Shown here: positions 1-64,000 of the stretch, piece after piece
How the letters are laid out: each line of letters opens with the position of its first letter
Position numbering within the stretch: the first letter of the stretch is position 1
From: Squalus acanthias
Taxonomy: Eukaryota
Direction of reading: 5' to 3'
Length of the DNA: 64,000 nucleotides
Assembly: GCA_030390025.1 (NCBI GenBank)
Contig: CM059432.1
Location: 11,160,001-11,224,000 of the forward strand
Made by a program: the position numbers and the translations under genes
The notes under the pieces: model-generated
Databases searched by the model: none
Told to the model about the DNA's origin: nothing
The model's input: the letters and a program-made list of their open reading frames with translations, nothing else

Positions 1-130
1 TTAAGGCTAAAGGGATCAAGGGATATGGGGAGAAAGCAGGGACAGGGTACTGAATTTGGATGATCAGCCATGATCGCATTGAATGGCGGAGCAGGCTAGA
101 GGGGCCGAATGGCCTACTCCTGCTCCTATA
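1..130 (+). mobile_element. CR1 LINE 3' end; its terminal microsatellite is displaced to 3159-3178 by a nested insertion
   Basis: KAKGIKGYGEKAGTGY* followed by the CR1 3' stem-loop gggccgaatggcctactcctgctcctat. Compare the intact tail at 51770-51815. Confidence 0.85.
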
Positions 131-368
131 AGAACATAAGAACATAAGAAATAGGAGCAGGAGTAGGCCAATCGGCCCCTCGAGCCTGCTCCGCCATTCA
201 ATAAGATCATGGCTGATCTGATCCTAACCGCCAATCTACTATCTACTATCACAGAACCATCTCCTGCATCTAACAGAATTGCACACACGAAATAGGAGCA
301 GAATCAGGCTACACGGTCCCTGGGCCCGCTCCACTACCCACAGGGCCATGACCGATCCGAACCTAGAC

Positions 369-1655
369 TCATGTCCAAATTCCTGCCCGCTCCCCGTAAC
401 CCTTAATGCCCTTTACTTCTAGGAAACTGTCTATTTCTGTTTTAAATTTATTTAATGATGTAGCTTCTACAGCTTTTTGTGGCAGCATATTCCATGGACC
501 TACCACCCTCTGAGTGAAGTAGTTCCTCCTCATCTCAGTTTTGAAAGAGCAGCCCCTTATTCTAAGACTATGTCCCCTAGTTCTAGTCTCACCCGTCATC
601 GGGAACATCCTCCCCGCATCCACCCGATCCAACCCCTTCACAATCTTATATGTTTCAATAAGATCTCCTCTCATTCTTCTGAACTCCAATGAGTAGAGTC
701 CCAATCTACCCAACCTCTCCTCATATGACCACCCCCTCATCCCCGGGATTAACCGAGTGAACCTTTTTTGCACTGCCTCGAGAGCAAGGATGTCTTTCCT
801 TAAGTAAGGACACCAAAACTGTATGCAGTATTCCAGGTGCGGTCTCACCAATACCTTGTACAACTGAAGCAATACCTCCCTATTTTTATATTCTAACCCC
901 CTAGCAATGAAAGCCAACATTCCATTTGCCTTCTTAATCACTTGCTGCACCTGCATACTAACCTTTTGAGTTTCGTGCACCAGGACCCCCAGATCCCTTT
1001 GCACTTCAGTACTCTCCAGTTTCTTGCCATTAAGATAATAAATTGCTCTAGGATTTTTCCTGCCAAAGTGCATCACCTCACACTTTCCAGTGTTGTATTC
1101 CATCTGCCAAATCTCTGCCCACTTACTTAGCCTGTCTATGTCCCCTTGCAGGTTTTTTATGTCCTCCTCACTCACTACTTTCCCTCCCATCTTTGTATCA
1201 TCTGCAAATTTTGATATGTTACACTTGGTCCCTTCCTCCAAATCGTTAATATAGATTGTAAAGAGTTGGGGACCCAGCACTGACCCCTGTGGAACACCAC
1301 TAGTTACTGATTGCCAGTCTGAGAATGAACCATTTATCTCAACTCTTTGCTTTCTGTTAGATAGCCAATCCTCTATCCATGCCAGAATATTACCCCCAAT
1401 CCCGTGATTTTTTACCTTAAGCAATAATCTTTTGTGTGGCACCTTGTCAAATGCCTTTTGGAAGTCTAAATACACTACGTCTACTGGTTCCCCTTTATCC
1501 ACTCTATATGTTACTTCCTCAAAGAACTCCAGCAAATTTGTCAAACATGACTTCCCCTTCGTAAAACCATGCTGACTTTGTCCTATTAAATTATGATTAT
1601 CCAAATGTCCTGTTACTGTTTCCTTAATAATGGACTCCAAAATTTTACCTACCAC
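369..1655 (-). CDS. CR1 ORF2 reverse transcriptase and C-terminal region, open for 428 aa
   Basis: QHGF, YLDFQKAFDKV, GVPQGSVLGP, KFADD and VRPHLEYC motifs. Confidence 0.95.
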   Translation of the reverse strand: MVGKILESIIKETVTGHLDNHNLIGQSQHGFTKGKSCLTNLLEFFEEVTYRVDKGEPVDVVYLDFQKAFDKVPHKRLLLKVKNHGIGGNILAWIEDWLSNRKQRVEINGSFSDWQSVTSGVPQGSVLGPQLFTIYINDLEEGTKCNISKFADDTKMGGKVVSEEDIKNLQGDIDRLSKWAEIWQMEYNTGKCEVMHFGRKNPRAIYYLNGKKLESTEVQRDLGVLVHETQKVSMQVQQVIKKANGMLAFIARGLEYKNREVLLQLYKVLVRPHLEYCIQFWCPYLRKDILALEAVQKRFTRLIPGMRGWSYEERLGRLGLYSLEFRRMRGDLIETYKIVKGLDRVDAGRMFPMTGETRTRGHSLRIRGCSFKTEMRRNYFTQRVVGPWNMLPQKAVEATSLNKFKTEIDSFLEVKGIKGYGERAGIWT

Positions 1656-2126
1656 AGATGTTAGGCTAACCGGTCTATAGTTACCAGCCTTCTGTCTACT
1701 GCCCTTTTTAAATAAGGGTGTTACATTAGCAGTTTTCCAGTCTGCCGGGACCTTAGCAAGAATCCAGGGAGTTTTGAAAAATTATTACCAATGCATCTAC
1801 AATCCCTACCGCCACTTCCTTCAAGACTCTAGGATGTAAGCCATCAGGTCCAGGTGATTTATCCGCCTTGAGTCCCATTATTTTACCGAGTACCACTTCC
1901 TTAGTGATTTTGATCGTGTTTAACTCCTCTCCCCCCTATAGCCCCCTGTTTGTCCAGTGTTGGGATATTCTTAGTGTCCTCTACTGTAAAGACTGATACA
2001 GAATATTCATTCAGTGTTTTTGCCATCTCCATATTTCCCACCATTAATTTCCCGGTCTCATCCTCTAAGGGAGCAACATTTACTTTAGCCACCCTTTTTC
2101 TTTTTATATAACTATAAAAACTCTTA

Positions 2127-2887
2127 GGGGTAAAAATTGAGTCGCGCCCCATTTGGGGCGCTAACCTCGCCGGGGCGCGACTTTTAGCGCCCCGAAAAAA
2201 TTAGCGGCCCCGCGCCGGAACTTCAGTGGTTGCGCCCCAAGAGGGAAGCGGGGCGCAACTGGAAGCACCCCGCATCCCTCTTGGGGCGCTGCGAGTGAAT
2301 ATCCTGGCGCTACGTGCCGCAGCGCCACGCGCTGCGGCATGTCGCGCCGCGGTATTGCAGGCCTTCCTCCCCTTCTTAAAGGGGAGGGACCCTGCGCAGC
2401 GCGAACCGGGGCCCAGCTGGGCCCCCAGGGATCGGGAGTGCCGGCAAAAGAGCCCGGCACTCAAGAGAAGTGCCGGGCTCTTGGAGCGCAGCCGGCACTT
2501 CATGGTGGGGGGGCTTCACGGGGGCCGGGGGCAGGTGCTGGCAGGCGGCCAGCAACAAAAATGGCCGCCTGCCACCTCCGCTTTAAATATCGCCGCCCCG
2601 GCCGCACGTACGCCTCCCTGAACCCGTCGGACATAGCGTCTGGCGGTAAATCAGGGGGCGCGACTGAAGATCACGGCCGGGGCGCGAGCGGGGTGCTGCG
2701 CACGGCGATGATGTCATCGCCGGCGGCGCAGCGCCACAGGGCGCTACCGGCTGCCGCCGCCGCTAACCTCCCACTAAATTTTTCGGGAGGCGTGGGCGGC
2801 GCTGCGCCCGGGCGTTAGCTGCTTTACGCCCCATTAGCGCCCTCTTAAGGCGCTAACGGGAGGCGCAAGCAGCTGAATTTTTCCCCC
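2127..2887. mobile_element. GC/CpG-rich PIF/Harbinger-type MITE, family H1 copy 1
   Basis: TIRs GGGGTAAAAATTG / GAATTTTTCCCCC, 3-bp flanks TTA/ATA, cleanly splits CR1 sequence, near-identical to 33594-34366. Confidence 0.85.
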
Positions 2888-3859
2888 ATACTATCTGTTT
2901 TTATATTTTTTGCTAATTTACTTTCATAATCTATCTTCCCTTTCTTAATCAATCTTTTTGTTATTTTTTGCTGCCTTTTAAAGTTTTCCCAATCCTCTGT
3001 CCTCCCACTAGATTTCGCTACCTTATATGCCCTTGTTTTTAGTCGAATACTATCCTTAATTTCTTTACTTAGCCACGGATGACTGTCCTTTCTTTTACAC
3101 CCTTTTCTTTTCAGTGGAATATATTTTTTTTGGAAGTTGTAAAATAACTCCTTGAATGTATCTTCTATGATTCTATGATAGGAGATTTAGAACTACTTGC
3201 ATTGAAATTTGGCTTTCAGTTTTCTAACCCATCACATTTTAGTATCTGCAATCTTTTAACTCATATATTCACCTTGTTACCCTCTACAAATTCCTGTTAC
3301 CAGTCTTTTGGACGCTGTGTTATAATTCCAACAAATGTGCTTTTAGTAATGACATTGCTACCACTGTCTTGATGTGCATTAAGTTACTTCCACTTAATTT
3401 GCATAACTAGTAATTGATACTCTTTTTTTAAAACCAAGTGTATATTTTAGATGTAACTCACTTAAATATTCGTAAAGCAGTAAAAATGTAACTTAATTTT
3501 CACATTAAAATTGCAGAATTGCATGCATCACAATCTAGAAAACTAACAAAAGCTGACTTTGCTTCAAAAAAAATGACACTGCCCCCAAAAAGCTGACGAC
3601 TCAAGAAGAGCCCTGATTTTAAGTCTAAGAATATTAAAACACTTGCAGTTTCTAGTTATGAGGAGAGACTAGAGAAACTGAGGGTTTCTTCATTAGTGCA
3701 AAGAAGGATAAGAGGAGGTCTGTGAGAGGAGATTGAGAGGTTATGATGAGGTCAATTAGGAAAACTATTTTTACTAATCAGTGCGTCAGTTACTAGAGGA
3801 CATAAATTTAAGATCATCAACGGCATGATGGGCCGAATGGCCTCCTTCTGTGATGTGTC

Positions 3860-5670
3860 AACAAGAACTTGTATTTATATAGCGCCTTTAAAGTAGTAAA
3901 ATGTCCCAAGGCGCTTCATAGGAGTGTTGTCAAACAGAATTTGACACCAAGCCACATAAGGAGATATTAGGGTAGATGACCAAAAGCTTCGTCACAGAGG
4001 TAGGTTTTAAGGAGCGTCTTCAAAGAGGAAAGTGAGGGGGAGAGGTTTAGGGAGGGAATTCCAGAGCTTGGGGCCTTAGCAACTGAAGGCACGGCCGCCA
4101 ATGGTGGAGCGATTAAAATCGGGGATGAGCAGGAGGCCAGAATTGGAGGAGCGCAGATATCTCAAAGGGCTGGAGGAGATTACTGAAATAGGGAGGGGTG
4201 AGGCCACGGAGGGATTTGTGAACAAGGATGAGAATTTTAAAATCGAGGTGTTGCTTAACCGGGATCCAGTGTAGGTCAGCGAGCACAGGGGTGATGGGTG
4301 AACGGGACTTAGTACAAGTTAGGACACAAGCAGCAGAGTTTTGGATGACCGCAAGTTTTACAGAGGTTCGTAAATGGTAGGCTGGCCAGGAGCGTGTTGG
4401 AATAGTCAAGTCTAGAGGTAACAAAGGCATGGATGAGGGTTTCAGCAGCAGATGAGCTGAGGCAGGGGCGATGTTACGGAGGTGGAAAAAGGCAGTCTTA
4501 GTGATCGGACAGTCTAGTTCAGCCTCAGACAGTTGCCAGGGAGAGGGATGGAGTTGGTGGCTAGGGAACAGAGTTTGTGGCGGGGACCGAAGACGGTGGC
4601 TTTGGTCTTCCCTATATTTAGTTGGAGGAAATTTCTGCTCATCCAGTACTGGATGTCGGACAAGCAGTCTGGAGGAGGATTCTGTGGTCAACCATGTCAA
4701 AGGCTGCAGACAGGACGAGGAGGGATAGTTTACCATTGTCGCAGTCACATATGTCATTTGTGACTTTAATAAGAGCCGTTTCGGTACTGTGGCAGGGGCA
4801 AAAACCTTATTGGAGGGATTCAAACATGGAGATCCGGGAAAGATGGGCACGGATTTGGGAGGCGATAACCCGTTCAAGGACTTTGGAGAGGAAAAGGAGG
4901 TTGGAGATGGGGTGGTAGTTTGCAAGGACGGAGGGGTCAAGGGTTGCTTTTTTGAGGAGGGGGTGATGACAGCAGATTTGAAGGAGAGGGAGACAGTACC
5001 TGAGGAGCGAGAACCATCAACAATGTCAGCTAACATGGGAGCCAGAAAAGGAAGTTGGGTGGTCAGCAGTTTAATGGGAATAGGGTCGAGGGAGCAGAAG
5101 ATGGGCTTCATGGGCAAGGTGAGCTCGGGAGGGCACGAGGGAAGATAGGAGAGAAACTGGAGAAAGATGCGAGTTCAGGGGTAGGGCAGGGGGGGAACCT
5201 TAGAGAGAGTTTGGCCTGATGGGTTAGGGGACGGGAGGGAAGCGGTGAGGCAGTTGAACGGATGATCTCAACCTTGGTGACAAAGAAGTCCATGAACTCC
5301 TCGCACTTGTTGGAGGTGAGGGTGGAAGAGACTGGAGAAGGGTTTAAGAAGACTGTTTGCAGTAGAGAAAAGAAGCTGGGGCTACCTTTGTATTCCAGGA
5401 TAATCCTGGAATAATGAGCAGTTTTAGCAGACGAGAGCAGGACCAGATAGTGCTTTATGTAGTCCAGCCAGATCTGGCGGTGAATGGCTAAATCATTTGT
5501 CTGCCATATCCGTTCAAGTCTGCGTCCTTTGGTCTTAAGGGAGCAGAGATGAGGCCATGCCTGGGGGAACAGCCAGCGTGAGAGCGAGTAATGGTTTTAA
5601 TGGGGACTAGGGCATCAAAGATGGGGTGAGGGTGTGGTTGAGCAGATCAGTAGCTGCAGAAATGTCATGG
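3860..5670 (-). mobile_element. L2 LINE fragment (degenerate ORF2 plus 3' tail)
   Basis: CSLDPIP and PVLADLHWIPVKQHLDFKILIL motifs; tail gcgctatataaatacaagttcttgttg. Confidence 0.85.
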
Positions 5671-5924
5671 TGATTCTCTTACAATCCCCCTGCTGTAATG
5701 AAAAGCCTGTGTTTTAAAAGCCTATGTGTTTCAATCCCAACAACCCTTTAATCTCAATATTATTAACCTAGCTTATTTATTTAACAATCTGCATGTGCCT
5801 ACCTTTACAGTACAATGTCATCGGCCCTGAAGTTCATCCTTCTCCAATGTTATCCGCGTCATTGAGGGGAAAAGACAGGATTTGCAAGAACAGTTTAAAC
5901 CAATTCTGTCTACATTACTGTTCT

Positions 5925-6660
5925 ATTTTTTTTATTCATTCATGGGATGTGGGCGTCACTAGCAAGGCCAGCATTTATAAGCACAACCATCTCCCTTTGT
6001 GCTAGGTGTGACTCCAGCCTGTGGAGAGTTTTCCCCTGATTCCGATTGACTTCAATTTTACTGGGGCTCCTTGATATATTTGTTCATGGGATGTGGGCGT
6101 CGTTGGCAAGGCCAGCATTTGTTGCCCTCGAGAAGGTGGTGGTGAGCCGCCTTCTTGAACCGCTGCAGTCCGTGTGGTGAAGATACTCCCACGGTGCTGT
6201 TAGGGAGGGAGTTCCAGGATTTTGACCCAGCAACAATGAAGGAAGGCTATATACTTCCAAGTCAGGATGGTGTGTGACTTGGAGGGGAACTTGGAGGTGG
6301 TGGTGTTCCCATGCGTCTGCTGCCCTTGTCCTTCTAGGCGGTAGAGGTTGTGGGTTTGGGAGGTGCTGCCGAAGAAGCCTTGGCGAGTTGCTGCAGTGCA
6401 TCTTGTAGATGGTGCACACTGCAGCCACGGTACGCCGGTGGTGGAGGGAGTGCATGTTTAAGGTGGTGGATGGGGTGCCAATCAAGCGGGCTGCTTTGTC
6501 CTGGATGGTGTCGAGCTTCTTGAGTGCTGTTGGAGCTGCACTCATCCAGGCAAGTGGAGAGTATTCCATCACACTGCTGACTTGTGCCTTGTAGATGGTG
6601 GAAAGGCTCTGGGGAGTCAGGAGGTGAGACACTCGCCACAGAATACCCAGCCTCTGACTG
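5925..6660 (-). mobile_element. CR1/L2-group LINE family B, 3' fragments (two tails)
   Basis: IYKAQVSSVMEYSPLAW...HSLHHRRTVAAVCTIYKMH; tail gacgcccacatcccatgaa; same family at 49776 and 63370. Confidence 0.8.
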
Positions 6661-7737
6661 TATTTATAAAAACATATCTATATTCTTACAGATAGTATAT
6701 AACTGCATATATAATAGCGTGACACAGCCCCTACAGATCTCCTGAGATTGTGATCTTAAATATGTGTCAACTAGTAACCAGTCTTAAATTATGGATGCAT
6801 GCATTCTAGCAATAGGACTTTATAGCTTTTTATACAAATTAACCTTTCCCCCTGTGCCTTTGCCTGAAGAGGGACATGGCATTTACAACTAAAATGTTAC
6901 TCGAGCACCAAATCAGTTAAGTTTTATGAAACTGTACTGAGTGTATTCAGTTTACAGCATTTAATGTCGCAGAAACAATAATTTAGAGGTTGATGGGTTC
7001 AGGTAATAAAAATATTTTCATGTCAATGTCCAGTCAGTGCCCTTTTACCCAAACGTTATGCTTCATCTGTGAATTTACACAGTAACTGTTAGGATACTGT
7101 GGGGCACCTAAACTGAGATTGATAGTCATACCCGTTTAGTTGCAACTCGCCTAATTGCCTTTCCCGTTTTAACACAACCATTTTTATAGTGCCCTGTTTT
7201 TTCTTCTATACTTCCAATTGTGAAAAGTTTGTTTTATTGCAATTCAATTCAGGTTCCTATGTAAGTGTGGTATGCTGAAATTCCTGCTTTAATGACATTT
7301 TTCACCTTTGAACATGAGGCTTTCACCTCACAATCTGGGTTAGTTGGTCAACGTGCGATTTAAAAAAAAGAAACAAGTTGACCTGGTTTCAAGCCATCTC
7401 TAATGGTTTGCTGTGTTGTGTGGGTGAGGAAGAAATGGAAGTCAAATTTCAAGGTGACTCAACAAAAAAAGCACTTTGCGAGCAAGATGTTTTGAACAGG
7501 GTGAAGGAATTGAAAATTCAAAAGCAAGTCACACAGAAGTATGGCATTTCTGAATCTCTCGTTTCTAGAATTCTGAAAAGAAAAGCAGACACCTTGAAGG
7601 ATTGGTAAAGAAATAAGAACTGTGATGGGAAATGGAAGCGTGAAAGTAAGATGGCTGATGTTGACAAAGCGCTGTTTAGCTGGTTTAATCACAAGAGTTC
7701 AAATTACCGCTTGACGGCTACCTGTTGAAAGCTAATG

Positions 7738-8530
7738 TCTTCGGTCCCTGCTACAAAGTCCGTTCCCTAGATACCAGCTCCATCCCTCTGTGGCAACTGT
7801 CTGAGGCTGAACCAGACCGTTCGCAACATTGGTGTCGTATTTGACCCCAAGATGAGCTTCTGACCACGTATCGGCTCCATCACCAAAACCGTCTACTTCC
7901 ACCTCTAACATCGCCCGACTCCGTCCCTGCCTCAGGTCATCTGCTGCTGAAACCGTCATCCATGCCATTGTTACCTCTAGACTTGATTATTCCAATCCTC
8001 TCCTGGCTGGCCTCCCATCTTCCACCCTCCATAAACTTGAGCTCATCCAAAACTCTGCTGCTCATATCCTATCTTGCACCAGGTCCCATTCGCCCATCCA
8101 CCCCTGTGCTCGCTGACCTACATTGGCAACGCCACGATTTTTAAAATTCTCATCCTTGTTTTTCAAATCCCTCCATGGCCTCTCCCCTCCCTATCTCTGT
8201 ACCCTCCTCCAGCCCACATCCCTCTGAGATCTCGGCACTCCTCCAATTCTGACCTCTTGTGCATTCCCGATTTTAATTGCTGCACCATTGGCTGCCGTGG
8301 CTTCAGCTGCCAAGGCCCGAATCTCTGGAATTCACTCCCGAAACATCTCCGCGCCTCTCCCCTCCTTTAAGACGCTGCTTCAAACCTACCTCTTTTACCG
8401 AGCTTTTAGTCATCTGTTCTAATATCTCCTTATGTGGCTTGGTGTCAAATTTTGTTTAATAATGCTCCTGTGAAGCGCCTTGGGATGTTTTACTACGTTA
8501 GAGGCACTATATAAATGCATGTTGCAGTTG
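7738..8530 (+). mobile_element. L2 LINE 3' fragment inserted in the Tigger relic
   Basis: L2 C-terminal motifs, tail ggcactatataaatgcatgttgcagttg, TAATG duplicated at 7733-7737 and 8531-8535. Confidence 0.85.
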
Positions 8531-8671
8531 TAATGAGATTGCCTAATAATTCAGCATGGAAAGTTTGAAGCATCGAATGGATTTCTGTGCTGCAGGAAAA
8601 TGAGACACAACCTTGTACACAAAAAGCTTTTACAGTTGTGACGAGACCGGACTTTTCTATCATGCCCTGCC

Positions 8672-11600
8672 TGCTGGGTTTATCCTTGCACCCTTTTTTG
8701 AACAAGGATGTAACATTTGCAATTCTCCAGTCCTCTGGCACCACCCCTGTATCTAAGGAGAATTGGAAGATTACGGCCAGTACCTCTGCGATTTCCTCCT
8801 TAACCTCCCTCAGCATCCTAGGAGGCATCCCATCCGGTCCTGGTGACTTATCAACTTTAAGTACAGACAGCCTTTCTAGTACCTCCTCCTTATCAATTTT
8901 TATCTCATCCAGTATCTCCACTACCTCCTCTTTCACTATGACTTTGGCAGCATCTTCTTCCTTGGTGAAGACCGATGCAAAGTACTCATTTAGTACCTCA
9001 GCCATGCCCTCTGCCTCCGTGCGTAGGTCTCCTTTTTGGTCCCTAATCGGCCCCACCCCTCTTACTACCCGTTTATTATTTATATGCTTATAGAAGACTC
9101 TTGAATTCCCTTTTATGTTAGCTGTCAATCTATTCTCGTATTCTCTCTTTGCCCCTCTTATTTTCTTTTTTACTTCCCTTCCGAACTTTCTATATTCAGC
9201 CTGATTCTCACTTGCGTTCTCAACCTGACATCTGTCATACTCGCTCTTTTTCTGCTTCATCTTTCTATCTCTTTCGTCATCCAGGGAGCTCTGGCTTTAG
9301 TTGCCCTACCTTTCCCCCTTGTGGAAATGTACCTCGACTGTACCCGAGCCATCTCTGTAAAGGCAGCCCATTGTTCGATTACAGTCTGGCCTGCCAATCT
9401 TTGATTCCAATTTACCTGGGCCAGATCCGTTCTCAACTCACTGAAATTTGCCTTCCTCCAATTAAGTATTTTTACTCTAGATTGCTCCCTGTCCTTTTCC
9501 ATAGCTAATCTGAACCTTATGATACTATGATCACTGTTCCCTAAATGTTCCCCGACTGACACTTGCTCCACTTGACCCACCTGATTCCCCAGAACCAGAT
9601 CCAGCAATGCCTATTTCCTTGTTGGGCCGGAAATGTACTGATCAAGAAAATTCTCCTGAACACACTTCAGAAATTCTTCGCCCTCTCTGCCCTTTACATT
9701 ATTACTATCCCAGTCTATATTAGGATAATTGAAGTCCCCCATTATCACTACTCCATAGTTCTTGCACCTCTCTGTAATTTCCCTGCAAATTTGCTCCTCT
9801 ATATCTTTCCCACTAGTTGGTGGCCTATAGAATACACCTAGTATTATTTCTCAACTCTAACCAAATAGATTCTGTCCATGACGCCTCCAGGACATCATCT
9901 CTCTCCAGCACTGTAACATTCTCCTTAACCAATACTGCCACCTCACCTCTTTTCTTCCCTATCTTTCCTGAACACCTTATATCCAGGAATATTTAAAACC
10001 CAATCCTGCCCTTTTTTGAGCCAGGTTTCCGTTATCACCACGACATCATATTCCCATATGGCTCTTTGCGCCTGCAACTCACCAACCTTATTTACCACGC
10101 TTCGTGTGTTTACATGCATGCACTGTAAACCTGTCTTAGACCTTATTGTATTCTTAGTCTGACCCCACCTAATAACCTCAATATTTCTTACTCTAGTGCT
10201 ATCTGTCTCTCCCCATCCTTTGTGCACTTTGTTTCTCCTTTCTAATGCTGCATCCTGGTGCCCATCCCCCTGCCAAATTAGTTGAAACTCTCCCCAACAG
10301 CACTAGCAAACCCCCCTGCGAGGACATTCGTTCCGCCTCTGTTGAGATGCAACCCATCTGACCTCCCCCAGAACCGGTCCCAATATCCCAGAAATCTGAA
10401 GCCCTCCCTCCCGCACCATCTCTCCAGCCACACATTCATCCTCCTATTGCTATACTCACTAGCTCGTGGCACAGGGAGTAATCCAGAGATTACTGCATTT
10501 GAGGTCCTGCTTTTTAATCTCTTTCCTAGCTCCCTAAAATCTGCCTCCAGGACCTCATCCCTTTTTCTACCTCAGTTGTTGGTACCGATATGGACCACGA
10601 CCTCTGGCTGTTCACCCTCCCCCCTCAGAATGTTCCGCAGTTGCTCAGTAACATCCTTGACCCTGGCACCAGGGAGGCAACATACCATCCTGGAATCATG
10701 ACTGCGGTCGCAGAAACGCCTGTCTGTTCCCCTAACTTTCGAATCCCCTACCACTATTGCCTTCCCGATCTTCCTTCCACCCTTGGTGCCGAGGACTTGG
10801 CTCTGGCTGTACTCCTGAGAGGAACCATTGCCCCTCACCAGTATTCAGTACTGGCTAGAGAGCGAGTTGCACTCTGGACTCCTGCACTACCTGCTTGGTC
10901 CTCCTTGTCTGTCTGATGGTCCCCCATTCCCTCTCTGCCTGCACACTCTTACGCTGCGGGGTGACCACCTCCTGAAACGTGCTATCCACGTAGCGCTCAG
11001 CCTCATGGATGCACCACAGTGACGCCAGTTGCTGCTCAAGCACCGAAACCCGGAGCTTGAGCTCCTCCAGTCGACAACACTTTCTGCACACGTGGTTGTC
11101 CAGGACTCGGGAAGTGTCCTGGATTTCCCACATGGCGCAGGATGTACAATCCACGGGACTGAGGTGCCCTGTCATGCCACTATTTATTCGACTATTAACT
11201 AAATTGCAGAAATAAACTTAAGACTAAGAGTCTTAAAAGTCGGGCCTACCTTTATCTCTGGCCTCTTCTCTCGCTCGCTTAGTTAAAGTCTTTCTTCACA
11301 TGATTATTTATAGTTATATTAATTAGTTTATCGAGTTAAGTTAGAGGAAAAAAAAGTTAATACTCACCCACCAATCACCTACCTGCTGTCCAACGATGTC
11401 AGTCCTTGATTTTGCTGTTCTTTTAGAATTCGCTGGATTTGTACTGTTGTCTCTGCTGCCAACTCCTTCCAGGTCCGTGCTGTCCTCTGGTCCCGCTCTC
11501 TTTATTCTCTGCCAACTCCTTCCAGGTCGGCGCTGTCCTCGGGTCCCGCTCTCTTTATTCTCTGCCAACTCCTTCCAGGTCCGTGCTGTCCTCGGGTCCC

Positions 11601-12215
11601 GCTCTCTTTATTCTCTGCCAACTCCTTCCAGGTCCATGCTGTCCTCGGGTCCCGCTCTCTTTTTATTCTCTGCCAACTCCTTCCAGGTCCGTGCTGTCCT
11701 CGGGTCCCGCTCTCTTTATTCTCTGCCAACTCCTTCCAGGTCCATGCTGTCCTCTGGTCCCGCTCTCTTTATTCTCTGCCACTTCTGCTGCCGACTCCTT
11801 CCAGGTTCGTGCTGTCCTCAGGTCCCGCTCTCTTTTTATTCTCTGCCAACTCCTTCCAGGTTTGTGCTGTCCTCGGGTCCCGCTCTCTTTATTCTCTGCC
11901 GCTTCTGCTGCCGACTCCTTCCAGGTCCGTGCTGTTCTCGGGTCCCGCTCTCTTTATTCTCTGCCGCTTCTGCTGCCGACTCCTTCCAGGTCCGTGCTGT
12001 CCTCGGGTCCCGCTCTCTTTATTCTCTGCCAACTCCTTCCAGGTCCGCGCTGTCCTCGGGTCCCGCTCTCTTTATTCTCTGCCGCTTCTGCTGCCGACTC
12101 CTTCCAGGTCCGTGCTGTCCTCGGGTCCCGCTCTCTTTATTCTCTGCCAACTCCTTCCAGGTCCGCGCTGTCCTCGGGTCCCTCTCTCTTTATTCTCTGC
12201 CGCCTCTTTCCAGTT
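8672..12215 (-). mobile_element. Inverted 5' half of a near-full-length CR1: 5' repeat array, ORF1, and ORF2 APE endonuclease up to KKGCKDKPS
   Basis: ORF1 Cys-rich/coiled-coil CTSCAMWE..HVCRKC and SGNH esterase IVVGDS..LPGA..HIGTN; APE motifs NTRSVVNK, ITETW, LDLVL and SDH. Confidence 0.92.
11450..12205. repeat. Tandem array of 53-nt units (some 55 or 65 nt), about 14 copies, in the CR1 5'UTR
   Basis: Unit actccttccaggtccgtgctgtcctcgggtcccgctctctttattctctgcca, with an optional gcttctgctgcc insert. Confidence 0.95.
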
Positions 12216-12968
12216 GTAGTGGGGAAGCTTTTAGAAACGATAATAAGGTACAAAGTTAACAATCACTTGGACAAGTGTGGATTAATTAAAGAAAGCCAGC
12301 ATGAATTTGTTAAAGGCAAATCGTGTTTAACTAACTTGATCGAGTTTTTTGATGAGGTAACAGAGGGTTGATGAGGGCAATGCGGTTGACGTGGTGTATA
12401 TGGATTTCCAAAAGGCGTTTGATATAATGCTACATATTAGGCTTGCCAGCAAAGTTGAAGCCCATGGAATAAAAGGGACAGTGGCAGCATGGATACGAAA
12501 TTGGCTAAGTGACAGGAAACAGAGAGTAGTGGTGAACGGTTGTTTTTCGGACTGGAGGAAGGTATACCGTGGTGTTCCCCAGGGGTCGGTACTCGGACCA
12601 CTGCTTTTCTTGATATATATTAATGACTTGGACTTGGGAGTACAGGATGCAATTTCAAAATTTGCAGATGAGACAAAACTTGGAAGTATAGTGAACAATG
12701 AGGAGGATAGTGATAGATTTCAAGAAGACATAGACAGGCTGGTGAAATGGGCGGACACGTGGCAGATGAAATTTAACGCAGAAAAGTGCGAAGTGATACA
12801 TTTTGATAGGAAGAATGAGGAGAGGCAATATAATCGAAAGAGTACAATCTTAAAGTGGGTGCATGAACAGAGACCTGGGGGTATATGTGCACAAATTGTT
12901 TGAGGTGGCAGGGCAGGTTGAGAAAGCGGTTAAAAAAGCATGCGGGCTACTGGGCTTCATAAATAGAG

Positions 12969-13288
12969 AGGTCGCACAACACCAGGTTATAGTCCAACAG
13001 TTTTATTTGAAATCACAAGCTTTCGGAGTTACAACTCCTTCGTCGGGTGAAGTGAGGAGATACAGAATCGTCAAAGCATATATAGATAGAGAACAATGCA
13101 TGTGTAACTTACAATTGCAGACAACTGAATTCAATCATCCTGACTGTTTATCTGCCGAGGTGTGATAAAGTTAATCAGGTCAGCCAGGAAGGTACCACAT
13201 CAAAGACATAGCAAGATACAACTGAGACAATGAGGTGGAATCGCATGGGGTCTAACGTGTCAAAAGCTGCCGTCTGTATGTAAAACGA
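12969..13288 (-). mobile_element. Penelope-like element solo pseudo-LTR
   Basis: Homologous to the pLTR at 55021-55350; TSD TTCATAAATAGAG at 12956-12968 and 13289-13301. Confidence 0.9.
13013..13050 (-). ncRNA. Minimal type I hammerhead ribozyme motif (variant core CCGACGA)
   Basis: Minus strand: tcac CCGACGA a ggagt tgta actcc GAAA gc TT gtga. Confidence 0.7.
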
Positions 13289-14209
13289 TTCATAAATAGA
13301 GGCATAGAGTACAAAAGCAAGGAAGTTATGTTGAACTTTTATAAAACACTGTCTTGGCCTCAACTGGAGTATTGTATCCAATTTTGGGCACTGCACTTTA
13401 GGAAGGATGTGAAGGCCTTAGAGAGGGTGCAGAAAAGATTTACGAGAATGATTCCAGGGATGAGGGACTTCAGTTACGTGGATAGACTAGCGAAGCTGCT
13501 GTTCTCTTTAGAGCAGAGAAGATTGAGAGGAGATTTGATAGAAGTGTTCAAAATCATGAGGGGTCTAGACAGAGTAGATAGAGAGAAACTGTTCCCATTG
13601 GCGGAAGGTCGATAACCAGAGGACACAGATTTGAGGTGATTGGCAAACAAACCAAAGGCGACATGAAGAAAAACTTTTTTTACGCAACGAGTGGTTATGA
13701 TCTGGAATGCACTGCCTGAAAGGGTGGTGGAGGCTGACTCAATCGTGGCTTTCAAAAGGGAATTGGATAAGTACCTGAAGGAAAAATATTTGCAGGGCTA
13801 TGGGGAAAGGGCGGGGAAGTGGGACGAGCTGAAGTGCTCTTGCAGAGAGCCGGCATGGGCTTGATGGGCCGAATAGCCTCCTACTGTGCTGTAACCATTC
13901 TATGATTCTAAAATGAGAAAAGAACACCTTGTATGGTGCGCTAATCAAATGGGCTTGGACAAGGTGAAACCTCTCGTGATTGGGGAAAAAGCAAGAACCC
14001 CTGTTGCTTTTTAAGATATACAGTAAATATCTTTTGCTGCATTAAAAAAAAGCCTTGATACATGAGCATTTTTTAATTTTTAAGGTGTTCTCTGAAAAAT
14101 TTTGAGGGAATAGATCATTATGTTTATCTTTAGCAAAATACTATAGGATGTCAATATATAATTACGTTAAATTGGTTTCCTATGGGTTAAAGGAATTGAG
14201 AAAGTATCT

Positions 14210-14550
14210 GCATTATATATAGCGCCTTAACACATCCAAGGTGATATGCAACTAAGTAATTACTTTTTGAATTGCAGTCAGGATTATGTATGCAGCAGCT
14301 AAATAGTGAACATTAAAGTCTCACAAATAGCAACTAAAAGACCTGCTAATCTGATTTTGGCAGTGCTGGTTGAGAGGAATGTTGGCCCAGGACACTGGGA
14401 GAACTCCCTGCTCTTCAACTACTTCTGTGGGATCTTTTAGCAGGCATTTAGGGCCTTAATTTTGCATCTTGATTCTAACACAGCACCTCCAACAATACAA
14501 CACCCTCTCAATACTGCAGTGAAGTGTCCGTTTAGATTATATGTTCAAAG
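14210..14550 (-). mobile_element. Old Deu-type SINE
   Basis: Degenerate match to the copies at 38165 and 59049. Confidence 0.6.
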
Positions 14551-14999
14551 CCCCATGGCCACCTCAGGTTGATGAGGCTGCAAAAAAGGCAATAGAATTG
14601 TTGGTTTTATCCCAGAGTGTAAAAAGCAAGATGAGCCTATATAAAATCTTAAGACTTCAGTTAGAGTATTGTGTGCATTATTGGGCTCCACACTCTAGGC
14701 TTTAGAGAGGGTATAATGAAGATTGATGAGAATGATGTCTGGTATGAGGAAATAGAAATACGAAGAACAAGATTAAAAATTGGGTCTTTTTTCGTTACAA
14801 GGCAGATTACAGGACAGTATAATAGAAGTAATCAAAATTATGAAAGGATGGGACAGCATAGAAGCAGACTGTCGAGGGGGGGTCAAGAACAATGGGCTAC
14901 AGATACAAGATTAAATGTAAGAGACTTGGAACAGAGGGCAGGAGAAACTTTGCGAAATTGAGGCTGTGGAATTTATTTTCTGCGTTGGTGTTTAAGGCT

Positions 15000-16380
15000 A
15001 GGTTGGGGGGCTTCACTTGGGGGCAAGGTGTCGTCGTCGCTTCCTGCTAGCCAAGTTTTTGTTAAGGCCATGATGTCACTACAGTCATCCACAACTAGGT
15101 CGTGGGTGGTAATAGCCTTGTTCGCGAGTGAATGGACATTCTAGAGGGAGATGTGGAGAGGAGTGGTGATTGTTGATCTGCTAGCAGAGTCCAAGAGGTC
15201 AACAGTGGAAGGGGTGAGCTTGACTGGAAAGAGGTTGGCACGATGGGTGGAGTCAGTTTGGGGCATTGATGAACTAATGGCCAGGTACGGAAACAGGTGT
15301 GGAGGGTGAGTGAGCCCAGGAGTTGTTTGAGGGGCAGAGTATCAGTGGGCCAACTAGAAGAGGTTTTCCTATGGAAAGTGGAAAGCCAGGTAGGTGTGGA
15401 GAGTTGACCACGAGCCAGTAAAGATTGTTCTAGTGGTCCAGCATAAGTGAGTAAGGACCTTGAGTGATTAGTAGTGCACACCAGCGGAGAGATGAATAGA
15501 GTCAGCGGCAATGGGAAGAAAGTGGTAAAGCAAAGGTCATGCGGCAGCAATGGAGCAGAATTCAGAACAGGATGGGAAACAGCAGGAACAGATCAGAGTT
15601 TGCTCAGCGTAGAGTGAAAATTTCCCGGCAGAGGAGTAGAAAACTGAGAGCGAAGGAGCAGACCATGTATTCGCATCGAGGCAGCCCAGCAGAAAATACA
15701 GTCCCTGTAGAAAGGGATGGCGACGGATGTCTCTGAGGTCCAGAAGCCAGCGGTGAAATGGACTTCGGCCCAGGAGAAAATAGATTTCTGTCTAGGATCC
15801 ACACAGCAGCAAAATAAAGCTGAGAAACCCAACAGTACATTATAAGAACAGGAGTAGGCCATTTAGCCCCTCGAGTCTGTTCCGTCATTCAGTGAGATCA
15901 TGGCTGATCTGTGACCTAACTCCATATACCCACCTTTGCCCCGTATCCCTTAATACTTTGGTTAACAGAAATCTATCAATCTCTGATTTAACAATTGACC
16001 TAGCATCAACTGCCGTTTGCGGAAGAGAGTTCCAAACTTCTACCACCCTTTGCGTGTAGAAGTGTTTCCTAACTTCACTCCTGAAAGACCTGGCTCTAAT
16101 TGTAAGGCTGTGTCCCCTAGTCCTCGATTCCCCAACCAGCGGAAATGCATTAAAGTACAGTCAGAAGCTCAGCAGGTAACAGCAGCTGCTAGGCGATGAG
16201 TTATAGGCTAGAAGAAGTTATCTTAAAACTTGAAGTGACTGAGTAGCAGAGTCTGAGTATAGTTCAGCAGAGTAGCCTAATCCTGATGGTGGAGGAATCC
16301 AGGAATCAGGGAAGTTAAATTTGAACAGAGTCCCAGATGTTGAAAGGAGCACAGTACAAGCCACGTCATTAGAAAGGCCA
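15000..16380 (-). mobile_element. L2 LINE 5' region with the start of the APE domain, split by a CR1 3' fragment
   Basis: Minus-strand PLHISL*NVHSLANKAITTHDLVVDDCSDIMALTKTWL at about 15160-15045; the upstream extent is uncertain. Confidence 0.6.
15841..16146 (-). mobile_element. CR1 3' fragment
   Basis: CR1 tail and FYTQRVVEVWNSLP-type sequence. Confidence 0.85.
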
Positions 16381-16764
16381 CATTTTAAATAGTGTACCAA
16401 GTTCTAGGTATTCTACAATGGAAATTGATCTATTGAAGATTTTTCAAAAGAAAACTAGAATGGTTTTAGAACTAAGGGCTCCCAAGTTTTGAAAAGAGAA
16501 TCAGATTATTTTTTCCCCCCAATTTTACTTTAGTTATGCCACTGGTCTGTGAGTGACTATCCCACTGGTGTCTCATCCAAATGGCCGTCGTTCTTGTGTG
16601 AGCACCAGTGGCAGTAGGCTTTTCAACTCTGGGGCATAACAGCAGAGGCAGACCTTGCACTCATTTGAAGTTTACCTGTATGGACTTTGGAGTAGAAGCC
16701 ACTGGACAGGAGTGGGGTCTTGGTTGATTTTTACCCTCTTGAGCCGATGGACACTGAAGTCAAA

Positions 16765-17168
16765 TTGTTGGTTCCTGGTCTGGCAATGCCTTGATTTTAA
16801 AATATTCATCTTTGTTTTCAAATCCCTCCATGGCTTCACCCCTCCCTATCTCTGTAACCTCCTCCAGCCCTATAACCCTCATTGCTGCGCTCCTCCAATT
16901 CTGGCGTCTTGCGCATCCCCGATTTTAATTGTTCCACCATTGGTGGCCACGCCTTCAGCTGCCTAGGCCCTAAGCTCTGGAATTCCCTCCCTAAGCGCCT
17001 CCACCGCTCCTCCTTTAAGACGCTGCTTCAAATCTACCTCTGACCAAGCTTTTGGTCATCTGACCTAATATCCCCTTATGTGGCTCGGTGTCAAATTTTG
17101 TTAACGCTCCTGTGAAGCGCCTTGGGACCTTTAACTACTTTTAAAGGCGCTTTATAAATGTATGTTAT
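16765..17168 (+). mobile_element. L2 3' fragment
   Basis: LDFKIFIFVFKSLHG plus L2 tail. Confidence 0.8.
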
Positions 17169-17659
17169 TTAAATGCTTAGGATTTTTAATTTTGGAGATT
17201 CAAGTGGTTGCATTGTGGTTGTAAAACCTTTGTTTTTCATTAGTAAAAATAGATTCCTGACTTTATAATCCCTGTCATACCATGAGCTTGTGGGAAAACT
17301 ATTGAGCCTAAAATAATACCAAACTCAATTATTTCTTTTTATATTTTAATAGGATTTTTACTTGAGCCTGTAGCCAAGCCCAGAATTGGCAAAACATAGC
17401 AACAGAGACCATTCAGTTGAAATAATTGGCTAAGGCTATGATGTGAACTTGAGCTCTGAATGGTGTCCAATACTCAACCATGAGAGTTATTTGACTGCCT
17501 CCCATCCAGTATAAATTTAAACCTGACCTGGAAGTGACCTTCTTGCAATGGGAACATTGCACTGATACAACATTTGAGTGTTTTGCATTCACAGACGTAA
17601 GCCATTAGAACGTTGAACTACATAGCCAAAACAGTAGAATACAAATTAGGGGAAATGGA

Positions 17660-18100
17660 TAGCGCATTGGTTGGGCCATGCCTTGAGTACTGTGTCCATT
17701 TCTGGTCAATGAGAGCCAAGGCAGGTATTCAAGCACTCAAAGCAGTGCAGAGAAAGATACACAAGGCTGATCCCTAGTGTCAAAAGATCTGAGTTATGGG
17801 GAAAGACTGGAGAAACTTGGTGTTTTTGGATTGAAAAGGCCATCTATAGAGGTATTCTAGATAGATAATTGAATATAAAAGTTAAATGTTGAATATTTAT
17901 TTGCAAGAATAGGACCAGGGGATACAGGTTCAAATTCGTAAAAGGTAAATTTAGGACTAATATCAGGCAGTTCTTCGCACAAAGATTGATGAATGTTGAG
18001 AAACTTTCAGATAGAGTAGTGGAGGCAAAATCTCTGGAACCATTTAAGAAACAATTAGATGCTGCAATGCAGGACTGAATGGCCTTTCTCATCTGTAATA
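17660..18100 (+). mobile_element. Old degenerate CR1 3' fragment. Similar relics lie at about 3650-3860, 14570-14990, 25550-26010, 40280-41120, 41320-41500 and 58500-59030.
   Basis: Residual RPxLEYCVxFW and FFxQRV..WN motifs. Confidence 0.65.
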
Positions 18101-20261
18101 TTTATTTATGGGTGAACAATGTTACTGAATTGGACAGGTGTGAAATAGCATCAAGTTATATTTCATTTTTTAAAAACCTGATAATGTAATAGGCTTAATA
18201 AAGTACAGCTTTCAAGCATTTAAAAATTATCTCAATCTTGCATCTACTGTCACGATTATTCACAGTGGATGGAAAGGATTTTCTGGTGCATATTGAGGCA
18301 AGGAATGTCAGTGATGGCAAACTTACAATTTTGCACTTATGCACAGTTGGCCCATGTTTACCAGAAACTGAGTTACAACTGCAGAAGCTAACTTCACATG
18401 GGGTTCTTGCTGATAGCACAGCAAGGAGACATTCCAGCCTGGACTGAATTTAAACCATGGTCCAAAGAAAGGGCGGTGCCGCACAGAACTGAGGTTTTTC
18501 TTTTTAGGGAAATATCTCTTCATATTTTAGCACTTCTTTCCTCCCCCAGGCCAAGTAACAGAGGTTGATGAGTGTGTAATCTACTCATCGACTTTTCCCA
18601 GTACTGCTCCGATCTTGCAGCCAAGGGGTGAACAATAGTGGTCCTAGGACGAAGCTTCCTTAATTTTTTTCTTCTTGTGGCCTTTGAGTGGCACCCACAG
18701 TAACGAGGCTGAGGCAAGGAGTTCTGCAGCTGGGAATTGTAGCTGTATTCAACAACTGCCATGTTAACATGATTGCTGCTTCAAACTACTATCTCGGGTA
18801 AATGATGAGACCTAAAGGACTGTAAGAGGACCCTTATTTTGTGCACAGATTAAAAAAATATTTTTTGTTAAGGTTTAAAGTGGATTAAGCTACAAGCAAA
18901 ATGGCATAAATTCAATATTATTGTAGTTTTTCTATGTGTGGGGTAAATAGGCAATGCATGTAGGCATCATCCACTTTTAAGAAATCTTCAGGCTTGTATT
19001 GAGCAATCATACAATTACTGAGTAATGGGAAGAAGAAGCTATTAGTTTCCAGTCTCTGTTGGAAACTATTATGTTACATGCCTTTATTTTCAAACCCCAT
19101 GATCGAGGCGCTCATTGAGAACACATTGGTTCATTATGGGAATTGCATCTAATCTATATACTAACTGTTTGCACAGGCCTGTGAAAATAGATACTATTGT
19201 AATGAAATGTGTGCACAGTGGCTATAGCCTTTCTAAAATTGAGGTTTTATATTTTAATGGTAATTACCAGACTGTTGACTCAGAAAATTGATTGACATGA
19301 CCTTGGAATGTATCCTCTGGAATTATGAGAAGTTTAATTTCTGTCTAGATCAAGGCATATTTTTAATGACTGGCTAGTCTGATAGTGGTAACATATGGTA
19401 GAAACATGCTCTGAGGGGCAAGTTGTCTTTATGACACACTTGTCTAGAGGATGGACAGATGGTGAGTTATTTAGCCTCATAGTTTCATTCTACATGCTGA
19501 CTTGCCAGTACACTATAGGGTGTCTAAGAAGATTAACTGGGATTTTTGTGAATTTACAATAAAATAAACATTGCCCTTGAAACTATAATTCATGGTGCTG
19601 CACAAAAACTGAAAGACCAAGTAATATTAAATATTTATAGCAATTTTTTTTACCAAAAATACTTTCAACTTATTTTCTGTGTGTATCCAATTTCTCAACT
19701 ATTCCACATCGTCTAGCTTTCTTACCTCATGAAAAACTTTATCAAATTATTGACTGGTCAACCTCATCACTGATTGACTGGTACTTACAATCCACCACTG
19801 CAAATGATTTATTATATAATTAGACAGAGTGGGACATATCTCTCAAGGAAGCTGCGGTAATAGCATCATGATTGCTAATTCTCTTGCATGAATTTCATCT
19901 TGCATCAGGTGATTTATATAATATTTGTGGACCAGTGTTTTTTTTTTCAGTGGAGCGGTAAATTTGTTAAGGTGTTTTGCTGTCTGGTAATTTTGGCGGT
20001 TTAATTTCAAACCCTACTATAATCCAATCAAGGGCTTTGGAGGATGAAACTGCAAGAGCAAACCGCAAGCGGTTCATAATTATCTCAACCATTGAGAAAA
20101 CAGCCTTGCAATTGATCCTTGGCATAAGTTTATAATACATGTGTACTATTTCTGTTTTACATGGGGTTTGTTCTCTCTTATGGTCAGACTTTGTGTTGGT
20201 AGTGCATATAGGTGCATCACATGACATTGGTGGACTCACCACCTGATGCAAGATGAAATTC

Positions 20262-21097
20262 TGATGCGGAGATGCCGGTGTTGGACTGGGGTGGACAAAA
20301 ATGAGAAGTCGCACAACACCAGGTTATAGTCCAACAGTTTTATTTGAAATTACGAGCTTTCGGAGCGCTGCTCCTTCGTCGGGTACAGTGAGGGAATACA
20401 AATCGATTACAAAGTATATATAGACAGAGAACAATGCGTCTGCAGAGATACAATCCGTCAGGGAGGCATTACATCAAAGACACAGCAGAGTACAGCTAAG
20501 ACAATGAGGTGGGTCACAGGGGGTCCAACGTGTCAAATGCTGCAGTCTGCAGTTAAGCTTTTAAATCTTTTTAAAAAAAACTGGAAATCACACCTGTGAA
20601 CCAGACAACGATGTCGAGTCACGTTCTGTAGCGTGACATGAAACCGAGATCCCGGTTGAGGCCGTCCTCATGGGTGCGGAACTTGGCTATCAGTTTTTGC
20701 TCGATGATTTTGCGTTGTCGTGTGTCTCGAAGGCCGCCTTGGAGAACGCTAACCCGCAGATCCGAGGCTGAATGTCCTTGACTGCTGAAGTGTTCCTCGA
20801 CTGGGAGGTAACAATCCTGCCTGGCAATTGTTGCGCGGTGTCCGTTCATACGTTGTCTTAGTGTCTGCATGGTCTCGCCGATGTACCATGCCGCGGTGCA
20901 TTCTTTCCTGCAACGTATGAGGTAGACAACGTTGGCCGAGTCACATGAGTATGTACCATGTACCTGGTGGGTAATGTCCTCACGTGTGACGATGGTATCT
21001 GTGTTGATGATCTGGCATGTCTTGCAGAGGTTGCCGTGGCAGGGTTGTGTGGTGTCGTGGTCGCTGTTCTCCTGACAGCTGGGTAATTTGCTGCGAA
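20262..21097 (-). mobile_element. Penelope-like element (Neptune-type) 3' fragment: Cys linker, GIY-YIG endonuclease and pLTR
   Basis: ORF 20619-21122 with PCHGNLCKTC..YSC..VVYLIRC..YIGET..RMNGHR; pLTR related to 55021-55350. Confidence 0.92.
20351..20385 (-). ncRNA. Minimal hammerhead ribozyme motif (variant core CCGACGA)
   Basis: Minus strand: tac CCGACGA a ggagc agc gctcc GAAA gc TC gta. Confidence 0.7.
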
Positions 21098-23434
21098 GTG
21101 GCCTCCTTATTCTTCCTACCAAAATGAACCACCACCTAAATTGCTATATTGAATTTATTTTGCCATTTATCCACCCATTGAGAGTTGGTCTGGATTCCCA
21201 TTCCCAATTGCCATCCATCCACCCCTGCTGGAAATGTCAAGATTTGGTTGTCTGGTAATGACAGAGCCAGATTTTGCTGTAATGCTAATATTTCAAGCCT
21301 AAGCTCTCAAAAATGACCACTTGGGTGATCGAGCTGTTCAGCACTGGTGGAACTGTACCACAGCAAAATGTGCTGGATAGGAGAAAGTTGGTGTTTTAAA
21401 AAAAAATAACACTTTTTTTATACTTGAGGGAAAATTCAGTGGGAGATCTTCCACATTTATATTAAAGTTGATTAAAGTTTTCATGGCTCCTGAGGGGTTA
21501 AAACACACTGCTAAGATAGAAGTCTCAAAGTATGCTTCTGTGAAAGGCTACAATCTTTTGAAGAATCAGCTGATGAAAGGGTTGGTGCTCGGTATTTTGC
21601 TACAAATGCAAAATTACAGAAAACAATGGATTTTGCAGTATTAATGTTTTGTTTGGAACAGCTTTCATTAAGAACAGCAAAAAGGGACTCTAATTCACAA
21701 GTACATTTTGCTAAATATGCAGCTGAAGATTTTTTTTGGCTGTTGGATAAGAAGACAAATTTGATTTTCCCATAATCTGTTGACAAAACATTGGCACCTG
21801 CATAAAGGTTGTAAAAAGGTTGTTTCTGCACTGATGAAAAGTTGGATATTTGTTGTAACTAAAATTGTACTCGTAAGCTATTTCTAGATGTAGGGTAGCA
21901 ATTAGCATGCCATTTGCAATTTATTACTGTCTAAAGACTGTAATCATTTCCTTATTCCCATGGAATGTTATTTGTGGGGCCTATGCCTCTGGAAGTGTAG
22001 CATTAAAATTCTACAAAATAACAGTGAAAGATAATCACAAAGTAAAATTACATTTTCCCCCTTTTTTTTATTTAAATATTTTAGTAACAAAGTAGTTGAA
22101 GTATAAACCTGACAAACCAAAACAGTAAAAGAGAAAAACATCAATAAAATTAATTTTCAAACTGTGAGCCTAGACTCAATTGCAGAGGAATGAATAGAAA
22201 AACATCCAATATTGAAAATACCAACATAAGGTATTGATTTTTTTTTTTACAATCTGAAATTGGCAAAACCAATATTCCCTTTGCAACAAGAGTATAAGAA
22301 ATGAAAGCCCATTGAGCTGGACTATATTTAGTTGCCCCTGGAACCAGAACAGGAAGTCTAAGTGTACCATCTACAGCCTGTCCTTGAATGTCTGAGTTAT
22401 GTGCAGACCCAATTGTTCTATAAATTCCAGACCAGAACAATTTGGGCATTTGACCTCCGAGTCACTAAACTCCACTGATAGAATCATTGATGGTGACTCA
22501 CCCTAGGCGTCAAATCAAGTTGCTGCCAGCTTGTTCCAAAAATAGAACCAGGCAACTTGGGATGCTAGCTCCTGGTGCTACACAACTAGTATACTATGAT
22601 GCACAGTGTGGAACAACTTGTCCATCAACCTGTGCCAGGATTTATTGGGTGTTCATAAGGAAGCCTAACAAACAAGAGAGGAGTGGAGTTTTTTTTAAAA
22701 AAAAGCAGAAACCTGTTTCTGAGAAATAGGTGATAAGTTTGAGGAACATCTTGTTGAATTATTTTTTGTTTCCATTTAGGCCACATTTAAAAAAAATCAT
22801 ACTTGCTAGGATATATTAAAAATAAGGTCTGCTTCATTTTTCTTGACCTTCCCTGTCTAAGTTATGCCTAGGCTTTCTGATTTTTGTGTTAAGCCGATAA
22901 AATGTACCCATCAAAAAAGTCCGTTAATACCTAAAATACACTCAAATTTGTTCATTCCATAATTTTAATTTTTAATAATTTAAGATAGTTTCTGACCACT
23001 CCTCAAAGTCGTGCAAAGAGAAAATTATTGCACAAGTTATTTGCACCAGAATTAATAGCTGCCATTCCTAATTTTAGACTTGGTGAGGTATTAAAGTTTA
23101 AAATGGTGATTTTTGCCATTTTTTGTCAATGAATTGCATTGAAAATATGAACATAAAATGGCCAAACTAAATACCATCAAAACTAAACACACAAAACCGA
23201 AAGCCTAGTTATGGTAACATACAGTTGGACTGAGATTGAAACTGATGCACATGTCCTCTTACAGGTGCTTCAGGCTGTGAATCACGTCATCTATAGGGTG
23301 GTTGACGAGCAGTAGCAACAAGATTAAAGCTTGTGCATCTGTGTAAAGTGAGCTGCCCATACTGAGTGTTCCTTGTCGTCTAAAATATCACTGCGCATGC
23401 ACAGGCATACAGGATGAACTGTGCGGTAGCACTC

Positions 23435-23897
23435 CAAATGGGCGGGTTGTCTTATGAGGAAAGGTTGGACAGGTTAGGCTTGTATCTGCTGGAGTTTAGA
23501 AGAGTAAGAGGTGACTTGATTGAAACATATAAGATCCTGAGGGGTCTGGGCAGGGTGGATGTGGAGAGGATGTTTCCTCCTGTGGGAGAATCTAGAACTA
23601 GGGGTCACTGTTGAAAAATAAGGGGTCGCCCATTTAAGACAGAGATGAGGAGACATTTTTTCTCAGAGGGTCGTGAGTCTTTGGAACTCCCTTCCTCAGA
23701 GGGCGGTGGAAGCAGAGTCTTTGAATATTTTTAAGGCAGAGGTAGATAGATTCTTGGTAAGCAAGGGGTTGAAAAGTTATCGGGGGTAGGCGGGAATGTG
23801 GAGTAATCAGATCAGCCATGATCTTATAGAATGGTGGAGCAGGCTCGAAGGGCCGAGTGGCCTACTCCTCCTAATTCGTATGTTCGTATGTATGTTC
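23435..23897 (+). mobile_element. CR1 3' fragment
   Basis: GLSYEERLDRLGLY..RGDLIETYKIL; (TTCGTATG)n tail. Confidence 0.9.
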
Positions 23898-24074
23898 AGA
23901 CAGAACTTTAAAAAATAATTGTTCTCTGGATGTCCTAGTCGCCCTGCTTACAACTAGCGCCAGTCCACAAATTATCAGGTGTACATCCAATTTCACAACT
24001 CGCCATGCTGAGATTTGAACGCATCACCTCTGAGTTGTTCATCAAGTACTATAACCACTATACTACTGTATCCC

Positions 24075-25071
24075 TTCGAAGAAGAGCAGGGGAGTTATCC
24101 CCGGTGTCCTGGCCAATATCTATCCCTCAATCAACATAACAAAAACAGATTATCTTGTCAATGGGCCGAAAATTGATCCCGGGACGCGAGAGTACGCACT
24201 GCGTACTCTCGCGTATTCCCACTCCAATTGCCGGTTTTCTGCATGCCCTGCGCATGCGCTGAAAACCGGCAATTGCTCTTCTGAAAAGGGGGCGGGTCCT
24301 CGGTGCATCGCGTGCGCGCTACAGGCTGCGCGCACGCTGTGCACTTCATGCTTTGGACGCGCAGGTAAGTACTGAAGATTTTAGAAATGTAAAAAGGAGG
24401 AGTAAGACCCGCTTTTAAGAAGGTAAGTAGTGAATTAAGTATTTTTTTGAATTTTTTTTTAACAGGTATATCTTTTTTAGAGACTTTAAAGACAGGTAAG
24501 TTTATTTTTATAACTTTTTAAAAGATTTTAAATTTTTTCAAAAATTTAATTTTTTATTTAAAATGGTTAATTTAATTAACTATACTTATTTTATTAATAT
24601 GATGGTTTTTTTTTTAATTTAATTGAGGTTTAGCTGTTATTTTGGGGGGGGTGTAAGATTCATAGATATCACAGCCGTGCTGTGAAACTTATGAATGGAA
24701 GATGGTGTGCTGCCATTGGCTCTAACTGAGTCACGTGATCCCACAGCTCGCACGAATTCACTACGCCGCTGGGATAGGCAAGCACTGCCCAGCTGATCTC
24801 TAGAACATGAAGTTCGTGCGAGCTGGATCTGAAAAAGCACAAGCGAGGTGAGAGATCGCGGGAAAGCCTTACCCCCGCGGGAACAGAGCGAGATCAATTT
24901 CTGGGCCATTATCACATTGCTGTTTGTGTGAGCTTGCTGTGTGCAAATGGGCTGTTGCGTTTCCTACATTACAACAGTGACAACACTTCAAAAGTATGTC
25001 CTTGGCTGCAAAGCCCTCTGGGACGTCCTGAGGTCGTAAAAGGCACTATATAAATGCAAGTCTGTCTTTTT
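24075..25071 (+). mobile_element. Deu-type SINE with an L2-like tail, interrupted by an H2 MITE
   Basis: Colinear with the uninterrupted copy at 59049-59275. Confidence 0.8.
24163..24907 (+). mobile_element. Harbinger-type MITE family H2 copy 1
   Basis: TIRs GGGCCGAAAATTGATC / GATCAATTTCTGGGCC; flanks AAT/ATT; near-identical inverted copy at 41747-42489. Confidence 0.88.
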
Positions 25072-26283
25072 CGTTTACCCATAACTTGAGGCTCACTTAA
25101 AGGGAACAGACCAAACATGAGTGTTCAATTATTTACTTAATCTACATTATTATATCATTGTTACAGTGATGTTTATGTATTTAATTTGATAATTCAGCTA
25201 TAGAAAAGAGGCATTCAAACCTTAGGTCATCGTGTTTCTGAATTTTTCCATTTTTTGACGTATTAATGGGAAAAAGAATATTTTGAGCAATGACAGTCTT
25301 TCAGTAGTTAAGACTAGGGGTCCTCCGGAATGTGTGAGTATTCGTACGCCGCCCCATCCTCCCCTCCAATCTACACAAGTTTGAAAGGCACTTATGTACA
25401 GTATGATATAATTATCCATCACCCTTGCATATACATACTCTTCATTAATGTGCAACATACTCCATGATTGGTGTAGAAATAGCTAAGGATGAAATTGAGA
25501 CCATGCTGGCATAATAGACTTAATGCTCAACATGTCCAAGTACTGCAGAGAAGCAATCAATAAACCAAATAGAATGCTGAAATATATAAACCAGAATAGT
25601 AGAAGACAAGTCATAGGAAGTCATGCTTAAACTGTGTAGTACTATGGTCAGACTACGCCTTAAAAGAGGCATCTGAGAAATTGTATAATAAAGGTGTACA
25701 AGATAGTAAAGAAAAGATAAATCTGGAAAATTAAGTCAAGATAAATTACAAGAGTAGAAGAAAGGGACACAGATTCAAACTAGTAAAAGACAAATTTGGC
25801 ACTTGTATAAGGAAGCTCTTCACTTGAGTGATCAATATATGGAATGGATTTTTGATAGAACAGTGGAGGTGAAATGCTTGATATTTAAGAACCAACTGGA
25901 TGCCATAATGGTAGTGGGAGGAGGGGGCAACAGTGCAGGGTTTTTCTGGATGGATGAACTAAGTTGGGCTGAATGGCCTTCCTCGATCACCATTATTTTG
26001 TGATCATAAAGTCTAAATTAAATTCTAGAGGAAAAAAAAAGGTATGTCGATTTAGTTTTTATTTGAAGTTTAGTTCACTTTCTCCCCGTGCCGTAACCAT
26101 ATGGCAGGCTCACCAATGGCTTAGTGGGTAATATAAATATAATGTGATAGAGTTCCATGGACCAGTAAGGTGTTGATTTAGCTGGTTTCAGTAAGTGCTA
26201 TAGTCTGAATATTACAAATAACCTCAATGGTACCAAGCTTTTTTTCGGGTGGTATGAAGAAATCACACTATATTTATCTATAT

Positions 26284-26546
26284 TTTAATTGCTCCACCAG
26301 TGGTGGCCGTGCCTTTAGCTGTCAAGGCCCTAAGCTCTGAATTCCCTCCCTCAACCTTTCTGCTTTTCTATCTCTGTTTGCTCCTTTCAGGTGCTCCTTA
26401 AAACCTACCTCTTTGACCTAGCTTTTGGTCATCTGTCCTATTATCTCCTTATATGGCTCGGTGTCCAATTTTGTTTGATAATGCTCCTGTGAAGCTCCTT
26501 GGGACATTTTACTACTTCAAAGGTGCTATATAAATGCAAGGTGTTG
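26284..26546 (+). mobile_element. L2 3' end
   Basis: L2 tail ggtgctatataaatgcaag. Confidence 0.75.
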
Positions 26547-26749
26547 TATATTTCATTTATCTATATTTATTTTTAATTTTTATTATATTGTATATTTATA
26601 TTTTTATGTTTATATTGACATTTTATATAACATGTTATTATGACCTTCAGAAACATCTCCATGTGCTTCACACACACAACTATTAAAGTGCAGTTGACTT
26701 ATTATGTAGACAAATGTAGCAGTTGTTCTCTGCACAAGATCCCACAAAG

Positions 26750-27800
26750 AAGGGCAAAGTGGCAAGTTGGATCCAAAATTGGCTCAGAGGCAGGAAACAA
26801 AGGGTAATGGTCGAAGAGTGTTTTTTGACTGGAAGGCTGTTTCCAGTGGGGTTCTGCAGGGCTCAATACTGGATCCTTTGCTTTTTGTGGTATATATCAA
26901 TGATTTGGACTTGAATGTAGGAAGTATGATTAAGAAGTTTGCAGATGATACAAAAATTGGCTGTGTGGTTGACAATGAAGAATAAAGCTGCAGACTGCAG
27001 GAAGATATCAATGGACTGGTCAGGTGGGCGGAACAGTGGCAAATGGAATTCAATCTGGAGAAGTGTGAGGTAATGCATTTGGGGAGGGCACTGAGAAGTG
27101 CAGAAGATCAGAGGGACCTTGGAGTGCATGTCCACAGATCCCTGAAGGTAGCAGGACAGGTAGATAAGGTGGTTAAGAAGGCTTACTTGCCTTTATTAGC
27201 CGAGGCATAGAATATAAGAGCAGGGAGGTTATGCTTGAACTGTATAAAACACTAGTTAGGCCGCAGCTAGAATACTGCGTGCAGTTCTAGTCACCACATT
27301 ACAGGAAGGATATGATTGCACTAGAGTGGGTGCAGAGGAGATTTACGAGGATGTTGCCTGGGCTGGGGAATTTTAGCTGTGAGGAAAGATTGGATAGGCT
27401 GGGGTTATTTTCTTTGGAACAGAGGAGGCTGAGGGGAGACCTAATTGAGGTGTTTAAAATTATGAGGGGCCTAGATAGAGTGGATAGGAAGGACCTATTC
27501 CCTTGCCAGAAGGGTCAATAACCAGGGGGCATAGATTTAAAGTAATTGGTCAGAGGTTTAGAGGGGATTTGAGGAGAATTTTTTTCACCCAGAGGGTGGT
27601 GGGGGTCTGGAACTCACTGCCAGAAAGGGTGGTAGAGGCAGAGACCCTCGTCACATTTAAAAAGTACTTGGATATGCACTTGAAGTGCCTTAACCTACGG
27701 GCCAAGTGCTGGAAAGTGGGATTAGGGTGGATAGCTCTTTGTCGGCCGGCATGTACAAGATGGGCCGAATGGCCTCCTTCTGTGCTGTAAATTTCTATGA
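26750..27800 (+). mobile_element. CR1 fragment (RT to tail)
   Basis: KFADDTKIG and RGDLIEVFKIM motifs; CR1 tail. Confidence 0.9.
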
Positions 27801-28337
27801 AAGAGCAATGAGGTGCTGGTTAGTTTGTCTTTTTTGGTGGTAGTTGAATGTGCAATTTGGCCAAAATAGAGAACTCCCTGCTTTTCTTTAAATAGTGCCA
27901 GGGAATCTTGAATGCCCACATGAACCACCAGAAGAGACGGGGACTCTATTTAATGCCCAATCCCAAGGACAGCACCTCCAACAATACAACATGCTCTTAG
28001 TATTGCACTGGATTTCCAGCCTTGAATATGCGCTCAAGTCCTACTATACTTTTTTTAGCAACTGAATTTATCCTTCACTACATACAAATGGTTAATTGCA
28101 TCCCAATGAACCATATGGGTAAGATGATAGAAATATGAAGTCCATCACCTACATGCAAACTTTTTCAGCTCAAAAGTTTAATATGTAATTTTAGATTCTG
28201 AATACCATCAGCAACTCTGAAAGAAATATGAATTCATAAAATTTAAATCTGTGGCGATTAGGTAGGTTAGTGCTCTTCATATATCTAATACTTGCATACT
28301 TCAATAATGTGGAACAATATTCAGGTAGCACAGCAAA

Positions 28338-28905
28338 TAGAGTCATGGAGTTATACAGCACAGAAAGAGGCCCATCGTGTCTGCGCCGGCCATCAAGCCC
28401 TGTCTATTCTAATCCTATTTTCCAGCACTTGGTCCGTAGCCTTGTATGCTATGGCGTTTCAAGTGCTCATCTAAATGCTTCTTGAATGTTGTGAGGGTTC
28501 CTGCCTCTACCACCCTTTCAGGCAGTGAGTTCCAGATTCCAACCACCCTCTGGGTGAAAAAGTTTTTCCTCAAATCCCCTCTAAACCTCCTGCCCCTTAC
28601 CTTGAAACTATGCCCCCTGGTTATTGACCCCTCTGCTAAGGGGAAAAGTTCCTTTCTATCTACCCTATCTATGCCCCTCATAATTTTGTACACCTCAATC
28701 AGGTCCCCCCTCAGCCTTCTCTGCTCTAAGGAAAACAACCCCAGCCTGCCCAGTCTCTCTTCATAGCTGAAGCGCTCCAGCCCAGGTAACATCCTGGTGA
28801 ATCTCCTCTGCACCCTCTCCAATGCAATCACATCCCTCCTATAGTGTGGTGACCAGAACTGCACACAGTATTCCAGCTGTGGCCTAACTAATGTTTTGTC
28901 ATACA
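28338..28905 (-). mobile_element. CR1 3' fragment
   Basis: ORF 28415-28906 [15 protein letters not shown]... Confidence 0.92.
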
Positions 28906-30592
28906 TGGAGTAAAATATACTAAAATAAACTAACTAAAAAACCATTTGCAAATTTTGTGTGGCTCCAAAATGGAAGTTGTAACTCCCATTTTGGTTTAAG
29001 AATTCACCATTTACACATTTTGGCTTGGAACCGTAAAAATTGATGATCATTTGGTTCATTGTGTCTGTGTCTGTTTGCCACAGCAATCTAAAACTAATCC
29101 CGATGCCCTGTTCCTTTATTTTCCTCTGCTTCAGATGTTTATCCATTTTCCCCTCAGTGGTATATGGCAGTGGTCGCCATGCTTTAACAACTCTGCATAA
29201 ATACATTTCTTCTAAACTCACTGATTACCATCACTAGCTCCCCAATGAGAGGAAGTAGGGTGAATAGGGAAAGTCTATCAAAATGCTTCATAATTTTGGA
29301 AAGCTCAGTTAAATCTCTTCTTGGCTTTCTCTGCTGCAGTGGAAATAATCCCAGTATTTTAAGGTTTCATTCTGGTGAATCTACACTGTATGCTCTCTTT
29401 GGTTTTAATGTCCTTTCTATCATGGGGTGCTTGGCTAGTTAATTTGGGTAGTACTGATCAAATATTTATACAATCATCTGGAAGCCCAACTTTCACTGAG
29501 ACTTCAACATTTCTGTAATTTCCAATCAGGCTTTTCCAGTCGCCAACAGGCATGACTGCTGTTTAAAATAATGTTCAATGGAGCACAATTTAGAATGGTG
29601 TGAGCACGGTCAAAAGTTTATGAGCAGGAGCATTTGAAAGAATTCACCAAGAGATAGTGCTGTGAAACCCCAAGCACCAGCAAGATTAATGGGACTCCTC
29701 TCATTGTTTGAAGCTTTTCTCTATTGATTCATCTTTATCGCTTCATCAAATCCTCTGGAAGGTCAAGAAGAGTAGTAAGGAGGCAGAATATTTTTGCGAA
29801 AGTTTAAAAAAAAAATTGATTAATTGTACAGACTAATATGAACACTGGCAAGATAGTCTTGGAGCTGACACACATCCATGATATTGGTGCAGTGGGTTTC
29901 TTAAGGAACTCAACAGTTAGTGGTATTACCAGAGAGTAAAGTTCTATTTTCTGTACATTATCTGCATCTGGGTTGGTAAATGCATCTCTTTCAGAATAAC
30001 TTGGCTAGAACCCTGGAATTATTAAACCAGTTACCTTGCCGTTTACCTTCATAAAACTGAACTTCATTGCTAGTAACAATGTCATTAAAGAATTGGTGAA
30101 CCTAGCTTAATGTGCCACCAAGCAGTGAATGAGTAGGTCATTTTCACTTGTCATTTTTTCATGGTGTATTCTCTGCAGTTTTTTTTTGAAAGGAAGTTCT
30201 TGTATTTAATGCTTCTGAAGGTGACATTCGCCTCTTTATGCTGGATATCTTTGTGATGATGCAGTTGGAGATTGCTGGGGATTAAAATACATATTTGAGA
30301 ACTGACAGTCTTCAAATAATAGACACCCTAGGACATTGTGCTTGTGTTACCCAGCTTGAAATCTGTTGTAGAAATTGGTTGCGTTAGTGTCAAACTTTCT
30401 ATTTGGAGCATGTGTGTTGAAATTCTTATTTATTTTATTTCCTTTTTTGTGGTACCTTTTTCTTGTGCACTTCTCTGTATTGAAAGGAAGATACCTGGAC
30501 AAATTGTCTCTAAAAGGGCACATAAAGTGTGAATCATCAAATGATCATAGAATCAGACAGCACAGAAGGAGGCCATTCAGCCCAAGGGGCCC

Positions 30593-30663
30593 TGCATTGG
30601 CCGGGAAATGAGCCCTGGTCTCCCGCGTGGCAGGCGAGAATTCTACCCCATAACCACCAATGG
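30593..30663 (-). pseudogene. tRNA-Gly(GCC) pseudogene fused to a CR1 3' tail (30544-30592)
   Basis: Minus strand CCATTGGTGGTTATGGGGTAGAATTCTCGCCTGCCACGCGGGAGACCAGGGCTCATTTCCCGGCCAATGCA; anticodon arm intact, T-loop/B-box and D-arm mutated. Confidence 0.85.
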
Positions 30664-30697
30664 CCACTAATTTGTTGAAATATGAGAAGAACTATTC

Positions 30698-31236
30698 AAC
30701 AATAACAACAACTTGTATTTATATAGCACCTTTTAACGTAGTAAAACATCCCAAGGCACTTCACAGGAGTATTATAAGACACACAATTTTAAGGAGCGTC
30801 TTAAAGGAAAAAAGAGAGGCGGAGAGGATTAGGCAGGGAATTCCAGAGCTTAGGGCCTAGGCAACAGAAGGCACGGCCACCAATGGTTGAGTGATTATAA
30901 TCAGGGGTGCTCAAGAGGGCAGAATTAGAGGAGCATAGATATCTTGGTGGGGGGGTGGGGCGGTTGTGGGGCTGAAGGAGATTACAGAGATAGGAAGGGG
31001 CGAGACCATGGAGGGATTTGAAAACAAGGATGAGAATTTTGAAATCGAGGCGTTGCTTAACCAGGAGCCAGTGTAGGTCAGCGAGCACAGGGGTGATGGG
31101 TGAACAGGACTTGGTGCGAGTTAGGACACAGGCAGCTGAGTTTTGGATCACCTCAAGTTTACATAGGGTAGAATGTGGGAGGCCAGCTAGGAGTGTGTTG
31201 GAATAGTCAAGTCTAGAGGTAACAAAGGCATGGATT
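30698..31236 (-). mobile_element. L2 3' fragment
   Basis: ORF 30801-31151 with PVLADLHWLLVKQRLDFKILIL. Confidence 0.88.
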
Positions 31237-32311
31237 CAAAGAACTAGTCAAAATTTTCTCCCAATCTAAAAGTGCAAATCTACAAAAATCCCTGCATAAG
31301 CATGTGTATTGAAAATAATTTTAAGGCTAACCGATTCTCTAAATGCATCATCTAACATTTTTAAGAATGCCACTTCAAGAATGAAGATGTTGGCTTCCTC
31401 GTGTAATCTACAGGTGCAATCTAATGCAGACTAACCTAAAATGAAGCAAAGGTATTTAAAACCAGCTTTGTCTGAATTAACTGCAACTAAAATTTCAGTC
31501 TCGTATCCCATATAGTTGTTGAAAGTAGAAGATTTACTGGTAAGAAATCAACACACATACATTGTTGTGAAATGTCAAACTAATTGTAATTTGTCACTCA
31601 TCTATTACCATTATTCAGTGAGACCTGTGCCTGTTGCCAACGAAGTATCACTTTTTCCATCTTTTCAACACTTTTCACCTGCAGGGATTGAAGTGTTATG
31701 CCAATATCTTATACTTCTGTCTAAATATTTGACAATCAAGTTTTGGCATAGTTCAAAGATGACAATTGAACATTTTGCAATCATTCTTTTAAACTCCACT
31801 ACTTGATTTTGTTGAAGGTAAGTGGTATAAGTGTCCTCAACCACTCTATATCTGGCCCTCTGTTCCTTTATTTCTTTTAATTCAACATTTTAATATACCG
31901 GCAATGAGGATTTCAGACATTTTATCTTCAAAGTATGCACTATGAATTTAGATTAGACGGCAACTGTCAACAGCTGCCAGTGTAGATCTTATTAGATTTG
32001 TTTATGCTTTAGATTATAGGCATTGATAGTAGAAGCGAAAGTTGTGCTGAGCTACAAACAGGAGAAAGTAAAGTAATAGTATGGAGAGATGTAATAGACT
32101 ACATCGGTTCCGAGGGACTGCTTAACAAGAAGTATGGAGAGATGTAATAGACTGCACCATTTCCAGTAATTTCTGTGTGTTATTGCAATAGCATTTACAG
32201 CAGGTAGTATTTTAAAGATTGTCAACATTTAAATTTAAACTAAACCCAGATTCTGGTTCAAAAGCTTTTTGCATGTACAGGCACTTCCAGTATGCACCTT
32301 TTTTTATAGAG

Positions 32312-32663
32312 CAGGGGTTCTCAATCTTTTTGCTTCTGAGGCCCCCCCTCCCCCCTCCCTTGTTATAAAAATTCCACGGACCCCCTGTAACACAACACAA
32401 GTATTTTTTCTGTATAAAAATTCTCTCAACGCTGCTCCCACTCACCATACTGCTGCTGCTATCCCGGCACTGCAGAAAATACTGGTCCCCACACCCATCC
32501 CACTCCCTCTTTCCCTTCACATGAGCCCCATTCATCTGACCCCCAGTCTCGCTCTTTCCCTCGCAACCCCCAACTCCCTCAACCACTGTTCCTGGCACAT
32601 CAGCCGGCCCCGGTTCTCAGATTGATTCAGTCAAACAGCCTTTTTCCCTGTTGAGAATCCTTG
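32312..32663. mobile_element. hAT (Charlie-like) MITE
   Basis: TIRs CAGGGGTTCTCAA / TTGAGAATCCTTG; perfect 8-bp TSD TTATAGAG at 32304-32311 and 32664-32671. Confidence 0.88.
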
Positions 32664-32671
32664 TTATAGAG

Positions 32672-33060
32672 GCTCTTCTGATGGCTCAGTGAATAAATGC
32701 ATCACTCTCTTTTACTGCACCATATAGATGAGGGAGGTCCCAGGTTCAATTTGTAGTCTGTGCTGATCTGGCTTATGACGGTTAGAGTACAGGTGAAAGC
32801 ACTACAAATGGTCTCAGTGCCTTTGGGCTAGGGAGAAAATAAGCCAGCACTTCTCGTTTGTGTTTTCAGATGGCTATTGCTGGAAAATGTGTATGTGTGG
32901 ATATATAGTGTGGACAGGATTAATTTGGTTATGCTGTCTCGCACAGTTGAGTCGCCTGTTCATGCTCAGTCGGACAAACTATTTGATTGAAGCACTGGAG
33001 GAGTGATGCTCATAGGATTGTATTCCAGCATGTCAGTGTCTTCGAGAAGGGAAGGGGTTG
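32672..33060 (+). mobile_element. Old tRNA-derived SINE; related fragments at about 21200-21395 and 26105-26260
   Basis: A-box-like TGGCTCAGTGAA and B-box-like GGTTCAATT; body similar to the other fragments. Confidence 0.5.
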
Positions 33061-33593
33061 TAGAATTTGTTGGAAAGAGAATAATCGCTGTTAGATCTCC
33101 AAACCTGTCTTGCCAACATGTACATACCTGGTAATATTTAAAGCTGCATTACTTTTGGGGGGTGGGTGGGGAAGTGGTGAAGGTGAGTGAGAGATGCTAA
33201 TCTTTTCCCCTGTTAAGTCTGGGTTTGAATCCAGTTAGAAAATGAATAGACATGTTTTGAACAGTTTGGGTCCATTTGCAATTCTGAATTCACAGAATTC
33301 TCATTTTGCATAAAATACTGGTTATGAGGTAACTGGTGTGGGGTGCAAAAATGAGAAGCGTTCAAGTCGTGAGAGGGTGCTCATTTGAGGTTCATTGCAC
33401 TGAAGGGTGCTATGCAATCTCTCTCCTCAATAGTACAAGTAGGAACCACATTTTACTTGCATTGTTGTGAACCTGGGGACGGCAGAGCCCTCCTGATCAT
33501 ACACAATCACTTGCATGTTGTTTCTTACGGTCTCCCACTGCCACTGTGATAATTGAAAATAGTTGACAAGATCGAACAATGCCACCAAACTTA

Positions 33594-34366
33594 GGGGTAA
33601 AAATTCGGTCGCGCCCCGTTTGGGGCGCTAACCTCGCCGGGGCGCGACTTTTAGCGCCCCGAAAAAATTAGCGGCCCCGCGCCGGAACTTCAGTGGTTGC
33701 GCCCCAAGAGGGAAGCGGGGCGCCACTGGAAGCACCCCGCATCCCTCTTGGGGCGCTGCGAGTCAATATCATGGCGCTACGTGCTGCAGCGCCAGGCACT
33801 GCGGCACGTCGCGCCGCGGTATTGCAGGCCTTCCTCCCCTTCTTAAAGGGGAGGGACCCTGCGCAGCGCGAACCGGGGCCCAGCTGGGCCCCCAGGGATC
33901 GGGAGTGCCGGCAAAAGAGCCCGGCCCTCAAGAGAAGTGCCGGGCTCTTGGAGCGCAGCTGGCACTTCACGGTGGGGGGGCTTCACGGGGGCCGGGGACA
34001 GCAACGGGGGCAGGTGCTGGCAGGCGGCCAGCAACAAAAATGGCCGCCTGCCACCTCCCCTTTAAATATCACCGCCCCGGCCGCACGTACGCCTCCCTGA
34101 ACCCGTCGGACATAGCGTCTGGTGGTAAATCAGGGGGCGCGACTGAAGATCGCGGCTGGAGCGCGAGCGGGGTGCTGCGCACGGCGATGACGTCATCGCC
34201 GGCGGCGCAGCGCCACAGGGCGCTACCGGCTGGCGCCGCCGCTAACCTCCCGCTAAATTTTACGGGAGGCGTGGGCGGCGCTGCGCCCGGACGTTAGCTG
34301 CTTTACGCCCCATTAGCGCCCTCTTAAGGCGCTAACAGGAGGCGCAAGCAGCTGAATTTTTCCCCC
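33594..34366. mobile_element. GC/CpG-rich PIF/Harbinger-type MITE, family H1 copy 2
   Basis: TIRs GGGGTAAAAATTC / GAATTTTTCCCCC; perfect TTA TSD at 33591-33593 and 34367-34369. Confidence 0.9.
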
Positions 34367-35131
34367 TTAGTTTTTAGCTGTGAAAACTTGCCTCTTTTGG
34401 TGGGGTTTCCAATCAGCAGCTTTTATACTACAGTTAATGTCCATCCTTACTGTTACTTCACAAGGCAGATAATTTCAGAATTATGAGTAACTTTTGAAGT
34501 GGAAAATTTTTATCTGATCACTTGTACCAATATATTCATATTACCGAATGTGTGTGAAGATACTGTGATCTTGTATGACTTGAATCAAGTCCTCTTCGCT
34601 ATTTTAAACCAGACTAATTTCAGAAACTTTTTCTGAGCCAAGTAGGACTTATCCCATTTATTAATGTTTAAATAGAATAAGTAGTGTGCTCACACCTCCA
34701 GTGATTTGACTGAATTATTTCGTACTGTAAATTTTCTGGAAATATTTTGCTATGCTCATTAAATCCCTTACCAGAGTAACATTTTTAATTATAACATGAA
34801 AATCCTGTGTAATAAGGATTTGTCCAGTGTGTACTGCATGTACATGATGAGTACATTATGTATATTCTCACGATGTTTATTAATATAGCATTTTTCAGAA
34901 TATCTACCTATTTTTGACATGTTTTTGAAATTGAATATAACCCTATTTACCTTGCACTTCAAAGTCAACTGAACAATTCTGTTCTGAGAATTGCTGGACT
35001 GCATTTGCTTTTTTTTTTGAAGGTCTTTGTGAACTAGCTGTCATTGAAGCTGGTTTCCCTTAGTCAGAACGACTAATTTTTATAAGTCTATAGGTCATCA
35101 ATAACATAATCTTTGCTTTTTAATTTTTCAG

Positions 35132-35549
35132 GAGTTTGCCTGAAGCAACATAGGATGAGAATGGAACGTGCGTGTGACTGAATCCCGGAGAAGACACAGC
35201 TTGGTGATTATAACTCGGTCATAAAAGGACGCCTGTGGGGACGGTTCCTTACTCTGCTGTGACTTTCAAATTCACAATGGCAAGATTCTTGTGGCTTGGT
35301 GGCTAATACTGTGCTAACATATTTATGAGTTTGGAACTTCAACATTTATTTGTGCATCTGCTTCTGGAGATTGTTTGCAGATGAAACGCATTGCAGTTAG
35401 AAATGGACCGTCAAGACCTACAATGGAAGTGTCCTGGCTGCCTCCTGCTCAGTTTCACCCAGTGAGGACAGGTTGAAGTTGGGATTGCAAGCATTGCTTG
35501 AAAAACAGTATGCAGGAAGCTGGTTTTCAAGCCACAAATGCTTTAAAAG
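35132..35549 (+). other. LDLRAD4: 418-nt exon (378 nt 5'UTR + 40 nt CDS) of putative LDLRAD4
   Basis: Polypyrimidine tract and acceptor ctttgctttttaatttttcAG (35131), donor GTACGT at 35550, non-repetitive sequence. Confidence 0.8.
35510..35549 (+). CDS. LDLRAD4: First coding segment of LDLRAD4 (low-density lipoprotein receptor class A domain-containing 4): MQEAGFQATNALK, then a phase-1 intron
   Basis: ATG at 35510 and 40 coding nt ending at the donor AG|GTACGT (35549/35550). The peptide matches my recollection of the human N-terminus MPEAGFQATNAFTE. The next exon (LDLa module) was not seen in the window. Confidence 0.85.
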
Positions 35550-35759
35550 GTACGTGTACTTGTAGTGGTATATTTACTGTAAGAAATTTCCCATAGTTAC
35601 TCTATCAAAAATCTCCACATTATCAAAAAGTAAAATGTCATTTTTAGATCATTGCTGTGACAAAAATTAGCTTAGAATTTGAGGATAGGTTTTCTTGCAG
35701 TATATTTTCATTGGTAGTTGATTGACCAATAAAATTCAATATACAATCTTTGCATTTGA

Positions 35760-36087
35760 GTAAGTAAGGAGAAACTGTTTCCACTGGCAGATGGGTCAGT
35801 AGGTAACCAGACGACACCAATTTAAGATAATTGGCAAATGAACCAGAGGGAAAATGAGAATTTTTTTTATGCAGTGAGTTATGATCTGGAATGCACTGCC
35901 TGAAAAGGACGGCAGAAGCAGATTCAGTAGTAACTTCCAAAACGGAATTGGATATATATTTGAAAAGGAAACATTTTTTTCAGGGCTATGGTGAAAGAGC
36001 TGGTGAGTGAGACTGGATAGCTCATTCAAAGAGCCAACACAGGCATGATGGGCCAAATGGCGGCCTCCTGTGCTGTATCATTCTAAC
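35760..36087 (+). mobile_element. CR1 3' fragment
   Basis: WNALPE motif and CR1 tail. Confidence 0.8.
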
Positions 36088-36509
36088 ACAATTACCTTAC
36101 TTGCAAGGTCAAACTATAGGTCCCAATAGGCTGAAATAATGCAACCTGTTACTGTGTTTCTGTGACAGAGCTGCATACTTTTTTTTAAAAGGTATGTATG
36201 TACCCATTTTTTCCCTGACATTTATTTTTTACTTCCCTTTATTCAGAGCTCTCCAGGCGGTCCACTAACTGTGGATGAGTGGACTTAAGGCAATTTTTGC
36301 CAGTGCCATTCTTTAGGAGACTGTTAAGGGATGCACAAGACCAGCCAGTGACAACTCCCTTTGTAGGTTGGCAGACTGGAGGTATATAACCTGTGGTGCT
36401 GTGCGTTGGAGCTTTGAAATTTATGCTCCTTTATTATAATAGGATCCTTGAGAACCAAGTGTTTTGTGTCTTATAGTGTGTTATGAATATTATGTAGCAG
36501 GGTATACAC

Positions 36510-36925
36510 AGAGTAACATGGTTTCACCAAGGCCCTGTACAATTGTAGCAAGACTTTCTTACTCTTATACTCTGCTTTTCTATTCTTCCTACCAAAGTGA
36601 ATAACCTCACATTTCCCTACATTATACTCCATCTGCCACTTTACTGCCCACTCACTTAGTCTATCTATATCCCTTTGCAGACTCTTTGTGCTCTCCTCAC
36701 AGCTTACTGTCCCACTTAGCTTTGTATCATCAGCAAACTTGGATACATTACACTCGGTCCCTTCATCTAGGTCATTAATATAGATTGTAAATAGCTGAGG
36801 CCCCAACACTGATCCTTGCGGCACCCCACTAGTTACAGCCTGCCAACCTGAAAAAGATCTGTTTATCCCTACTCTCTCCCCCTTTATCTACCCTGCTAGT
36901 AACATCCTCAAAAACTCTAAACATG
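36510..36925 (-). mobile_element. Internally deleted CR1 RT fragment
   Basis: PQGSVLGP..KFADDTK in ORF 36471-36824. Confidence 0.85.
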
Positions 36926-37134
36926 GTAGTTTCTTGGCCACCAATTCCTAAATACTTAAGTAAAAATAGAAAATATTGGTAGTACACTGTAGGGCAGTCA
37001 GTTTTAAAAAGAGGCAAGTAGTTTAATATTTTGCATAGGACCCTGAAGTAGAATTGTTATTTTTATTGCCTTTAAACATTGGTGACTAATACCTGGCCTT
37101 GATAACTAGGTGGATAAGAATAAACTTTTTCAGC

Positions 37135-37480
37135 GGTATGGCAGCCTTGTGGTTATGGCATTGGACTAGCTACCCAGAGTTCGTCAGATCAAATCACAGC
37201 ATGGCAAGTTGTGAAATAGAATTTAATAAATCTAGTAATTTGTTAGCTCTGCTAATTTGTCAGCTGTTGCCAGAAAAAATAACCATGAAAGCTGCTGGAT
37301 TGTCAATAAAACTCAACTGGTTCACTAATGCCTTTCAGGGAAAGGAAACTGTCTAGATCTAGGTCTTGCCTAATGTGACTCCAATCCCACACTACCTGGT
37401 TGACTCTTAATGCCCTAAGGACAAATAGGGCGATAAATACTGCCCTCCCTCCCAGTGTTGCTTACAGACCAAGAAAAAAA
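37135..37480 (+). mobile_element. tRNA-headed SINE with a tail resembling LINE family B
   Basis: tgtggttatggcattggactag head; 3' gggcgataaatactgcc resembles the family B tail. Confidence 0.5.
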
Positions 37481-38164
37481 AGCTGGTTGGATGACCAGTC
37501 CTAGAGTCATTGCACTCATTCATTCTAGTTGTTTGGGGATTTTAAAAATTACTTCAGATCTCTTATCTTTATTTTGTTGACCAGATGGAGCAGGCTTGTA
37601 GTACCACTGGTTCACCAAGGTATAGTGTTATTAATGTAGAGATTGTATTTCATGGGTATCAACTATGAGGAAGCTGGCAAAAAATGGCTGGCTCACTGCA
37701 TGTAAGAATTTGGAAGAAAAGGGAAAATTAGCATTGTAAAGAGGAAAAAGGAAAGCACAAGCACAGCAATAATGAGGTAACAAAAATGCATGTGATACAT
37801 GTAAAGACACAGGCAAATGCACACTCTGAGAGCGTGCTGACAGAACTAATGCATGACAAGGCAGCATGCACAATTGTGAGAGTGAGAGAACATCTACACT
37901 GGTTGTTGTCGAAGAGAACAATGACATTTTGTTGGTGTCCACAAAGTCATTGCTGAATTGACTAGATGCTGCTGTGTGTTTTGATTTTAATGCTGGGATC
38001 CTTCGAATCAAACTGAGATTTAAGCACATAGTTTTAAAAACTTCTAAGTACAAGTAGTATTCTGGAAATAGAAATGTTAGATTGGATTTCTACTATTTTG
38101 TCACTGAAATTCCTTACTCAAGTTTTTGTTTAAACATTCATAATATAGTAATGTATGTGCTAAT

Positions 38165-38585
38165 AAAAAGAAATAAAGAAAGACTTGCATTTATACAGCG
38201 CCTTTCACGACCACCGGATGTCCCAAAGTGCTTTACAGCCAATGAAGTACTTTTTGAAGTGCAATCACTGTTGTAATGTAGGAAAAGCGGCAGCCCATTT
38301 GCACACCGCAAGCTCCCACAAACAGCAATGTGATAATGAGCAGATAATCTGTTTTAGTGATGTTGATTGAGCAATAAATATTGGCTAGGACACCGGGGAT
38401 AACTCCCCTGCTCTTCTTCGAAATAGTGCCATGGGATCTTTTACGTCCACCTGAGGGGGCAGACGGGGCCTTGGTTTAACGTCTCATCTGAAAGACTCCC
38501 TCAGTACTGCACTGGAGTTGGACTTGAACCCACAACCTTCTGACTCAGAGGCGAATGTGCTACCAACTGAGCCACAGCTGACACT
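38165..38585 (-). mobile_element. tRNA-headed Deu-type SINE (SacSINE1-like). Further copies lie at about 27810-28040, 39940-40205, 42620-43385, 46770-47010 and 61594-61722.
   Basis: Minus-strand A box GTGGCTCAGTTGG and B box GGTTCAAGTCC, central domain, L2-like tail ending (CTTT)n. Confidence 0.85.
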
Positions 38586-38822
38586 TTAATACTAAACATT
38601 GTGTCTCTGTATTAGACTTTATCCAGATTTACACTTTTTGTTTTATTGGCTTTACTTGTGTTTTGGCTGTGCGATCCAAAACAGACCCAGGCTGAGTGTG
38701 GTCTGGCTCAGCATTAAAAATCTGGCTTGCCTACTGCAGTATTTAAATTTTTTAAAAATAAATATATACAGCATAAATACTTAAGTTGTAGTTGAGTTAG
38801 GAAACATATTGGGTTAGCATCG

Positions 38823-39803
38823 AAATCATAGAATGGTTACAGCACAGAAGGAGGCCATTCGGCCCATCGAGCCCATGCCGGCTCTCTAAGAGCACTTCAG
38901 CTAGTCCCACTCCCCGCCCTTTCCCCGTAGCCCTGCAAATTTTTTTCCTTCAGGTACTTATCCAATTCCTTTTTGAAAGCCACGATTGAATCTGCCTCCA
39001 CCACCCTTTCAGGCAGTGCATTCCAGATCCTAACCACTCGCTGCGTAAAAAAGTTTTTCCTCATGTCGCCTTTGGTTATTTTGCCAATCACCCTAAATCT
39101 GTGTCCTCTGGTTCTCGACCCTTCCGCCAATAGGAACAGTTTCATTCTATCTACTCTGTCTAGACCCCTCATGACTTTGAACATCTCTATCAAATCTCCA
39201 CTCAACCTTCTCTGCTCTAAGAACAACCCTAGCTTCTCTAGTCTATCCACATAACTGAAGTCCCTCATCCTTGGAATCATTCTTGTAAATCTTTTCTGCA
39301 CCCTCTCTAAGGCCTTCACATCCTTCCTAAAGTGCGGTGCCCAGAATTGGACACAATACTGCAGTTGAGGCCGAAGCAGTGTTTTATAAAAGTTCATCAT
39401 AACTTCCTTGCTTTTGTACTTTCTGCCTCTATTTATGAAGCCCACTATCCCGTATGCTTTCTTAACTGCTTTCTCAACCTGCCCTGCCATCTTCAAGGAT
39501 TTGTGCACATATACCCCCAGGTCTCTCTGTCCATGCACCCCCCTTTAGGATTGTACCCTTTAGTTTATATTGCCTCTCCTTGTTCTTCCTACCAAAATGC
39601 ATCACTTCGCACTTTTCTGCATTAAATTTCATCTGCCACGTGTCCACCCATTTCACCAGCCTGTCTGTGTCTTCCTGAAGTCTATCACTATCCTCCTCAC
39701 TGTTCACTATACTTCCAAGTTTTGTGTCATCTGCAAATTTTGAAATTGTGCCCTGTACATCCAAGTCCAAGTCATTAATATATATCAAGAAAAGCAGTGG
39801 TCC
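38823..39803 (-). mobile_element. CR1 fragment (RT to tail) with an empty PLE target site at 39426-39437
   Basis: ORFs 38897-39538 and 39474-39788. Confidence 0.93.
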
Positions 39804-41746
39804 TAGTATTGAAATGCTGGGTATAAGGATAGTAACAGTACAAGTTTTAGAACTTCCTGTGTTTTACTGCACACAATACTTGTGCATTTGTGAACATGTA
39901 AATTTCCTAGCACGTTTATCCATTGTCCAGCGTAGCACGTAAGGTGCTGCACTATCTGGGTGCATCTTTCGGATGTGATATTAAACTGTGACCCGACTGC
40001 CCCCTCAGGTGGATGTAAATGGTTCCATGGCACTTTTTGAAGATGAGCAGAGGAGTTCTCCTGGTGTCCTGGATGACATTTATCCCTCAATCAAGACTAT
40101 CAAAAGCAGATTATCTGTTCATTTATCTCATTGCTGTTTTGTACAACCTTGCTGTACACAAATTGGCTGCTGCATTTGGTACATTACAACAGTGACTAGA
40201 CTTCATTCAATCTCCAAATACAAATAGGAATTACTGCCAATGGGTGTGTTACTAAATTTAGCACTAATATGTCAATCATTATGAAGCAGCAATAAACAAA
40301 ACCAATAGATTGCTTAAGTAGTTTGCTAGGTCAATTGAGTATGAGTTGGGCAATGTCATGCTAAAACAGTACCTCTGCCCCTATTTCCTGGCCAGACTGA
40401 ACCTTGAATGTTGTGTTGCTGTGGTCCTCAAAATATAAGAAAAACATTCAATCCATGGAGACAGTGCTGAGAAAGTTAGGAGACTGATGAGCATCAAAGG
40501 ATGAGTTATACTGAAAGATTGAAAAATTTGGGGCTGTATCCTTGAAAGGAGAGGACCCTAGAAATGTTTTAAGATATTAAATGGCCTAAATTAAGTTAAT
40601 CCAGAGCACTATTTAAAGGTGTGCCAAAATACTAGGAACAATGAGGCATAGATTAAAATTGGTGAAAGGAAAGTTTAGGGTAGATTTCAAGAAGAACTTC
40701 TTGGAGAGTAATCAAAAATTAATATGCTGATCGGGTTAGATGAAGAGGGGTGGGAGGAGGCGCATATGGAACATAAACATGACATGGGCCAGTTGGCTGA
40801 ATGGCCTGTTTCTGTGGTGTGCTGTAAATTCTATGTACAACATGGAATGGTATTAAGGGAATCGAGGGATATGGGGATAGTGCGGAAAGGTGGAGTTAGA
40901 TAGAAGATTAGCCATGATCTTATTGAATGACGGAGCAGGCTCGATGGGCTGAATGGCCTACTCCTACTCCTATTTCTTATGTTCTTATGTCTTCTAAATA
41001 GGCTAGTGGAGGCAAAAACATTTATTCAGGAGAGAATTGGATAACATGATACAAATGTTAAATTTATTTTATTCTGGATGGCTGACGAAATAGCTTTTGC
41101 CATCTATAACTAACTTGTGATGATCTGCAAGAGTAGTACCATCTCAAGGAATCATAATATTATGATTCTGATATTAAGAAGGGTGAAAATTCCTCCTGTA
41201 CTTCTGAGGATTACAAAGTAATGGGAGTAATATCCTCAGTTTTTCTGACCTGATTGAACCTCAGATTGTCAAACCTCTGCATGTCAAACACGTCCGGTTG
41301 TAAAAAAAAAAAGGTAAAAGAATTCTAGGTCTGATCTCAAGAAGTACAGAATATAAAAGCTAAGAGGTAATGATGAGCTTATATAAAACCTTAAGACCTC
41401 AGTTAGAATACTGTGCAGTATTGGGCTCCACAATATTGGAAAGATGTGAGCCTTTAGAGAGGGTACAATGTAGATTCATTAGGATGCTGCCTGGTATGTA
41501 TAAATACAAAAAGGATATTTTTTTTTACATTAATTTGTTTTTCATTAAATATAAAGAGCAATATAACAAATGTTTAAAATTACAAAAGGTATATATAAAC
41601 AGGGTGTAATTAATGCCTTTAAAATAGGTATTTCCAGATTTGAATAATTTGCACTAATGGTGTTAGTGCCTTTAACAGTGTTTGAGAGAATAAAGTGTCT
41701 CTCTCGGGCAGTTATATGTGCTGGAGGAACACAGGGATGACTTAAT

Positions 41747-42489
41747 GGCCCAGAAATTGATCTCGCTCTGTTCCCGCGGGGGTAAGCCTTCCCCGCGATG
41801 TCTCACCTCGCTTATGCTTTTTCTGATCCAGCTCGCACGAACTTGATGTTCCAGACATCAGCTGTGCTGGGCTTGCGTATCCCAGCGGCGCAGTTAATTC
41901 GTGCGAGCTGTGGGATCACGTGACTCAGTTAGAGCCAATGGCAGCACACCATCTTCCATTCATAAGTCTCACAGCATGGCTGTGAGACTTATGAATCTTA
42001 CACCCCCCCAAAATAACAGCTAAACCTCAATTAAATTTAAAAAAAAACCATCACATTAATAAAATAAGTATAGTTAATTAAATTAACCATTTTAAATAAA
42101 AAATTAAATTTTTGAAAAAATTTAAAATCTTTTAAAAAGTTATAAAAATAAACTTACCTGTCTTTAAAGTCTCTAAAAAAGATATACCTGTAAAAAAAAA
42201 TTCAAAAAAATACTTAATTCACTACTTACCTTCTTAAAAGCGGGTCTTACTCCTCCTTTTTACATTTCCAAAATCGTCCCTACTTACCTGCGCGTCCAAA
42301 GCATGAAGTGCACAGCGTGCGCGCAGCCTGTAGCGCGCACGCGATGCACTCAGGCCCCGCCCCCTTTTCGGAAGAGCAATTGCCGGTTTTCAGCGCATGC
42401 GCAGGGCATGCAGAAAACCGGCAATTGGAGTGGGAATACGCGAGAGTATGCAGTGCGTACTCTCGCGTCCCGGGATCAATTTTCGGCCC
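41747..42489 (-). mobile_element. Harbinger-type MITE family H2 copy 2 (inverted relative to copy 1)
   Basis: Reverse complement of 24163-24907; flanks AAT/ATT. Confidence 0.88.
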
Positions 42490-42769
42490 ATTATTTTAAA
42501 GGGATACTAAGAGGAGATAGTTTTCCCTGCTCCCCAGCAATTGAGGCATGTTTCTATTTGGCTGAAGGGCAGTGATTGAAAAAGTAATTCCAGACGCATT
42601 CAACTTTAAACTTGTAAAACTCTTACAGTAACTTTGTGTCTAGCTCAGTTGATTGCACCTCTAGGTCAGAAGGTTGACTTATGCCCCAGATGAGGACTTT
42701 AGTACCAAATCCAGGCTGACATTCAAATGTAATGCTGAGAAGATATTGCAATGCGTGGTGTTTTGTGTT

Positions 42770-43122
42770 TAAAATGTTAAAAGGATTTGATGGAGAAACT
42801 ATTTCCTCTGGTGGGGGAATCAATAATAAGGGGATATAATCTTAAAATTAGAGTTTAGGCCATTTAAGGAGTGAAATCAGAAAGCACTGTTTCTTACAAA
42901 GCGTATTAGAAATTTGAAACTCTCCTGAAATAACCTGTGGATGATGGGCCAATTGGAGCTTTCAGGACTGAGATGGATAGATTTTTGTTCAGTAATGGCA
43001 TGGAGGGATATGGAGCAAAGGTGGGAAAATGGAGTTGAGGTGCAAACTAGAAATGATCTAATTGAATGGCAGAGCAGGCCTGAGGGACTGAATGGCTTAC
43101 TCCTGTTCCATGTGTTCCTAAG
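42770..43122 (+). mobile_element. CR1 3' fragment nested in a SINE
   Basis: CR1 tail with SINE sequence on both sides. Confidence 0.7.
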
Positions 43123-45673
43123 TGTCATCCTTTGGATAAGATGTTAAACTGCCTGCTTTGTTAGAGATTCCATCGCATTACTCAAAAAAGTGAGGGGAGG
43201 TTTCCTGGTGTCCTTGCCAAGATTCCTTTCTCAATCAGTGCCACTACAAAAGCTGATTAACCAGTCATTTGTCTCATTACTGTTTGCTGAGTGTTGCTGG
43301 TGCAAAATGGCTGTCATGTTTGCTTCTATAATAGTCACATGAAACATTTTGAGATACTTTGGCATAAGATGCTGTATGAATGTAGATATTTCTAACTCCA
43401 ATTATTAAACATTCTAGGTCAATGCACAGTAGATGGCTGAAGAATGCATAATAAAAGTTTCAAGTGAGGTATTACTATAATAACACTGCAATAAAAATAG
43501 ATGTAGAACCAATCCACAATACTGTTGTGAAAATGAAATGTCTTAGTAATCTGTTCATGGCAAAGTTTTTGTTCTTCAGATTGGAAATAAAAACTGAACC
43601 TGGAATATAGTCAGTTTTGTTAATATTTATTGATTTGTTTCTGCCTTCAAGGATTTGTGGCAACTAAAGTTAGGCCAAAGTCATTGGAACTAGAGAAGCT
43701 TGTTCAAGAACTGCCCAGTGTCCAAAAAGTATAAATATACGGGTAAATTCACAGACTCTGCGCTCCCAGAGGAGTATCACACTCAGTTAATCCTAGAATT
43801 GGGGTGACTGTGTAGCCCTGTCGATGACCCATGATCCTTTTGTGTTTGGCTCTCTGCTGAGAGTACAGCATCGTTGAATTTAACCTATAGTGTCTTGTAG
43901 TAGTAACCTGAATATAAAAAAAGAAGTCACAAAGGAATAAAATCAATTTTGATATTATGTTCAGGCCTTGATATTAAGAAATGTTGGTTTTGGAACCTGG
44001 CCCCAGAGATCCTGATTTGAGCTTCTGAGAGAAACCTCCAGCAGAATTAACAACTTCTGCAAACCGTAAATAAACATAAATATTTTTCTAAGACCTCATT
44101 TGAGTAGGGATTAAATTTAGTCCTGTAAAAGAGTCTGGTATCTTGTGTTTCTAAACTGAACACTTAAGATCTTGGACAAACCAGTTTTGATTGTTTTGTC
44201 TCCAGACATCTCAATTGAACGAGAGAATTATTTTACCGCTGGTCCCGATTTATCAAAATTAATCTGAATTGCAATTTAATTCAGTTACTTCCTGTCCCAC
44301 CCTCAACCTTTGAGAAGTGTCCTCTACAGTGGAAGTGTCATTTTTTTTCTCTCCATTTTTCACACTGGGCTGCTGACTTGAGAATGGCTGTTGTCAACTT
44401 GGCTCCATGATGCATCACCTCCCACTGCTATCTCACAACAGCTTCGATTGTATAGGTCTTACAATTTTTCTCCATGCCAAGATGGAGCATTTTGTTGCTA
44501 AGTAATGCTAGCTATTTCTTTAAGTAAGGCATGGAAAAAATGATTCTGCATGTCTTTTAAAAGTTGGGTAAAATGAACCATTATGAGGTGCATGTGTGTT
44601 CAAATCTGGCAGTAAATAAAAGTACCTAATGTGTGCGCCTCATTTCATAAGTTCAGTAATTATACTGAAGTCTATTCCATAAGTTTAAAAATTGGAAATG
44701 ATGAAAATATGAAATAAAACAAAGAACTGTTGTAGACCGTTGCAACCCCCCCACCCCCACACAACGCTTACATGCTCTACTAGCTTCCTTTCCCCAAGCT
44801 CATCTTATGGTCCCCACCATCCAAACTTCCAGCCTGTTTCCCAGACTGAGCTGGGAAACAGGCTTTTATTTTATTTTTAAAAAAAAACGCTTATTTGTAT
44901 TTGTACAGCATAAATGTTTTTAATAGTCACTTCTGGCAAATCAAAAACGGAAGACAGTCGGGTGAGAGATATGACTGTGGAGGATGGGGGGCAGCAGCAA
45001 CAACAGGAATGGGCGAGTGATGGCATTTGGGGGGGGCGTGGGTTTCGGGGGAGGGAAGGTAGGCAGCTGCAAGACTAGGTGTTGACGGCAACAATGGAGG
45101 AGGGATATGACCGACCTGGGAGAACCAAAGTTGGATCAATTCAACTGATCGCATAAGTATAAATAATACATCAGTACCACAGCATCACTTGGCTTGGAGG
45201 CTCAGCTCGGAGGGCTAAATTAGCCAGTATAATAAATAAGAAAACTGAAGCATTATGGAAATAGCATGACCGAATAAAGTTTTACAGAAAGTATGTGATA
45301 CTTTCAGGAAGTGTGTGCTATATATGAAAGATTTTTAAAATATTACTAGCAAATCTCCTGTGGTGTGTTAGAGGTAACATTTTATAATGTGTATTGCCCC
45401 ATGTGAAGCATAATGTAATATCAGGGTCATTGGTAGATGGTGAAGGGTCAAATTATGTCTATTTCTGGGTATTCTGAAAATTTTATTGTCTGTTTTGGTA
45501 TTGAATATTGCGACTAAATTTGTCTTCAAGAACAATAAATTGGTGGCCTTGAGATAAAGAGAGATGTTCCTTTACCTGTATGTATTTAAATTGTATCCCA
45601 TAGCTTTATTTTTTAAGCTGAGAATACAAAGCAAGATGGTATGCAAGATGTATCAGGTTAGAAATCGATACAA

Positions 45674-46411
45674 GGCTCCAGATTTTGCTGGAGTGTGGCA
45701 TCTCGCGGTGTGCCCCGTTAGATTTGTTTGTGCACATTTAGGGTTTTTTAAATTTTGGCCCCAAAGTTGCTGGAAGTGCGACCTGATAGGGCAACAGGAT
45801 ATCTGGGACCTTGATGAACAACGCGACAAACAACGTATCTTAATAACCAATGAGATTTAAGGATTGAAAAATAAACAGGAATGACTGAGAAGGAGGGTTA
45901 ATTCAATGTCACATCAGGTACAGAAAGAGAAATAAAGAGAGGGAAAAAGATTGGATTGAGAGAGAGGGAAAAAGAGACAAAGGAAAAGTAAGAATTTTAA
46001 ATTTAATTTTTTTGACATTTTTAAAATCTCCGAAAACAATTCACAACCTGAAGGAATGAGACTCCACACTTCTAATTGTTTACTTTCTGGACAAGAGAGG
46101 TTGATTGGCAGCCATTAATAATTATCATGTCGTTAAAAGGGTACTTACGCTGTTAATTACAAGACTTAACTTTCTGTGGCGAGTTTAATGGGCAATTAAT
46201 GTGCAAATACAGCAACTTCATGAAAATCACAGGGAGATTAAGTGCGAGATGCCTTTTTCGCGAAGCTAACAGTGGAGCGGTGCAAATCTGCCAGAACCTG
46301 GTGGTTCGCAATTCACTGGGTATCTCTTTGGTACAAATTGCTGGTTGATTTATGCATTAATAATGGCGTGCGTCGTTAACATGTGGTTATTTTTCCAGCA
46401 AAAGCTATCCC
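45674..46411. mobile_element. Old Harbinger-like MITE
   Basis: Degenerate TIRs GGCTCCAGATTTTGCTGGA / TCCAGCAAAAGCTATCCC; no clear TSD. Confidence 0.5.
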
Positions 46412-47019
46412 GTGGTGTTTAGCGGTACTGAGGATGGGGGAGTGCAACTGGGTTTAGTATCATTGTGCAGGAGGAACTTGAGGTTTCATAGAACTGAGGA
46501 GGGTGGAATGTGTTTTTTTTTGCACTGGTGGATTTTTGGGTATGTCAGCATGGGAAGGAGGAAGGACAAAGTTCTGACAACTTGGGGGAGGGGGTTGTCT
46601 CTAATCTGATGGCACTGATTTCTAATGGGTCTTTCCAAACGGTGAATTGTTTCTGATTCGGTACCTTGAAAAATAGCATTTTTCTTGTTCAAGCAAATAT
46701 CATACCTGCATTAAGATACAGGTTCAACACTCCATTCTGCCTCTCTAGAACAGTAAATACTGTTGTGATGTAGTCATTGTTGTAATGTAGGAAATGTGGC
46801 AGCCAATTTGCGTACAGATAATCTGTTTTTTAGTGATGGTTGAAGGATAAATATTGGGCAGGGCACCGAGGAGAACTACCCTGCTCTTCGAATAGTGCCA
46901 TGGGATATTTTATGTCCACCTGAGAGGGCAGGTGGGGCTTTGGTTCAACATCTCATCCGAAAGACGGCACCTCCGACAGTACTGCACTGAGGTGTCAGCC
47001 TAGATCATGGGTTTGTGTC

Positions 47020-47765
47020 GTTTTATTAATTTATTGATTGGTTGGTGTATCCCTCATTGATTTCTTGGTGTGCCTGCTACTCCATTAATTTGAATTATTG
47101 GTGAGTTCCATTGTTTTTATTGATTCACTGACGCCTGCTGCTCCATTAATGTACTGATTTGTTGTGTAACCACTGCTTCATTAAGTTATTAATTTGCTGT
47201 TGAGTGTTGCGCCATCACTTTATCAATTCTTGATGCCTGCGGCTCCAGCAATGTATTAATCGCTGGTGCCTGCTGCTCCATTAATTTATTTGGTGCTCTG
47301 GCTTTTCTATTAATTAGATTTAGTGTGCCAGCTGCTCCACAAATTTATGAATTTACTGGTGCCTGCTATTCCATTAATCTATTGAATAGTTGGTGTGCCC
47401 ACAGCTCCATTGATTTATTGATGCACTGATGCCCACTGTTGCCCTGCCATTATTGACTCTCATGGGTGCCTGCTGCTCCATTAACTTTTTGATTCACTGT
47501 TGCTTAATTAACTTATTGCTTTGTTGTGCAAGCTGCTTTAAGACTTTATTTGTTCATTTGTGCTATAACTCCATTAATTTATGAATTGGTTGGTGCCTGG
47601 TGATTCATTAATTTGTTGGTTTGGTGTTCCTGCTACTTGATTCAGTTATTGATTCTGTGGTGCTCACTTCTCCATTACTTTATTGATTTGATGGTGCCTA
47701 CTGCTCTATAAATTTATTGATTGAGTAGCTGGTACTCTTTAAATGTATTAATGAACTGGTGCAGT
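47020..47765. repeat. Degenerate minisatellite, unit about 32 nt
   Basis: Recurring ggtgcctgctgctccattaatttattgattcact-like unit. Confidence 0.8.
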
Positions 47766-49775
47766 ATTTGTTTAGTTGTGCTGCAGCGTTTATTATTAAC
47801 ATTTTTTGTCAGTCAATGGTGATGCATGCGGTTTGTGTTGATTTTTGTAGGTTGAATTTTCCTGTTGTGATTGTATAGTGTCATAAAGCAGTGACACATT
47901 TTGTTGTAATTCAGGTTCTCTACTGTTAATTTTTAATCTCTTATGTAGTTATTACAGCAGCAGTTTCTGTTGTCCACTATTATATTCTGTCACATTTTTG
48001 GGGAATAAAGAGAACATTTTTCAATACTGTACAGTCTTGACTTCTCGTGCAACACTGCGGGAAATTGACTAGTGTGTGCGTGTGCTTGTATCTGCGTGTG
48101 TGCAAAACAATCTGCGTGTGTGTAAAACAACTGTGACAACTTTTTTCCATTGTCAATTCCTGTATCTACATTTATAATGGAACGCCAATGTAAATTCGTC
48201 AACATGCAATTTCACAATCTGACACTGGGTGGCTTTTCCCCACAAATTGCTCAAAATGCTTTCTTGAAAATTTTCATCTGAAAACTTTTGATCTGTAAAT
48301 TTTTTTCTCGGTAACTGAAATTCCTAACGTCCAAAATAAGGTTTTGGTAAAGTAAACCACAGGACAGTTCTTTCAGGTCCCCTGCCCACAAACCCTAACT
48401 TCTTGACATGAATTCCCAGCGTCTCCAAGAACATAAGCTGCAATGTCAAAGTCTTAGAATACTCAAATAATCGTTGTTGAGAAAGCACAAAGCATCCCAT
48501 AAGCAGCACCAGTGGTCCTGAAGTCTTTCTCTCAGTGCTCCGAGTCTCACATCGATCTTTGAGAAATAACCTGGATATAAATGAGAAAATAGTGACATCA
48601 GTCAATTTAATTATCATTAACTGAAGTTTGTATTTTCATTTTTAGAAATATCCATTTACTCAAATGATAACTGGATCAAGTATTTTTTTATAGTTTTCCC
48701 TTCCCATTTGTCTATTACATTTCAACACTTTTATCATTCAGCATTCATAATATGACCACAAATTAGTCACTGGGGAGAAATGCTAAGCATTCAATAGCCG
48801 TCAAATGTGAATGCTGGAATTTTAAATAAGCTCTTTTTTTTAATTTTAAATAACCAAATTAGAAGGTGTCTTTCTCTCAGCTTAATATGCTTTCTGATTT
48901 ATGATTTATAATTTGCATACCAACTGAAGCCAGGACAGGTGTGTCATTAGCGGTGTCATATTTTTCTCTCTATCACACACATCCACATACTCTCTCACTC
49001 TCTCCAGCCTCTGTTCTATAAATGTTACTTGAATAAAATGTAAAAATTTGTCCTCTAGATTATCTTCAAATATTTTTGAAAAACACCCAAATAAAAAGCA
49101 ATGAGCCACGAAAAAGGGTGAAAATATACACCTTTATCATTGTAAAACCTGACCTCGTACTGCATTTTTCAGGCAGGTAGGTCTGCACACTAATTGGTAT
49201 TTTGAGCTGCATAAATGTTTGTAAATCATGCACCACAACAAAGTTTGCTAGAAAATCTTAACAGTTTACTTTTGCAGTGTTTAAGGGAGCTGTGATTTAA
49301 GCTGACGAGCCTCACAGAAGACTTGTCTCCAGTTATTCCACAGAACACAGTAAAATCCACAAATTTTAATAAGTCCCTCAAAGACCACAGAAGTATTTCG
49401 CACAGAGTAAATACAGCGTGGTTTCGTTTTGTACATTTGTTTGCAAAGGTTTTTCAGCAGTGCATTTCAAGCTTTTTGAAAATTTGCGCATTTGGTTTAG
49501 CATTGTGATGTGTTTTTTCAGTTCAGTGTGTTGGTAGATTTGATCTGAAGACTGAGTTATTAGGTTTTTTTTTATTTTAAAAGAATAGTTGTTGCTGTGA
49601 TTACTGTTACAGAACTGGGCAGGAGCCTTTGTGAAATTGTCCCGCAGACCATGTCCTGTTACATTTCAAATATTTGCAAAATGTCTTTGTCCGCATTTTT
49701 CTAGGAAGGAATTAGAAGAGACATTATCACCATTAGTTGAGAGGAATTGACTCTCTGATTTTTTTTAAATTTCGT

Positions 49776-50188
49776 TTCATGGGATGTGGGCGTCGCTGGC
49801 AAGGCCAGCATTTATTGCCCATCCCTAATTGCCCTTGAGAAGGTGATGAGCCGCCGCCTTGAACCGCTGCAGTCCGTGTGGTGAAGGGAGTCCCACAGTG
49901 CTGTTAGGTAGGGAGTTCCAGGATTTTGACCCAGCGATGATGAAGGATTGGCGATATACTTCTAAGTCAGGATGGTGTGGTACTTGGAGGTGGTGGTGTT
50001 CCCATGCACCTGCTGCCCTTGTCCTTCTAGGTTGTAGAGGTCATGGGTTTGGAAGGTGCTGCCGAAGAAGCCTTGGCGAGTTGCTGCAGTGCATCTTGTA
50101 GATGGTACACACTGCAGCCACGGTACGCTGGTGGTGGAGGGAGTGAATGTTTAAGGTGGTGGATGGGGTGCCAATCAAGTGGGCTGCT
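49776..50188 (-). mobile_element. LINE family B 3' fragment
   Basis: Matches 6084-6490. Confidence 0.85.
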
Positions 50189-51199
50189 ATGAAGATTTGG
50201 TTGAGTCTGTATTTTTTGTGCAAGTAGAGGATATAAGCAAGATATTTTTAACCACCAAGCCATCTTCAAAATATAGCAATAAAGGAATAAAAAGCATTTT
50301 AGATTGGAAATAAAAATTGAAAATATTGAATATAGTACAGAAAGCCCATCAGCATCTGAAAAGGAAAAATAAATTTTAACGTTGGTAAAACTGTTCCAGA
50401 ATAGAAACCTTCAAGTTGTTTTACTTGCTTTTTTGTATTTCGGGGTGGTGTTTCATGGACTTTTATAAAATCATAGAATGTAACAGCACAGAAACAGGCT
50501 GTGCCAGTGCTTTTTCTCTGTGCCACCTAGTCTCCCATTCACTCTGTGTTTCCAGCATTTTCTGTTTTTATTTCAGATTTCCAGCATACGCAGTATTTTG
50601 CTTCTGCTTCCAGTATTGTCCTTGGTTTTGTATCTAGAGGTATAGAATACCAAAGCAAGGATTAAGTTTTTTTTCTTTATGTACTTGTGCTGCCACCTTT
50701 AATCACCTGTTTATTTGCTTCTCTACTCAATTTGAAATTCATTGAAGGTATACTTCCTTCTTATAACTTCTAAACTACTTTAGCATCAGTTCTCTTTGAA
50801 TAATAATCTTCACTAATAGTTCAATACCTGCTTTTGGTAGTTCCGTAATCCTAATGTCCACTTCTTCTGTGAAACCTGAGGCAAAGTACTTATTTAGTAT
50901 CTGTAATTACCTCACTCTCCACTACAGGATTGCCTCCTTCATCTCTTAGCGGTCCTAACTCTACCTTGATTATCCTTTTACTATTAATTTGGCTATAGAA
51001 AATCTTTTTCTTCCCTGTTATGCTCTGTTAATTTTCTGGCATACTACTTAGACTTTCTAAAATCCCTTTTGTAATTTTTTTCTCTCTTCTTTATATTGAT
51101 CCTGGTTTTCATTTTTATCTGCCCTGTAAGCACTAAATGCTTTATTTAAAGATTCCATGTAAAAACAAGATACTTAATAAAGCAAAATGCTAATTATAT

Positions 51200-51815
51200 C
51201 GAAATAAAAAGGGATGTCCTGCTGCAGTTGTACAGGGCCTTGTTGAGACCACACCTTGAGTACTGTGTGCAGTTTTGGTCGCCTTATCTGAGGAAGGATG
51301 TTCTTGCCATGGAAGGAGTTCAGCGAAGATTCACAAGGCTGATACCTGGGATGGCAGGAATGACATATGAGGAGAGATTGGGTCGATTGGGCTTATACTT
51401 GCTGGAGTATAGAAGAATGAGAGGGGATCTCATCGAAACATATAAAATTCTGACAGGTCTGGACAAACTAGATGCAGGAAGAATGTTCCCGATGGTCGGA
51501 GAGTCCAGAACCAGGGGTCATAATCTAAGGATAACGGGTAAGCCATTTAGGACAGAAATGAGGAAGAATTTCTTCACCCAGAGAGTGGTGAACCTGTGGA
51601 ATTCTCTACCACAGAAGGTAGTTGAGGCCAAGTCATTAAATATATTCAAGAAGGAGTTAGATATATTTCTTAAAGCTAAAGGTATCAAGGGATATGGGGA
51701 GAAGGCAGGTACAGGGTACTGAGTTTGGATGATCAGCCATGATCTCATCGAATGGTGGAGCAGGCTCGAGGGGCCGAATGGCCTACTCCTGCTCCTATCT
51801 TCTATGTTTCTATGA
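51200..51815 (+). mobile_element. CR1 3' fragment
   Basis: ORF 51228-51722 plus tail. Confidence 0.93.
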
Positions 51816-53619
51816 CTGTACCCAGATAAAGTTCTCCATTTGAGAATATTGGCCTTTGTTCTGTTCAGGTGTGGACATCCCATCAGTATAGTTTGTTTTT
51901 GCTCCAGAATTGGTTCCAGCATCCCAGAAATCTGTACCCTTCCTCCTACACTACATCTCTAGCCACACGTTTCCCTCCTGACTCTGTCTGTTCTTGTACT
52001 GGCTAGTGTGTGGCAATAGTAATAATCCCAAGATTACTAAATTTGAGATCAATTTTCTTAATCTATGACCATATTTCTGGAACTTTTTTTTATACAGGAT
52101 TTGAATTGATTTGTTTTCCATAGTGCTGGTTGAGACATGAACCACAACTTCCAGTGAATCCCTCCCCTTCTCCGGGAGTTAGGCACCTGCTCCTTTTTGT
52201 CCCTTCTTCTGGCACCTGGTTAGCAACATACAATTCGGTTATCATGTTTACGGTTAAAATGGCCTGCTACTAATTATTGAATCTTTCACTACCCAGTGTA
52301 TTCCTGCATGTCAGATTGAGAATACAGAGGGGTAGTGAAAAAGAAATAAAGAGTTGCAAACCGAGAGTATGAGAATAGATTGGCAGCTAACATAAAAGGG
52401 AATTCAAAAGTGATCTATATAATAAACGGGTCGTAAGAGATGGGGTGGGGCTGATTAGGGACCGATTAGGGACCAAAAAGGAGACCTACGCATGGAGGCA
52501 GAGGGCATGGCTGAGGTACTAAATGAGTACTTTGCATCTGTCTTCACCAAGGAAGAAGATGCTGCCAAAGTCATAGTGAAAGAGGAGGTAGTGGAGATAC
52601 TGGATGAGATAAAAATTGATGATGAGGAGGTACTAGAAAGGCTGTCTGTACTTAAAGTTGATAAGTCACCAGGACCAGATGGGATGCATCCTAGGATGCT
52701 GAGGGAAGTTAAGGAGGAAATCGCAGTCATACTGGCCATAATCTACCAATCCTCCTTAGATACGGGGGTGGTGCCAGAGGACTGGAGAATTGCAAATGTT
52801 ACACCCTTGTTCAAAAGAGGGTGTAAGGATAAACCCAGTAACTACAGGCCAGTCAGTTTAACCTCGGTAGTGGAGAAGCTTTTAGAAATGATAATTAGGG
52901 ACAAAGTTAACAGTCACTTGGACAAGTGTAGATTAATTAAGGAAAGCCAGCATGGATTTGTTAAAGGCAAATCGTGTTTAACTAACTTGATTGAGTTTTT
53001 TGATAAGGTAACAGAGAGGGTTGATAAGGGCAATGCGGTTGACGTGTATATGGATTTTCAAAAGGCGTTTGATAAAGTACCATATAATAGGCTTGCCAGC
53101 AAAGTTGAAACCCATGGAATAAAAGGGACAGTGGCAGCATGGATAAGAAATTGACTAAGTGAAAGGAGATAGAGTAGTGGTGAACGGTTGTTTTTCAGAC
53201 TGGAGGAAGGTATAAAGTGATGTTCCCTAGGGGTGGGTACTAGGACCAGTGCTTTTCTTGATATATATCAATGACTTGAACTTGGGAGTACGGGGCACAA
53301 TTTCAAAATTTGCAGATGAGACAAAACTTCGAAGTATAGTGAACAGTGAGGAGGATAGTGATGGACTTCAAGAAGACATAGACAGGCTGGTGAAATAGGT
53401 GGACACGTGGCAGATGAAATTTAACGCAGGAAAGTGCGAAATTATACATTTTGGTAGGAAGAATGAGGAGAGGCAATATAAACTGAAGGGTATGATCCTA
53501 AAGGGGGTGCATGAACAGATAGACCTGGGGGCATATGTGTGCAAATCGTTGAAGGTGGCAGGGCAGGTTGAGAAAGCGGTTAAAAAAGCATACGGGATAG
53601 TGGGCTACATAAATAGAGG

Positions 53620-55350
53620 TCATGATGCGGAGATGCCGGTGTTGGACTGGGGTGGACAAAATTGAGAGGTCGCACAACACCAGGTTATAGTCCAACAGTT
53701 TTATTTGAAATCATAAGCTTTCGGAGCTATCGATCGCCCCTTCCTCAGGTGAAGTAAAGAAATACAGACTCGACAAAGCATATATAGATAGAGAACAATG
53801 CATGTGTACCTTACAATTGCAGACAACTAAATTAAATCATCCTGACTATCTGCCGAGGTGTGATAAAGTTAATCAGGTCAGCCAGGAAGGTACCACATCA
53901 AAGACATAGCAAGATATAACTGAGACAATGAGGTGGAGTCGCAGGGGGTCTAACGTGTCAAAAGCTGGAGAAGTGGAGCATCGTGAGGTTGTCCGTGGGG
54001 ACACCTCAGCACTTCACTCTACCGCAAGCCCACGGACAACCTCACGATGCTCCACTTCTCCAGCTTCCACCCTAACCACGTTAAAGAAGCCATCCCCTAT
54101 GGACAAGCCCTGCGAATACACAGGATCTGCTCAGACAAGGAGGAACGCGATGGACACCTACGGACGCTGAAAAACGCCCTCGTAAGAACGGGATATGACG
54201 CTCGACTCATCGATCGACAGTTCCGACGGGCCACAGCGAAAAATCGCATAGACCTCCTCAGAAGGCAAACACGGGACACAACCAACAGGGTACCCTACGT
54301 CGTCCAATACTTCCCCGGAGCGGAGAAACTACGCCATGTTCTTCGCAGCCTTCAACATGTCATCGATGACGACAAACACCTCGCTAAGGCCATCCCCACG
54401 CCTCCACTACTTGCCTTCAAACAGACCGCCTAACCTCAGAAGTACCATCGTTCGCAGCAAATTACCCAGCTTTCAGGATAACAGCGACCACGACACCACA
54501 CAACCCTGCCACGGCAAACTCTGCAAGACATGCCAGATCATCAACACAGATACCACCATCACACGTGAGGACACTACCCACCAGGTACATGGTACATACT
54601 CATGTGACTCGGCCAACGTTGTCTACCTCATACGTTGCAGGAAAGAATGCACCGCGGCATGGTACATCGGCGAGACCATGCAGACACTGAGACAACGTAT
54701 GAACGAGCACCGCGCAACAATCACCAGGCAGGATTGTTCCCTCCCAGTCGGGGAACACTTCAGCAGTCAAGGACATTCAGCCTTGGATCTGCAGGTAAGC
54801 GTTCTCCAAGGCAACCTTAGGAACACACGACAGCGCAAAATCATCGAGCAGAAACTGATAGCCAAGTTCCGCACTCATGAAGACGGTCTCAACCGGGATC
54901 TTGGGTTTATGTCACGATACATGACGTGATCCGGACTCGAGTCGTCGTTGGCTTGTTCACAGATGTGATTCCCAGTAAAAAAGTAAAAATTTTCCCAGTA
55001 AAAAAGTAAAAATTTTACAGCTTATCGTTTTACATACAGACGGCAGCTTTTGACACGTTAGACCCCCTGCGACTCCACCTCATTGTCTCAGTTGTATCTT
55101 GCTATGTCTTTGATGTGGTACCTTCCTGGCTGACCTGATTAACTTTATCACACCTCGGCAGATAGTCAGAATGATTTAATTTAGTTGTCTGCAATTGTAA
55201 GGTACACATGCATTGTTCTCTATCTATATATGCTTTGTCGAGTCTGTATTTCTTTACTTCACCTGAGGAAGGGGCGATCGATAGCTCCGAAAGCTTGTGA
55301 TTTCAAATAAAACTGTTGGACTATAACCTGGTGTTGTGCGACCTCTCAAT
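53620..55350 (+). mobile_element. Penelope-like element (Neptune-type): inverted pLTR, 5'-truncated RT thumb/GIY-YIG ORF, pLTR
   Basis: LYRKPTD, HVKEAIPYGQALRIHRICS, CKTC, VYLIRC..YIGET motifs; 14-bp TSD TACATAAATAGAGG at 53606-53619 and 55351-55364; 307-bp inverted repeats at 53661-53967 and 55044-55350. Confidence 0.95.
55259..55300 (+). ncRNA. Minimal type I hammerhead ribozyme; an inverted copy lies at 53711-53752
   Basis: tcac CTGAGGA a ggggc gatcgata gctcc GAAA gc TT gtga: canonical CUGANGA/GAAA core with a palindromic AAGCTT stem III. Confidence 0.8.
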
Positions 55351-56704
55351 TACATAAATAGAGGCATAGAGTACAAAAACAAGGAAGTTATGATGAACCT
55401 TTATAAAAACACTGGTTCGGCCTCAACTGGAGTATTGTGTCCAATTCTGGGCACCGCACTTAAGGAAGGATGTGAAGGCCTTAGAGAGAGGGTGCAGAAA
55501 AGATTTGCGAGAATGATTCCAGGGATGAGGGACTTCAGTTACACGGATAGACCAGAGAAGCTGGGGCTGTTCTCCTTAGAGCAGAGAAGGTTGAGTGAAG
55601 ATTTGGTAGAGGTATTCAAAATCATGAGGGGCCTAGACAGAGTAGCTAGAGAGGAACTGTTCCCATTGGCGGATGGGTCGGGTACCAGAAGACAGAGATT
55701 TAAGGTGATGGCAAAATAATCAAGGGCGACATGAGGAAAAACTTTTTTACGCAGCGAGTGGTTATGATCTGGAATGCACTGCCTGAAAGGGTGGTGGAGG
55801 CAGACTCAATCGTGGCTTTCAAAATGGAATTGGATAAGTACCTGAAGGAAAAATATTTGCAGGACTACGGGGAATGGGTGGGGGAGTGGGACTAGCTGAC
55901 GTGCTCTTGCAGAGAGCCGGCACGGGCCGAATGTCCTCCTTCTGTACTGTCACCATTCTGTGATTTAACTTCTCCTCTTTCCCCTGCCCCTGCAACCACT
56001 TTTTCCATACTGATGTGGACTTACTCATAGCATCTTTCCCCGAGTAATTGTCTTTGAAACAAGTATTCAGTATTAAAAACTTATTTAGCAAGACAATACT
56101 TTCAGGGCCCATACTCTTTCCTACTCCATTGGATGATCATCCACTTCCAATATTTATCCTCCATCTTGGAATGTATGTTCCAGGCATCCTTCCACCTCCT
56201 GTATGAATGGTGACTCCTTCTGTACAACAACAGCCTAATGAATAATAACCATCATGAATTCAGAAGGGAAAAGATCCTGTCTGATGATTCCCCTCAACTT
56301 TGAGAAAGTGACAGTCCAAGTGGACGTAGTGTACTTAGACTTCCAAAATGCAATTGACGAAGTTCCACATAAAAGGCTCACATACCAGGCTACAGCATGA
56401 CTTGCAGAACATCCAAACTTGGGCTCACAAGTGGCAGAAAACGCTTGTGCCACATAACTACCAGGGAATGATACTCTCCAACAATTTTTTAAAAACCTAA
56501 ACTCCTTTCCCTGACCTTCGACCATTGCTGAGAGCACCAGCATCTTAGATGTCAGTATTGACTTGAAACTTAACTGGGTTAGCCATATCAACACTGACTA
56601 CAAAAGTAGGGACGAGACTGGGTACTCTGTGACTAGTGGCTCATTTTCTGATCCCACAAAGCCTCTCCATCATCTACAAAACTCAAGTCGACAGAATTTT
56701 GAAC

Positions 56705-58497
56705 GACATAGAGTCATAGAGTCAAAGATTCATAACGGAACAGAAGGAGGCCATTCGGCCCATCGAGTCCGTGCCAGCTCTCTGTAGAGCAATCCAGTCA
56801 GTCCCGTTCCCCCGCTCTATCCCCGTAGCCCTGCAAGTCTCTTTCCCTCAAGTGCCTATCCAGTCTCCCCTTGAAAACATTGAGTGTCTCCGCTTCCACC
56901 ACTTCCGTCGGCAGCAAATTCCAAGTCATCACCGCTCACTGCGTAAAAAAAAGTTTTTCTTCACATCCCCCCCTGTATCTCTTGCCCAAAACCTTAAATC
57001 TGTGTCCCCTAGTCCTTGTACCATCAACTAGTGGGAACAGCCTTTTCCCGTCTAGCCTATCCAAACCCGTCATAATCTTGTACACCTCTATCAAATCACC
57101 CCTCAACCTCCTTTGCTCTAATGAAAACACACCCAGCTTCACAAACCTGCCCTTGTAGCTCAGATCCCCCATCCCCGGAACCATTCTGGTAAATCTCCTC
57201 TGCACCCTCTCAAGGGCCTTCACATCTTTCCTAAAGTGTGGTGACCAGAACTGGATGCAATACTCCAGTTGTGGCCTAACCAGCGCTTTATAAAGGTTCA
57301 GCATAACTTCTCTACTTTTGTACTCAATACCTCTATTTATGAAGCCCAAGATCCCATATGCTTTGTTAACCACTCTTTCAATATGTCCTGCCACCTTCAG
57401 GGACCTATGCACATCAACTCCCAAGTCCCTCTGGCCTGCACACTCTTTAAAACTGTACCATTAAGTGTATATTGCCTCTCCCTGTTCCTTCTGCCAAAAT
57501 GCATCACCTCACACTTCTCTGTATTAAATTCCATCTGCCACTTGTCTGCCCATTCTGCTAGCCTTTCTATGTCCTGTTGCAGTCAATTGGTATCATCCAC
57601 ACTGTTTCCCACACCCCCAAGTTTGGGGTCATTGGCAAATTTAGAAATTCTACTCTCTATTCCAATATCCAGGTCATTATATCAAAAAAAGCAGTGGCCC
57701 CAGCACTGACCCTTGGGGAACACCACTGTCTACCATCCTCCAGTCTGAAAAACAGTCATTTACCACAACTCGCTGTTTTCTGTCCTTAAGCCAATTCCTT
57801 ATCCAAGCTGCCACTGACCCATCTATTCCATGAGCCTCAATTTTGTTAACCAGCCTTCTATGTGGTACTTTGTCAAACGCCTTCTGAAAATCCATGTAGA
57901 CAACATCCATTGCATTCCCTTCATCAATCCTCTGTTACTTCATCAAAAAATTAAATTAGTCAAATGCGATCTGCCTTTCACAAATCCGTGTCTCCTTAAT
58001 TAGCTTAAACCTCTCCAAGTCCCTGTTAATTTTTTCCTTGATTATTGTTTCTAAACTAGGATTGTCCTTACACCCTGTCTTGAACAATAGTGTCACATTT
58101 GCCACTTTCCAATCCTCAGGCACCTCCCCCGCATCTAGGGAAGATTGGAAAATTATGGCAAGCCCATCCGCTATCTCCTCCCCCAATTCCCTTAGCAACC
58201 TGGGATGCAAGCCATCTGGATCAGGCGACTTGTCCACTCTAAGCATACCCAGCTTTTCTAGTACATCCTGTCTATCAATTTTCACCCCTTCCATTGCTTC
58301 TACCTTTTCCACTTCTCCTGATATTTTGTCAGCATTCACCTCCTTAGTAAACACCGATACAAAGTAGTCATTGAGTATTCTCGCCTTGCCCTGCGCCTCT
58401 AAGCATATATCACCACTTTTATAGGCCCCACCCCACCTCTTACTACCCGCTTACTATTTACATGCCAGTAAAAGATTTTTGGGTTCCCTTTTATGTT
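56705..58497 (-). mobile_element. CR1 fragment with an empty PLE target site at 57330-57341
   Basis: ORFs 56936-57424, 57677-57910 and 57956-58354. Confidence 0.92.
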
Positions 58498-59048
58498 TTA
58501 TAGTCAAAACAATAGAACATGAGTCCGAGGATTTCGTGATCTAACTGTTTAGTGCTCTGGTGAGAGGGCATTTTGAATATTGCATCAAGTTCTGTTGCTG
58601 AAACACAAGGGAGACATTGAAGTGCTGGAGGCAGTGCAGAGAAGAAGCAGTGCAGAGAGGAGTCACAAGGCTGATCCGTAGAGTTAAAAATGTGTGTTAT
58701 GAGAAACCAAATTGTTTCAAAAAGAGGTGAGTAAGAAGTGATCTTAGAGGTATAGAAGATAGTTGAGACAAAGGAAAATCTGGAATATTACTTTAAATTA
58801 AATTGTGAGAGTAAGACGAGGAGAAATAAGTTTAAACAAGTAAGTGGCAAATTTAAGAGAATTCTTCTTCATGCAAAGGGTGATCAATCTATGGAATGGC
58901 CTTCCAGGTAAAATAGTGGATGCAAAATTCCAGAAGCATTTATGAAATAATTACTTCTCTGGGGGCACTTTGGGATCTTGCTGAGTGGACGAATTTAGAT
59001 AGGCCAAATGGCCCTCGTCATCTGTTGACTGTCTAGTGGTCTTATGAA

Positions 59049-59275
59049 TGGAGTTATCCCCGGTGTCCTGGCCAATATTTATCCCTCAATCAACATCACT
59101 AAAACAGATTATCTGGTCATTATCACATTGCTGTTTGTGGGAGCTTGCTGTGTGCAAATTGGCTGCCGCGTTTCCTTCATTACAACAGTGACTACACTTC
59201 AAAAGTACTTCATTGGCTGTAAAGCGCTTTGGGATGTCCTGAGGTCATGAAAGGCGCAATATAAATGCGTCTTTT
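59049..59275 (+). mobile_element. Deu-type SINE 3' half
   Basis: Matches the reverse complement of 38165-38410. Confidence 0.85.
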
Positions 59276-59865
59276 TTGAGGCACAGACTTAAACAATCAT
59301 TTTATACATTTTAAGCTATTAAATGAAACTTCTGAGCCCACTGTGTTGTTTGGGATGAGTGAGTTTTGTCACTGAGGAGGACTGATAATTGAACATTGCC
59401 CACAAATTGATGATGCAATTTAGTGAATAGCTATAAATCCAAAGTAGGAAGTAAGAGAAAAAAATCTTTTAGAATGATGTAATTAACAAAAGAAAAAAAA
59501 TGTTTGGGGAATGGAGAAGGGAAGAATAAACAAGTAAATGAAACACTTCAGCCAATATTTCAAATCCATCACAGGATTGAGCAAAAAAGAGTTAGAAGGT
59601 GAATAACTGTGTCGTTTTGGGGGGAAAAGAACAAAGTAACTTGCATCTTAAGCAAGTCTTGTCAAATGGTAGGTAAATAGCATGACAAATATTATACCTG
59701 TGAGGTCTCGTTCATGATATGTTTATTTCCTGTCATCCATGTGTTACATGGCTTCAGTAAATTTACTGTATCACAGCAAATCTGAACAGTCACAAATTAC
59801 ATCCTTTTGTGACTGTGACAAAGGTAAACTATCCCTCCTCGTCCTTCTTGACTTGTCTGCAGCCT

Positions 59866-62508
59866 AGATTGGGAAACTACATTAAAAGATATGACAGTAG
59901 ACAAGCAATGGCTAGCATTTAAAGAATTAATACATAATTTACAACAAATATACATTCCTTTAAGGCACAAAAACCCCACAGGAAAAGTGGTCCAACCGTA
60001 GCTAACGAGAAGTTAAAGATAGTATTAGATCAAAGGAAGAGGCTTATAATGTTGCAAAAAAGAGCAGTAAGCCTGAGGATTGGGAGAATTTTAGAATTCA
60101 GCAAAGGAGGACCAAGAAATTGATAAAGAAGGGAAAATATAATCTGAGAGTAAACTAGCGAGAGACATAAAAACTGACTGTAAAAGCTTCTGTCGGTATG
60201 TAAAAAGGAAAAGATTAGCGAAAGTAAATGTGGGTCCCTTACAGGCTGAGACAGGAGAAATTATAATGGAGAATAAGGAAATGGCAGAGAAATTAAACAA
60301 ATACTTTGTGTCTGCTTTCACGGAAGACACAAAAAACCTCCCGGAAATAGTGGAGAACCAAGGGTCTAGTGAGAATGAGAAAATGAAAGAAATTAGTATG
60401 AGTAAAAAAAAATAGTACTGGAGAAATTAATGGGACTGAAAGCCTGGACCTGATGGCCTACATCCTAGGGTTTTGAAAGAGGTGGCTATAGTGATAATGG
60501 ATGCATTGGTTGTCATCTTCCAAAATTCCATTGATTCTAGAACGGTTCCCGCGGATTGCAAGGTAGCAAATGTAACCCCACTATTTAAGAAAGGAGGGAA
60601 GAGAGAAAACGGGGAACTACAGACCAGTTAGCCTGATATCAGTAGTAGGGAAAATGCTAGAATCTATTGGGCCGTATTTTGCTACCCCTACGGGTGTGTA
60701 CGCGCTCGTAGGGGCTGCGCAAGTTCCGGGTTTAGGCATGCGAAGTACATGCTCTAAAACCCGGTACTTGTGATCTGTCAAGAATTCTCTTGACAGATCC
60801 TCTACAGCCCCAGGAGATGGGCCTCTGCGGGTGGAGAGTTGCGCTATTTGCACAACTTCCGCCCGCTGAATGCCTGTCAAATTCTAACGCCTCGTAAAAG
60901 CAGGTGTAAGACCTGCTTTTACCAGCATAAGAGTTTTAAAAAGTAGAAAAATAAAATTTTATCACTCATTTATAAATTAAAAATATCTTTCAATAAGGTA
61001 AGTTTATTTTTAGCCCTGTAAAAATTTTTGTTTAAAATATTTAATTAAATGGCATTTTAATTAATTTTAAATATGTAATTTTTTTTTTTATTTCCATGTG
61101 TTGGTGTATTTTTTTTAGTGATCCCCATTCATACTTATTGGAGTTCCGTACGTATGGAGCTCCAATAAATATGAATAGGGATTCCCTTCTTTTATTGGTT
61201 GGGCCGGCCCAGGGGCGCCTGCGTCCCTGGGATACTGGGACCTCTGCCCGCGTGGACCCGGAGAGGCCCAGGATCGCAAGCCTCCATATCTCCCGGGCCA
61301 CCAGGTACATTTGTAGAATATTTGCAGGTCGGAAGCCTCCGATCGCAAATGTTGGCCCATTATTAAGGACGTGGTAACCGGGCACTTAGAAAATAATAAT
61401 AGGATTGGACAGAGTCAACACGGATTTATGCAAAGGAAATCATGTTTGACGAATTAGTTTTTTAACGGACAGAAAACAGAGAGTAGGAATAAATGGGTCA
61501 TTTGTGGGTTGGCAGGCTGTAACTAGTGGGGTATCGCAAGGATCAGTGCTTGGGCCTCAGCTCTTCACAATTTATATCAATGATTTGGATGAGAAAAGAA
61601 AGAAAGAAAGACTTGCATTTATATAGTGCCTTTCACGACCACCGGATGTCTCAAAGCACTTTACAGCCAATGAAGTACTTTTGAAGTCGAGTCACTGTTG
61701 TAATGAAGGAAACGCGGCAGCCATGGCAAATGGAATATAATGTGGAGAAATGTGAAGTTATCCACTTTGGTAGGAAAAATAGAAAAGCAGAGTATTTTTT
61801 AAATGGTGAGAGATTGGGAAATGTTGGGGTTCAGAGGGTCCTGGGTGTCCTTGCACACGAATCACTGAAAGATGACATGCAGGTACAGCAAGCAATTCGG
61901 AAAGCAAATGGTATGTTGGCCTTTATTACAAGAGGATTTGAGTATAAGAGTAAAGATGTCTTATTGCAATTATATAGGGCCTTGGATATATTCCAAGGTC
62001 ATAGAGGGAGTGCAATGAAGGTTCACCAGACTGATTCCTGGGATGGGGCGATTGTCCTATGAGGAGAGATTGAGTAAACTAGGCCTATATTCTCTGGAGT
62101 TTAGAAGAATGAGAGGTGATCTCATTGAAACATAGAAAATTCTTACAGGAATTGACAGGGTAGATGCAGGGAGGATGTTTCCCCTGGCTGGGGAGTCTAG
62201 AACCAAGGGTCACAGTCTCCGAATAAGGCGTCGGCCATTTAGGACTGAGATGAAGAGAAATTTATTCACTCGGAGGGTGGTGAATCTTTGGAATTCTCTA
62301 CCCCAGAGGTCTGTGGAGGCACTGTCGTGGAGTATATTCAAGACAGAGATCGCTAGATTTTTGGATATTAAGGGAATCAAGGGATATGGGGATAGTGCAG
62401 GAAAATGGAATTGAAGTAGAAGATCAGCCATGATCTTATTGAATGGCGGAGCAGGCTCAAGGGGCCGAATGGCCTCCTCCTGCTTCTATTTCTTATGTTC
62501 TTATGTTC
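59866..62508 (+). mobile_element. CR1 fragment interrupted by an H3 MITE and a SINE
   Basis: ORF2 motifs NYRPVSL, QGSVLGP and WQMEYN; (TTCTTATG)n tail. Confidence 0.9.
60669..61358. mobile_element. Harbinger-type MITE family H3
   Basis: TIRs GGGCCGTATTTTGC / GCAAATGTTGGCCC; perfect ATT TSD; splits CR1 sequence gaatctattattaagg. Confidence 0.88.
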
Positions 62509-63123
62509 ATTGCATTTCTTGTGCTAAGTTTTTTAAATTTTCAGTCCCAATACTTTGCTGTGAGAGGAATGCCAGACCATGCTGTTTGATTCAACTAAAA
62601 TGGGCTGGAATTTGCTGGAAACTTGCCCGGGGAATGTGCGCCATTATTCCATTGTAAAAGTTAAAGGAAATAATGGCATAAATAAGTTATGCCATTATTT
62701 ACGCTGCACCACAATTTCCTGGGACTTTTGTGCCGGTCCACCGACGACCTTGCCTGAACTGAGAAAAGTTCATTATCATAGCCCTGTCCACCATTTCAGT
62801 CAATGACGAGCACAGATTTCCTACATTTACAACCCCCTTTTTCTCACTAGACTGGAAAATAACAGCACAGGTGACTTAGTATTGACATGATTTATGGCCT
62901 TCGTATGACTTTCGGCTTGGCAATCCAACAAAGGGACCATTAAAGCTGTGAAGCCTCACCCCTGCAGTCTGGTAATTGTTTTCAGATTTTGTTATTTTCC
63001 AATTCTCTCAGTTTTAGCAGTCTTTTCTTGCCAGTTTTGCCATGCAGAGTCCTGTTAGTGTCTGACTTATTCAGCAGGGGTGGAAAAGGAGGTGGATGGA
63101 TTCTGGAGGGTTGTCTGAAGGCA

Positions 63124-63320
63124 CCATTCCACCTCGCCAACAATGCAGCATAGGAGAGGAACATCCATGCACAGCCGGCGACCTGTCAGGTGGTGCAGAG
63201 GGCCATCTGGGTGCTTAAAGCACACTTCAGGTACCTGGACAGGTCAGTGGTGTCCTATAGTACACCCCTGATAAAGTGCCAAAGATTTCAGTGACCTGCT
63301 CTTATGTATACAATTTTGCC
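63124..63320 (+). pseudogene. PIF/Harbinger (HARBI1-like) transposase C-terminal relic
   Basis: Manual translation ..ERNIHAQPATCQVVQRAIWVLKAHFRYLDRS/GVL*YTPDKVPKISVTCSYVYNFA resembles the Harbinger consensus TRxxIERxIGxLKxRFRCLDRSGGxLQYxP..CxxLHN; contains stops and a frameshift. Confidence 0.75.
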
Positions 63321-63369
63321 TCGTTCCCCACCCCCCACTCCCCTAACATTACATGAGCCAAATTTTTTT

Positions 63370-64000
63370 TTCCGTTCCTGGGATGTGGGCATCACTGGCA
63401 ATTTATTGCCCATCCCTAATTGCCCTCAAGAAGGTGGTGGTGAGCCGCCGCCTTGAACCGTTGCAGTCTTTGTGGTGAAGGTACTCCCACAGTGCTGTTA
63501 GGGAGGGAGTTCCAGGATTTTGACCCAGTGACGATGAAGGAACGGCGATATATTTCCAAGTCAGGATGGTGTGCAACTTGCAGGTGGTAGTGTTTCCATG
63601 CGCCTGCTGCCCTTGTCCTTCTAGGCGGTAGAGGTCGCGCGTTTGGGAGGTGCTGCCGAAGTAGCCATGGCGAGTTGCCGCAGTGCACCTTGTAGATGGT
63701 ACACACTGCAGCCATGGTATGCCTGTGTTGAAGGTGAGACACTCGCCGCAGAATACCCAGCCTCTGACCTGCTCTTGTAGCCACAGTATTTACGTGGCTG
63801 GTCCAGTTAAGTTTCTGGTCAATGGTGACCCTCAGGATATTGATAGTGGGGGATTCGGCGATGGTGATGCCGTAGAGTGTCAAGGGGTCGTGGTTAGACG
63901 TTCGCTTGTTGGAGATAGTCATTGACTGGCACTTCTGTGGCGCGACTGTTACCTGCCACTTATCAGCCCAAGCCTGAATGTCGTCCAGGTCTTGCTGCAT
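63370..64000 (-). mobile_element. LINE family B fragment running off the window end
   Basis: ORF 63416-64000 LDDIQAWADKWQV...SWNSLP. Confidence 0.88.

Follow-up and report, generated by a model that had tools for sequence, protein, structure and literature searches.

Within the 64,000-nt stretch of Squalus acanthias DNA analyzed here (the window), two insertions of a Penelope-like element (PLE) occupy the same site in two copies of a CR1-type LINE, raising the question of whether the element targets this LINE. As the initial annotation had it, the inserts are independent and both interrupt the G(F/Y)INRG codons of ORF2. One is a solo, tail-less pLTR on the minus strand; the other (full extent, 53618-55350) comprises a tail, an inverted pLTR, a piece of the ORF and a second pLTR, and the two differ in hammerhead core and stem II (Table 1). 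The arms of insert 2 share 99% identity, and insert 1 is 94-95% identical to them. The target duplication is 12 nt in both cases; it had been read as 13 and 14 nt, with right ends 1 nt apart, because G and GG are common to target and element. The nick is placed after AGA since the junctions of other filled copies read AGA/ATTGAG, AGA/CATGA and AGA/CGTCA. Both an ORF2 with RT and a 3' end of ATTCTRTG-type repeats are present in the host LINE; such an end (ATTCTATG in copy 1) is the basis for labelling it CR1-type. The two sites originally listed as empty are indeed so, while a further, more diverged one had escaped notice in the count of two filled among four, as had a third PLE copy that lies outside the site.

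Table 1. Features of the window bearing on the PLE insertions (positions are those of the window)
Feature	Position	Strand	Basis or remark
Host CR1-type LINE copy 1: 5'-truncated ORF2 and 3' end, interrupted by insert 1	12216..13910	+	RVT_1 71.3 bits at 12361-12900; 3' end, ATTCTATG repeats
Target duplication of insert 1, left copy, 12 nt	12956..12967	+	TTCATAAATAGA
Insert 1 (321 nt): solo PLE pLTR without tail, end of the young GAG type	12968..13288	-	
Insert 1 putative minimal hammerhead motif: variant core CCGACGA, stem II GGAG/CTCC, palindromic AGCT	13013..13051	-	sequence; no Rfam match
Target duplication of insert 1, right copy, 12 nt	13289..13300	+	TTCATAAATAGA
Third PLE copy of same family, older GAA-type end, outside CR1 site	20262..21097	-	no evident duplication
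Empty homologous site in more diverged CR1 copy	27192-27203		
Empty site in CR1 copy	39428..39439	-	highest motif score in that copy (9.4 bits) and 43% of all weight summed over it
Host CR1-type LINE copy 2: broken ORF2, interrupted by insert 2	52327..55966	+	RVT_1 46.9 bits
Target duplication of insert 2, left copy, 12 nt	53606..53617	+	TACATAAATAGA
PLE tail in insert 2: pLTR extension ending at ORF start codon region	53618..53660	-	tandem copies run on into ATG ACC ACT ATC
Insert 2 inverted pLTR arm	53661..53967	-	99% identical to 55044-55351
Insert 2 PLE ORF 3' part: RT thumb, CX4CXXC linker, GIY-YIG	53999..54929	+	one frameshift near 54430
Insert 2 forward pLTR, putative hammerhead motif (core CTGAGGA), tail-less end	55044..55350	+	
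Target duplication of insert 2, right copy, 12 nt	55351..55362	+	TACATAAATAGA
Empty site in more diverged CR1 copy	57332..57343	-	

Judged from its sequence, the element is a Penelope-like retroelement with a Neptune-type zinc-finger linker, and a very abundant one. An 892-aa open frame is found in 32 of 65 ORF-start loci fetched, and its product matches RVT_1 in a profile search (35.1 bits; cut-off, 29.6). The window fragment scores 22.1 bits with GIY-YIG (E 1.8e-4), slightly below the cut-off of 22.6, and the result for the whole protein contains no GIY-YIG match. The linker that joins RT to EN, CHGKLCKTC, is zinc-finger-like and fits CX2-5CXXC, a feature of the Neptune clade shared with Nematis. 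The nearest database proteins are from sharks (77-92% identity) and turtle (37-46%). The pLTRs occur in tandem and inverted arrangements. EN+ PLEs can have a tail of 30-40 nt that extends into the ORF start; here it is about 43 nt long and ends at the ATG region. The pLTR carries a putative hammerhead ribozyme (core CTGAGGA or CTGACGA, variable stem II, GAAA, AGCT palindrome). A search of Rfam gave no hammerhead match for the pLTR; a minimal motif with palindromic helix III is described for PLE pLTRs in PMC4209133. Folded as a monomer, the pLTR end shows nothing unusual (z 0.54), which would be expected of a hammerhead that acts as a dimer. Among RNA sequencing runs, probed with four sampled words, none was found for the element.

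In having a single ORF with RT and C-terminal GIY-YIG, a CX2-5CXXC linker and pLTRs, in its tandem and inverted structures and in its high copy number, the element resembles the Neptune- and Nematis-type EN+ PLEs as presented in PMC8557442. There, the linker is tied to a microsatellite bias, whereas the Squalus element prefers a palindrome of 26 bp and mixed sequence, in which the stagger is fixed at 12 nt and which differs between subfamilies. Few of the sampled insertions lie in simple repeats (L083 and L308, from an informal look), and one hot spot is a 67-bp minisatellite.

Filled and empty sites were counted across the genome by sequence-pattern matching. A PLE end was found at the exact base in 2,045 CR1 copies (682 + 1,363 filled left junctions), against 7,424-15,660 empty copies; 12-22% of the sites are thus filled, an enrichment of about 5,900-11,000-fold. 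No filled left junction was returned genome-wide by reversed-pattern controls, and neither of two nearby stretches of this CR1, each 8 positions long, gave any (0 and 0); the recurrence greatly exceeds what chance would give. The same 12-nt duplication was present in 46 of 60 filled loci, namely those with the right junction found (the right copy is shortened in two or three), and insertion at this target has single-base precision. The site presumably owes its commonness to being protein-coding sequence kept in 10,000-18,000 CR1 copies. Host copies are ~13% apart and the inserts at the site ~3%, suggesting that most hosts had likely decayed before being hit. The disruption of ORF2 to which attention had been drawn is real at the DNA level, yet for this reason it probably made no difference to CR1 activity.

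Most copies of the element do not reside in this target. Of the 26,685 tail-bearing copies in the genome, 923 (3.5%) are at the site; in a sample of 122 copies the figure is 5, and among 65 ORF-start copies it is 9; more than 90% of PLE copies lie elsewhere. CR1 sequence flanks 40 of the 122 sampled insertions, compared with 21% CR1 in distant background. Recurrent targets besides the main site are the 67-bp minisatellite and other CR1 positions, the ORF2 position being the largest among four hot spots counted. Hence the proposal of a site-preferring element is supported as regards a strong preference, while that of a LINE-targeting one is not: few tail-bearing copies are at the site and, as described below, a motif learnt elsewhere accounts for most of the enrichment. 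Identification of the third hot spot as a SINE was rejected, the target being the 67-bp tandem repeat.

R2 and Tx1L are target-specific non-LTR elements that insert with single-base precision at a repeated target, in the case of Tx1L inside another mobile element. Most of their copies are in the target, while the Squalus element has 3-14% there and a nuclease of a different class. The PLE-X elements of spike mosses likewise sit at one exact position of a sequence present in many copies (28S rDNA); as portrayed in PMC8557442, they lack a GIY-YIG domain and are targeted, in contrast to the off-site majority seen here.

What, then, brings the element to one base of CR1? Probably, the coding site is a genome-wide hot spot through its near-perfect match to a loose palindromic motif preferred by the cutting enzyme, likely a dimer that nicks 12 nt apart, with both nicks priming RT. 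The motif was derived from 81 non-redundant sites other than the CR1 site. It flanks the 12-nt duplication symmetrically: on the left it has C in positions -7 and -1 and T-G in -4/-3, T opens the duplication, and the right side is the mirror image. The half-sites are equally strong (T-4, 49/81 and A+4, 52/81; G-3, 42/81 and C+3, 44/81), and the symmetry vanishes on shifting the right half by 1-3 nt. The idea that a single good half-site might suffice found no support, as left and right scores are not anticorrelated (rho 0.18, p 0.12). In the matrix trained without it, the CR1 site scores 12.5 bits, which 3 of 531,148 positions in the background attain, and its predicted enrichment is 4,400-5,400-fold (bootstrap, 1,500-9,500), compared with the 5,900-11,000 observed. 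Most of the enrichment is accounted for by a motif that other sites alone define. Position -7, which lies beyond all search patterns, carries C in 58 of 60 filled hosts and in 31 of 40 empty ones (p 0.004); T at -4 shows no significant excess among filled hosts (15/60 versus 5/40, p 0.10). At 13 held-out young sites whose register was set without the matrix, T-4 and G-3 are each found in 22 of 26 half-sites. For another hot spot in CR1, excluded from training, 7,500-fold was predicted and about 6,900 observed, with 3,585 empty sites counted by a shorter pattern; its apparent saturation was an artefact of a strict empty-site pattern (5 matches).

The matrix failed at the hot spot TTGAATATACTC in the 3' part of CR1, where 16-30-fold was predicted (from two test sequences only) and about 1,000 observed, and it under-predicted the minisatellite site (76 pooled and 776 young-only, versus 630 and roughly 1,700 observed). 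Each training set holds few sites (24-81, most of them within the first 15 Mb of a single contig), and the registers were partly picked by the matrix itself. Left out of the analysis were 8 of the first 100 tail hits, which were unfetched, and a further 3 owing to their tandem setting; 8 recurrent sites were merged. For 25 of the 122 sampled copies there was no duplication within the locus.

Directly observed are the fixed 12-nt duplication, insertion in both orientations, the symmetric motif and head-to-head inverted inserts. These features could be produced if the GIY-YIG endonuclease read the motif and the protein, acting as a dimer, nicked both strands 12 nt apart. Each 3' end would then prime cDNA, which would start at the core end of the pLTR or at the tail according to short pairing between primer and template, and priming at both ends would yield the inverted inserts. 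The forward pLTR end is on the far side in 85 of 94 duplication-flanked inserts. At tail junctions the primer-template match averages 1.5 nt versus 0.5 in shuffled controls (80 of 94 junctions usable), a comparison subject to the same register uncertainty as the motif. A homodimer of residues 1-330 is predicted with a score of 0.51 (best of three controls, 0.04), with at least 30% contact agreement across runs and pLDDT of at least 62; this mark is reached by 21 of 30 solved homodimers (animals, 7/16) and 0 of 23 single chains, and the score may reflect memorization by the model.

Similar behaviour is reported for PAc, a Poseidon element of the green anole, which according to PMC11167929 cuts and extends both strands, is predicted to dimerize via an N-terminal helix and has two RT start sites defining a tail, as in the model for the Squalus element. 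By the same account, PAc prefers AT-rich (ATT) sequence and initiates without template homology in vitro, whereas the Squalus element has symmetric flanks containing G/C and short primer-template matches. By clade definition PAc is without the Neptune-type linker that the Squalus element has. The Penelope families of Adineta vaga share the head-to-head inverted pLTRs and an optional tail (31 bp in Adineta); PMC3846280 gives duplications of 8-10 bp, places one copy inside a non-LTR element and reads the inversions as self-priming on antisense template. In the Squalus element each end begins with a pLTR 3' end at one of the two nicks, an arrangement more in keeping with priming at both of them than with the self-priming envisaged for Adineta.

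PLE target choice and cutting are poorly known: the sole full-length protein assayed in vitro showed an AT-rich preference only (PMC11167929). A literature search, taking in neither subscription papers nor Repbase reports or supplements, brought up no palindromic target motif or CR1 hot spot for PLEs. The Squalus family offers about 70,000 natural insertion events with a fixed 12-nt stagger and a symmetric motif, subfamilies that vary in motif sharpness and show few differences in the nuclease, and intact 892-aa copies that occur naturally. With the CR1 site as substrate, the dimer, priming at two nicks and specificity become open to direct tests. Repeated nesting of one element in another at the same base can be explained by a loose motif and an abundant target, without targeting.

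The subfamilies bear on an alternative, unlikely in our estimation, in which LINE targeting is incipient: the youngest subfamily would have been selected for a sharper preference towards the conserved CR1 coding site, dead LINEs being harmless. Put as a homing-endonuclease-like strategy against a LINE, with a few linker and GIY-YIG changes sharpening the palindrome towards the site, the idea has an equally small chance of being right. If it were, the site would take about 1/7 of the youngest subfamily's full-length copies and up to a fifth of those LINE copies would be filled. The youngest subfamily (mean pairwise distance 0.9%, versus 2.2% and 4.1% in the others) does have a sharper motif, with letters resembling the CR1 site (G at -3 in 23/28 half-sites versus 23/74, p 4e-6). 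It makes up 24 of 26 classified tail-left hits at the site, compared with 42 of 113 in an unbiased sample. Its own matrix (24 sites) predicts about 15,500-fold there; for older subfamilies the enrichment found at the site is about 3,000-5,400-fold, by arithmetic on hand counts (40/100 and 60/100 of listings), against a prediction of 500-1,000. The difference in motif may be caused by changes at positions 756, 769, 819, 855, 858 and 799-802 of the protein, which lie in its linker and nuclease. However, about 85-90% of young copies are elsewhere, the sharper motif also drives insertions at the minisatellite and other CR1 positions, and in a genome of 3.7 Gb that is rich in repeats an insertion would probably do no harm at most sites in any case. 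Nor is the proportion of ORF-start copies at the site, which might speak for targeting, above the subfamily rate (p 0.10; 7/60 without the five copies that prompted the test). The notion of a safe harbour thus gains no support, any sheltering of full-length copies being inseparable from subfamily.

A loose cut followed by pairing of the CR1 3' ends with the element's two start regions, rather than a nuclease preference, is a very unlikely cause of the hot spot. At the top-strand end, AAATAGA, 6 of 7 positions agree with the core start, a match that 6 of 188 sampled site strands attain; 28 of 30 tail-left junctions read GGTCA, and tail-bearing hits at the site are skewed in orientation (682 versus 241), all of which pairing would accommodate. 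Yet the most informative positions (-7, -4, -3, -1 and their mirror images) lie outside the duplication and are unable to pair as primer, both motif halves are conserved equally, and the start match is 1 nt or less at 47 of 80 junctions. Pairing likely contributes a few-fold, not thousands-fold, on top of the palindromic preference.

Copying of one composite CR1-PLE master, or segmental duplication or gene conversion, for which one filled pair with identical hosts (L110 and L111, 3 kb apart) and the near uniformity of tail-left junctions might be cited, is extremely unlikely, and the composite master, held up at the outset as what would undo the idea of independent insertion, is refuted as a general cause: 42 insert lengths occur among the 46 loci with both junctions, filled copies comprise both orientations and three pLTR subfamilies, inserts are much younger than hosts, host and insert distances are uncorrelated (Mantel rho 0.12, p 0.11), and on a tree built from 68 of the 96 host flanks, the 28 poorly aligned ones omitted, filled hosts are interspersed with empty ones (20 changes versus 22.8 shuffled; weak support).

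Sequencing runs, which do not tell shared from independent insertions, contain comparable joints: among 4 of 24 runs, one contig, in a run with a different organism code, spans the CR1-tail junction (76 + 49 letters; depth 4, with 10 differences), and another run has joints at the core end.

Both Penelope-like element (PLE) inserts of the window break a CR1-type ORF2 at its GFINRG/GYINRG codons, as the initial annotation had proposed. The longer duplications with offset right ends that it described were not upheld: the target duplication is 12 nt in both cases, and the inserts are cut at the identical base, because the extra G and GG previously counted are common to target and element. As noted earlier, the inserts differ in structure and sequence (94-95% identity). 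Insert 1 is a solo pseudo-LTR (pLTR) without the tail, the ~43-nt extension reaching the ORF start, whereas insert 2 comprises the tail, an inverted pLTR, a 3' piece of the ORF and a forward pLTR, its two arms being 99% identical. Two previously recognized empty copies of the 12-nt CR1 site were confirmed, with boundaries at 39428-39439 and 57332-57343 (minus strand); the total of four sites was incomplete, a third, diverged empty site being present. A tandem repeat (~59-bp units) adjoins the 5' end of host CR1 copy 1. A weak tRNA-like Rfam match (32.3 bits) lies within a dispersed repeat that is likely a SINE head.

Positions of the PLE inserts, CR1 sites and neighbouring features in the window
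Feature	Position	Strand
Tandem repeat	11452-12213	
Host CR1 copy 1	12216-13910	
Insert 1	12968-13288	-
Duplication of insert 1	12956-12967 / 13289-13300	
pLTR hammerhead with CCGACGA core	13013-13051	
Third PLE copy, outside the CR1 site	20262-21097	
Diverged empty CR1 site	27192-27203	
tRNA-like match	30593-30663	
Host CR1 copy 2	52327-55966	
Insert 2	53618-55350	
Duplication of insert 2	53606-53617 / 55351-55362	

The exact tail 14-mer occurs 26,685 times and the 13-mer of the core end (the tail-less pLTR end) 102,250 times in the 3.71-Gb genome. Pairing of ends, at the rate seen in the first 100 copies listed, yields an estimate of ~72,600 insertions. An exact ORF-start 44-mer is found in 329 copies, and 32 of the 65 ORF-start copies fetched have an open 892-aa frame. 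The encoded protein, whose nearest relatives are from sharks, contains RT, a CX4CXXC linker and GIY-YIG; the tail extends to the ORF start codon and the pLTR includes a minimal hammerhead motif. Domains, linker, tail and hammerhead together mark the family as an endonuclease-positive PLE bearing a Neptune/Nematis linker, by the descriptions in PMC8557442 and PMC4209133. In the hammerhead, stem II retains its base pairs although its loops are highly variable. One pLTR lineage, represented by insert 1 and other loci, has the core CCGACGA rather than CTGANGA and may be unable to self-cleave.

Genome-wide, filled left junctions at the CR1 site number 682 with the tail end and 1,363 with the core end, and empty sites 7,424 or 15,660 (26-letter or 18-letter pattern). 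The fill rate is 12-22%, or 5,900-11,000 times the genome average, and the same genome-wide pattern count gave no tail junction in two neighbouring windows of this CR1, bearing out the claim of a strong preference for one CR1 position over others. The 60 filled loci examined include both orientations and three subfamilies; both junctions were found in 46 of them, with 42 different insert lengths. Hosts are ~13% apart and inserts ~3%, and filled hosts interleave with empty ones in a tree built from 68 flanks, albeit with weak support. Distances among hosts show no correlation with those among inserts (p 0.11), and copying of one composite CR1-PLE master is rejected as the general cause. The insertions at the CR1 site are thus independent events, as had been suggested, except for one local duplicate pair (loci L110 and L111).

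The further proposal of a LINE-targeting PLE did not hold. The CR1 site accounts for 923 of the 26,685 tail ends in both orientations, 241 of them reverse-orientation junctions; this share (3.5%) is a lower bound because the patterns are strict. A sample of 122 copies, made up of 92 from the first 100 matches on contig 1 and a further 30 loci found with variant patterns, agrees, with 5 at the site. CR1 sequence flanks 40 of the 122, versus 21% of distant background analyzed with the same repeat library. The family also hits other targets repeatedly: a second CR1 position (89 filled; 3,585 mostly empty), a CR1 3' position (54 filled; 14,453 sites) and a 67-bp minisatellite with at least 126,970 unit matches (287 filled, counted as tail junctions in a single orientation). 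The family is not LINE-specific. The minisatellite lies at G000:C1:803534 onward, and in the sample it was hit by young-subfamily copies. Five loci (L028, L070, L287, L289, L320) share a further recurrent site in another CR1 family, ~20 nt downstream of the codon homologous to this one. Locus L315 holds a full-length PLE flanked on the left by the CR1 GFINRG site and on the right by the second hot spot, which belongs to another CR1 family; two cut sites may have been joined, two insertions may have recombined, or the locus may be misassembled.

Duplication length has its mode at 12 nt (32 of 64 scored). The 81 non-redundant insertion sites remaining when the CR1 site is left out define a symmetric motif, with C at -7, T-G at -4/-3 and C at -1 to the left of an AT-rich 12-mer that begins with T and ends with A, mirrored on the right; its halves are equally strong. 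The CR1 site scores 12.5 bits, a value reached by 3 of 531,148 background positions, one an empty copy of the site itself and two the second hot spot. Predicted enrichment at the CR1 site is 4,400-5,400-fold; for the second hot spot, excluded from training, it is 7,500-fold, with ~6,900 observed. At -7, a position outside every search pattern, C occurs in 58 of 60 filled hosts versus 31 of 40 empty ones (p 0.004); for T at -4 the difference is not significant (p 0.10). The model falls short elsewhere: for the CR1 3' position it predicts 16-30-fold, from two sequences, where ~1,000 is observed, and the pooled matrix under-predicts the minisatellite site.

Target choice differs between subfamilies. 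In the youngest pLTR type (mean pairwise distance 0.9%, versus 2.2% and 4.1% for the others), 23 of 28 half-sites have G at -3, compared with 23 of 74 in older types (p 4e-6, counting only unambiguous registers), and 13 held-out young sites have T at -4 and G at -3 each in 22 of 26 half-sites. A young-subfamily matrix (24 sites, 8.2 bits) predicts ~15,500-fold enrichment at empty CR1 sites; observed values worked out from hand-counted listings are ~10,500-19,600 for young copies and 2,900-5,400 for old ones, the latter exceeding their own prediction of 500-1,000. Of the tail-left junctions at the CR1 site that could be classified, 24 of 26 are young, versus 42 of 113 copies in the sample. By strict match 9 of the 65 ORF-start copies lie at the site (a few more by eye); this is significantly more than the average for the family (p 0.0004), but does not differ significantly from the 8.6% estimated for the young subfamily (p 0.10). 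When 65 young sequences are compared with 14 old ones, linker and nuclease differ at a few residues, and these could underlie the sharper young motif. That the element is evolving towards LINE targeting seems improbable.

The fixed stagger, the symmetric motif and the use of both orientations form the observed basis for a mechanism in which a protein dimer would nick the two strands 12 nt apart. Each nicked 3' end would prime a cDNA from one of two positions, the start of the tail or that of the core, and the two cDNAs would be joined head to head, or a single one would survive, as for insert 1. The pLTR 3' end is found on both sides in 85 of 94 duplication-flanked inserts (median 220 nt). Short primer-template matches are enriched at junctions (1.5 nt versus 0.5 nt); 6 of 7 positions of the CR1 top strand agree with the core start, and pairing there may add a few-fold. 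A structure model of residues 1-330 supports homodimerization through helix 42-77, with a score of 0.51 versus 0.04 for the best control; of the solved homodimers, 21 of 30 reached the mark (among animals, 7 of 16), compared with 0 of 23 single chains. At least 30% of contacts are shared between runs, pLDDT is at least 62, and the predictor may have reproduced the dimer from its training data.

In PMC11167929, an anole element is described in which both strands are cleaved and extended, two start sites define the tail and an N-terminal-helix dimer is predicted, resembling the dimer modelled here; that element shows only an AT-rich preference without primer homology, unlike the symmetric motif and short primer-template matches of the shark PLE. 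Head-to-head inversions are attributed to self-priming in PMC3846280, whereas two joined cDNAs are proposed here. The targeted PLEs described in PMC8557442 are nuclease-less 28S rDNA families. No palindromic PLE target motif or CR1 hot spot was found in the literature, supplements, Repbase and subscription papers lying outside the scope of the search. The present data add a genome-wide fill rate, a symmetric 12-nt model that predicts some hot spots well and others poorly, a subfamily shift and intact copies. Head-to-tail arrays of full-length units (period ~3,138 bp) occur at G000:C2:211213576-211223032 and G000:C5:101685038-101688218. At four loci (L170, L234, L253, L310) PLE copies are cut off by another repeat starting GGGGTAAAAATT or GGGGGAAAAATT, and one locus (L054) has three short inverted inserts inside 2.2 kb.
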